Assembly: GCA_051294905.1 (NCBI GenBank)
Contig: CM119371.1
Coordinates: 25,298,001-25,362,000 of the forward strand
Source of the DNA: Botryllus schlosseri
Taxonomy: Eukaryota
Direction of reading: 5' to 3'
DNA: 64,000 nt
Below are positions 1 through 64,000 of the stretch, one piece after another. The notes below the pieces were generated by a model that searched no databases, was not told the DNA's origin, and saw nothing but the letters and a program-made list of their open reading frames with translations. The position numbers were made by a program, and so were the translations under genes. Each line of letters begins with the position of its first letter. The stretch's first letter is position 1.

Positions 1-249
1 CCCGCGTTCTTCTTGTGCTTTCGCTTGCAAATGCCCATACATAGCGAAGTATCTGCGAAAATCGAATTCTCTTCTGTGTTTTCGCTTTGTGAATGCCTAG
101 CCGGGGCTTGCCCCGGTAGCGCTCATAACAAGCTTCCACTATCTATTCTCTCAAAGCCGCGCACAATAAAGAAACGGTGATTTACTCTCTCCTATTCGTA
201 AAATGGCCGAGCAACCGGGGCGAATATGCCTGGTTGCCCTTAAGGTGTG

Positions 250-870
250 ATGTAACAATCGCATCTATATCTGAACTCGGTTACCGTAATATGCGTCGAG
301 TCGACCTTTGCTGGTATAGGTCGATTTTGACGGTGTTTCGCACCATGATAATTCTTGAAACTTGGTATGATATGTCGTGAAGGTTGTATTTAACACTGCT
401 CCAAGTTTCAGGCTTGCTACTTAAAGATAAGGGTAGTAATTTCGTTTCCGAAGTATAGTGTGTGCTGATCTATCATGTACAATTGTACATTGTACAGCAA
501 ACAGATTTTACTCAAAAGCCGGTATTGGTCTCCATTGATTTTGACGATGTTGCATACCGAGATCGGTCATGACATTTGGCAGTTTGGCACGGTAAGTCTT
601 TATGGTAGTATCGACCGCTGTAACAAACAAGTTTTAAGTTTGTCACTGAACTATGTTGGTGGTAATTTCGTTTCCGAAGTCGAGTGAGAGCTGACTCTTC
701 ATTTATCGCTAACAGATTTACGCAAAAGCCGTTCGGTGTTCGTTTGTTTGTATTGATTTTGACAGTGTACCATGCCGGAATGGGTTATGTATGAGACTGC
801 GTAGGCCTATGCTACTTCTTGATGATTTCTTGTAACAGTGTACTAAGTTTGCGGCTTTCATTCATGTATT
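250..870. repeat. Degenerate tandem repeat, about 3 units of ~215-225 bp
   Basis: GATTTTGAC recurs at ~323, ~537 and ~755; GTAATTTCGTTTCCGAAGT at ~436 and ~662. Confidence 0.6.
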
Positions 871-2312
871 TATTGATTAATATATTTTCCAACGACGATT
901 TCGCAGCAGACTTATAGACAGTAAGCCGTATGTGTTGTGTCACAGTCTCCAGTTTCAAGGCCAAAATGTCCTATGTTGTTCCGAGACCGAAGTTCCGAGG
1001 CTGCTGTCCTTAGTTCTTCAAAGACCATTCAAATTGATCATCTGGATTCAATATGACAGGCCCAATCTATGAGATAACAATTGCGTATGTGTCCGAACTC
1101 GTTGACCTTTCCAGTTAGGCTTACTCAATCTGTCGAGTTCTAGTCATTGGAATTAGTCAGGTCAAGTCAAGTGCGAACATGAATCGTATTGAATCTTTGC
1201 TCCGTACGTAGTTTACGCAGTTGCCTTTTGAGCGAAAATTAGAGGTCTAAGCTGTCCAGTCCATTGATCCAATCGTACGCCGGGTGCCTCCGCTTTGGTT
1301 GCCTATCACCTGGTCGTAACCACCAGCTCAGTGGTCGTAACACACCAGGATCGTGTACGAAACACTCTCGGACGGGCTTAGAAAAATTAGGGCCTATCGA
1401 TTTGCAAAATCTCTAACTCTACTATGAAATCATAACGCATGCTACTAAGGATAACCTGATAATTGATTCGTGGCACAGGGACGATTCTTAGTTCACGTAC
1501 ATTTTGTAAAATAATCCTTTGATTTAAAAAAAAAATGAATAAAACATTTTTTACCACACTTCAAGTCACGGCTCACCGGCAAACCTCTCGCGGCACCTAC
1601 GTTAAAATCACTGTTGTTGGGAAATTCATGTGACTATAAAGTTACTGTTTTACATTGGAAAACGCCATTGTGACGTCATGTTGATAAAAGTCGCTCGCAG
1701 CCCTTGCCCCACCACCCGATATTGTCACGAGCCGCCACTGCTTAATGGTCTAAATACTTCTCAAAAATATGTTGTATAAGCCAACGGCCGATTACCATCC
1801 GATGTACCGACGAATACGATATGGGATGGTTGGAACCCGCAAAATAGTCTGTTCAACAGCAATAGTACAGATATTTCGTCAAAGGAGCTATATTTACCCT
1901 ATAATTTTGAATTAGCAATATCAATCCACTATAACGTCACAATTGAATTTTCGTGACGTCATTACTTTGAAAAAAAATGTTGATTTTTGTTTTAAATGCA
2001 ACCGTAATCATGCCCGCGCGTGAGTTCTTCGGAAATGAAAGACCTACATTTTTTCAAAATTCTTCACACTATGGCTACGGTGTGCTGATACACTACTGGT
2101 CACGAGACTGTGCTTATTCAATTTTCATTTTCTTTAAAGCTCTAACAAATTCTGTTTTTTCGTGATGTTGCAAATGACCTTTGCGTGTATTGAGCAGGAA
2201 TGTTCATCTACAGTACTGTAACTCAAATATTTCCTGTCATTTCTGTCACGACCTCAAGCTGCGCGCATAACTATCAGTTTGCGATGGATGTAGTATGGCA
2301 TATCGTGTTTAT

Positions 2313-2667
2313 TAGGGTTACCATATTTTGTAAATCTGAAAAGAGGACACTTTTTCAAAATTTTTAGACCTGAAATACCGCGGGAAAATCCTGAAAAATT
2401 GGTAAATCTTCACCCACTTCGTGGTCGGTTGACTGAATAGGAATATAAAAGGTCAATTTTCAGGCCCAGCGCCCAAAATAGCCGCCGGAGCGTTACTTCA
2501 ATGCTGATTTACTGTACCTTACTCGAATTTACTCCATATTTAAACGAAATTCTCAAAAAACTGGACAAAATCTCAAAAACAGGACATTTGGGCGTCCTCC
2601 GAGCAAACTTTCAGAAAAATCAAAAAAGAGGACAGATCCTTTTAAAAGACGACGTATGGTAACCCTA
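2313..2667. mobile_element. hAT-type MITE (family also near 11630-11910 and 44058)
   Basis: TIR TAGGGTTACCATA, imperfect 8-bp TSD GTGTTTAT/GTGTTCAC. Confidence 0.78.
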
Positions 2668-3143
2668 GTGTTCACTGACTCTCGCTGTAATCCAAAGCGC
2701 ATATGAAAGGTTGAATAACAAGTTTTGATCAGATATGATTCATAAAACTAAATCAACTAACTATCAGTGCATTGTACAGAAAATGAAGGATGTCAGAAAA
2801 ACCGGCGGTTTGTTATTCTTATGGGTGATTTTTGAGGTTTTTACTATTCGCAGTGCGAGTGGTAACACAGATATATCGCAAGAGTACATACCGTTGTCGA
2901 TGCCACGTTTGATATTCACTTTACCCGTTGTTTCGCCGAGGTCGCGATCAAACATGATAACCATCCTTATAATCCATGTCTTTCTAGTTTCATTGGTTGC
3001 ATTGGTTGTAAACTACATTGGATCAAGTCACTATGTTGTTTTCGCGAATATAAAAATGGGACATCTGTATGGAGTTTCCATATTTATTCAATCTCAACAT
3101 ACCCTGACCCAACACCGTAAAATTATTAAAGCTATTTACTCAC

Positions 3144-3269
3144 GATACAAATTTCAGAAAATAGTCCTCGGTGGAAGGGATCAGCGGTATCAATCCAAAT
3201 AGTATGGAGACCGTCCAGGATACCATAAGTGAAATTACTGCTCTCTTGAAGTTCGGCCTTGACAGAGGT
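3144..3269 (-). CDS. GPCR exon: ICL2-TM4-start of ECL2 (PLSRPNFKRAVISLMVSWTVSILFGLIPLIPSTEDYFLKFV)
   Basis: ggttttag/gtgagt, 126 nt, phase 2->2; W4.50 and IP motif. Confidence 0.88.
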
Positions 3270-3425
3270 CTAAAACCAATGAAAATCAATCAGAGCTTGG
3301 AAGAACATGGTAACAGAGTCCAGGAAACCAGAGGACACGCGACAATAGAGGACGGAAGTGGATAAAATGATAAATTGAGATCCGAAAATACCAGAGCTTC
3401 TTGGAGGTACAGAACTTCAATATAA

Positions 3426-3740
3426 AATTGAATAGTATATTCATATTGAAATAAACCCGAATATTATCGGCTGACACTCGTCAGGGGTAATCGTCAGCAA
3501 CTAGTAGAGAATTCGAAAGAACATTGTATATCAACAATCGTATCACCAAAGTTACCACCTGAAAATAGTACTTTGAACGCTCTCTCGCTTGAAATTTCAT
3601 GCTGGTGACGTCATATTTTGTGATACGATTGTTGATATACAATGTTCTGTCCAATTCTCTACTAGTTGCTGACGATTGCCCCTGACGAGTGTCAGCCGAA
3701 AACATTCGGGTTTATTTCAATATGAATATACTATTCAATT
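3426..3740. repeat. Long near-perfect palindrome (arms ~130 bp); a further single arm at ~26255-26430
   Basis: AATTGAATAGTATATTCATATTGAAATAAACCCGAA...ACAATCGTATCAC is mirrored by GTGATACGATTGT...TTCGGGTTTATTTCAATATGAATATACTATTCAATT. Confidence 0.92.
3678..3711 (+). ncRNA. Putative minimal type-I hammerhead ribozyme motif (mirror copy 3455-3488 on the minus strand)
   Basis: GCCC-CTGACGA-GTGTCAGCC-GAAA-ACAT-TC-GGGT: stem I, CUGANGA core, 1-bp stem II, GAAA, short stem III, UUC cleavage triplet. Confidence 0.5.
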
Positions 3741-4898
3741 GTGAAATACCAGAGTAGAGCAGTATTGGATACTGCTCCCACACCTAACTCAGATTTTTAT
3801 TACAAGCTCAACTTATTGAAGTGACAGTCGCAGTATCTACTTTTCCATTTCCATTTCTACTGCAACGACTTTTGAAGCAAATCAGATTTATTTACATGAT
3901 TGTGGTTCCGTGAAGTGAAATTTACTTTCATAATTGAAACTGAGTTTGATTTGGGGATAACGTCGAAGCATCTCAGTAAAGGAACACCATATCAATATTT
4001 TGCGATGCATCATGTCATTTTTCATTCAATTGTATTTTCCGAAATTCCCATCGCCCAGTCTCAATGAATAGTTTTCCACGTCCCGTTCTACTTCATATAG
4101 TTTAGTGACTTCTACAGCCTACATGGATTTGACAATTGCTTTGATATATCGTCAATGAGTTAGATCACATATTTAAAATACACGTACGCACAAGCTGAGG
4201 AGAACTATTCCCAATTTTCAGTAGAGAAATAAATCTATGCGTCTGTACTGTTCCCCGTGACATAACGCAGCAGAAAATATATGTTACCAAAATAATCCGA
4301 TACGCACCTCGATAAAAATCGCAACTTCATCATCATCAGTGTATGCATTATTGTACATAATATTTTTAAAGCGTCAAAGCAATTGAGGGAGGAGCAAAAT
4401 TTATGCTCTCAGTTCGCGAACAACTTAACTTCCACGAAAATGACAACGATGTGATTGTTAGCACGTAAGCTGGGATCCGATTGTTGCAAAACGGTCAACA
4501 CTAAGAACGGCTTAAAGGACTAAAATATTTGCCGTCACGGTGACCAGTTTGTTTACTTTGAAAATTGCGCAGAATCTCTTACTGTCAGGAATGTTTGTGC
4601 GTTGGGATATTAAAAACTTTGTATGGACCATATAGTAGCTTACGACTGGTCGAGACGTTTGGCCCACGGGCCGTAGTTTGGATACCCTGTCTACGACTAG
4701 AGTAGAACGCAAGTGGGTTAACCTCAATAGTGGAGTGATATTGCACTCATGAGTGGTAAAATATAACGTTATGGAAATTGCTTAAATCAATGGTTCTCAA
4801 ACGTTTTTTGACACGGCCCCCATTTATGATAGTGAAAAATGTTGCGCCCCTTTAACGTCAAATTACAAAAAGTAACCAGAATGCTAGAAATCCTTACG

Positions 4899-5842
4899 CA
4901 GTGGTTCTCAACCTTTTTGTCTTCGCGGACCCCTTTCGGACCGTCACGGACCCCCTAGGACCCCCAAGAAGTTTCAGATAAATTTTGCTCAATTATCATG
5001 CAATCGTCATCTGTCTCGTGCAAATGGTAACTGTGGGCTTCTAGTGATAAACAGCAATAAAATGACTTTTCTTGAAAATAAGATCATACTATTCATGCAG
5101 AAATTGGGTTGACTCCTATTATTTCAAAGCGAATTCTGCAACTGCATTTCTTGAAATACGTGGTCGTGTCTTGAAGACCCGCTCCTCCGATTTGACATGA
5201 ACGAGTGCCGAAAATCCATTTCCACAAATGTAGGTGGCGGGGAATGTAATATTACCGCGTAACGCTTCCGACGACACATTTGGGTATGATCCCAACAAAT
5301 ATAGTACCAAAATGGTTACGTATATCACAGAAGAAAATGGATTTTTGTAAACATTTCGAAGTCACCATGATTGCATGACCTTACTCATCCAACTTTTTAC
5401 CTCAATCCCCACCAAAACATCTACAAATAGCAAAATATCTGTACCAGTAGACTATTGGCATTTGAGCAATTATAATCAGTCTGCACAGTAGGATATTTCA
5501 TCTCAGATAACCATTCTGTTAATGTGAGCTCTGGAGTTTTACTAGTAATGAAGCGAAACTGCCTTGTGATTTCCGAATTTAAAAAAAAATACAAACTAGT
5601 TTATCAAAATGTTTGTATCAGTAGGCTATTGACAATTTGCCAATTAACATGAGTCTACACAGTTGGATGATTCATCTCAGATGGCCATTCTGTTGATGTG
5701 AGCTCTGGAGTTTTTACTGGTAATGAAGCGACACTGCCATCTGATTTTCCAAATTCAAAAAATACAAATTAGGTTATCAACTATTTTGAGGCTTCGCGGA
5801 CCCCATGAAAATGCTTCGCGAGCCCCCGGTTGAGAAACACTG
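4899..5842. mobile_element. hAT MITE (related partial copy at ~7400-8110)
   Basis: TIR CAGTG.TTCTCAACC, TSD TCCTTACG/CCCTAACG. Confidence 0.75.
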
Positions 5843-8391
5843 CCCTAACGGATAGTTTGATGGCACGGAAGTTTTTGACTTGGGCGATTCTTTCTTTACC
5901 TAAAAATTTGACCGAAAAAATCAAAATCTTGACTAAACAAACTGAATTTTGACCAAACGTTGACCTAAAGTATGTAAATTTGGTGTTTTCCGCATAATGT
6001 TGAAATTTTACCGCTTATCTTCATTTCTGGTTGGAACTGGATGTCCTAATGAAGTAGTTTGGCCCGAAAAATGTTTTGGCATAGAAACAGACTGATTTTT
6101 ACATGGAAAAAATAGTATTTTAACGAAATCCGGCCTTATGAAGACTTCCAGTAGTTACATCACGTAGGCTTTTACTGTAAAAATAATTAAAATTTGTTGT
6201 AGTACAACGAGGGATACTTTCCGACATACTTGGGTAGAAAGTGTATGTCTTTACTAACGACCTTGCCAAGAATGAAGAATAAACGTTCAACAGCAGCATG
6301 CAGTTGTTGGCTGACAACACTCGAGTTGTGCGTACACTGCTGGGATACACCCTGTTGCTTCATTCTGGCAATGTTGACAAGCAAATTTTTACAAGTCAAA
6401 AAACATCGCCCTAGTTATGACAGTTGATGAGAGTATTCTCGAATAATAAATTAGGACTATACACAAAACAATAACCATGAATTCGAGGTAAATCGCACGG
6501 AGAGCAAAGATGATTTAGTATGTGAGGAAACTATTGTTCGTCATATCTGGGTAAAGCATTGGACCAAACTTGCGAAAATCTGTTTGATCGCAAATCAATC
6601 AATTTTGCTAGCTATATGATTAGGATAACTACCTCCTACAAATCTCTGGTTAGCCAACCTTGGCTTTTCAGGTTAATTTTCATGCGACTGTCGATTAATT
6701 TTGCGTATCGAATTTCATTCACTCGTGATCATGCTGCACGTGAAATGAGGGTCGGTAACCTATGGCTCGCGATCCCTATATCGCTCTTTTTGGTATAGGA
6801 GGTGGCTCTTTGATAAACTTTTAATTTTGTACTTAAGTTATCAATATTGCAGCAACGTGTTGGTAACTTTTTATAACGGCCAGAATAATTATTCTCGCGG
6901 CAGCATAAACACGTCTTTGTGGGGTAAAGACAGGTGGGTAACCATGGTTAGGGGCTCGTATCCCCCTTTTCGAAATCTTCAAAATTAAGTGGATCTCGCG
7001 CCGGCGACTAAAATCACTCGCAAATTCGATCTACCCGACATAGCGCACGTCGAAATCTTTGATTGAACGATACCTTCATCGATCAAAGAGAACAGCAGAC
7101 ATGGGGACGCTTGAATGACAATGCAATTTTCAAATACACATTTTCTTCCTGATTCACACCGAGAAATAAACTGCTTTGGAAGTGACAAACTTCAGAATTA
7201 AAAATACAAATATAAAACAACACTATAGATATCGATCCATATCCTTGATTGGTAAGTAGCTTTCTAGTGCGGCCGTTAAAATGTAGGTATGTAGCGCAAC
7301 GTTAGGTTGAATCGAATAAAGAGGTTGATCAATATTCAGATTTACGGAATCAGTGTGACAATTATATTAGATTATTATCAACGATCATAAATTGTAAGAC
7401 GGTAGTTCTCAACCTTTTTGTCTTCACGGACCCCTGCGGATCCCCTACCCGGAGTTTTATCTCAAATTTACCTGCATTATCGAGCAGTCGACATCTGTGT
7501 TGTGCAGATATAATCTTTAGGCTGGCGATAAATAGCAAAAAAATGACACTTCTTGAAAATATCATCACACTAATTACGTAGAAATGGGCACGACTTTCTG
7601 TAGCGGAATCCGTAGCCGCATTTCTTGAAATACGCGGGCGCGTCCTGAAAATCCACGCCTCTGATTTAATATGAACGGGTGCCGAAAATCCATTTCCTCA
7701 AAGATAGGTGCTGGCGAATGTAATAATTACCCGAAACGCTTTGGGTATGATACATTTGATACCAAAATTGGGAAACAGAACATATATCGTCCAGCCTATT
7801 CATTACATGTAGCAGCTTATCTTGAAGTTTTCCGGATTGACGGTTACCTATATCACGTGAGAAAATGGATTTTTTGCAACCAATTTGTTTTTCGCAAACC
7901 CCAAGAAAACATTTCTAAGCAACAATGTATTTGTATCGATATGCTATTGTCGATTAAGATGAGTTGATGTGAGTCCTGAGTTTATGCGAGTTATGGAGTT
8001 TGAGCAGTTTTGAAACAAAACTGCCTCGTGATTTCTCTAATTAAAAGGAACAAATTAGGTTATCAACCATGCGGACCCCTGAAAATGCTTCGCGGGGTCC
8101 GCGAACCCTAATATAGTCATTCATAAACACCAAGAGCAAGTATCGATATTCATTGAATGGTGCAAGATATGTACTGAATGACCATATTTGGCTCCACCTG
8201 TGAGCAGAGAAAATATGGCGCACACTACGAGCTTCATATATTAGTGTTACCAATACCTCATAAATTTTCAATTATTTCGTAACAGTTTGTTGATATGTAT
8301 GGCTGTTTGGGAAGTACAATTGAAAATATTGGAACACCGTGGCACTTCAGTCGAAAACGGTTACCGACCCCTGATCTATATCCATACGTAC

Positions 8392-8573
8392 CTGATGATA
8401 GCTTGGAATCGGTACACTGTTATCAAAACCATAGTCAGAACCGATTGCTCGGACCCAATTATCAACAGAGCGCCCAAAAGAGAACAAGTGGAGCTGGATC
8501 TCCATTCAATGTCCACATTGCAGTAACTGCCCTCCACTTGAACGGCTTTGATGCAAATGGAAATGGTGTATAC
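8392..8573 (-). CDS. GPCR exon: TM2 end-ECL1-TM3 (VYTISICIKAVQVEGSYCNVDIEWRSSSTCSLLGALLIIGSEQSVLTMVLITVYRFQAIIR)
   Basis: attacag/gtacgt, 182 nt, phase 0->2, 62-nt upstream intron; LGR-type TM3 signature. Confidence 0.93.
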
Positions 8574-8635
8574 CTGTAATTGCTAGTGTGAACGAGAAAG
8601 ACCTAAACACGCAACATTCGCATGCGATTCGTTAC

Positions 8636-8784
8636 CCCAACGAGTAAGTCAGAAATCGATAGACTCAGGATGAGGAGCTTGTTGATGCTTGCGCGTGATG
8701 ACTTGGCAGCACGTCCCTCAGATTTCATGATGTCATGTAGTGTCGATGCAATCACTAAAGTACATCCGATGAGAGCGAATATGC
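8636..8784 (-). CDS. GPCR exon: TM1-ICL1-TM2 (SIFALIGCTLVIAST...INKLLILSLSISDLLVG)
   Basis: tttcacag/gtaacg, 149 nt, phase 1->0; LxxxD(2.50) motif; ORF 8603..8806. Confidence 0.92.
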
Positions 8785-9088
8785 CTGTGAAATAGCAAAT
8801 TTCCACTTAATATACTTTCATTAGCACAGTACAAATAGTCTGCTGAAGTATTGCATCGCCTTCCAATATTGCAGAATCTGTGTAATTTTACTAGCTTGTT
8901 AAGCCTGTTCAAATATTCAGTAGGCCTATAGCGAAGTTTCCGACTTTTTTGAACGTGCATTTTTAATATTGAACAAGTCATCGGTAACATAACTATACGA
9001 AATATATCAGTATATAAAGTAAGGCTATGGATAAAATTCTAAAAACAGAATTTCCAAAATATAGAATTGCAAAATTCCTTATAACAAT

Positions 9089-11399
9089 TGGGGTTGCATT
9101 TGAAACAAACGGTCTTTTAAAACACTGTTTAAAACATGTTTTAAACCAGTGGTTCTCAACCTTTTTCACCTCGCGGACCGGTAAAACTTCAAAAAATATC
9201 TGATGGACCGGGGAACTTTCAAAACTGAAACGAAGCCAAAATATCGAGTATGCAACCGATTTTTGCAATTATATGGTGCTGGAGAGTGACATTTTATGGG
9301 AGTGAGTCTGCTGAGTCGAGGTAGAATTGTCTTGTCCAGATAAACATGATACCGCCGAGAGTCATTTACAGTCTTTCGCGCCGAGGGCCATGTGTTTAAC
9401 CGACCACGCCAACTCGAATAATATTCTTCCTTTTGACAATATCGAGAGAAGAAGCGTTTCGGAGTCGAATCAACCACGTTATCGTGCTACCTTGCTCATT
9501 GCCCACTACCACCAGATGCAGGCTACTCCGGCAGCTACAAATACAAGGCGTACCGCAAGAAAACACCCCTTACACCAGATATACCGACCATGCGCAAATC
9601 CGGCCGAAAAGGCACTTCGTCAGCCAACCCCCAAAAACGTTGGTCTTGGACCCCCACAACGCGGTAATCAACACTTCCGGGGGTTTCGCCCCCAGACCCT
9701 ACAGCTGGGTGGATAGGTTTTCATCTGTACTAGTGAGCACATTTATTCTACTCAGTGTAAGCAAATAGTTTATGTAGCTTAATCGCGCCAATAGCGAAAA
9801 TTTTTGATCATTCATGATTTAATCAGTTTTCTCGATGCCGAAATTTTGGCACGCCTTTCGGCAGGGTTGTAACCAAGTCACAAGGCTTCGAGTCACAAGT
9901 CAATCCCACTTTTATAGTTTTGACTCGAGTCAAATCTGTAGTCAATTTCTATTCATCACCGAGCCAAATCCGAGTCCAAGTCAGCGAGCAGAGGGTCAAG
10001 TCTGAGTCATTGTATTATGACTCGAGTCTAGTCCAAGTCATTTTGCTGACTGTCCAGTTTCCAGTTAAAGTATTGTTAAAACCACTTTTTAGAACTCTGT
10101 TTGATGATATCGAATGGTTCGCAATAATATTTTCCTAATTTTCCTCACTTTCAGCAGTTTTTGGTCGCATTTTCAAGTACGAGTACTAATAGCCGAGATC
10201 CCAATATTGTGGTTGCGTTAATATTGTTCGAAATTACAATGAAATGTCGGTCCTGGGCGTCTGGGTCTCGAGTCATATGACGTGGTTCGAATCATGCGCA
10301 ATGACTCGAGTCTAGTCGTTTCCGTATTTTGAGAAAATAACTCGAATCAAGCCTGGTCATCCGAATATCGCGACTCGAGTCGAGTCATGACTCGAGTCAT
10401 TACAACATGTTAGCGTAAATTCATAATGTGTTGGTACGTCGTGGCGCGGTAATTGCTGACGCCGAAATGCCTATTTCTATAAATCATGCGTATTTCTCGG
10501 AAAAGGGAACCTAATATGCAAGACATTCAGTGACACTAAATCGCGCAAAGAGCGAAAAGAAATTGAAAAATGTTGAAAAAATGTTTTTAAAAAATACGCC
10601 ATGATTTATGTTCATTTGCAAAATTATTTTGGGCCCTTTTCACGATCAGCCTCTCTCCAATTGGGCGATTTGGAGTGCCCAAGTTACGGCCCTGCACAAA
10701 ATGAATGAATTGAAAACGAATGATCGCGCAAACTGCACTGTTTAGCGATGAGCTCGTATCTGTTCAGTACTTATCGCCTTCAACATTGCAACTTGAAATT
10801 AAGGTATAAAATTGTAATATACCTGGCGGACCGGCAGGAATGTCGACGCGGACCGGCACCAGTCCGCGGACCGGCGGTTGAGAACAGCTGTTTTAAACAA
10901 TATTTTAAAGAAATGCCATTTAAAAGAAATGTGTGATTTTTTGTGTTATCTAATTATGGTCTATTTGTGTAACTACTTTCAATATAACACGTAATATGAA
11001 CCTACGGACGATTTGCACCCCATACAGTCATCGAATACGATGATGGGTGGCTGGAACTCTGGATATCGTATTCGGTTCAACCGGTATAGAATGTAGATAT
11101 GAGTCATTGGTACGGAATGGATGTTCTAATGATGAAGATCACCGACCGCAAAAATGTCGCATAACGATTTAGTCCTGGTTAAAGATATTTTTGATCCGTT
11201 TATGACAGTGGTCGGAAGTTTTTTCCGCCGAAGGAGCCATATATATACCATATTTTCAATTTTCAATTTCAATTCACTGTGGCGTGACTTCATTTCTAAA
11301 AAAAACAAACATGAAAAACAATAAAAAACATGTTTTAAACAAGGGCGCTGTTTTAAACATGCTTGTTTTAAATGGATTTTTGTTTGAAATGCAGCCCTG
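9089..11399. mobile_element. hAT-type element with nested MITE 9147-10890 and a GACTCGAGTC-rich element at ~9862-10410
   Basis: Outer TIR GGG(T/C)TGCATTT..AACAAA with TSD ATAACAAT; inner TIR CAG(T/C)(G/T)GTTCTCAACC with TSD TTTTAAAC. Confidence 0.82.
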
Positions 11400-11925
11400 A
11401 TAACAATAAGACTATTGGTAAGGAAGTGAATAAATAAAAGCGAACTGAAGTCGGGCATAGTGATGAATGATGGTGACGTTGAAGTAATTTATGAACATAG
11501 GTATTCGCCTCCAGCCATTTCAGTATTTTTTAAACAATTAGGGTTATATATTAGTATGTAGCATATATTTGTGATTCGATATATAGACTATAGAGGATTT
11601 CTGCTCTTCTTTTATTAAAACTTAATGTTCTTCGAGGACAAATGTCCTCTTTTTCGCAATCTTTCCTCTTTTTCAACGTTATGCGACTACACAAAGGCGA
11701 CTATAGTTATACTCGCAGCAAAGTGCACGTGAGAATTGCATTTTTCTGGAAATGTCGCCGAAGATGACAACGGTACCGACGCGTTAGGTTACCTTTTTTG
11801 ATAAACTTACCGACGGTCGGCATAATCTATATAAATTTCCCATTTTCAAATATGCTATTGATATTCGAAGAGGTGTCCTCTTCGACGGATCTTAAGATAT
11901 GGTAAACCTAGATTACGCAACTTAC

Positions 11926-12055
11926 TAAACATCCACACCAGCAAAAGGACACCTTTGTTAGTAATCAGAGACCGCTCGTCTGAAAATGCACTAACTATGC
12001 AGCCTGGCTGGCATTCGTCCACTCCGGACAAACAATCCTTGCTGCCGTCGCAAAC
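11926..12055 (-). CDS. GPCR exon: last LDLa plus hinge and start of TM1 (VCDGSKDCLSGVDECQPGCIVSAFSDERSLITNKGVLLLVWMF)
   Basis: tttctag/gtaagt, 130 nt, phase 0->1. Confidence 0.9.
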
Positions 12056-12410
12056 CTAGAAATCGAGAGATTCGATTCAATGAAGTAAAAACTTTTCATT
12101 TTTAGACCCCACTAATATGTTCCATGGTCATTGGTTTAAATATTTCAGTTTCAAGTTCCCTGATGGACGTACAAGTCAACAGGTCTGGCATTATGGCCTC
12201 ACTCCGTATGTCATTATTAGTGCTATTTGTAATTTCCTATTTGCTATTCGCAAGAAATTTCTTCCTATTTTTTATTATAATAATAGATGCTGTATTATTA
12301 CGGACATCACACTTTCATAAATGAACAGTATGTTCTGATGTTTCAGTTGAGTGATCTATAATTTTGGGAAACGGATTAATGCTATTGAACTCATATACTT
12401 CAGGGCTTAC

Positions 12411-12501
12411 CGCTTTTTCCTCAATGTATGTTCCATTGTTAGTACTATCGCACGAGAAATATGTGCAATTTCTTTCGCCTTTACGTGAACTTTCCAAACA
12501 A
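12411..12501 (-). CDS. GPCR exon (CLESSRKGERNCTYFSCDSTNNGTYIEEKA)
   Basis: aaacag/gtaagc, 91 nt, phase 2->0; runs into VCDG of the next exon. Confidence 0.8.
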
Positions 12502-12691
12502 CTGTTTTTCTAAAATGTATTTATATCTGAAGTTGTACGTCAACACCAATAAAATTTGTACCAGATATATCGTACTCTTGTATGGCGAAGTATCCTAGTG
12601 AGTAACAGTGATTTTTTTCACTGGAATTTTTTTCATGAGTAAGCTGCTAACAGCTGGACTAACGTTCAATTCAACGGTAGCATGGAGGTAC

Positions 12692-12769
12692 CTGACTTTC
12701 TTTTCTTCTTTGCGCCAACACTTCCTCATAGGATACACTGATGCAACGGTAGCTGTTGAAAATTCAGGG
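12692..12769 (-). CDS. GPCR ectodomain exon (PEFSTATVASVYPMRKCWRKEEKKV)
   Basis: ttaag/gtacct, 78 nt, phase 2->2; part of ORF 12595..12792. Confidence 0.65.
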
Positions 12770-14324
12770 CTTAACTGAACATATACTTTCACAAATATAT
12801 TATTTAAAGCACTTTAGAAGACTTTTAGGGTGTCTGTCAGCTTATAGAATTTAGATCAGTGACTCTGAAACTTGTGGCCGGCGTCCGTTTGGGGTGCGTG
12901 AGTCACGAAACAGTTTTATGGGACGGCAAAGCACTTTTATAAAATTGACAAGATCCAGAATCATAACGTTGTCGAATTTAAATAATTTCAAGCAAGTTTA
13001 CAAACAAAACTCTAGGGGCGCCTAACATCGATTCGTAAACCAACAAAAAAGAAATATTTTCGCGCAGATTTTTTGAACCTGAAATTCTTTCTGGATATCT
13101 TGATTTTGTCATGGGCACACCTCCGGAAAGAGAACCATAATTGCTACAAAAATTGGCTATTGGCACTGGAAACTGTGGGATACCGGTATATTATTGGGAT
13201 AGCTCAAGACCAAGGGGATAACTTGGTCTAGGCGTGTGCTCGTATGAGTGCAAGAGCTCTAGGTATCGACACTTGTGCACTCAACATTTCCGCATTGAAG
13301 CACTCCGCAAGATATTAATTTTCAGCCAACATGCGGCTTCGCGAAGGGCGCTGCCAAAAAGAAAACGGCGATAGCCGCTCAGCCCAAAACGGCCGCCGCA
13401 TGTTGTTCTAAAGCTAAACGTTCAAAAATGATATGTCGAAGCACCGAAATCACCTATCCTTGCAATGTCAGCCGCACGGTTCACAAGCAACTTTCAGCGG
13501 AATATATTGAGTTGTGCGAAGAAATGCTAATTTAAGATCAACTGGCAACCTACGTCATAGCAACATCCAGTACTGTCAGAGAAGCGTCAATCATTACTTG
13601 ATGATGTCTCAAATTAACAGCACCCATCTCTCAACAAAGTGATTATTAACAGTATTATGCAGTCTGATGGTAACGCGCGAGACCTTCGCGGATAATATTA
13701 AACGTGGCCTTGCGGTATGAGCAATTATTATGCAAGAATATTTATTCGCGCCCAAATTTTTCAAGGCACCATCTCTATCAGCTTCCTCAGAAAAACCCGA
13801 TCACGGGAGCTGAGGGAGCGAAAAAAATTATAGTCGTATTAGCAAGAACGAAGATTGTACATGGATTGGATTCATGAACCCCAAATATTTCGTGCTTCGC
13901 GAGGAATTAATAGATCGAAATGTGCGTTGATTTCTCATAATACTAATTCACTAGCGTTTTGGTGCGTATAGTAGGCCATAGTGATACCTATAAATAGATG
14001 AGTCCATCGTTTAGGAAGACCCATTGAGGAGTGTTCACAAATTTTAATTATACTGACAAAAACAGACTCACTGATAATGTGAATTGTTATCCTAAGATCT
14101 GGGAAATTATCGATGGTTTTTGAGTCCCATTTATCCGACGATAACTCAGCAAATGGTTATCAAACGCATACAATGCTTTGGACAATGAACGAACATGTCC
14201 CATGATCCCATTTCAACATATTAATCTGCACAACGAAGAAAAAGGCTTGTCGTATACACTTCGTGACCAAAGAGCCTGTTAATAGCTCGTCCGTTTCAAA
14301 AAGTCGTGAGATTTCAATAATTAC

Positions 14325-14414
14325 TCGAGAATGCAATTTCTTTCCAATTCCATCTGCAGCTTGGCAGCGCAACCGATCCATCGACGAGAAGAATTGAAGC
14401 CGACTTCTTTGAAC
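14325..14414 (-). CDS. GPCR ectodomain exon (FKEVGFNSSRRWIGCAAKLQMELERNCIL)
   Basis: gtttatag/gtaatt, 90 nt, phase 2->2. Confidence 0.6.
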
Positions 14415-14656
14415 CTATAAACGAACAGTAGATTGCTTGGAATCGATGGCTGGCAAAGCTGACTCGTTTCCAATGACTCTCTGTAAATATCACGCATTGC
14501 AGTAGATTCCGCCTGACATTATGTGAGTAAGAACACTGTAACAGTTTAACAGAGCACTTTGCCTGAACAAAACGTTCCATAAGATTACACCCTCGTTTGA
14601 TAGCGCCGCTCGGTATATAATAAAGCACATACCATCACGAATATGGATGAACTTAC

Positions 14657-14762
14657 AGGTTTATACTATGTTTTTCCAGAACGACCCTACAATGGGCGTT
14701 ATTCCCGAAGCACGCCTGAGCAGCATTCTTATATGCGCATACAAAATCGGTAAATTCTTCCC
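14657..14762 (-). CDS. GPCR ectodomain exon (EEFTDFVCAYKNAAQACFGNNAHCRVVLEKHSINL)
   Basis: gttttcag/gtaagt, 106 nt, phase 1->2, in phase with the downstream chain. Confidence 0.7.
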
Positions 14763-14829
14763 CTGAAAACGAAACCGTCGTCAGGAAAACTTACTCAGAC
14801 AGGCGCTGTTTACTGCTTATCGTTGTAAT

Positions 14830-16787
14830 CAGTGATTCCCAACCGCGGCCCCCAGCTAGCCTTCTTGCGGCCCCCACAAAAATACTGAAAATCGTTTTAT
14901 GAAAAAAAATATCTTTATAAAATACTCTTGCTTGGCTTGGAGTCTGGAGTTGTCAATAAGGATTGCAGGAAAATTGTGAGTACACTGCTAAGATTACGTC
15001 ATTGCTGTTTCAATGCAATGTGCCCTACCTTTCCAGTTGAACGAGCAGTACCTATAGATATAGGTTTGGATAGAGGTGTTGACAGGACCGTAACTGCCGC
15101 ACCCCAAACCTCCCAATTGGCGGGGAAAGCGACCTCGAAGGGGGCCCTAAATAATTAAGTGAATTAGCAAAAATTATAGAGTATTTTATGAAATTTTATG
15201 CGATTTCAAATTTCCAGGTATGGAAATACCTGATTAAATAATTACCTAATTACCTAATTACCTATAACCTAATTATTGGGTACTCTTCCACCAAGATAAA
15301 ATACGCAAGATTTATAGAAGTGGGTATATCGGCGTTAACCATTACGGCGCCACGACGCACGAAGACGTATAAAGTTTTAGGCCATGCAACATGCGACTCC
15401 AAGAAGTGTGCCAGAACGATCGGCAGCGAAAAAACCTTGACCGAAAAGGACTGCCGTTACGCTGGCCGAAAACTTCGTTATGTATACAAAATACATATAG
15501 GTATAGTTGACCATAGGAGCCCAAATGACTGGCGTCGAATGTTCTTCTCTTGGCAATCTGAACCTCACGAGACAAATAGACTACCATCCCACAGGGAAGA
15601 ATTATATGCCCGTGAAGACCTACCAATTTGAAATCATGTGCATCTTTTAGTTAAGTACGTTTGGGCGATTTTATATTTCATATTCATATTTTGATATAGG
15701 AGACTGGAGGTCACGAAATAACATCATGTATAAAAGTTGTACCAACGGGTCCGCCCGCCCGAATATGTTAAATTATTATTTACTGGCCCTACAGTTTCCA
15801 CGACACCCCACTCAGCTCTGCCGGTAAATCTGATTATGTGAGCAGAGAGGGCAAGAAATTGATAGCAATATATATGCAATTCCAGATCTCATTGACCTAT
15901 TTTATTTTGAATTATCAAAAACTTTCGCGCCTCACGCTGGCTCACTAAACGGTGATCCTAATTTCGTGGCAGAAGCGAACAACGGGACGGGGGATCAGTT
16001 TATCCCCCTATGGGAGCTCAAGACATAAGTGTTTTGGTGTGCCTGACGAAGTGCTGTTCGGGCACACGCCCGAAGATGTTTAATTATTATTGAGTGGTCC
16101 TACCTTTTCAAACACAACTCACTCGGCTCAACGGGTTAATCTGATTACGTGAGCAGAGAGAGGATAAAAATTGATAGCAATATATATGCAAGTCGGACGC
16201 ACTATATATGCAAAACGGACACCCGATTTAGGTGATAAATAGCGGTAAACAGCCATTTAGCCTGAGGGGTCTGGTGGGCTTTGAAGGTCGGTCTATCACC
16301 CTATGGGGAGCCCGGGAGCAACGTTTTTTGAGGGGAGAGGCTGACGAAGTGACGTTACGGCCCTGGGTATTGATAACTAATTTACGGATAGATGTGCAAC
16401 AAGTGACTCACGATTGAATACGCCGAGATGCGTACTGCTTATAGTAGCATAATTGGTAGTCCTAGCTCGCGACGCAAGCGTCCGAATAATTTGATATGTC
16501 GGTGTTTATCGAAAGCAAGTGTCGCACTGATTCCAAAAATAATAATTAAAATCTAGCCAGGGCAATAAAACTATTCAGAAATAGCAATCAAAGGTTGATT
16601 GTTCTGAACAATGGGAGCGCGGCAACACAATGGCCAATGGCGTCAAGCGAATGATCGGAATAATGCCAATTTTCATATTTTGGTGACTATTTTGGGTTCC
16701 TTTCATTATCCTGGTATTCGTGCGGCCCCGACCGTACTCTGAAATTCTAAATTTGGCCCTGCCACCGAAAAAGGTTGGGAACCACTG
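14830..16787. mobile_element. hAT MITE containing nested element 15083-16365
   Basis: TIR CAGTG(A/G)TTCCCAACC, perfect TSD GTTGTAAT; inner element CAGGACCGTAAC...GTTACGGCCCTG with TSD GGTGTTGA/GGTATTGA. Confidence 0.85.
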
Positions 16788-18080
16788 GTTGTAATGATGC
16801 TTTAGCCACTAAAGTTTGGTGGTTATACTAACCACTGAATCGTAAACCCAAAAGATGCTATGAACAGAGTTTGAATGGTTCAACCTTTATATAAGTCAGG
16901 GGCAGGAAACTTCACCAGTCGGCGGATCTGATATGAGAAAATGAAATACTAATAGTTTCATGGTCATCATTCTCAAGTTGGCCACATTATCATGAAAGAC
17001 CGGAAAGTCTCTGCGGGCCTTATGTTGCCCGTCCTAGATATAATGGGTTCCTAAACTTTTTTTTAGCTTGGACCCCTTAATTTTATTTTAAGCCTTCGCG
17101 TTTCCCCTAGCAAAAAACTCACCAGAACCAATTTATGAACCACGGTATATCTATTGGTATTGTTACGTTCGTCGATTCAAGTAAGCCATTATCCAAGACC
17201 ATTCAATATTCAAGTAACGGTATAGTACAGCTCATAATATCTGATTACCGGTAGCTCATTGGATGCTGCAAATTCAGTTTGCAGTCGACAGTAAAATGTT
17301 CAGTCACGGTATCAAGGTGTGGATATACATAATTCGCAATCAAGTTGAAAAGTGAATTTGCCAGAACCCGAATGAAATACGCAAAATCATCCCATACCCA
17401 CTTTTTCTGCGGGTATTTCGCTCATTAACAATTATATATAGGCCTACGATAAACATACACAACACACACAATATAGTTCCGTAGCTAACTGAATCCGGTA
17501 TTACGCGATTCACCGACGATTCGCAATAGCTTATGATTAAGTCATATTACTATTAATTTTATCCACTCTCAGCCCCCGTGATCAACTTTATTGGTATAGA
17601 CTTATCTGTGGGTTAGCACCGGGTGGGCTTATTATTAATAATTACTTTGTTGATGCAAGTTAATATTTCGTAACGCCGGGAAAAGATTGTCTCTCCTCAA
17701 ATGATTTCAAAGTCACTCACACGTACCGTATCAAACGCAAAACACTTTTCTATTGAGACGCATGGGGCTACAAATTGCCATTTTTGCTAGTGCACGTCAT
17801 TTCGCTCTGTCTTTGTATTCGTACCGTGGCGCTCATATTGCGAAGAGATGTCTTTTTTGGCACCGACCATTTCGGCACCTAGACGAATCAATGTCACAGA
17901 TTTCGGATAACAAGTGGCGGTGTTTTAGGTTAAGGTTTTATCGCTTCCGATCTTTTGGCAAAGTACTTTACGGATACATTTGTAACTTCATGCATCTTGA
18001 TGAGTCTTGTGGCGAAGATGACTGGTGCGGGAATACCGGTGCTTAATTGCGAATAATGTTATTTGAGAAGGGGTACGTAT

Positions 18081-20622
18081 CAGAGTTGGATCAATTGTAA
18101 TTTGTAATTGAGCAGAATGCAATTATTACATTCTTTAATGAAGCATTTCTATTCTGTGTAATTGTAATTGAAATTGTAATTTGATGAAAATTTTGCTCAA
18201 TTACAATTGCAATTACATTGTTATGGAAACTTGATAATCACTACATAAAATAATCAATCACCCATTTATTCGTCACACCAGTGAAAATCCGGTACGGACG
18301 AGGATTACGACGAGGGGCCGCAAGGCCTTAAGGCTCGAAACCTGTAATAATTAGCCTATTTACATCGGTGTTCTACGTGTGCCGCGTAATAAGTAGATAA
18401 TTCAGCCATGCTAAACTGTTTGCCATACTTTAGTAGCAACAAGAAACTTTGTGAATTATATTATAGGCTAAACCAGTGGTTCTCAAACTGGGGGGGCGTG
18501 CCTCCACCCCCCCTACCCCCTTGGGCGGCGTGAAAGCATCTGAAGGTCGGCGCGAAGCTCCGGTAAACTTACGGTAAACTCCGGCGACTCACTTCTATTT
18601 CATAGCTATTGCTCTGTCTATAGTCCGAATTTTATATTGGAGATTCCCTCATCAACAGTCATAATCTTCCATACCATCAAACTATCTGTAAGGATTGCTA
18701 ACATTCAGGCTTTATGGTGTGATATGGCGATAAGTGGGGTACGAAATATTGCACTGTCATAAAGGGGGGCGTGTCTGAATAAGTTTGAGGATCAGTTGGC
18801 TGAACTCAATCTTAATATTTCAAAAATGAATGAACAACAAATAAACTCTTCTGAAACCTGTGCTGAACCATTTCCTACACACCACGGTCATGGTTTTATT
18901 TTTAAATCTCTGACCAGTACCAAGGCTCGCTGCAACAATTGCGAAAAGAAATTCAAGATTCCAACCAAGGCTTCATCAAACTTGATCACACATTTGTTGA
19001 GATGTCATCCCAATCTTACCTTCGATCTTGGCCAAATTTACTGGGGCCAGAAATTTTCGCACCCCAATGTTCATCAAATGCAATCTAACAGTTTCCGAGC
19101 AAGTGAAAATATAAATGTAGTAATTCGTAGTTATCAGGAGGATCTTTCATTTTGCATTTATTTTAATTGTACAATCTTATCGGCATCATCGTCATCGCTA
19201 ACGCTTTACCAATTACATTTCATTATCCTCGCTCAGCTCTGAGTAGCCTAATCGTTTGATTACATTTCGTCGAATGTCCTGCAGCCGATTCGCTATTAGT
19301 CGCTCAAACTTTTGGCTGTTAACAGTCGCTTGAAACATATTTCTGTGTTTGTAGTGTTCAGTACTCATGAATAGGAATAGTTCGAATACGCTCGAGTTTT
19401 ATTTTAATTGAAGGGTATTCTACGTATCATGAATTAAACATGAATAGTAGGGATGGTGTGAACCTCTGAAAGGTTCAGGTTCGTGTGAACGCGAACCTTT
19501 TTAAAAGGTTCTGTGTGAGCACGAACGTGAACCTCATGACGTCACGTGACGTCATATTGCTAATTCCAGCCCTATCTTTCAATGAAGTGATAGCTTATAT
19601 TAATGTACACGATACCTATAGTGACGACTTGAGCCACATAATGCAACAATTCTGAAGTACATATTGGCGTTTTAAACGTCGCTAAATGTATCAACTGAGG
19701 CAATCAAAGGATATAATACTTCTATAAAATCAATATCTTTCGTCGCTTTGCCAACAATTTCGACGAGGACTTACCAGGGAATAAACGCTTATCCCTTAAC
19801 GGTCTAGGCCAGACCGGACAATGTATTCGGTGTCTGAATATTGCTACATTGATATTGAGCACAGTGTAAAATGGGTTTCTATACTTGCTACCGATATTAC
19901 CTCATTAAGAAGTTATACAACAGTAGCCAACTCCTCAATCGCACGGATTTGGTTTTAATGATGCAGTAAAGATATGAAGTCAAGATTGACCCCGTACGCC
20001 TTCTCGAATTTTTACATCAGAAAACGATATCAATTTCATTGATTGGTTGAATAAGCATCCTTCGCTGACGATGTATTTCGTTCGTGATGTGTGTGATTGC
20101 GCGTCAAGCTCACAGCAGAGAGTCACTAAATATTCACAAACGGAAAGCTGGATATTTCGAGCAAACTTTTGTAACAAAGCAAGTAAAATTTTTGAGATTG
20201 TCAAGGTGCATGCTCGTTTAGTGTTGATTTTTACTGCTGCCAGCGCCATGCATAGAGTGGCCCGCAGTTGAAAAGCAATAAATTTGAACCGAAGATGTTA
20301 TAATGAAGTGAAAATTGCAATATATGAAAAAGGTTCACAGTGCAGAACCTACCGAGGTTCTGTTGTGAACGCGAAACTCTAAATTTCCGAGGTTCGCACA
20401 CAGAACACGAACGTGAACCTCACGTTCACACCATCCCTAATGAATAGCTTGAGATTGTTACTAATTACGTCGCTACGTTTGTCAAAGAACACCTCTACAC
20501 CGAATAAACTAGATATTTAACAGTAATTGTAATTGTAATTATAATTGTAATAATTACATGTTTAACAGTAATTGCAATTGTAATTGTAATTGATCTGAAT
20601 TATGGTAATTGATCCAACTCTG
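18081..20622 (+). mobile_element. hAT element with BED zinc-finger remnant, hosting two nested MITEs (18474-18797, 19448-20439)
   Basis: TIR CAGAGTTGGATCAATT, TSD GTACGTAT/GTACCTAT, subterminal TGTAAT repeats; ARCNNCEKKF...SNLITHLLRCHP in ORF 18796..19242. Confidence 0.8.
19448..20439. mobile_element. hAT-type MITE
   Basis: TIR TAGGGATGGTGTGAAC, perfect TSD ATGAATAG. Confidence 0.88.
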
Positions 20623-23600
20623 GTACCTATCAAGGAATCCAGTGTCAGTTAATTACGCGAGTGATGAAGTAAAATCCCACGCTCAATGGATCGACATATA
20701 CGAATATTTTAGTTTATGTCCATTTACGAACTGATTTTGAGAGCCCTCCAGAGGGGGGTTCCGGTACGGCTGCTACAGTCCTGGTTACCGGCCACACACA
20801 TTATAATAATAGGCTTTTGGAAGTACAAAACTTCAATATCGTTGCAAACAATACGTTCATATTGCCAAATTTATTCCACTCAAAGCTTTTCGACTGACTA
20901 TCATCAGTAGTGAATTTCAGTAAATGCGATCAATCAAATTCGAAATATAGAAATAATTTTGTCGCTGTGACGTAATAATGACAAGTACACAGAGTCGCGA
21001 ACGGCACATAACAGCGTACGGTACGGTATAGAAGACACAAATTCGGCTGTGAAATTGTTGAATGGCAACACAACACCAATGAAATATTCCCACGTTATAC
21101 AGATTAGGGTTATGACTAGAAAAAAAATCAAAATTTTGTGTGTCATGTAGTCACAATCGATGAACTTTTGTGTCCTGATTTCAAAATTAACAAAAGTTAG
21201 GACTGTGTAAACAAAAACCTCACGCACAAAGATTTTCCAGTTTTCACTGTATGAAGGATAGGCTATTTTGTAGACACAGACTATAAAATATATATACCGA
21301 CTGATTTCAATTTAACTGACACAATTCCGATTCCAAAGATTTAAAATAGTACTTTGGTAAATTGTGATTGCCCATATTGAATTAATGCGATCGTTTTCTT
21401 GCTTACAGTCAAAATTAAATAAATATTAATTTCGATTTTAGATGTACACAGTATATATCGTATAATTTCAATTTGTGTGACACAAATCGAACCGGTTGTT
21501 CGAAAAGGCGAAAGTAGAACAACTCAACATATTTTCAGTGGTCTAGAAAACCGATTAGAGGAATATATTGAAAATTTGAAAATGTCATATCATATGTAAC
21601 TCAGCATCTGTTGATACTGGGCGGCGGAATGGTGTTATAGTGAAACTGCATATTGCAATGACGAGCGAGGGTTTTCATAAACCACAATACATTGGTTGCC
21701 AACATAATATTATCGATTCTTATAGCATATATCAGAGTTCTTGAAATCAACATCCTCAACGAATCCAACTCTCAGCTACAAATTTGGAGATGATATAGTA
21801 AAACACTACGAAAACAATCATCAACACCAATCATGCTTATTCATCGCAAATGCCTGTCAGGAAGCCTGATTTTCTAACCAGATGTCTATAGATGGAATAT
21901 TCTGAAGCCCGACCAATAATCGGTTCGCCGATAATATCGGGACGATATCACACTTTAAAAGAATTATCAGTATCGGCAATTGAAGCTGAAAAATCATCGG
22001 CAATTTTCGTGACGTCACAACATGACGGCAGGAAGTCAGAAAACTATAATCTTCAACCGCCAGACTGAGAATATTGATATATGTCACATAGCTTACACTT
22101 AACAAGTGTCCACATGTAGCCTTTCTAGTTTATTTCATGTTCAAGTATAGCAATGGCTGGAAAAATCTTCAAATAAATGCCCTGTAGCTTCGAAAATCTG
22201 CTTATGTATATCTAACTTCTTTTGAATATCGGCTGAATGGTTTAGGGATCTCGGTCAAGGTGTGAGATATCGGTTTTATTGGTATCGACCCAAAAGTCTA
22301 ATATCGGTTGGGCTCTTAAGTACAACAAAGATTATTTGCTGCTATCTTTGCGATCGAATATCCTGCAGCAATAAATTGCCGGAAAATCCCATTGGAAGTC
22401 GAATATGTCCGTTGTAGATGTCCCTGGCACGAGCATAACAACACAAAGGAAAGTCAAATTGATGGATGAATTTTACCAGAAGTGCAAACGACATATATAT
22501 GAAGATTAAATTTGTACCAACGAATATCTTTGAATTGTAATTTTTTTTTCCATATTTGTACCTATGTCAAAAATTGAAGTTGGTTTGTGAGGGACCTTTT
22601 TTCAATTTGGACAAAACGATCATAATTTATTAATTTATACCAAAATGTTCATGAATTCCTGATACAGGCAATTTCTTTTTCAAGTCATAACCCTAATACA
22701 GATGCTCCTTCTGGCGGCAGAGGATCGACTTTTGCAGCTTTATAACGGTAGATCGAGGACTTTTAAATAATAAGTGAACGGGTATTAGTACCGTGCGTTG
22801 TTATGTGGCGTTCGCGACTCAGAGTACTTGTCAATATTACACCACAACGACATAATTATTTCTATATTTCGAATTTGATTGATCGCACTTACTGACGTTC
22901 GCTCCTGATAAGAGTCAGTCGAAAAGCTCCGAGTGGAATAAATTTGGCAATATGAACATGCTGTTTGCTGGAACATTATATTAATACTTATTATAACTAT
23001 TCCAAATAAATGCTGACATTTTTTTCTACCAGCCCTATCTGTCTAACCTTAAAGGGCCTCAATTTTCAATATATCGTCAAAAAATATGAACCCCTGAAAA
23101 AATCGGGAAAGGTTCCCAACCTTTTTCGACTCATGGCCCCCTGTCCAAGCTTCACACCGATCGTCGCCCCCCAAATACTGGGAACCGAAAAATCGGTATA
23201 CACACTGTAATCACCGCAGAGTTGACTAAAAAAGGTCCCTTCTCCGACTTGACTCAGATGTAGCCGTGTAAACGCGCCATCGCTCCCTATCGCCCCCGTC
23301 GCTCCGTTTTCGCTCCTCATCGCTCTTTTCGTTATTTTCCTTCCCCTAGACCGCCAACTCGCCCTTTTTTTTGGGGGGGGGGGGGATATCACCCACGTTG
23401 GGAACCGGTGTACTAAATCTTTAAGAATCATGTTGGCGACAGCAGAAAACTATCCCTCATCTCATTTACAGATTCAAAAATCTCTTGATTACTATCGAGC
23501 AGCACCTTTTCAAGCTCCACACGTAGGCAAAGAAAAAAAAGCTGTGCTCCATCACATTTTCGTATGGTTCCGTATAAATCTCAATTGGTGTCATATAGTA

Positions 23601-24240
23601 ATACAACAATTCGCTAGAATGAGACATTTCGTTCATTTGATGATTGAGGGGATGCAATAAGATAGAATCATAGTCAACCGGATTTACCGCGAGTTAAAAC
23701 ACGTTTATGGACGATCTGCGTCAACATTTCCATTATGAACCTATGCAATTTGTAGACATAAGTTTATAACGGAAACATTCTCATTCCAACTATAACATGC
23801 AATTTCAGTTGATATGTGACACTGTATTATATATTCATAGGCCCTTGTTTAAAACATTTTTTGAAACCATGACGTCACCAATATTCAATTGTGACGTCAT
23901 AGTGAATTTACATTGACAATTGAAAGTATTTGGTAAACCTAGCTCATTTGACGAATTATATGTACTATTGCTGTTGAACCGACTATTTTGAGGGTTCCAA
24001 CCATCGCATATCGATATACTTCAGCTATACTGGGAGGTAATTGTTCGTAGGCTCATACAACATGTTCTTGGAAAGTATTTAAACAATTATGGCATAATTT
24101 TACAATAAAAAAACACAACTTTCCTTAATGCCTTTGTTTAAAACACTGTTCAGAACATGTTTTAAACCAGGTATTTTAAAACACCGTTTGTTTTAAATGC
24201 ATTCCTAGTCATAGCACAGACTTGATGATAATCCACTTAC

Positions 24241-24291
24241 CGAATCCATTCCTACGAACGTTAATTCTCCAGCAGTCCGAAAAGATGTAAC
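24241..24291 (-). CDS. Probable 51-nt exon, frame uncertain (GYIFSDCWRINVRRNGF in phase 1)
   Basis: strong gcgttcag acceptor and gtaagt donor; symmetric length. Confidence 0.5.
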
Positions 24292-24556
24292 CTGAACGCA
24301 ATGGAATGAATCGGCCGTATAATTGTTTTTCGTACAAGAAGAATTAGTTCTTATGATATCATAAGATTCAGAGGAAAATCGAGCATTTCGCCTATTTTCA
24401 CCAGAGTGTAGATTCCTAATTTGGTTTTGACAATTTAAGATATGATTTTACTCCACTTCATTGTGCTAAGACTAATCAAATGCGGGAATTTAATTGATAT
24501 ATATCCCATAGGAGTGGAATGCATTCTGTTTTCGTGAAAATGGATATAGCCTACAC

Positions 24557-25812
24557 CAGGGGTTCTCAACCCGCGGCCCGCAGACGCTTTTTCTGTGGCC
24601 CGCGAGTTCTTTCAATATGATCGCAATTATTACCGGCACAGTTATGTTGTATACTGTATCAATTTAGCTACTAAAGCTCTCTTATCGCTCCGTCTCTGTT
24701 TCGTTTGATTTATTCTCATTCTTCAATGTTTTCTGGTTTCTTGATATATGGTCGAGTTTAGATTGTCATTGTTCTGAATAGGTCTTCGGACAGTTCCATT
24801 TCGAGTTACACATATCACCTGATCTTAGAAAAAAAGCGTTGCTAGCTAGGTCTCAGGCTAAGCAATCCATATTTTGAGGCATTGTTGAGATTGCCGACGA
24901 CGCTAAAAATGCATGGTTCAAAATTGCTTGGTGTATCGCTAAACCCACGAAATCTGTTAGAGAAGGTGTTTCTCCAACAAAACGTTACTATAATGTGCGA
25001 ATCTCCGCTGTTTCCGGAATTTAGCAGCAAGGACAACTTCACCTAACAAATTTCGAAGCTGCCGTTGTCTGATTCAACCGTGACAAGAAGAGTAACAGCA
25101 ATGTCAGTTAATCTTTCGTCGCATGTTTTGAAACGCGTTGCCCGTAGACTACTTCAACCTGGCATTGGACAAATCTGCGGACATTGCAACGCTAATTGCA
25201 TTGAGGTATTCTATCAGAGTGGATATATTTGTAGATGTAATGCTGGATGGGCAAACGTGGGGAGAGGGGACTAGCAAACAACATCAACTTAATTACAAAG
25301 CTGACTTCTGTAACTATTGGTGCAGGGTATCAGCCATGGAAGGAAAGGAGAATGGTTGATTGGTTTGCTCAGAAATTACCCCGGACATGAGACTTCTTCT
25401 CATATCACCGAGAGCCCAAAGTGACAATGGCCTCTGTAAAGAAAAAGTTACCGTAGTTTTATACTTGCTCGCTCACGCATTGAAACAGAGAGTTAAGTTC
25501 TCTGGTGCAAGGGTTTGAAGGTGCACATACCGACTTGGGAACGAATGCAATGCGCGCTTCATGAAGGGATTTATTGTTCCTTCGGAAGATGACACAATTT
25601 CACTAGAAACAGCAACTGAAAGCTTACGAACGCTGTCCATTATGCTGTAGAATGCATACAACATAAATGCCCATACACGACTGGTAAATAGGCTATATTA
25701 GCCTAAATATAATAGTATAGTCCACGAATATACGGTAGTAATGTTCTGCGGCCCGCAGCGCTTTTTGCTGTTAAAATGCGGCCCGTTACGCAAGGAAAGT
25801 TGAGAACCCCTG
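24557..25812 (+). mobile_element. hAT (Buster/Charlie-type) deletion derivative with transposase remnant
   Basis: TIR CAGGGGTTCTCAAC, perfect TSD GCCTACAC; remnants LSDSTVTRRV and YFNLALDKSADI...AMEGKENG (cf. FSLALDESTD...AM.G). Confidence 0.85.
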
Positions 25813-25837
25813 GCCTACACGAAAGAAACTACTATAC

Positions 25838-25953
25838 CTCTGGGCTGTATCTGTGAGGATTCGCATATTTGACTGGTTTTAAAGTATTGGAATGAGTATT
25901 TGTCAACACATATGAGAAGGACATATGAGCCACAGGAGAAATCAAGAGGCGGT
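25838..25953 (-). CDS. Tentative exon (PPLDFSCGSYVLLICVDKYSFQYFKTSQICESSQIQPR)
   Basis: ctgatag/gtatag, open Cys-containing frame, phase 2->1; upstream junction not resolved. Confidence 0.35.
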
Positions 25954-27582
25954 CTATCAGACGGACATTACTTTCTAATTAAGTCTTAGAAGTCAATGTG
26001 TAGTAACATACAACAATTAAGTTATGGTAGATCTTATTGATGACTGTGCGATTGCGGGATACGCCGAATTGAAGTATTTCAGAGCTTCAAGATTCCCTGT
26101 GATATTTGAGAAAGCCATGTTGTAGTAGATTGAGGCTGACGACCCTGGGCGCCAAAACCGTCACGCGGTATACTACAGTGTTCTTCTTATCACGCATCTA
26201 TCGATTGAATTTTGCAAAACATTCAATAACGAATACGATTATTTTGGATATCTTGTTGGAGGTACAGAACTTAAATATACTATTGAAAAATATATTCATA
26301 CCAGAATAAGCCTGAATATTTTTCAATGGCACTCGTCAGGGTTAGTACTTAGCAACTAGCAGATGATTGGAAAGAACATTGTATATCAACAATCGTACCA
26401 CCAATTATGACATTACCGGGCTGAAATTTCGAAATCGTTTGCCCAAAGTACTAAATCAGGGGTGGGCAGACCTGCTTCTTGCGCGAGTTGCCTATCAAAA
26501 CCTTATAGAATTAAAAGAGCCACAAAAAAAATCAAAATTAGGAATTTATTACGTCACAATGAAATGTAAGCTATCGAATGACGTTTATTATTGTATAGTG
26601 ATACGGTGCATACCCACCTGGTCTAAAGGGTGTTTGAAATCAGATTGCTATGACGTCAAAGCAGTGTGGAGCACTTCATTCAAGCGCTGCTGAGCTTCGA
26701 TAGTTACCTCGTGGCAATGTCTTGGGGTTTGGTGTCGTTTCAAATTACATGGCTTTAGAATTATTCAGCCAATCTTGACAGGTAAGGCACAGTGACTCAC
26801 CTCCATAGTTTCTGAATGCAAACTCATTCTCGCATTTTGTTTCAAAAGTCATATTTTCCTGTTCATTCTTTATGTTCTTGCAATTATTTATCAATTACAT
26901 TTTCTTCGCTAAACCCCGCAGTTATTGCTAACCTTTAAGAGCCGTATTCACCATTGTCAACCCGGATATGATCGCGACCTGCCGTACCGTGATTAATGTA
27001 TCATGTTAATTTTTGAACACAATTGTTTATCATTGATTAATGACCATGAACCATTTTTGCAGGTGGAACCTTTATGTGGACTCGATCTGATACCGAAATT
27101 GCAAAGTTCTAAACATGTGGTGCCATGTCATGCAATGCTCACCCCTGTACCAGATGGTTCACGAATTCTTTCTGTTGATAAAAACTAGGTTCGCAAACTT
27201 TGATAAAATTTGACTCCTGGACACACAAATGAGAGTTTGAGTTTTTTCTTCCGATTTTTAGGTTTAATTGGGAATTCAAATATTTCAAAATGCCGCATTC
27301 GTCATAATCGATTACTTTTACATATCAAGATTGGTTCCTGTCTGATTCCGGATGCTAAAAATAATAATTCAATCGTATGCGAAAGAGGGCGCCAGCAACC
27401 CTAGATAAGGAAAATTGGCTTACGGAAATGCAGCTTTTTTTAATTCAATGACGTGACGTCAAATCTTCAAGAACAAGTTGAAGTTCGCAGCGTGTGTTTC
27501 AGTAGAGCCCGTGCTTACACGCAGTCCGAATCACTTTAAACTAAACTAAATATGTTCGGTCAATTGAATATAATGATCTCAC

Positions 27583-27626
27583 CTCCACCGCAATGCCTTT
27601 CATTTTCCGCATAGTTGCAGTCTAAA
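27583..27626 (-). CDS. GPCR exon: (N)LDCNYAENERHCGG, completes an LDLa module
   Basis: tttacag/gtgaga, 44 nt, phase 2->1; gives VCDKNLDCNYAENERHC. Confidence 0.8.
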
Positions 27627-28812
27627 CTGTAAATAAATCAGTGATGTGGAATGATTCTGTGAATTAATATGTAACAATGAGAATATACGTGATGATACAC
27701 GTGACATATTGACAATTGGATGTTTTATACTGACTGAGCTGACTTTACGACGAAATGTACTAATTAGCTGCGTCAGGGTTGCGATTCTAATGTTTTTGGC
27801 TCATATGTCTCAAGCCATTCGGGTGTTCCAATTTCACAAACGGCCATTATTTAATAATACCTTCCATTTAAACTCCTCGGGGTCAGACCTATGGAACTGG
27901 AGCCGAATCAAGCAGTCGGAGACCCGGATATCCGTGTATTTTTAACATATTCAACAGACTAGGAACTGGAGCCAAAGCTCTGCGTGAATTTCGAATGGAT
28001 CGGTAGTCCGAGTGAGAGTCAGAAATGTATCCGGCCTCAATGTATTTAGTGAGATGTTATGCTACGATACTATAGGATGAATTCATATAATTTAACAGCA
28101 ACCCTTTATGAAGATATAAGTTGTTATCTCTTCTGCTACTGAAGTTGCTGGGCTTTGGCAGCTAAGCAGTCACATGGACGTAGCTGCAACCGAGTCTATA
28201 CTGACTACTGCCTGAACCATGCGCTAGACCTAACGCGAGTAATAATATTGAGCCGGGACAGTGGTCAAATGATCTGCGGAACTGGAGATGGAGCAATTCA
28301 ACATTAACCCATACTCCAATGTACTGCTTGGGCGGATGGATTGTAAGTCTACCTAGGTTACTAATTGGTGTTTTGCGTTTTGCTGGTCGTTACGACATGA
28401 AATTTCGTGTCACATTTACATCATGTCGACATTAGCTACATTTGTGAGTCTTGAGCGGTCGATTTATATCACGATCCATTTTCATTGAATAGGCTATTTA
28501 CAGTGCCGTATGTCATCTGCTCAAAAATAACAGAAACCCCCTTAATACCATACAATAGCCTACGGTGACAGATGTGCTTCAGACGAGACAGCGTACGGTA
28601 GATATTTTCAGACGGTTTTGATTGCGAATCTCCATTTGCGACAATCAAAACCAAAAGAAAGACTCCCTTTGCAACACCCAAAGAAGTGCAATGTTTCCAC
28701 TACCATTAGAGAAGAAGTAACCAGACATATAGAACATTGTAAACTAACGTGATCAGCAGGATAGTTTTTTTTACCTGAAAAATAAAAATTTTGACTATTT
28801 ATTGACCTAAAC

Positions 28813-29536
28813 CAGGGCCGGCCAACCCGTGGCCCGCGGGCCACATGTGGCCCGCGAGAAGGTTTTGAGTGGCCCGCGAGGTAATTTCCGAAATTTCTAA
28901 TATCATCAAAAATGGATTGCACAGATTTTGAGCTTGCAAGGCCAACCGAAAATTTGATCAGTCTGGCCGCAATACTTGAGATGTGATGACTAAAATATCA
29001 GTTGCGACGCATTGACAGATCTATCAGCCATTCACATATTGGCACATCTTCGTACACTACAATAAAGCAGAATAATTTGCGATAGATTTATCAAAGGAAA
29101 ATTTTTTCTACAAGCTTTAACGCAATATGTTGTCACTCGATTTCTTGTTTTTAGTATTGTTGCCCTTTTGTGAAAATGGAAGAACACCTAATGTATCAGA
29201 TTGAGTCTAAGTATATTCGCGATTACGAGACAAAGTGTCGTTCAACATATGCGACCTTGCGTTTGCGCTCGCAGTAAGACCGTCCACCGTGAAACCTAGG
29301 CACGAAATGATTGACGCATGTTGGTCACATCTTTCGATATCGATATGTCCATGCGCCGAATAGCCCAGTCCTCGCAAACTTAGCCCAGCGATATACAGCA
29401 GGCCCGCAATATAGTCAAGTGACGATATTATTGACCTATGAACTTCAAAAAATTTTCGCGCTTCGCGCGGATAGTTGCCCGTGTAAAATTTCATCAATCG
29501 AATGTGGCCCTTTGGCCGAAAAGTTGGCCAGCCCTG
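28813..29536. mobile_element. hAT MITE nested in an older TIR element (~28752-31895)
   Basis: TIR CAGGGC(C/T)GGCCAAC, perfect TSD ACCTAAAC. Confidence 0.88.
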
Positions 29537-30045
29537 ACCTAAACAAACTGAATTTTGACCAAATTTTGACCTAACGTATGCAAATTAGGTGTTCTCCCAC
29601 ATAATGTTAAAATTGTACCATTTGTCTACATTTCTCGTTGGAACTGGCTGTTCTAACGAAGTAGTTTGGCCTGAAAAAGAAACGTTTTTAGCACAGAAAC
29701 AGGCAACCTTTTACACAATGTTTTAACGAAATCTGGCCATATGAAGAATTGCAGTGGTTGCAATACGTATTAGGGTGGAAATAATTATAATTTTTTGTAG
29801 TACAATGAGAGATATGTTCCTACATTCTTGGGTAGAAGGTGCATGTCCTTACTAAGAAACTTGCGAAGGACGTTCAACTCTCAGCAGCAGCAGTTGTTGG
29901 CTGACAACTCTCAAGTTGTACGTACACTGCTGGTGACACACCGTGTTGCGTCTTTCTGACAATGTTGTCTACATCACAATTTTTCATCATGCACTTCTCA
30001 AATTAAGAATGATGCAATGTCCAAGAAGTCTTTCTTCAGTTAGCC

Positions 30046-31589
30046 CAGTGGTTCTTAACCTTGCCACCAGCGCCCCCCAGGGGGCGCTGGCGATCTTGAA
30101 GGGGGGCGGAAACGCTCAGGGGGCGATATGGGGGGCGCTGGGCTCAGGGGGGCGGTATGGGGGGCGCTGGAGAAAAATGGCTTCGCAGTAGATGATGTGG
30201 TGATAGGACATATCCTTAATGAGTATTCAGAGCAAATTAACACCGAAAACGTCGTTACATATAGCCTTCAAAATACATCTAGGTTTAATTGTCCATGGGC
30301 GCCTAAATGACTGACACCGAATGTTCCTGTCTTGGCAATCAGAACCCCAGAAGACGAATTCCATCTGGCAGGGAAAAATTATATGTCAGTAAAGAAATAT
30401 CAATCTGAAATCGTGTGCGTCTTTGAGTTTAGTACGATTGGGCGACAGGGATATTCCTGCTGGGCGATATCCCCGTTGAGCGATTCTATATTTTTTGATA
30501 TTGCAGACAGGGGGTCAGGAAATAACATTATGCAACGAAGTCATACGAACGGGTTCGCCCGCCCGAATATGTTTAATTATTAGTAACGGGCCCTACAGTT
30601 TCCAAGAAACCTCACAATGTTCGCTTTAAGTTTTGATTAGTCTGCGCACACTCAACGACTCACTGCGCTGACCCTTGGACAACAGTGCGTAACGACTTAA
30701 AAAAGGTAATAACTCCGGATTTGTTGTGCGCAACGTAGATTTTCTGTGTGCAGAGACCGTGTCAGTACTGCGCACGTGCGCAGCTTAGAGGGAACATTGC
30801 ACCTCACTCACCTCTACCGGTAAATGCGTTTACGTGAGCAGAGAGAGGATAAAAATTGATATCAATTTACATGCAATTCCCGGTGATATTGACCAATTCA
30901 ATCATTAATTAGTGAATTTTTTCGCACTTCGCGCGAATAGACGAGAATAGCTGCCTCAGTAAATGGACACCCAATGTAGATACCTAATAGGCTATCAGCA
31001 AATAGCGGACAGCCTAATGGGGGTCTGGGAGTGAAGTCCCCCGGAAGTTTGGTTTATCACCCGATGGGGCCCAGGACCAACGTTTTTAGTTTGGGGGGTG
31101 CTGACGAAGTGCTGTTACGGCCCTGGTAACGAATAATTGTACTTGCGGGCACGCCCGAATATGTTTAATTAATAATTACGTGCCCTTTATTTTCCTATAC
31201 AACAGCTCACTCAGTGCTACTGGTAAATCTGATTACGTGGGCTGAGAGGATAAAAAGTTTATATAGCGACTTATATATGTAATTACCACCTATTCATTCA
31301 TGCATTATGGGAAATTTTGGTACTTAGGGCGACCAGGCCACACAAACTTTGCTGACCATCGAAATCACGATATGGGGTTGGTGGGGGCGAAGCCCTCAGA
31401 AGTTCGGTTTATCACGCTACGGGTGCGCAAGGCAATCGTTTTTAGGGGGGTTAACGAAGTGCTGTTACGGCCCTCCCTCTTACTCATTGTCTTCATTACA
31501 TTCCTTACAATATGAAGTTGGGGGGGGGGCGCTGGAGTACGATAATTTTTGAAAGGGGGCGCTGGAAGAAAAAAGGTTAAGAACCACTG
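30046..31589. mobile_element. hAT MITE with internal repeats and a 185-bp CAATGTTC-family MITE (30615-30799)
   Basis: TIR CAGTGGTTCTTAACCTT, perfect TSD AGTTAGCC. Confidence 0.86.
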
Positions 31590-32085
31590 AGTTAGCCGAT
31601 TGCCATAATACCATGTCTACCTATTTGTTTTATTTGACCTTTTATGATTCACAATCAATGAGCAGACAATCAGCCGTTTACAACGGTAGGCCAGGCGTAT
31701 GAAGTTGGCTACAAGCCGTAAAATATCAAATGATACGTTCACCGGCAGTGCAAAAATCTCCGATACAATCGAAATGAATACGTCAAAAAATGTTTGACTT
31801 CATGAACAATTTTGACAAATTTTCACCTAACGCTACAATTTTGACAAAATTTTGACAAATTTTGACAAGTCAAAAAAAAAACCGCCCTGGTGATCAGTGA
31901 GCAATTCAGCATGATTTGGTAGTTGCACGAATGTTTCAGCTCACTGCATATAGCGAATAACAGTGCTTTCATGTATATAGCATTGGCAGCGGATTTCGGC
32001 CTATTACAGATAACTTCAAACTAAAAAGCCTTTCGCATAAGTAATAATATGACTATATAATGGTATATCGACATAGCTTGCTTAC

Positions 32086-32170
32086 TTCTTATCGCACACT
32101 TGATTTCGATCGACTTCAATTTGCTTTGAATTGTTCGATTTCTTGCAGCGAAGAAAGTGCCTTTCTCCGT
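32086..32170 (-). CDS. GPCR exon: DGERHFLRCKKSNNSKQIEVDRNQVCDK
   Basis: tgatag/gtaagc, 85 nt, phase 1->2, after a 76-nt intron. Confidence 0.75.
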
Positions 32171-32246
32171 CTATCATTTTTTAAATATATTCAGGTGATA
32201 AAAGGGTCTAGTCCGTTCTATGCTCAAAGGGTCACTAATTACTTAC

Positions 32247-32405
32247 CCCATTCCTGTCTTTCACATATTTCGGGACGCTCAGACGATTGACAAAGGCACT
32301 CGTCAGTCAAATCGGGACAATCAAATGATCCGTCACACAACCTGGTTGTGGGGATGATTATATTGGGATGTCCAACGCAACGGAAGCATGCCGCGTCAAG
32401 ATGAT
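32247..32405 (-). CDS. GPCR exon: LDLa-like ([53 protein letters not shown])
   Basis: cccaag/gtaagt, 159 nt, phase 1->1, CDG.FDC.D.TDEC motif. Confidence 0.88.
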
Positions 32406-32953
32406 CTTGGGATATCATATCGAATTAGGACTTCAAATAGAAGAGAGATAAACGTGATATATGTTTGCTTCCGTATTGGATAATGGTACTTAAACTGGAG
32501 GACCCGTCTCCTGACAGGGGGTCTGGAAGCCTTCTGAGACCATTTAGGCATGCTTTGCCGAAATTCAATTAGTTAGTGAAAACCGATTAGTCACTTCATA
32601 TACGGGTTGAAACCGGAAGTTTGTGAGGACGCATCCTTATTGGACAATGCGTCTCTGCGTTAGCAACTACCGACAGCAACGCAAACGCTACAATTGTTAT
32701 TATGGTTTTTGCGTATGATATTAAGGTACTATGAAAATTTGCAATGAAACTGCAAAAGAGACGTTAGGATTACGGATTGTCTGTTGCTAAAGTTTTGGCA
32801 TAATAATACTTCATACTATTTTATCACGGTAATGTGTATTTCTTCGATTTTAGTTGAATTTGAAACGATCTCTTATTCCTATAAATAGATATATTTTTAA
32901 GAGGGTATAATTTGTTGAGGAGAGCTTTACAGCATACTGTTGCTGTAGTAACT

Positions 32954-35900
32954 ATGGTGCATTGTGTTGTATTTGGGTGTGCAGCTACGCAAAAATGAAA
33001 TCCGGGTCGATAGTTTCACCAATTTCCAGAAGATAAAAAAGCCTGAAAAGATGTGGATTATTAGCATTAATAGAAAAAAATTGGTCACGTTGCCCTACTT
33101 TTCGAGTGAGCTCGTATCACTTCAGAGTAGAAGATTACAGCCGTGAAAGATTGTCAGATGTACCAGATGAGTTTCAAAAAAAGAGATTGAAAAAGGATGC
33201 TGTGCCAAGCTGCAATCTTCGAGGTGAGGAAAACGATCCACGAATATACCAGCGTAAAACTTGTATATCTCAGCGTGCTAGTGGAACAGTGACTGCTGAT
33301 GAAAAGCCAAGTTGCAGCAATCACGGAACCATGGTATCCACCAACTCTGCTAATAGTTCTGTAAATGACAATACCATCACTATCGCATCACAAGAACCAT
33401 GCATACCAAAGCAAGTCGAATTGGAAAAACTTTCACAGCAAGATGAGTTGGAAAAGCCTAAAGGAGAAATAGCTGTTGCCCATAGTGTGATTTCTGCCCT
33501 TGTGTATAAAACCAGAAGCCAGACGCAGCAAGTTGATGAGGTCAAGTGTGACACCGAGGCAACACTCCTCTCTATGGCTGCACACAGTGCACAGTCATCA
33601 CGAATACTGTCAACAGCAAATATGACCGATGCTGAAGTTCATAATTCACTGGACTGAGTAAATATATTTTTTGAACTCATTATAAATAAGATTGACCGAT
33701 TCCAGTCTTTGACTTACTGTACCGGCGAAACTGTGCAATCTGTGAGCACTTCTGACCAGCCGCTCATATTGCTCCTGAAAATGAAATTCGACCTACCAAG
33801 TGTTTTTTAGCAAAACTGTTCACTTTGAGCCATACCTCAATCAATAACATATTTTTGACGCACTTGCATGTCATGCATGAGCTATTTTTCAAAGAATTTG
33901 GGAACCAAGTTTCATCGGTTGCCAAGCATTTGTGCACAACTCCTCAGAAGTTTCATGTGATTTCAAATTGCCGCATTATTGTAGACTGTACAGAATTCTT
34001 CATGGAAACCACAAGAAAAGATCTTGAATCAGCTTGTTCATGTTTCAGCAACTACAAAAAACGACTGACAGTTAAATATCTAATTGGATCAGCTCCAAAT
34101 GGAGCAATGACTTTCATCAGTGATGGATACTCTGGAAGTACCAGTGACAAAATGATCATCAAGCTTTCAGGGGTATTACAACATTTCCATGTCTGTATCA
34201 GCATTCGAATCATAAACAGATTACACCGGTCAACAAAATTTAAAAAAATATATTTTGGCAGAACATCTAGGAGCCGTTTTGGTGGTTTTCGAGGTTGCTG
34301 ATTACGAATATCACATTAGTTTTGTGAGATTGGCTCAAGAAAAGAAGATATTTACACCCCTAAAAAGTTTAAAATCAGTATATATACCCTTGAATATTTC
34401 ACTTGGTAGGAAGTGAATCTTGGATTTTTTTTACTTTTATACTGCTCATAAATAGATAATTGACTATGATTAACACTCATGTCGTTCTCAGTTATTGCGT
34501 CAATATTAACATAACCTGATGCGAGAACTTTGTTTGTTAAAAAGCAGTTTGTCAAGCCTAAAAATTGCACTATTGCACAATAGAAATATATTTTCTCCTG
34601 TTCCAATTGGTCATTGTATCAAGATGAAAGAGGGTATGAAGCTATCAAGTTTGTCCCTGGACAGCTTAACTAAAATACTCATATGCGTCTCATCTTTTTT
34701 CACTTGTAAATTGATAATTTTTCGTAAAGCCAACAAAGGGGGTAAGCCTAGAATCCATATCAAACGAGAAACTTAAATCTGGAATATTTAATGTATCTCA
34801 GATTCGAATACGGACGAAGGATTACAATTTCATATTAAGAAAGGTGCTCACTGCATTGAATCCCTTCATGGATGTAGTAAATAAAACGTTTTAGAAGATC
34901 ACAAAGCACCCAACTACACACAGTTGGTCCGAGAATTGGTATCTGCATATGGAAATCTTGGAGCAAATATGAGCATTAAATCTCACTTCCTGTTCAGTTA
35001 TCTTGATATTTTTTCTGATAATATTGTTGAGTAGAGCGAGTGGAAACGGGGAAAGGTTCCACCAATACATCAAAACAACAAAAGAAAGATGTCGGTGCAC
35101 ATGCGACGAACATGTTGGTAGACTATTGCTGGAACCTTTCGGAAAACTGCACTAAATTGTTTACAACCGAAAATTGCAGAGGAACCAATTTTTCTTTAAG
35201 ATAAGTTGTTATTTTCATTATATTTCAACTGATTATTTTTAATTTAAAATAGGTGATTGACATAAAACTGATTCAATTATAGCAATGTTGTTTGAGTGTT
35301 CAGGTAAATACTTATATACATGATAGAAGTTTATTAATGTAGGCTACATGATATCCATGAAAGTCTCTAGTTATGATAAATCTAATACCCCGGAATACAG
35401 TTCTGTTGATGTATTTTGATTTAGAACAGTCATCAGCGTGTCAAAATAACAAGTAGATTGAATTTCTGAACTTTATAATACGACTGAGTACATTTTTTTA
35501 TCCAGCCCATACAGCGAAAACATGAGATTTTAGTCAAAGAAGCCCCATGGATTATCTCCAAAAATAGAGCCATTTTGAAAAAAAAAAGGTTATATTCGGA
35601 ATCAGTGCCCTTCAGAACCCCCAAAACCACTCTTACTTTGTCTGCCTAAAAATATGTGTTGACCGCAGTGCTATAGACAGACACATATCGTCAATTTAGG
35701 ATATCAAAGTTACAGGATTTTTGCTAATAAAATTATCGTTTTATGAAATTTGAATCACCATTTGACGACAATAAGTCGAATTAAATCTTGTTTCGCATTA
35801 TAATGCGTAAGATTATATGATTCTTCTTTATAACAGGCCGGGGATTTAGTTCTGGCAGACAAAAGATTTGTCATTCATGAATTGATGGCAAGCGGAGTTT

Positions 35901-36133
35901 CGTTTAATCGACAGCAGGAAAGAAGCAATTTACAGAAAATGAAGCAAAGTTCTGAAAAAAGATAGCTTCTTGTGGAATACGCTACACGTCGAGAGAGCGA
36001 TAGAAAGAATCCGCAATTTTAAATATGATTACTAGCACGAAGAGACCTTTCGTAGATAAGCTGGTGCAAATATGTTGAGTTCTAGTAAATTTGCAGTCTC
36101 CAACCATTGAAGGAGCATTTGGGCGATACCTAG
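32954..36133 (+). pseudogene. ISL2EU transposase pseudogene (THAP + HTH + DDE_Tnp_4-type catalytic core)
   Basis: MVHCVVFGC...FHQFP...W...HF...LKKDAVPS (THAP); IVDCTEFF, NYKKRLTVKYLIG..PNG...FISDGYSGSTSD; GDLVLADKRF (~35840); VERAIERI (~35990); stops, frameshifts and an insertion at 34224-35670; end approximate. Confidence 0.85.
34224..35670 (+). mobile_element. Chapaev3-like (CMC) internally deleted DNA transposon nested in the ISL2EU transposase gene
   Basis: Termini CACCGGTCAACA / TGTTGACCGCAGTG, flanks tta/cta; degenerate LGANMSIKSHFL..YLDIF...GERFHQYI...MLVDYCW at ~34950-35135. Confidence 0.75.
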
Positions 36134-36374
36134 AATCAAATATTCCAGTTTAGATTCAACGCAGAATCCATCGTAATGTTCTGAATCAATATAGTTGTAG
36201 TGACTACAGTTTCAGCTGATATATTAGAAACTGCACATCGATCTCTTTTGTTGCTTGTGTCTTTTCTGAATGAACAAACAAAGATAGCTTATGAAATTGA
36301 GTATGAGTATATTCAGTCAAAATTTATGATGGCCAGAACAATGAATAGTTGGAAACTAGCCAGGAAGAAATTAT

Positions 36375-36740
36375 TTAGAAGGTGTGACGTGTGGCAAAAA
36401 CGTATCCAGATAGAAATTGGTCAATTTTGGCAAGTTTTCCTGTTACTGTTATGATTCGCATATCTTTTGTTGTCCACAGTACAACATGACACCACAAAGT
36501 CTTAGTAACTACCATTTCCGTTTGAATTTGATGCCAATATTCGTGGTTTTTCTTCAGTACACCGCACTGTTCCAGGTATTGTTCTAATCCAATTGTATCC
36601 AAGTTTTGTTCTGATGAGTCCATGGACGGTGGAAACCTCATTTCTAGTATACCGTTCTCATGCACTCAGCAGTAAATATAATGCCATCGAGTGTGCATCC
36701 ATAATATCCACAAGGAAATAGAGATAATCCTGCCTGTGTT
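36375..36740 (-). pseudogene. 3' part of YqaJ-like (lambda-exonuclease family) gene, split from its 5' part by a LINE
   Basis: AGLSLFPCGYYGCTLDG...GILEMRFP (cf. GASPDG...LEIKCP) and LKKNHEYWHQIQTEMVVT...WCHVVLWT. Confidence 0.8.
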
Positions 36741-36839
36741 AAGATTGTGTTGTGTTGTGTGTGCCTGATTGTGTTAAGATGTTAAGCTATATCGATACTT
36801 ATATCTATTTTACACACTGAACTGCGACTCTATATCACG

Positions 36840-37703
36840 ATGACAGCTACTGAAGCTGAACTGAAAGATGCCACAAGGAAGCTTACCTCCAAGATTGAGG
36901 CGAGCGAGTCTCGTGTCATGAAAAAAATGAGAGATGAACTAAAAAGCGTTGTCAATGAAGCAGTCAGCCAAGTACTGGCACAGCTATTGAAAGATAGTGA
37001 TTTTAAAGAGCTAATTGCCAAATCCACACAGATGGATACAAAAATTGATTATATTATTGATCAAAACAAGAAAAGAGACAAAGAACTTCAAGAAATCAAG
37101 GCATCTCAAGACTTCATCAGTTCTGCCTTCGAAGCCTAAAAACAACAATTCAAGGACCTCGAAGCACAGTATTGCATTCTCCAGATGGAAAATAAGAAAT
37201 TGCAACAAGCTATCTCAAATAAAGCAAGACAAATTGACGACATCGACCAAATCCAACGGAGCGATACCCTGGAACTCCATGGCGTACCTGTTAAAGAAAA
37301 TGAAAGATTAGACGAAGAAGTCACTAAAATTGGTGCAGCTCTTGGTATCTCACTAACATCAGATGACTTGAACTCTGTCTTCAGGATTCGATCTCAAAAT
37401 GCAGCTATGAGCGATCGTCCACCTTTGAAAATTGCAAAATTCCACCGCTTAAAGACCAGGCGACTTTTTCTCCAGAAGCGTGGAGATCTTCGGAAAGTCA
37501 CGGAACATCCTGAATACAAAAATATATACATCAATGAAAACCTGACAAAATTCCGCAGGATCCTATATGCCAAAGCACGACAAGCTGCTAAAACGTTGAA
37601 GTACGACTTCTGCTGGACTGCAAATGGGAAAGTATTCATGAAGCGAGACAATAATACACGCACAATCCTCATTGATTCTCCAGAAAAGCTGAACCAGCTG
37701 TGA
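36840..37703 (+). pseudogene. LINE ORF1 (coiled coil + RRM-like LELHGVP + IYINENLT...FCWT.NGKV C-terminal domain)
   Basis: ORFs 36840..37139 and 37185..37703 share a frame and are separated by one TAA. Confidence 0.85.
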
Positions 37704-37786
37704 AAGGCCTGGTGATCATCTCGAGTATGTAAGTCACTTTGTCATTGCTTAAAATGGCTTCCAGCTAAGACCATACAAATGCATAC

Positions 37787-40481
37787 GTGAAAAATTCTGA
37801 GCTGCTTTACAACAATATTGAGATATGCGAAAGTGTTACTTTGGATGATTTATCCTACAATTTATCTACCGCTTTTCAAGACTTTGTTATCTGCCACTTC
37901 AATATTAGATCTTTGCAAAAACACTATTTATCTCTTCATCAAATCATTAGAGACATGAATATTGCTCCTAGTATAATTGCTTTGTCTTAAACTGCCCTGC
38001 GTGACGACCCCTTATTGAATATCAATTTACATGGTTATACGTTCATCCACACCACCACAGATACCAAATGTGGCGGAGTTGGTATGTATATCAGAGACGA
38101 CATTCCCTACTCCCTTGTTGATAAGTATTGCCTGAATCTGGATACAATTGAAGAAAAATGGGTAGAGGTTCAAGTTGGCATAGCCAGTGTACCTTCCATT
38201 ATTGTCGGTGTTATCTACAGACACCCTGTGCCAAACACCTCTGACTTCAGCTCTGAGCTATCCCACGCCATTGTTAAAATATCTAACTCGAAGTTACCAT
38301 TTTTCGTTGTCGGAGACATCAATATTGACATGGCATCCAAGAAAAGCAAAAATACTTCAAGTCATCTTGAAAATATGAGGGCTACTGGTGCAACACAAAT
38401 CATTACTAATCCTATCAGATACTGTGACACCACTGCAACTATTATTGACCATTGCTACACTAATATAGCACAAGGTTCAATTAAACCATATGTCCTGATT
38501 GATGACACTACTGATCATTACCCAATAATAGTTCAATTCAAGCGCCGTATGCATAGACCATTGGCTTATGCGACACTCTCCAGGAATCTGACTCCAGAAA
38601 GCATGACTAATATCTACAATCACCTCTGGGACTATTTTGAAAAATATGAACCAATACCTCTGACTGAATTGAATTTTAATCAGCGATTCAACATGTTTGT
38701 CAATTCAATATTAGAAATAGTTAATGTATACTCACCATTGACAGGTTTATCTCGCAAACAGCGTAAATTGAAACGTAAGCCATAGTTAATTCCATCTATC
38801 CTCCGATCCATTCGTATAAAGAATAAGATGTATCGTACATTATTCCTAAAGGGGAGCCCTGAAGACAAAATAGTCTATAAATCATATGCAAACAACCTTT
38901 CGCGAACTATCACTAAAGCTAAGCAAACATACTACATGTCCCTCTTCACACGGTTCAAGGGTGACCCAAAATCTGCCTGGAAGGCAATAAATGGTATAAT
39001 AAATAGGGGCGATACTGCAGCAACCTATCCAACTCTCAAAACTGCTCAAATTCATTGCACCTGCTATTGCCAGACATCTATGCACATTTTTCAACTTCTC
39101 AATCAATCATGGAATATTTCCAGACCATCTCAAACAAGCCAAGGTTGTACCAGTTTACAAAAAGAATGACAGTCTAGAAATTGGAAACTACAGACCAATT
39201 TCAGTTTTGAACTCAATTGCCATTACATTTGAAAGACTACTCTACCGTAGAATCATTGACTTTGTTATGAAAAATTCACTATTATCCGATGAGCAATTCG
39301 GGTTTTTAGCCAATAGAAGCACTACGCAGGCCCTAGCCGACATGACATCCAGACACTTCAAGTCACTTGATAACAAAAAACCATCATGCTGTGTTTTTTT
39401 AGATATCAGCAAAGCATTTGACTCTGCTAACCACCAGATACTGATTAGAAAACTTGTTCAGTTTGGCATACGTGGTATTGCCTCGAAACTTATATCTGAC
39501 TATTTGAAAAACCGCCGACAATGTGTGTATGTCAATAGTACTATCTACGCTCCATCAACTATAACTTGTGGCGTCCCTCAGGGTTCTGTACTGGGGCCTT
39601 TATTATTTCTTATATATATCAATGATGTTAGCAAGGTCTCCTCTCTGAAAACCGTACTATTCGCTGATGATGCCTGTTTCTCAGCATCCTCAACATCCTT
39701 GCAAGAATTGACATCCAATGAAATGACAAAGATCTGTAATTGGATGAGAAGTAATCAACTTTCCATCAACCCTAGTAAAACCCAACTTCTCTTATTTAAT
39801 AATTCCAATTCGCTAAAAACCAATCCATTTTCTGTAAGAATCAATGAAACTGTCATTAACCCAGCTGATCACGTTCGCTATCTTGGAATTCTTGTCGATT
39901 CGAAATTGTCATGGAAACCTCAGATCGAGTCAGTCACCTCGAAATTGTCACGGGCTACGGGCATGCTACAACGATTGAAATATCTAATGCCACAAAAAGC
40001 ACTGTGCGCAGTGTATTTTGCTATTTTTCAATCTCAGCTTCAATGTGCAATAAATATTTTGGGACATACAAATGTAACAAACCTTACAAAAATCAAAACT
40101 CTCCAGAAACAGGCTCTTCGTGTCATTAGTGAATTGCCTCCCAGGCAACGAATTCTCCCGGAATATCGAAGTCATGGTATACTCAGAGTTGCCGACCTAA
40201 TTCAGTACGAGACGGCAAAGATGATGCACACCATCTTCCACACAAACAGGTCATACTTTAATTCGCATTTTACAACTTTTGCGAAAACTCATGGTTATGA
40301 AACTAGACAGGTATCGAGAAATTCTATTTCGCTGCCTTTCCTGTCACGATCTTCATCCCGCAATAGTTTACATTTTGTCGGTGCGAAAACTTGGAATGAT
40401 CTCCCTGCAGAGCTGATACCATTACCACCATGGCAGTTTAAAAAAATATATAAAAATTATTTACTCCAAACGTACTGTTGA
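37787..40481 (+). pseudogene. LINE ORF2: apurinic endonuclease + reverse transcriptase
   Basis: HFNIRSL, GGVGMYI, VIYRHP, GDINID, IDH, TDHYPI (APE); FLDISKAFDS, GVPQGSVLGPLLFLIYIND, LFADD, YLGI (RT); stops at ~37990 and ~38785, deletion/frameshift near 39040-39200. Confidence 0.92.
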
Positions 40482-40763
40482 TTCTTTTCTTTTATGCAAT
40501 GCTTGTTCTAATGTTATCCTTTATTACACCTTTATTAGGGCTTAATATCGTGTCGTTAGTCGTGTATTTACTGAATGTTGACTCTACAAATATGTGTGTG
40601 ATTTAATATATATGTTACACGCATCAAACACTCCAAACGGGTGGCGACTGACTCTGAAGGCCTAACGGCCCCTCGTCGTCTCCCAGTCTATACTGCAATA
40701 TTTGTTTCGTATACTTCTTTGTTTATTGATGTGACGAATAAAAGACTATCTATCTATCTATCT

Positions 40764-41641
40764 GTTACCGGGGAAGTCTTTGTAGGCTTTGACCGCTGCA
40801 TCCTCGTGCATCTGGCGCCACATTATCGCACTTTCGCACGATAAATTGTATTCGCCACAGAGGGTTTTCAATAAATACTCGGGGTAAGAAACAGAGCAAA
40901 TATGCCTATCAAAGGCTTTGATGACCCCTCCAAAGTTACTCCCAGTCGGTCTTTGACTGCGCTTCCGACCCCATAATTGTGATTTGGATTGCAGCTTATA
41001 GTTTCCTCAGGCACAATGACAATTTGATTAGGATCTACTCGGCACCAACGCAAGGATTCGTTCCCGTCTGCTCGGAAAAGTGGGAACAGAACTGAAATAC
41101 TTTCTATTATTCTAGCAGATGATGCTAAGTGCAATGGGGGATCAGGGCCAACAATCCATTTCATCGGGCACGTAGTCTCCGTTTTGAACAAATTTATTTG
41201 GAAGGATATTCTATCCTCCATATCTGATTTTCTTGGAAAGGCACTGTATGATGGTTTGGACGATTTAAATAACTCTTTCAGTGGTTGAATATTTTTTTGT
41301 ACTCTTCTTGGATGTTCAATCCATGAATTTGGGAGGTCCGTTTTCGACATACCATTTTTGTTTACATAAATGGCGACTGTTGCCATGTGACTGCAGATCC
41401 ATTTGCCTGGTGGGCATTCACATGCCGCACTACTAATACCGTCCGTCTCATTTAAATTGACAGTAACATTTTACACTTTGTCCTTCCATGATGCCCTGAT
41501 CTTTGCAATAATTTGAAACTCTTCTATTTTGAATGAAACTACATAATTTGATTTATTCTTCAGTTCACTCTTTCCAATAACGCCCGGATCTTCAGAAAGG
41601 AAGGATAATGCCCCTGCTAGGGTGATAATCTCCGTATTCAT
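40764..41641 (-). pseudogene. 5' part of ISL2EU second gene: SWIM-type zinc finger plus N-part of YqaJ-like exonuclease
   Basis: CECPPGKWICSH (CxCxnCxH) just before ORF 40868..41386; Q..W..R..R.TGSNFG-like YqaJ motif near 40930-40990; disrupted. Confidence 0.75.
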
Positions 41642-42981
41642 GAATTACTATGATATCTATCAATGTAACACTGCGACAAATGAGAAGTTATATCTTGGGT
41701 ACTATTACGAGGAATAAACACGAGGTTTATCCTGCCGGCAACTGGAACTTTCAGATTACTATAAAATAGTCTCAAAATGTTCTGTTTACATCCCTATTCC
41801 CTACTATAGCATAGCATTACGGAGCTTACAGCTTACCTGACGACGCCGTAATCTGTAGTTGCTAAGGACAACACTTACTGACCAATCAGAAGCTAGGTAA
41901 CGTAATTACGGTTTTAACCCGTATATCTTTCGCTTGACGCATGACGAAATTTTTTTACCGTCCACAGAGAACAGCCACCCCCCCCCCAGTTTCTCTGTCG
42001 TGGTTACTTTCACTCTCTTACTGAATGAATATATTACTTCTACTTGAAAAACTAAATATAGTGAGAAGTAGGTACGTCAGTAACAGATTAGAAGTAGTAG
42101 CAAAATTAAATTTACTTTAGTAAGTACTACAACTGGAGGAAACTACTTGAGTACTTCAGTAAAGTAGAAGTACTGTCTCTGACCACCTTTGCTATATTAT
42201 AATACAATGCGTCTACCCGGACGCTTCATTTTTATTGACACGTAATCTCAGACCGAATAGAAAAGATCCATGTATTCAGGGTGACTCTAACAGCTATATT
42301 TATGAACACGATTGCGTAGAGAGGGGCGATGTTATGACCAAATCGACTTTTTTTTCATATCCGTATATGTTATCATTTGAAATCGCACCCATGAGAATTT
42401 ACAATTAGATTGTCATATCGATGATAGAGATGTTTTAGAAAGTAGTACTCCTAAATTACGCAGCCTCTTCATGCTAAAGCCGCCAATTACTCAGCCATAC
42501 CATAATTGGGCAGTTAAATACCTTTATATCAATATGATGGTATAGGGACCTGATATAAATGACGACATAAGTTGAATAAAGAGAATTTGAACACGATGGA
42601 ACCCGGGAAAATTTATGTACATTATATTTATCCAATGAAACCTACGTAATCTGAAGCTACCACTTAGATTTAGAAAATTATTAGTGAGAACCGAGATATC
42701 GAGAATGATCAAATATTGACCCTTTTACTTATTTCGAAGGTAACTGATACCGAACTAAATGGACATATTGAAAGGAGGCATGCTCGAGTTGAGATGATTC
42801 GATTTCATAACGTTTGATGCCAACGAACAGAGAGTCGACATGAAATTACGCTCAGCAAATTCTCTATTTATTGCTCGACAATTTTCAGCACAGCACACCT
42901 ATTATATCTAACATTGGTAAACACAAAAAAAACAGATCTGTGGTAATAAAAACAAAACATGAATTATGCATTATTCCTTAC

Positions 42982-43017
42982 CTTCATTATTCTCTCCACA
43001 TAAGCATTCGTCTATTC
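42982..43017 (-). CDS. GPCR mini-exon (GIDECLCGENNE) completing an LDLa-like CDG..C..G.DEC motif
   Basis: ctttacag/gtaagg, 36 nt, phase 1->1. Confidence 0.8.
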
Positions 43018-43247
43018 CTGTAAAGACGAAACAAGACTTGATCTATCATGTGCTTTTCAACCTGTGGGACGTTACGCACTAGTGCTGATAACAAACGTGG
43101 TGCCGATGAGCTCGGATGAACATCGAATATATATTTACTTTTGCTGACGTGGAGTAAATCAAATTAACTTAATAGGGAATTGAAGTTGAGTTTCTCCCAA
43201 AATGTAGTCGCTGCGACGCATTTGTATAAGCTTGTTTGACTTACAAG

Positions 43248-44058
43248 CAATGTTCCCTCAAAGCTGCGCACTTGCGCAAATGCGCAGTGCTGAAACGGTC
43301 TCTGCGCACAGAAAATCTAGGCTGCGCACAAAACATCCGAAGTGATGATTTTTTTCAGTCGTTGCGCACTGTTGTCCAAGGGACCGCGCAGGCGCGCAGA
43401 CTCGTGAAAAATTAGAGGGAACATAGCCAGGGGAAAATAGTGCTATCGCTGAAGTCTGAAGCTGAGGTACAAGTGCTTCCCGCAAAGGTAGATATTGCGC
43501 TCCGTGAGAATATGAGAATCTGCAATCACGTGCGCCTCGCGAACGAGATTTTTCTTTTAGTATGGTCTCGTACGCACGAGCGATACTGATTACATTTCAA
43601 TAGCGAAATCTTTTCTGGGAATGGCGAAATAACATGGTTTACCTAAGTTATAAATAACAATGGGCTAGCTCGAAGTTAATCTGTGAGAAACTAACGAATA
43701 GTCTTTTCCGCGTGTCATGAACATTGCCGTAAGATTTACTGTACAATTACATGCCGTGAATTTTCGAAGTCATCACCTCCATCAGGCGAATCTGATCACG
43801 TATGGTGAGATAGGGTAATATGCAAGTCAAATTAACAAAGAAGTGCGATTCGTTTAACATAAAAATGGTTGTCGGAGAATGTGAAAACGAAAGAAAAAAC
43901 TGTAAAATTAGGTGAAAATTTTTCTTTTTCGAGCGAGAAAGGTCCGATCTGCAAAATATGTCGAGAAGCCAAATATGGAAAAGAATAACATACATTTTCT
44001 TCCGAAAGTCACCGCACTCGAACTGAAGCCAAATCACCCTCAAAATATGCACCACAAC
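43248..44058. mobile_element. Truncated second copy of the 47532-49321 element
   Basis: Close match to ~47532-48341; cut where a TAGGGTTACCATA-type element begins. Confidence 0.85.
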
Positions 44059-44418
44059 TAGGGTTACCATATTCTGGAAATCTAAAAAGAGAACACTTTT
44101 TCAGAAATTTGAGACTTGCCAGAACCGGAGAAGAATTCTCAAAAACCGGTAATTTTTCCCACTTTGTGATCGGTTGACTACAAAAAAAAATTCTCCGCTC
44201 CGAGCTCAAAATACCGTTTTCTCTCCGCATTGCTAGGTGGATGACTGAAAAAAAAAAGTTCATCTTTTCGCTCAGAGCTAAAATCACCGTTTTTCGCTCC
44301 GAAATACCCGCTGTACCACTAAGCATAGCTTTTACAATCGCTTTGTCTTGCACAGTGGTTCCCAAACGGTGGGGAATTCCCCACTGGTGGGGAATTTCGG
44401 AATTTCTGGTGGGGAATA

Positions 44419-44671
44419 TGTTATGTTCGTGCATTTTACGTTGGTATCGTTTGTTCTTTAATTTCTAGGATTAGTAATTACCGCCAATCATTATTTCCGT
44501 GTGTCGTGGTTCGTATTTATACCCTGTGTTCTGTTGTGTACTGGTTTTTCGTTTAACTGAACCCTGGATCGTGTCGCCTGTCTTGAAGTTATTCTGCTGT
44601 ATAATATACTGATTTCGTATTGCAACCTCGTCGTATTGAGTTATTGTTCAGGCAAGATCGAGAACATAACA
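44419..44671 (+). repeat. 5' LTR
   Basis: Direct repeat of 51852-52104, about 7 mismatches by eye. Confidence 0.95.
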
Positions 44672-47531
44672 ATTGGTGTCAGAAGTCGGATTCATAGTTA
44701 TTTCTGCGACGAATACTGTATATATCATGGAAGCAAGTATATTGAAGCTTCTAGAGAAGCAACAGGAAATGATGGCGGAACAACGAGCACAGCACAAAGA
44801 AGAGCTGGCACAGCACAAAGAAGACATGAAGCAACAAAATGCTCAGCACAAAGAAGAAATTGCGCAATTAACGCAGAGGTTGAATCCCGATGCATCAACA
44901 CCTGAAGCTACCGCTCCCAAATTTGATTCATTTGTAAAATCAAAGGAGAAATGGGACCAATAATATCTTCAGCGATTCAACCATCACCTAGCAATTTACG
45001 GCATTTCCAACATATAGAAAAAAGAGCCTGTCTACCCTCATGGGTTGGACCTGAAACGTACTCGCTCCTACGTAATTTGTTTGGTGCTGCTGATGTCAGT
45101 GCGCATACTTTCGACGCGTTGACTGAGAAGTTGGCTACACACTTCAAGGACTCAATTCATGTGCAAGCAGCCTGGTACGAATTTTACAACTGTAAAATGC
45201 AACCGGGACAATCGTACGCCGATTGGATCGCTACCCTACGCGGAATCTCCAATGATTGCAACTTCATATGCTCAACAGATGGCTGTGATCAGAGCTACGT
45301 TGATGAGCTAATGCGCGATCTCATCATTAAAGAAACGCCGCACGCGGATGTGAGACGGCATTGTCTAACACAAACCAATCCATCCCTTGACGACGTTCTC
45401 AAAGTAGCCGCAACACATGTGGGAACGCTGGAAACTGATAGGGTTATCCAGGGCGAGAGTAGCGGTAAAGACACTTCCATCGTCAACAAAATGACGGGAA
45501 GTTATCAGAAGGGGGAAAAACCTTCCAAATCCATCCAAGGCAACTTCCCAGAAAGACTGAAATCCTGCAGCCGCTGTTTCATCGATCACCAGAGAAAAGA
45601 CTGTCAAAATCGGCATGCAGTATTTCAGAAATGTGGTCGTAAAGGTCATATCAAACCTGTGTGCATGTCAACCAAACCTAGTATCACGCAACAGGTCACA
45701 TCCGTCAATTTCTGCTCAGTGCCACTCCTCTCCTTCGACACCGATCAACTATATCGAAGCGTGGGAAATCAGCTCTGGATCAACTCCAGCATCAACGGCA
45801 TTTCGTTGCCGACACAGTGGGACACTGCTGCACCCTCCGCCATGGTGGGATTGACTGGGTACAAAACTTTGGGCTCTCCGAAACTCTCAGCATACCATTG
45901 CTCTTTCGTAGCGTACGGCGACAAGCCACTGAAAGTGAAAGGTATTTGCACTGTAACCGTGCAGGTGATTCCGAAGTTCGAGTTTGCTTAAAATTGGTAG
46001 TTCTCGACGAACACCGTGGCCAGAGCATTTTCGGTCTCGATTGGAGCGATGCTTCCTCAATGACCGCTAAGGGAACGTCTGCTTTGGATGCAATTTCCTC
46101 GCAGATGGTCAAGTCGCAATCATGTAATACTATTGACATTTCTGATTCGAACGACAAATTGGTATCTTTTCAGTCCAAATTTCCTTCCGTTTTCTCCAAT
46201 GTATTAGGACGATGCACCAAGACAAAGGTGACAATTCACTTAAAACCTAATGCCAAGCCCGTATTTAACAAGCCGCGTCCTTTGCCCTTCGCAAGGCAAA
46301 TCGCTGTTCAAACCGAATTGGATAGACTAGTCAATCAAGGTATTCTCGAACCAACCAATTACAGTGATTGTGCAGCACCAATTGTTGCCATTACTGAATC
46401 AAATGGATCAGTACGCATTCTTGGTGACATCAAAGCATTGAATCAACAAATTCAGATAGATCAACACCCCCTGCCCTCCTTGGATGAAATCCTTCACAAG
46501 TTACAGGGTGGCTGTATTTTCACGAACATTGATCTTGCCGATGCTTATTTTCAGCTAGAATTAGACGATGATGCGAAGAATTTGTGTGTCATCAACACGC
46601 AATTCGGTCTATTCCGTTATCGACGCATGTGTTTCGGAGTCGCATCTAGTCCCGCAAATTTTCAACGTTGTATGGATGCCATGATCGCCGGCTTACCCGG
46701 TGTTGCTAGTTTTATCGATGACACAATCGTTACTGGCATTGATGAACGCGATCATTTTCGCAACTTATCGCTACTTTTTGAGCGCCTCACCGAATACGGT
46801 TTCACCGTCAACTTCGCTAAATGCGAATTTTGCAAAAGTAGTATCGAGTACCTTGGTCATATAATCGACAAGGACGGCAAACGCCCGTCTCACAAATCCG
46901 TTGAAGCAATCAAACAGTTGCCTAAACCTCAGGATGTTCGCCAGCTACAGGCATTCCTGGGCAAAGTCAATTATTATCGCGCGTTTATTCCTAATTTTAC
47001 GAATAAAGCCACTGCCTTGTACCGTCTTCTTCAAAAAGACGCGGAATTCATTTGGAATACGGACTGTGACGCAGCTTTTCGCATTCTCAAAAACGACGTA
47101 ATCGACGCTACGCAGTTAGCTCATTATGATGTACACAAACAGCTCATTTTGTCACGGATGCTTCTCAATTCGGAATCGGCGCTGTACTCTCACTCGAGCA
47201 CAATGGCGAACAGAGACCGATCGCGCACTCATCGAAAACGCTTTCCGATTCGTAAAAATCCTACTCTCAAATAGAGAAGGAAGCTCTGTCAATCATTTAC
47301 GGAGTCACTAATTTTCGTCAATTCTTGCATGGTAAAAAATTTACGCTCGTGACGGACCACAAACCGCTTTTAGCTATTTTCTCGCCAGACAAGAAAATTC
47401 CCGTGATTACAGCGCAACGCTTACAGCGATGGGCACTAACGCTCATGACTTTCGAATATGACATTCGCTATAAACCGACTAATCAGCACGGAAACGCCGA
47501 CGGTTTATCTCGCCTACCAAAGGGTCCAGAC

Positions 47532-49321
47532 CAATGTTCCCTCTAAGCTGCGCACGTGCGCAAATGCGCAGTGCTGAAACAGTCTCTGCGCACAGAAAAT
47601 CTAGGCTGCGGACAAAACATCCGAGGTGATGATTTATTTCAGTCGTTGCGCACTGTTGTCCAAGGGACCGCGCAGGCGCGCAGACTCGTGAAAAATTAGA
47701 GGGAACATAGCCAGGGGAAAATAGTGCTATCGCTGAAGTCTGAAGCCGAGGTACAAGTGCTTCCCGCAAAGGTAGATATTGCGCTCCGTGAGAATATGAG
47801 AATCTGCAGTCACGTGCGCTTCGCGAACGAGATTTTTCTTTTAGTATTGTCTCGTACGCGCGAGCGATACTGATTTCATTTCAATAGCGCAATCTTTTCT
47901 GGAAATGGCGAAAGAACATGGTTTAACTAAGTTATAAATAACAATGGGCTAGCTCGAAGTTAATCTGCGAGAAACTAACGAATAGTCTTTTCCGCGTGCC
48001 ATGAACATTGCCGTAAGATTTACTGTACAATTACATGCCGTGAATTTTCGAAGTCATCACCTCCATCAGGCGAATCTGATCACGTATGGTGAGATAGGAT
48101 AATGTGCAAGCCAAATTAACAAAGAAATGCGATTCGTTTAACATAAAAATGGTTGTCGGAGCATGTGAAAACGGAAGAAACAACTGTAAAATTAGGTGAA
48201 AATTTTTCTTTTTCGAGTGAGAGAGGTCCGATCTGCAAAATATGTCGAGAAGCAAAATATGGAAAAGAATAGCATACATTTTCTTCGGAAAGTCACCGCA
48301 CTCGAACTGAAGCCAAATCGCCCTCAAAATGTGCACCACAACACACGTGCGATATCCATTTTGTCGAGGTTTATCGCCATTGCGGGTGAATGCTCCTTAA
48401 CCCTTTGCGACACCACAGAGTCGCACGTGTGTTATGCTGCATATCCCGAAAATATTTCAGCTGAAGCCGAAAGTCCGAAACGCGGTGGCTTTCTGAAAAA
48501 AAGTGCCCTCAATGGCTTAACTTCAAGTCGAGACCACATCTTGTTTCGAGCGTAGTTCTCCGTTATCACTTATAATGTGATTATCTGGTGTCATGCAATA
48601 AAACTAAGTGTAAATGCTGTACTTTGATTATATCAATGAATCATGTGACTCGAATGGATACACGCACGTCTGGGTTACGCGCAGGACCGTAACTACCGCA
48701 CCCCAAACACCCCAATTGGGGTACCCGATCTCAAAGGGGAACCAAAATATTTCGTGAATAAATATGAATCATGGAGTATTTTTTGCAACTTTTTCAAAGA
48801 AGAAATGACAATTTGAAACCGTGTACGTCTTAGTTTAGTACGTTTAAGCGATTTCAATATCTTCTGACACAGCAGATAGGAGGACACGAAATAGCATCAT
48901 GTACCGAAGTCAATATACCAACGGTTACGCCCGAAGTTGTTTTAATAATATTTAGGGGTCCTACCTTTTCGAACACACCTCTCTCGATCAGTTCTACCGG
49001 TAAATCTGTTTATGTGAGCATAGAGAGGATAAATATTGATAGCAATATATATGCAATTCCAGATCATTGACCGATTCAATCATGAAATATATAAATTTTT
49101 CACTTTTCGCGCGTCTAGGCTATGCACCCACTATAGAGGCACCGAATGTAGAGGATAAGTTGCGGCCCAAAACGTAGGAGCCGAGGGGGGTCTGGAGGGC
49201 GAAGCCCCCAGAAGTTCGGTTTATCATCATATGGGGGGCCTGGTTACGCACTGTTGTTCATGGGCCTGCGCAGTGAGTTGACTTGTTTGCGCAGACTCGT
49301 GAAAAATTAGAGGGAACATTG
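47532..49321. mobile_element. Non-autonomous hAT-type element inserted in Gypsy pol
   Basis: TIR CAATGTTCCCTCTAA / TTAGAGGGAACATTG, perfect 8-bp TSD GTCCAGAC. Confidence 0.92.
48682..49242. mobile_element. hAT-type MITE nested in 47532-49321 (same family as 15083-16365)
   Basis: Starts CAGGACCGTAACT; TSD GTTACGCG/GTTACGCA. Confidence 0.7.
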
Positions 49322-50584
49322 GTCCAGACCCTGAGTTTGACGAACTGGAAATTCGTGAAAACGCGGAGATCGTTCACGCTATTAACATGGCATTCGATGG
49401 CTTACCGTTAACTCGCAATGAAATTCGCGACGCGACGCTGAAGGACAAAACCATGAAACTAGTAAAATTATCTGTCACTCGTGGTAATTGGAATTCAAAG
49501 ACCCATATTGATGATTTTTCTTGGTTTTCTACTCACAAATATTCGCTTTCTCTGCACGAAGACTTAGTCATGCTCAATATTGATGGTTTTCAGCGCGTAG
49601 TAATTCCGCAGTCACTTCGCTCGCGAGTCTTATCATTGTTGCACGAAGGACATTGGAGTATCGCGAAAATGAAGCAGATGGCTCGACGTTACATCGCATG
49701 GCATTCCATTAATCGCGACATTAAAAATTTCGTTAAGAGTTGCGACGCTTGACGTAAGGTAATGAAAGCGCCTGATCGTCCGTATCGCGAATGGCCAAAA
49801 ACTTCTGAAAGCTTTGAACGAATTCACTCGGATTTCGCAGGTCCAATGAACAATAAAATGTTTCTTGTCATCGTCGATGCGCATTCGAAATATCCTTTCG
49901 TTAAAGTAATGAATGTCGGTTCTACCACAACCTTGTGTGTGGTCAATGTTTTGAGGGAAGTCTTCTCTATCGAAGGCTTGCCCATAACAATTTTCACGGA
50001 TGGCGGGCCGCAATTCACATCGAATGAATTCGATACGTTTTGCTCTAATTTGGCAATCAGCCATATCGTATCACCGTCTTTTCACCCTGCCTCGAACGGG
50101 GAAGCGGAGCGTTTCGTCCAGACTTTAGAAGCTGGATTAATAAAAAATTGCGACGGGGGAAAAGATCTCAACTTCGCGCTCCAAACACTTCTCGCTACGT
50201 ACCGATGTGCACCGCACCCGGGCATAGATTGGAAAACGCCTGCCGAGATTTTACATGGTCGACAGCCGCGCAATTTGTTAAGTTGTGCTCGCCCTTCGAC
50301 AAATCGAAACCCGTTACGCCTGTACAATCAGTACAATCAGTCACTCATTTCGAGATTGGTTCCTCGGTTTACGCTCGCAGTTACCGAAGCGGACCAAAGT
50401 GGGTTGCTGGCGTGGTGACGGAAATACTGGGGCGTGTTGTGTACATTGTAAAAACTGATTATGGGTATTGGAGAAGGCATAAGAACCAACTCCAACCACG
50501 CTTGATTTCAGCTGGCAATAATACAGCCGCACAGGAAATTGTTCAACCTCAGCAACCACAAGTTGAGCAACCATTGGTCAGGAA

Positions 50585-51710
50585 CAGAGATGGCCACAGT
50601 CCGGTTCAGGAGCCGGAGCCGGAGCAGGATTTTGATGAATTTTACTGTGGCCGGATCGGAGCCGGATTCTGACACTGCCATATGAGCCGGATTTAAACAG
50701 GATTCGATATTCATAACAAATATTGGGTGATAAAGGTTCAAGATATCTTATATTCAATGAAAAAAGCTGCTTCGATATTATTTCCATAGTTAAATGCATT
50801 CATTGCTATGGATCAAGCCCAGGCTGGTTCCGACAATAAATGACAACGTTGAAACCGCTGATACCGGTCACGTCGTTGAAATGCGTAAGCAACATAAGTA
50901 ATATTTCTGCAGTGATGAGATTACTGCTGCTGGGTGAGATGAGGACGAAGGCAGGCTCCAGCAAGCGAGCTGCAGAAGTGTTTTGTTTTCGAATTCAGTT
51001 GTTCCTCAGATATTGATTCTTATCCTTCCTGTTCATCAGCCATTAGGGTACTTGATATCGGTTGTCAGGATGACAGAAAAGCGAGGTGTCGGTGTTGTTG
51101 CAGAGGTAACTGGTGGTTCTGATTTCTGATGTCATTTGGAATGATTGTGTGGTGTAGTAATGTATGAATATATGCTGGCACGGTCAATTGGTCATGTTTA
51201 TGATTTCGGAAACACACTAGAACTGAAGTACCACCGGTACTCTCTGATTGATTGTGCACATCATCATGGCATGCTGATTGATTATATAATATTATATATA
51301 TTTCCTATTCATTGCTGCTCTGCTCTAGCCTGGGTTACTATGTTTACCCTCTCCGTAAAGCAACTAATATTGCTTTCTCTGTTCTCACAGTCTTTTTAGC
51401 TCATTTCCCCTGCCTAGTTCCTATACTACTCGCATTTATATTCAAGATATATACCGTACCGGTACCTAACATTATTGATTCGAAATGTGATATAAATAAA
51501 CCCTTGTAAGGTATTACTTGATACTAATTTGTTGATTATAATGTTCATATCTGTTTTGCAGGCTATATTTAATGTGAAATAGCACTAAAGCAATAGCAGG
51601 ATTTTTTCGGATCCTAATTTTGTTGCTCAACTGTCGGACTCCGAAATCCTATTTGACTCTCGGATCAGGACGGATACGGATTCCCAAAATCTGGAATCCG
51701 CCCATCTCTG
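50585..51710. mobile_element. Non-autonomous hAT-type element in the Gypsy 3' region
   Basis: TIR CAGAGATGG / CCATCTCTG, perfect TSD GTCAGGAA, subterminal CCGGA repeats. Confidence 0.88.
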
Positions 51711-51851
51711 GTCAGGAATAGGACACAACGTCCTGCAGCTAGTCATGCCCGATCGTCGGCCAGACGTTATCCGCTTAGAATTAGGACACAAACTGATTTC
51801 TATCGGCCAACGTAAACCGCGTCCTTGTACTTTCAACTTACAGGGGAGGAC

Positions 51852-52104
51852 TGTTATGTTGGTGCATTTTACGTTGGTATCGTTTGTTCTTTAATTTCTA
51901 GGATTAGTAATTACCGCCAATTATTATTTCCGTGTGTCGTGGTTCGTATTTATACCCTGTGTTCTGTTTTCTACTGGTTTTTCGTTTAACTGAACTCTGG
52001 ATCGTGTCGCCTGTCTTGAAGTTATTCTTCTGTATAATATACTGATTTCGTATTGCAACCTCGTCGTATTGAGTTATTGTTCAGACAAGATCGAGAACAT
52101 AACA
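51852..52104 (+). repeat. 3' LTR
   Basis: Direct repeat of 44419-44671, preceded by PPT and followed by TSD. Confidence 0.95.
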
Positions 52105-53447
52105 GAATAGACTCCATTTTGAAAAAATCTTCACAGTAATATTCTCCTTTATTAATTGTCGTTTTGAAATGCCGACCGAATATTTCATAGCTAATTTGCG
52201 ATTCAGCGATTCATATTATCAGTGCCTCCAATTAGAGAGTATCGCCTGGATAGCGACAGACGATCTCCAGAATTGCTTTTATTCATTTGTACACCATCAT
52301 CGGTCATGAAACGTAGTGATAGAAAAATTCTGATTCATTGTAATAAGAGCTCATATTGCTGAACGGTGAACATATATTCAAGGGAGATCGTGGACTCGCT
52401 AATTGATAGCACATCCGGACTCGTTACAGATGAAATTACATATTTATGTTATTTCAAGTTATTTGAGTATTGTGCGAAAGTGTAGTTTACAGCGGCTTAT
52501 ATATATATCGCACGCATGAGTTCGTCAACATGAGTAAGTTTATCTGACCCATGTATTATTCGGCATTTATTGATGCTACCCCGCAATATTTGTAAAATTT
52601 CCACACCCCTCCTATTTTTCTGTTGGCTATGCGCCAGGGTAGATACATTTGTTTACGGAGGTGCGTTTACGGTTACTAGTTCACCGATGCGTTAATTTTA
52701 TTGTGTGCTGATCAATTGCGTGGATCTTAACACTAAGCAAAATCTTGCAAAATGTTATTGGATGTAGCACTTTAAAGGGTAGATGTGGATATAGAGATTT
52801 TAGGTGCGGAATGAAGTCTCGGAATAAATCGGAAGTGGGGAATTAGGATAAAAAGGTTGGGAACCACTGCTCTAGCACATCATCATTGGTCAGCCATCGT
52901 GAATTGATATTTAGGCTGCTATGATTATCGTGTAACCAATAATCTAGCTTAGAAACGGGTGTAGCGACAGGCGGGAAACATGACGTAAAATTGACATTCT
53001 CGTGTCTTTCTTTCAATATTCATCGTAACTTCGTAATAGTCATTCGAATGCCACGATGGTATTGGTCTCGACCAATGCTTGAATTTTGGTTGACGTTGAG
53101 GTCACAGTAATTTTGAAACACCTTTGAAGTTCATTTCTCATTCTGTCGCAACGGTGAATCCTATAATCACTCATGCTTCGATTAACTAGGTAAACAGAGG
53201 TATCTTTCAATACTAAATATTTTCACTATCTCTGAGCACCTGAACAGGCAGTGTTGATTGGCTTAATACTGCCAATTATGTTCCGATCGTTTTATTAATG
53301 TTGTTTTAAGCAAGACATCTCACCAACCTCTCATCAGAAGCTGACCAACGGTACGGTTTTATTGGCGATTCACCCGAATCGTTCGGTATGACGTCTCGGG
53401 AAGACTTCTGCGTTTATTCATACAGCTTATATAGATAACGATATCAC

Positions 53448-53593
53448 CTTCACTACATATCGGTGCCCCGTCACAGATGTATTGCTTTGGAAATTTGCAT
53501 CGTCCAACGCCATGGTATTCAGAATAACTACCAGAGCACGCTCCATAATCCGATTCCAAATCTGAGGATGCCGGTATTTCGTCGCTCCCATCG
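53448..53593 (-). CDS. GPCR exon: DGSDEIPASSDLESDYGACSGSYSEYHGVGRCKFPKQYICDGAPICSE
   Basis: ttttaag/gtgata, 146 nt, phase 2->1; overlaps ORF 53359..53559. Confidence 0.87.
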
Positions 53594-54159
53594 CTTAAAA
53601 TATTTATTTTGATTCAACACCGTTTGGTCAATATGTAGACAAGGGATTTTTCTCCGTACAGATATACGCTATGCAGACTTGTTTTGGAAATTCATAATCG
53701 CCCGGAATCCGTGGAAACCATCGACAAACATATCGAATCTATCATAAATTACAATCATCGTGATAACATATCCGGTCAACGCATTCAATATATCATTACA
53801 CAGCAAGCATTGTCACTCGACCCCCGAAGCCCCCATGACAAGCCAATGTGGTGATAGTGTTTATGATATTCATATAAAGGTAGAAAATATCTCATAATTT
53901 TCCTAATCCTTGCAGCTCCGATTTTTTATCAGCTTATAAATCAGACTACCTTCACGTTGACAGCATGTCGCGATATATGAAAAATAACTATTGATGCAGA
54001 ATTTGTAACATCCAATATATCATTAATGGTGTTTCATATGTGACTTCTTTACTTCGCACATGCTGGTTCTATTGCTGGAGTAAAGAATTGGTGGAATCGA
54101 TGACGAAACCAGGTGAATTTTAAATCGATTTTAAGGATGTACGATTATGTCGTTAGTAC

Positions 54160-54250
54160 CTGCAGTCTGCAATTCCGTTGCAAAAATCTGTTGCTAGATG
54201 ACATTTTGATCCATCGAGGCATTCGAACTCCGTTTCCAAACAATTCATTT
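54160..54250 (-). CDS. GPCR exon: LDLa N-half (EMNCLETEFECLDGSKCHLATDFCNGIADCS)
   Basis: ctccacag/gtacta, 91 nt, phase 1->2; paralogous to 62975-63065. Confidence 0.9.
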
Positions 54251-54849
54251 CTGTGGAGAGATATGAACGAGAAAATTAATATTCATTCATTATTTGAAAT
54301 TAACGGATTACACTGGTCAACATTATTTTTGTTGACTTTGATCAGACAATTGATTAATACGACTAACTTTTGGGCGCTATAATCCAAAATGACTTCCGTT
54401 TTTCTCTATCCCGTCAAGTTTGGGGCTACTCACCCACCCCATTGTCTCATAACCCACATATAAGTATTACTTTTAATATTTTGTGTTTATTTTATAAAAC
54501 GTTTTAAAAACCACATGCAGCCGAAAGTAAATCAGTAGACTTCAAATAACCATTTGCACTGCTTTATTTTGGTACTTCATACTGATCTTGCTTCTGTAGG
54601 ACAAGTAAACTGCGAGTGTCGGGTTCCAAATTTACGCTAATAACTCATAATTCTGGGGGTTGTCTCGTTTGATAGTGAAGAAATAGTTAGCAGACATATG
54701 TCAGCTCCAATCTACTCTTGTATCTTACCACAAACATCTTCAAATATCATGGTACACTTTCTCAATGCCCATCGCTGACTATGGCAAGATTTGCAAGGAA
54801 AGTATTTCGATATTTCAGCTTTTTTAATGTCTTCTGTCTGACATTAACA

Positions 54850-55886
54850 TATGGAAGTGGCACATGTGTAACACGGTTACATGTGCATCCTTATTGTCTG
54901 GCCACTAAGAAACACAATATTTTAAAGCTGACAGATATGATCCAATCGTTCTTGTGATATTGCAACAATTCAACGGTTCTCTATTATTCACGAAGACTAA
55001 CTGAGTGTGCAATTGTTACTGCACCTAAGAGAATGGCGCACTTTATCGGGATCCTTTTAGAGTTATCAATAGACATTTGCCATTCATTTGAGTTGTAAAT
55101 CTGGATTCCAAACTCCTTCAGCAACCCATGGGATCAGTATCATGTCAATGCCAGTATCATGGCAATACTTAAAGCTATACAGAAAGTAGCCTCATGATGA
55201 AAATACCGTTTCTTATGATCGAAAGAGCGATATCTTCTCTCTCTCAACAGGTATTCTTTTCTCAATTCGCGCGGATGCTAAAAGTTCCGAATATTTCTGT
55301 TTCAAGTCTCGAAGCCTATGTAAGATCATTCAACTTGAGTTGATGGGCTACTCTACGTTATGAATCATCTTCGATTTAGAAATCTTCATCATTAAGCCTG
55401 CCTATCTCTAAGATAGTCATCTTGATCCAAATTATCTAGCGTAGATTAGCTTCAAATTAAACTGGATAAGCTGAATGGGGCATTGGACCTATAGCTGATA
55501 GTAAATGTAATGTTTATTTTTCTTGCAATATCCTGCAGTTTGCATCAACTTTGTGTCTGGAATATCCTCGGAAAATTGCATCCTCTTACCAAAATGGGTG
55601 AAAGCATCGGCTTGAATCGATACCAGTACCGTTTTTTTTTTAATAAAATTGAGCCCTTGGCTATATAACTTATTATATCATAAAAGTATGGCTTCCTATA
55701 TGGTATGGAAAAGTAATATGGCTAAATTCGTGAAAATTTGCATATTTTGAGCATATGTCGTAGCACAAAAACTTGACGTGATAGAAGAAAACCAGCCGCA
55801 TTTTTGGAATCAACACGCCAAAATTAGCCTAAATCAAGTGCAAAATCAAAGTCAACAAATTGTTCGTTCAAAATTGTTGCCCAGTG
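54850..55886 (-). mobile_element. Chapaev3-like transposon fragment with transposase remnant
   Basis: Terminus CACTGGGCAACA on the minus strand at 55886; degenerate LNDL..., SELLAS, YNSNEWQMSIDNSKR, IAHSVSLRE motifs; left boundary approximate. Confidence 0.65.
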
Positions 55887-58122
55887 TCATTTATGATTAT
55901 CCGATGGTCCTGCTTTATAGTCCGAGAGGGAGCTATTCCTTTGCGATACTTTTTAGTTCCAATTAGCATGTGTAATAGAACTTTGTAAATAACTTCACAA
56001 CTTTGTTGCGTATTATTAAAAGTAATAAATATTAAAAATGCAATTCATACATATATATCTAACTTGTTCAGAAGAACAAGCTAATCAATAGCCATAGTAC
56101 GATAGTACGATAGAACGATAGTACCTGCGACCAATGTTCTCTCCAAGATGCGCGCGCGCGCAGTGATGATGATGTTTGACGCGCACAAAAAGCCGCAGTG
56201 ATGACCTTATTTTAGTCATTAGACCATTGGTCGTGAACCTATGGCTCTTTTGTGTATAAGATATGGCTCTTTTCTAACTATTTATATTGAACTGAATTGA
56301 TCAATATTGCAGCGACTTGTAAGTAAACTTTCATCACGGCCAGAATAATTATTCTCGTGGCAGTATATACATGTCTTTGAGAGGTGAAGACAATGCCGTC
56401 TTCGGGTTTAGGGGCTCAGATCCCCTCTTTCCAAAATCCTTGAATTTAAGTTACTGTCGCGCCGGCGACCAATATCACTCGCGAATTCTATGTACCCGAT
56501 TAGAAATCTTGGATTGTGCAATACGTTGATTAATCAAAGAGCATAATAGCAGACATGACGACGCCCATATCATAACGCAGTTTTCAAATGCACAATGCAC
56601 ATTGCCTTACTGATCTAGGGCGCAAAATGAACTGCCGCGGATGTGACATTCACAATTACAATCTGTAGTACCGGCGATAAAATGTATGTATTCGTGTTGC
56701 TCAACGTTACCGCATAATGCTTCAAGAATTGAGAAATCGATCAGTATTCAGATTTTCGGAATCACTGTGACAGTTACATTCAATTACTATCATTTATAAT
56801 AAATTACAAGCTATTAACGATGACTTGCGTTATCAATGTTGAGGCTTGGCCCGTCTGTGCCTTACCTCTTGTTTCGAGCTTTATGTTCGAAGAATAAATA
56901 CCAGTTTTTACAGAGAAAATGTGGCGCACACGACAAATCCCATGTAGTGAGTTCGAATTAGTGCTACCATGATGTCTCGAATTTTCAATTGTGACGTAAC
57001 AGTTGAGTAGGATGTATGGCTCTTTTGGAGTTGCTATGGAAAAATAGGGCCAATATGGCTCTTCGGACAAAAAGTTTCCCGACCTCTGCATTAGACACTG
57101 TTGTCAAAGGGACCTCGCAGTGAGGGGGTGAGTGACTCATAAAAAATTAGAAGGAACATTCCATGCGACTCTGGAACGTGTCGGTTCAAATGGAGAAGTG
57201 AGGCTGTAGTTGGGTTAGGGTTAGGATTGAGATTAAAGGTTCGACAACATATTTGAACATCCTTAGATATTCTGTCAATTTCGAAGTCATAATGTTTCGT
57301 TCAGGCCTCTCAGCTGGAATGAAATCTTAGCTAGGCAAGATTAGTCAGCTGGCTGGTCTTGCCCAATACGATATGCCACGAAATAAATCGCAGTGAGTGC
57401 TTTTTTCTACATAAGCCTCATCGAAGAGATATAATTATAGCTGGTCAGTAACTAGGTATATAATTCTGTTTTGGAGGTACTCAGTTAGGTTGTGCCTACT
57501 AGTAAAACTTGTGGGTGGGTATGGTTTTACACTATACTACCACTTCTACTTAATTACAATTTGTAAAATGTGGAATTGATGTGACAACTCGTAGAAATAG
57601 CAAGTTTTGTCGTGGCAACTGATGAATTGAACCACGAAAATTGCAGCTAACAGTAGTTCCATCGGACATTGACCAGGGATATTCACCCTTGAATTTCGAA
57701 TGTGGCCACCTCCGAGTAACCGCAATACGTATGGCATTCGTCTACCGAATCTAATTCCTAAAACATTTACTTCGGTACTGATGGAATCACTATTTTCTGT
57801 CTCCACTTAAAGTAGTTCTTTGGATGTCTGAAGAATCGCAACTTCTACTCATAATTGAGTAGAAGTTCACTTTGTTACTTTTCGGTTTCCTGTTGAGTTT
57901 CAAGCCTGGAAAACTTGTCCACTTCTGGAAATAACCCGATATACTGCGGGTGTTTTAAACTTTGATTGTATATCAGTGCAGTAGATACTTGAATGAATTT
58001 GTATTTCAAATCAGACTCTAAGTATATTCCCCATATTATTGGTCATTCTTCTAAAACAAATACCGATACGTTTAGGTTGCTGTTTGTTCGAATTTCGAAA
58101 TTTATATATCATGCACTAACAA

Positions 58123-61100
58123 CACTGGTCTACACATTTTTTGCGCAAGAACTTCTTTGGGTCAGTCATACCTAATTTGGGGGCGCTGAATACGAGTCTG
58201 GCGTTATTTTTGCGCTATCATATCACGTTGTTGAGATATTATATATGTTGAATATTTCTACTTTTTCGAAGTAATCAAGTCGATTTGAGCTACTTGCAGT
58301 ACTTACTGAAGTGGTAATGTTTTACAACTACTTCAACATCTACCTGAACAGTATTCTGGATGAACTAATTACACTTGCAATTAGGTTTTTGTAAAGTAGA
58401 TAGTGGTTCAGGAAAATATTTCACCAGTTTCATGAGTTAAATTGTCACAAGAAACGCGTGAAATAGCCTCTGAATCATGGTAACTGAATATATTTTCAAA
58501 GATGTTACCCACGGGTGTTGTCATCATAGTCATTTTGCCTTAGCTACAACGATACATCTTGCGATTTCGTATATAGCCACCTCTGACTAACTGTTGACTG
58601 TATGGGGCCATCCTCTCACCGACCAAATATACTTTGATACTTACTGACTTCCTCAGACCTTTAATTTCGTATTCCACTTGAAATAGTTTTCAGATGTCTT
58701 GGAAATTATTACTTTTACTTGTAATTGAGTAGAAGTGTAAGCCGTTACTTGTGCTATTTGAGTAGCAACGACGATCCCTTCGACCAACTCTAGTTAATAG
58801 TAAAATATTACGGCAAATCAGAAACCACCAACAATGTAATCTGTTTGTATTTAGAACTGGCGTTTAATCCTGCAAAACACTAGGAAAAAGCCTCGAAACC
58901 ATATGAAACATCAGTAGAAATCAACCAATGCTCATCTCTGGCTCTCTGCTACCATAGAACACGTGGTATTTGGTGTAGGCCACTAGCTGTCCTATGTCGA
59001 GACCAGAGGTGGCCAAAGTAGGCAAGAAATTTACTCAAGTAGAAGTAGAAGTAGCGACAAAAATCTACTCAAGTACGAGTAGAAGTACTTTTTTCATAGG
59101 TAACCTAAAACCACTTGAAGTAGAAGTAGATTTGACTGACTTTAAATCTGCTCAAGTAAGTAAGTATAGTTATGAAAACAATTGTAATTCATTCCCATGA
59201 ACTGTCAAAAGCTGCTAATTGAGTAATGCGAAAGGTGCAGAGCTTGATTCATATTGATGCATACCAGGAGGTATCCAATTTTGGACAGCATAAGCATTCG
59301 TTCGCATCATGGGATGAAAATGATTGTATTGATATGGAAATGCGATATTAATCCTCTGTTTACTCGAACAACCCGTTTAAAAAATGTCATCGTATGGTGC
59401 CCTCCCCCATATTATAAGGCACGTAGTTTAGTCTAAGAGCAATATAGATAAGTTGTATTGGATGCGGTGTAAGCATTTTGTGCGACTTGTAAATGTTAAT
59501 AAAAATTATGGTGGATCGTAAAAATGCCATGTGTAGCTTTATTCCGGGAAATTAAAGGCATTACCACACTTGCTTTCATACTTATACTTATGTTCTCCAG
59601 ACAAAAGAACTGAAACCCATAAGAACTCAAATTATGATACTGGGAATTGAAAGAGAAATACAAATACCAGTTCAGAAAAGTGAAAATATAATTCATGTCT
59701 TTTGTCCGTAAAGCTTCAAAGGTAGTCTGCTAAAACAGGTGTAACGTTAAAAAAAAGCCTGATTCTCCAGATTAGTAGGACACGTCATGGGCTGCTAGAT
59801 TACGATATGATAAGTAATTGGTAGATTGCGAAACGGTAGTTTCAAACGTAATGATGGGCCATATTTACTGTAATGAAATATTTGATATGGGTGACAATGC
59901 GGTGTCAGTGGAACCACGCAATCTGATACCCAAATTATATTCATTGATACTTTCGAGGAAACATATTTGTCACTCCATAACTACTTTGCGCGAAGCGCAA
60001 CAAAAGTTATGGGCAATACTTGACTTTTATGAATATTAAAGGTTAGTACTCCATGAAAACAACCGCGAAATTCCTCGGGCTATCTTTGTTATTGGGGAAG
60101 AAAATACTTCTACTCGACAAACTGACACTAGCGAAAAATAAGTAAGTAGATCAAAAATGATTACGAAGTAGAAGTAGAAGTAGAGAGAAACAGATCTACC
60201 TGAGTAAGTATCAGAAATAGAGGAAAACTACTTGAGTACTTCCAAAAAGTAGAAGTACTTCGTTACTGACCATCTCTGGTCGAGACAGATCGACTGTCCT
60301 AGAACCGACGCATATTTATTTCTATTATGAAGTAACACGCACTTCAGGTTTCGTGTTGAGCTCTTATATAGTAGTCTCCATTAATCTGGTTTTCTATAAT
60401 AGACAATGCAAAAGAATTCCTTCATACCATGGCAATAAACCAAAAGAAATAAAGCGTTCGGAAACAGCTGTCCTCAATTCCGATAAAATATAACGGCATA
60501 TGAAAACTGGAGAAGAATTAGCATGATAAGTGCAGGCGTATATTAATGATGATAAATTCCAGTTATCATGATAAGCCCTTTTTTCTTTGGAAAAGCAGCT
60601 ATCCGTTTCTTCTAATGTTTCAAAATAAGATTAAAGGGCCACATATTTAGGTCATATATCGGAGTGAACAATTCTCTTCTACATAAATACCAACAATAAA
60701 ATGTTTGTTGTTTGCAAACTTTTACGTTTTACGAAAGAGCAGTGTGATATCACAAAATGCATTGACCGATTAAGTCTGCAGGACATTAGTATAAAGAAAG
60801 ATAACGTAGGGAACTAAATTAGGTACGGAGCTCCCAACCGCAATCTTTAAACAAAGAGTGGTATATAAAGATGATAACTGCTACCGACTAAAATTAGTTG
60901 CATCCAGGTATAAATTTATTGGTCGAAAATAGGTCCTGATCGAAAGAAGATAGAGAACCACTCGATTCAAGTTCACCGAAAACTCAGTTATTCTGTTCTA
61001 CAACAACCCAGCTTTCATCATTAGAGATGATTTCAATGACAATATTTGATTTGTTGCAGCTGTACGCTCACCGTAATGTCACTAACGAAAGCGGAAATTT

Positions 61101-61584
61101 GATTAATTTATGGAAATGAAAAAAATACATACCGCAACAAATTGACGCGATCGGCGCAGAATCGGATTCAGCAACCTACTATTAGTCTGAATCAATCATT
61201 AAAATTTTTAGTGCTAATTTATTTGGAAATTTGTAGATCAGTGTAATTGTATGGGTCGAAAAGATGTTCTGATTGAACGAAGATAGAGAATCACTGGATT
61301 CAAGTTCATCAAAACTCACTCATTCTGTACTACAACAACCCAGGTTTCATGTTAGATGATTTTATTAACAATATTTGATCTGTTGCTGGTGTATGCTAAC
61401 CGTGATGTCACTAACGAAAGCCGAAATTTGATTAATTTACGAAAGTGGTAAAAATTCATACGGAAAAAATTTGACGTGATTGAGAAATTCTGAGCACAGA
61501 ATCGGATTCAGCAACCTTAAATTAGCCTAAATCAATCATTAAAATTTTTGGCGCAAAATTTTATTCGAAATTTGTAGACCAGTG
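58123..61584. mobile_element. Chapaev3-like non-autonomous element with nested hAT MITE
   Basis: TIR CACTGGTCTACA / TGTAGACCAGTG, 3-bp flanks CAA/CAA. Confidence 0.7.
59004..60278. mobile_element. hAT-type MITE with AGTAGA subterminal repeats
   Basis: TIR CAGAG(G/A)TGG(C/T)CA, perfect TSD GTCGAGAC. Confidence 0.88.
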
Positions 61585-61592
61585 CAATCTAT
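60920..61592. repeat. Tandem duplication, two diverged ~335-bp units
   Basis: ~60920-61251 aligns with ~61252-61592; each unit ends TTTGTAGA(T/C)CAGTG. Confidence 0.85.
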
Positions 61593-61613
61593 AAATGCAC
61601 CTTCCATGCTTAC

Positions 61614-61744
61614 CGTTGTTACATAAAGATTCCCGTACTGGTTCCAGCTCCAGCGGGAGATTGCAAAGCTTAGATTTGTGTGTTGCTCTTCTGCATAATG
61701 TACGATTGTCCTCATACGAAACATATATCTCGTCGGATCCGTCT
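61614..61744 (-). CDS. GPCR exon: DGSDEIYVSYEDNRTLCRRATHKSKLCNLPLELEPVRESLCNN
   Basis: tttttcag/gtaagc, 131 nt, phase 2->1; matches part of ORF 61561..61770. Confidence 0.88.
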
Positions 61745-62974
61745 CTGAAAAATACCGGGAAGGATTCCATTTACAATCTTCATCTAGGGGTCATCGAATC
61801 GGCTGCATGCATTCAGTGAAGCGAAAATATTATGGGAGGCCATTTGGGTCATGTTTCAGACGGGAGACGTGACCAACTAGATAGCTTATTGATCGTTACG
61901 CCTTGGATTCTATTCCCGGCCTGCGCACCTTATAGAAATAAAATGGCGATATCATATGAGTACTTGCATAACTAAGCATATAGCGATTTGCGTATTCTGT
62001 TCAACTGTACATTAACCCCGATAAAACGAATGTAAGTTGTAAATATAATTTGGCTAGTATTATGATCACTAGGCAAGTTTCGAAGACAAGGTGAAATGGT
62101 ATTCAACTGTTTATTAGCGTCTAATCTGACATGGAGAAATTTTGAACTGTTTGAATTTTATGGATGTAATCGTTTGACTGCATTTCATAAAATTAGAGCA
62201 GTACTTCCCAGCCCTGAATTCAATGGAAAAGCGATCATTAATAATGTGCCACTGGGTACTGGTGTTTTAATATGTAAATCAACAATATTACAAATTGTTT
62301 TGATGAATTCTCAAACTCTCGTGACACTCTATGACATCGCAGGATAACCTATTATAATCGCTACAGCGGCTCGATCGAACTTAGAAATATGGTCTGATTG
62401 ATGTCTTGTCTCGTAAGACTCCCGCAATCCAGTGAGTTGATAATTATTCATTTGTGGGGCCTGTTCTGTCCGACTGAGACTAATCATTTCGAAATTCGTA
62501 CTGATTATTCTTTTCTTCTCTCTCCAATTTGAATTTCAATAGGGCATCTGAAACTCAAGGTGATGCGGTAGAAGCACTGCTTAGAGATCCTAAGTTTGCA
62601 ACCAACAAATCGATTCTCAATTGAAAAACGTTTCATTCAGAAATCGAAAATGGGTGAGTACAACACACATGCGTTATTTTACTCAAATTATCACAGGTAG
62701 TCGCGAATGATACCGCAAAACGTTCACTAAAAGTGTAAGAAGAGCCCGTTATTATTTGCAGTTTTATCTCGGAATGAGTAACTCAGGAATCAATTCCCAG
62801 AGCCCGTTGTTAGACCAAGCATTTAGTGGCGACGTAAACGAATCGTCATAATAATCACCAGCTTGCAAGTGCTACATCTCTAACAGTGCGTTTTGATCTT
62901 ATGTATTTGCGGCCACATGTGAATAAAATATATATTTATTGACCTAATATGGACGATCACTAGAGCAACAGTAC

Positions 62975-63065
62975 CTGCACTCTTTCCATCCGTCGCAAAA
63001 GCCTGTAGCAACAAGGCAACCCGATCCATCGTGGCATGTGAACTCTCCTTCGTAACAATTCAATC
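62975..63065 (-). CDS. GPCR exon: LDLa N-half (GLNCYEGEFTCHDGSGCLVATGFCDGWKECR)
   Basis: ctcctcag/gtactg, 91 nt, phase 1->2, canonical LDLa Cys spacing, joins DGSDE of the next exon. Confidence 0.9.
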
Positions 63066-63452
63066 CTGAGGAGATATTCAATTAAAAAAATTTCTTAGTT
63101 CAGCATTTTTGTCGGAACGATTTATTTACTAATAATAATCGAGTTTATTCGACAAAATTTGCTAGCCCCGGTAACTCATTTTATACTAGGCTTGTACCAG
63201 AAGTGATAGTAGTTGCATAAATGATTTATGAAGTTCCAAGTTCCCCTAACTGGTATACTCTCACAACTTGGCCTGCATAAATTTAGTTTATCGTTTACCT
63301 TTAGCCAACGAATCAGAATCAGTAGAATTAATGCGCTGACGCATTATCCGTTTTCAATGCGAAGTGACGCTGCCCGATAAGTCCCCACTGGCAAGTTTAT
63401 ATTTACTGTAGCTGCTTTCAAAAAAGAATTATTTTAACCTATTCATATTTAC

Positions 63453-63586
63453 CATCCCTGCACAGTCTCTTCCTGTCGTGTTCTAGGTATCGTGGTAGAA
63501 TGCAAACTGGTGAAAGGCCTGAGGTTTTCCGTATGCATTTCGTCGCATTGTCAAATGTCGTATTGTGTGGTTCGTCCGATCCATCG
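63453..63586 (-). CDS. GPCR exon: C-terminal half of an LDLa module plus Cys linker (DGSDEPHNTTFDNATKCIRKTSGLSPVCILPRYLEHDRKRLCRD)
   Basis: tttgacag acceptor, gtaaat donor, 134 nt, phase 2->1, DGSDE motif. Confidence 0.85.
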
Positions 63587-64000
63587 CTGTCAAAAACATT
63601 GATACTGTAATATAAATTGCTTGATTACAGTTTGTCATAAATGAATTTCAACAACGCTACCCTGGAAACAACAAACCAGGGACTAAGCGCCTCCCAACCC
63701 TTGACTCTGACGGAAAGTTGTTATATACATTACACGCACAGAACAAATAAATAAGTGATATTAATGAATATTAAATTCAACGGCCGGAAACAATCATAAC
63801 GGAAATGTAAAGTCTACTGCAGGGCTAATTTGTAGGAAAAGTGCATTTGCAAAAGTTAAAAAGTTGCTTGGATCAGGTATAACTCTAATGAAATAAATTG
63901 CAGTCATACAAATTTATTATAATACTATATAACGATACACAAATTCGTGTAAAGCGGTAATAATAGGTGAACTAAGCGGGAGGTGGATTTATATATTGAT

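What the first reader, a model, noticed from the sequence alone, without database searches (positions are those of the whole stretch)
3144..63586. Hidden >60-kb gene: multi-LDLa GPCR with an LGR-type 7TM but no leucine-rich repeats
Seen: short exons that the ORF track barely shows splice in phase to encode at least 6 LDLa/LDLa-like modules. The last one is joined directly to TM1 within a single exon (VCDGSKDCLSGVDECQPGCIVSAFSDERSLI...VW). Established: RXFP1/2 and GRL101 place an LRR block between their LDLa module(s) and the 7TM. Inference: this is an LRR-less LDLa-GPCR, like those reported from ascidians. It is probably an orphan receptor whose ligand binding relies on the Cys-module array.
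Basis: partly seen in the sequence, partly recalled or inferred. Interest (0 to 1): 0.7.

Follow-up and report, generated by a model that had tools for sequence, protein, structure and literature searches.

The report
Sea-squirt LDLa receptor without leucine-rich repeats
This is a long, many-exon gene for a sea-squirt cell-surface receptor that carries a chain of cysteine-rich LDL-receptor-type modules in place of the usual leucine-rich repeats; it belongs to a tunicate receptor family described in 2008 whose ligand is still not known.

Summary
The gene is real. It lies on the minus strand as 15 small GT-AG exons (1.7 kb over 60 kb) and runs off both ends of the window. It encodes six complete LDLa-type modules, an LGR-type hinge and TM1-TM4. 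The model is collinear with Styela clava XP_039271686.2 (39.6% identity over 558 columns). In a TM tree it sits among Styela LRR-less receptors (100/98). No leucine-rich-repeat exon was found between 32247 and 11926 (best 5.8 bits; 97 of 101 held-out LRR windows score higher). It is a new member of the tunicate LDLRR-GPCR family described in Ciona (PMC2396169). One correction: splicing is not cleanly in phase. With the best-looking splice sites, 13 of 14 junctions fit, but 14657→12509 does not. An alternative acceptor or a micro-exon restores the frame. The membrane-near array is also shorter than in 28 of 29 relatives. No RNA junction evidence was obtained, so a broken allele or an assembly deletion remains possible (about 18%). 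Likely mechanism (inferred): a large protein ligand binds the LDLa array and shifts a conserved hinge that gates an ECL2 tethered agonist, as in RXFP1. Ordinary at family level.

The parts
63453..63586 (-). First exon in the window (phase 2 to 1): acidic tail of an LDLa module that begins outside the window, then a 3-Cys linker
   Evidence: aligns to Styela P0014
62975..63065 (-). LDLa module, Cys1-Cys5 (phase 1 to 2)
   Evidence: Pfam Ldl_recept_a E 0.00047; tblastn E 4e-6
61614..61744 (-). LDLa acidic tail plus 3-Cys linker (phase 2 to 1)
54160..54250 (-). LDLa module, Cys1-Cys5 (phase 1 to 2)
   Evidence: Pfam E 0.0028
53448..53593 (-). LDLa tail plus most of the next, reduced module (phase 2 to 1)
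42982..43017 (-). 36-nt exon that completes that module (phase 1 to 1)
   Evidence: strong splice sites; matches the Styela alignment
32247..32405 (-). Family-typical LDLa module (phase 1 to 1)
   Evidence: Pfam E 0.0035; tblastn E 6e-12, bin hit by 71 relatives; 43 bits
32086..32170 (-). First half of a 4-Cys LDLa-like module (phase 1 to 2)
   Evidence: 12.9 bits
27583..27626 (-). Second half of that module (phase 2 to 1)
14657..14762 (-). 3-Cys linker or start of a degenerate module (phase 1 to 2); upstream side of the unresolved junction
   Evidence: homology weak on its own (score 31), placed by splice sites, frame and alignment
13554..13572 (-). Candidate 19-nt micro-exon (phase 2 to 0) that would restore the frame and the C-x5-C spacing; unproven
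   Evidence: 2 of 25 loose candidates give this spacing
12411..12509 (-). Tail of a degenerate module plus first half of the last module; ends in phase 0; an alternative acceptor at 12501 would give phase 2
11926..12055 (-). Second half of the last LDLa module, hinge and first half of TM1
   Evidence: tblastn E 1e-10, bin hit by 73 relatives
11963..11986 (-). Hinge motif F-S-x4-L-I, same spacing as RXFP1 Ile396/Ser397/Leu402/Leu403
   Evidence: motif in 63 of 71 LRR-less relatives; RXFP1 residues from bioRxiv 10.1101/2022.01.22.477343
8636..8784 (-). Second half of TM1 (position 1.50 is Cys), ICL1 and first part of TM2 (Asp2.50 kept)
8392..8573 (-). Rest of TM2, ECL1 and TM3 (Cys3.25 and Arg3.50 kept)
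   Evidence: 7tm_1 E 0.018; PDB best hit LHCGR E 3.2e-5; 183 representatives at E<=0.001
3144..3269 (-). ICL2, TM4 (Trp4.50 kept) and start of ECL2; last exon in the window
   Evidence: tblastn E 1e-7
44419..52104 (+). Intronic Gypsy-like LTR retroelement (253-nt terminal repeats 97% alike; RT, RNase H, integrase domains); inflates the gene span
36786..40478 (+). Intronic LINE (ORF1, endonuclease, RT)
33037..34298 (+). Intronic DNA-transposon remnant (THAP, DDE_Tnp_4)

Best explanation
The locus is one intact, intron-inflated gene for a tunicate LDLRR-GPCR: a rhodopsin-class receptor descended from the LGR group in which a tandem LDLa array sits directly on the hinge and 7TM with no leucine-rich repeats. 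The host is most likely a styelid-type ascidian (inferred from the relatives).

Shown: exon structure, six LDLa modules, LGR-type TM1-TM4, no detectable LRR exon, family placement, and a conserved hinge motif.

Inferred (about 50% if the gene is intact): the acidic, calcium-binding LDLa modules capture a large secreted protein or protein complex. The last module, fused to the hinge, takes over the braking role that the LRRs have in RXFP1. Binding shifts the hinge (F-S-x4-L-I), frees the ECL2 C-hydrophobic-P motif to act as a tethered agonist in the 7TM pocket, and activates a G protein (Gs by analogy only). The frame across 14657→12509 is kept by the 19-nt micro-exon at 13572-13554 or by the acceptor at 12501 (inferred; not resolved).
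For: Whole model collinear with Styela XP_039271686.2: blastp E 1e-76 to 3e-79 for all four in-frame routes; 221 of 558 columns identical, including the unusual Cys linkers. 40 of 49 long relatives scanned carry LDLa plus 7tm_1 with no LRR family; LRR families appear in 2 of 49, a scallop and a sea anemone protein. Tree of 58 rows: the 48-row group holding the window and all named tunicate rows is split from the 10 outgroup rows at 100/100, and the window lies in a 12-row group (9 Styela, 2 unnamed, window) at 100/98. LRR scan: 709 segments, best 5.8 bits; 97 of 101 held-out windows score higher. All 15 exons are stop-free with AG/GT ends. Asp2.50, Cys3.25, Arg3.50 and Trp4.50 are kept. Hinge motif in 63 of 71 relatives; ECL2 Cys 84 of 86, hydrophobic 84 of 86, Pro 78 of 86. 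The RXFP1 hinge/ECL2 mechanism is from passages of bioRxiv 10.1101/2022.01.22.477343. Family definition and large-ligand hypothesis are from PMC2396169.
Against: One junction is out of phase with the best acceptor. The 12501 acceptor follows an A-rich tract and the micro-exon is one of 25 loose candidates. The stretch between exon 32405 and the last module is 109-132 aa against 133-293 aa in 28 of 29 relatives (the 29th, 29 aa, looks mis-anchored), so two to three modules are missing. TM1 position 1.50 is Cys, seen in only 2 of 132 relatives. No transcript evidence. ECL2, TM5-TM7 and the signal peptide lie outside the window. The fourth position of the ECL2 motif is Arg or Lys in 56 of 84 LRR-less relatives, not hydrophobic as in RXFP1, so the tethered-agonist step may differ. 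No ligand or signalling data were found for any member.
Confidence: 0.72

Rival explanations
1. Same family, but this copy is broken or mis-assembled: exons for two to three membrane-near modules were deleted between 14657 and 12509, leaving a frameshift. It would be a pseudogene or null allele, or would make only a secreted ectodomain.
For: Phase 2 versus phase 0 at the best sites; segment shorter than in 28 of 29 relatives; rare Cys at 1.50; the introns are full of mobile elements.
Against: No stop codon in any of 15 exons and all splice dinucleotides intact. Four in-frame routes exist. The orphaned half-module in exon 12509 has lost its acidic residues but kept its cysteines, which suggests an old, tolerated loss (inference). 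One of the closest TM3 relatives also has Cys at 1.50 (P0007).
Confidence: 0.18
2. Intact gene, but with the LRR brake gone the receptor is constitutively active; the LDLa array serves trafficking, tethering or inhibition by a ligand.
For: The RXFP1 7TM without its ectodomain signals at 70% of the agonist maximum through ECL2 and the hinge. The hinge residues needed for activation are kept here.
Against: The hinge Ser that takes part in inhibition in RXFP1 is also kept (71 of 85 relatives; invariant in 19 of 19). A diverse, expanded ectodomain fits ligand recognition better (inference).
Confidence: 0.2
3. Intact gene acting mainly as a scavenging or endocytic receptor, LDL-receptor-like, with little G-protein coupling.
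For: The acidic residue of the DRY motif is replaced (Tyr here; Asp in only 26 of 191 relatives) and Asn1.50 is replaced. LDLa arrays bind lipoproteins and protease complexes in the LDL receptor family.
Against: Arg3.50 is kept in 188 of 191 relatives and Asp2.50 in 172 of 176. TM7 Asn-Pro-x-x-Tyr is invariant in the 19-row alignment of relatives.
Confidence: 0.12
4. The upstream LDLa exons belong to a separate LDL-receptor-like gene, or the 7TM exons belong to a GRL101/RXFP-type gene with LRR exons hidden in the long introns.
For: Introns of 10-13 kb separate the exon groups; no RNA link was obtained.
Against: One Styela protein covers all exons in order. No LRR signal. The last LDLa half and TM1 share one exon, which leaves no room for LRRs in the position they hold in RXFP1 and GRL101.
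Confidence: 0.03

Closest known systems
Ciona LDLRR-GPCR family (Kamesh et al. 2008, PMC2396169); closest protein Styela clava XP_039271686.2 (P0014)
   Same: Tandem LDL-A modules at the N-terminus, no LRRs, relaxin-receptor-like TM region; same module and linker order as the Styela protein; nested in the same tree group.
   Different: About 80-90 residues (two to three modules) shorter next to the membrane; one unresolved splice phase; Cys at TM1 position 1.50; spans over 60 kb because of intronic mobile elements.
GRL101 / type C2 LGRs (multiple LDLa + LRR + 7TM; PMC4079206, PMC2396169)
   Same: Multiple LDLa modules, LGR-type 7TM, hinge with F-S-x4-L-L spacing.
   Different: No LRR block; the hinge cysteine seen in LRR-bearing relatives is absent; separate branch of the tree.
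RXFP1/RXFP2 (type C1 LGRs)
   Same: LDLa and 7TM in one chain; hinge residue spacing; ECL2 C-hydrophobic-P in relatives.
   Different: RXFP1 has one LDLa module and an LRR block that binds relaxin; here there are six or more modules and no LRR, so relaxin-type binding has no site.
Glycoprotein hormone receptors (LHCGR, FSHR, TSHR; type A LGRs)
   Same: Best solved-structure matches for the TM2-TM3 exon alone (LHCGR E 3.2e-5; RXFP1 E 0.064).
   Different: LRR ectodomain, long hinge, no LDLa modules. None was in my tree, so the LGR subtype is not settled by my own analysis.

Membership tests
LDLRR-GPCR (Ciona, PMC2396169) | One or more (2-10 tandem) LDL-A modules N-terminal to the 7TM | tested here: met
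   six module hits on the spliced model; Pfam hits on 4 of 11 single exons, below the gathering cut-off
LDLRR-GPCR (Ciona, PMC2396169) | No leucine-rich repeats | tested here: met
   within the window: best 5.8 bits in 709 segments, 97 of 101 held-out LRR windows higher; one strict LRR motif in the whole window, on the opposite strand. The N-terminus outside the window was not seen.
LDLRR-GPCR (Ciona, PMC2396169) | TM region similar to LGR / relaxin-receptor 7TM | tested here: met
   TM1-TM4 only: 17 best PDB matches are all LGRs; 42-46% identity to Styela members
LDLRR-GPCR (Ciona, PMC2396169) | Falls in the divergent tunicate group, apart from LRR-bearing LGRs | tested here: met
   100/100 split and 100/98 Styela-rich subgroup (58 of 94 eligible rows plus the window, midpoint root). 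The paper's own ci01 models were not in the tree; Ciona XP_026689954.1 and H2YG05 were.
LDLRR-GPCR (Ciona, PMC2396169) | Complete seven-TM domain in one transcript with the LDLa exons | tested here: inconclusive
   TM5-TM7 lie outside the window; one junction is unresolved; no RNA junction data
GRL101 / type C2 LGR | Multiple LDLa modules | tested here: met
GRL101 / type C2 LGR | LRR block between the LDLa modules and the hinge | tested here: not met
   last LDLa half and hinge share exon 12055-11926
RXFP1/2 (type C1 LGR) | Single LDLa module plus LRR block | tested here: not met
RXFP1/2 (type C1 LGR) | Hinge activation residues (Ile396, Ser397, Leu402, Leu403 spacing) | tested here: met
   F-S-x4-L-I at 11986-11963
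LGR family as a whole | ECL2 C-hydrophobic-P-hydrophobic motif | not testable with these tools
   outside the window; in LRR-less relatives the first three positions are kept and the fourth is Arg or Lys in 56 of 84
RXFP1/2 (type C1 LGR) | Activation by a relaxin/insulin-like peptide | not testable with these tools
   needs a signalling assay

The most novel reading that the evidence does not exclude
These receptors are a natural experiment on the LGR switch. With the LRR brake lost, the LDLa array docks on the hinge and gates a rewired ECL2 agonist (a basic residue where RXFP1 needs a hydrophobic one). That would make them GPCRs switched directly by large plasma proteins or lipoprotein-like particles on ascidian blood cells. 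This copy would be a further-trimmed variant, with two to three modules deleted, the halves re-fused by a 19-nt micro-exon, and TM1 Asn replaced by Cys.
Probability: 0.25. Interest if true: 0.55.

Novelty: new member of a known kind. Interest (0 to 1): 0.27.

Why it matters
As a gene it adds one more member to an expanded tunicate family, and it shows how such genes hide: 1.7 kb of exons in 60 kb of transposon-filled introns, with exons as short as 36-44 nt. The family matters more than the locus. It is still orphan in the papers I could search, and it keeps the RXFP1 hinge switch while lacking the LRRs that restrain that switch. Testing a member would show whether an LDLa array can replace LRRs as ligand site and brake, and whether a GPCR can be switched by a lipoprotein-sized ligand, as proposed in 2008. 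Any member would serve; a complete Styela or Ciona gene is a better test object than this truncated one.

Tried and rejected
No genome is held for the window, so the missing ends could not be fetched.

Sequencing runs: no RNA holder listed; 4 of 24 rows hold part of 8380-14780 and none was laid. No read-level junction test was obtained.

Word-seeded protein searches with single exons found nothing: 0 of 24 candidates and 0 of 1. This is weak evidence. The Atlas gave unnamed or 7tm_1 fragment clusters only.

The obvious join 14657→12055 was rejected (stop codons). GC or weak GT donors inside exon 14762 that give phase 0 were set aside once exon 12509-12411 was found. My first model used acceptor 27621 and lacked exons 43017, 32170 and 12509; it was replaced.

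Local alignment of six introns on both strands against 15 relatives' ectodomains gave top scores of 44-52. Three true exons score only 31-44, so further short diverged exons cannot be excluded. Candidates at 27076, 25943, 24828, 57751 and 8903 were viewed and rejected for lack of fitting splice sites or order. The first LRR control was leave-in and inflated; it was redone with held-out proteins.

Earlier scan findings: none.

Papers: 'LDLRR-GPCR' occurs in 1 paper; 'Botryllus' with 'GRL101' in 0 (the genus was my guess). Searches listed no paper that, by title or abstract start, reports a ligand for the family. I recall a Halocynthia cDNA report of an LDLa-bearing GPCR; one search did not find it, so it is unverified. 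No structure was predicted.
Full report
Observation. The finding describes a minus-strand gene. After comparison with relatives the model has 15 exons: 63586-63453, 63065-62975, 61744-61614, 54250-54160, 53593-53448, 43017-42982, 32405-32247, 32170-32086, 27626-27583, 14762-14657, 12509-12411, 12055-11926, 8784-8636, 8573-8392 and 3269-3144. All have AG/GT ends. They total 1,709 nt, with introns of 62 to 12,820 nt. The signal is well above chance: of 4,297 stop-free segments on both strands, the five best scores against a module profile made from 257 modules of relatives are model exons (43.0 to 12.9 bits) and the best plus-strand score is 7.0. The spliced model has six module hits and begins with the tail of a seventh. 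The gene continues past both window ends; the last 259 residues of the closest relative have no credible match in 1-3143. The span is due to introns holding a Gypsy-like LTR element, a LINE and DNA-transposon remnants.

A flaw in 'splices in phase'. Thirteen of 14 junctions fit with the best-looking sites. Exon 14762-14657 ends in phase 2, whereas exons 12509 and 12055 begin in phase 0, and both direct joins run into stop codons. Four routes keep the frame: an acceptor eight bases further on at 12501, a 19-nt micro-exon at 13572-13554, or short exons at 12752-12692 or 13809-13770. All four give similar scores against Styela (E 1e-76 to 3e-79), so homology cannot choose. The micro-exon restores the usual five-residue cysteine spacing, which 2 of 25 loose candidates do; that is modest support. 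The stretch from exon 32405 to the last module is 109-132 residues, against 133-293 in 28 of 29 relatives with both anchors (median 219; one 29-residue case looks mis-anchored). Two to three modules are therefore absent here. Short diverged exons could still be hidden, since three true exons score at or below the noise of my intron scan. No RNA junction evidence was obtained, so this point stays open.

What it is. The TM2-TM3 exon finds 183 cluster representatives at E<=0.001, of which 150 were returned. Its 17 best matches among solved structures are all LGRs, led by LHCGR (E 3.2e-5), with RXFP1 at E 0.064. I scanned 49 of the longer hits against Pfam (one more was too long): 40 have Ldl_recept_a and 7tm_1 with no LRR family, 2 have LRRs, and 7 are fragments or other proteins. 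Of 20 hits looked up, 13 are named tunicate proteins (Styela clava 9, Ciona 2, Phallusia 1, Clavelina 1), 3 are scallop or cnidarian (including the two LRR-bearing ones) and 4 have no name. Styela XP_039271686.2 aligns with the whole model in order at 221 of 558 columns, including the repeated three-cysteine linkers, which argues for one gene. In a maximum-likelihood tree of hinge plus TM1-TM4 (58 rows; 57 relatives chosen from 94 eligible by score, name or LRR content; 173 columns; midpoint root), the 48 rows that include the window and all named tunicate proteins are split from the 10 outgroup rows at 100/100. The window sits in a 12-row group with nine Styela proteins at 100/98. Human RXFP1/2, snail GRL101 and type A/B LGRs were not in the tree. 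The host is probably a styelid-type ascidian; that is inference.

LRR test. A two-repeat LRR profile trained on two proteins scored 709 minus-strand segments between 32247 and 11926. The best scored 5.8 bits, the level of the plus strand (7.8), while 97 of 101 held-out 24-residue LRR windows scored higher. The second half of the last LDLa module, the hinge and the start of TM1 share exon 12055-11926, so LRRs cannot occupy the position they hold in RXFP1 and GRL101.

How it probably works. RXFP1 is activated by its own ECL2 (Phe564, Leu566) with hinge residues Leu402 and Leu403. It is held off by the LRRs with Ile396 and Ser397, and the 7TM alone reaches 70% of maximal signal (passages of bioRxiv 10.1101/2022.01.22.477343). 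The window's hinge has the same spacing, F-S-x4-L-I at 11986-11963, as do 63 of 71 LRR-less relatives. In relatives the ECL2 motif keeps Cys (84 of 86), a hydrophobic residue (84 of 86) and Pro (78 of 86), but its fourth position is Arg or Lys in 56 of 84; this part lies outside the window. Asp2.50, Cys3.25, Arg3.50 and Trp4.50 are kept. Position 3.49 is Tyr, which is common in the family (41 of 191), and 1.50 is Cys, which is rare (2 of 132). I infer that the LDLa array binds a large secreted protein through its acidic calcium sites and that the last module replaces the LRRs as the brake on the hinge-ECL2 switch. I put this at about one in two if the gene is intact. Constitutive activity and a mainly scavenging role are the rivals. 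None of these steps is shown.

Comparison with what is known. Kamesh et al. 2008 (PMC2396169; I saw passages, part 5 of 10 of the text, supplement 3 as text without its drawings, and passages of supplements 1 and 2) define 14 Ciona LDLRR-GPCRs. These have 1-10 LDL-A modules, no LRRs and relaxin-receptor-like TM regions. [quoted passage not shown] The window meets every defining feature I could test; completeness of the 7TM is untested. It fails the LRR criterion for GRL101 and RXFP1/2 (type C2 and C1 as named in passages of PMC4079206). Seven literature searches (listings only for papers not named here) showed no report of a ligand. The library lacks most subscription journals.

Verdict. A real, well-spotted gene and a correct family call, but a new member of a known, expanded tunicate family. 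What is particular to this copy is a shorter membrane-near array, one unresolved junction and a Cys at TM1 position 1.50. There is about an 18% chance that it is a broken allele or an assembly deletion. Interest 0.27.

Noticed in passing
window 8826-8903, minus strand: Stop-free stretch inside the TM1 intron with LDLa-like C-x5-C-x8-C spacing (8.4 and 10.4 bits). It is out of order and too close to the next acceptor to splice; relic, local mis-assembly or chance.
   Followed up: partly
window 4470-4580, minus strand: TM3-like stretch with a D-R-F motif and an in-frame stop in the last intron; possibly a fragment of another rhodopsin-class gene. The part before the stop has no Pfam hit.
   Followed up: partly
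window 57710-57751, minus strand: Short stretch resembling the end of an LDLa module (9.9 bits); the splice phases do not fit the model.
   Followed up: partly
window 44419-52104, plus strand: Gypsy-like LTR retroelement with terminal repeats 97% alike and frameshifted coding regions; it is interrupted by an 811-nt stretch (47532-48342) that is 96% identical to 43248-44058.
   Followed up: partly
window 36786-40478, plus strand: LINE with ORF1 (Baculo_FP_2nd hit), endonuclease and RT in several frames.
   Followed up: partly
window 33037-34298 (+) and 40871-41470 (-): THAP and DDE_Tnp_4 frames on one side of the LINE and a SWIM zinc-finger frame on the other, perhaps one DNA transposon split by the LINE (inference).
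   Followed up: no
window 18763-19239, plus strand: BED zinc finger frame (E 5e-8), probably a transposase remnant.
   Followed up: no
window 60908-61588: Tandem duplication of about 340 nt, 80% alike, just downstream of exon 61744-61614.
   Followed up: no
relatives P0014 and others, ECL2 region: LRR-less tunicate relatives have a long ECL2 whose LGR motif ends in Arg or Lys in 56 of 84 cases instead of a hydrophobic residue.
   Followed up: partly
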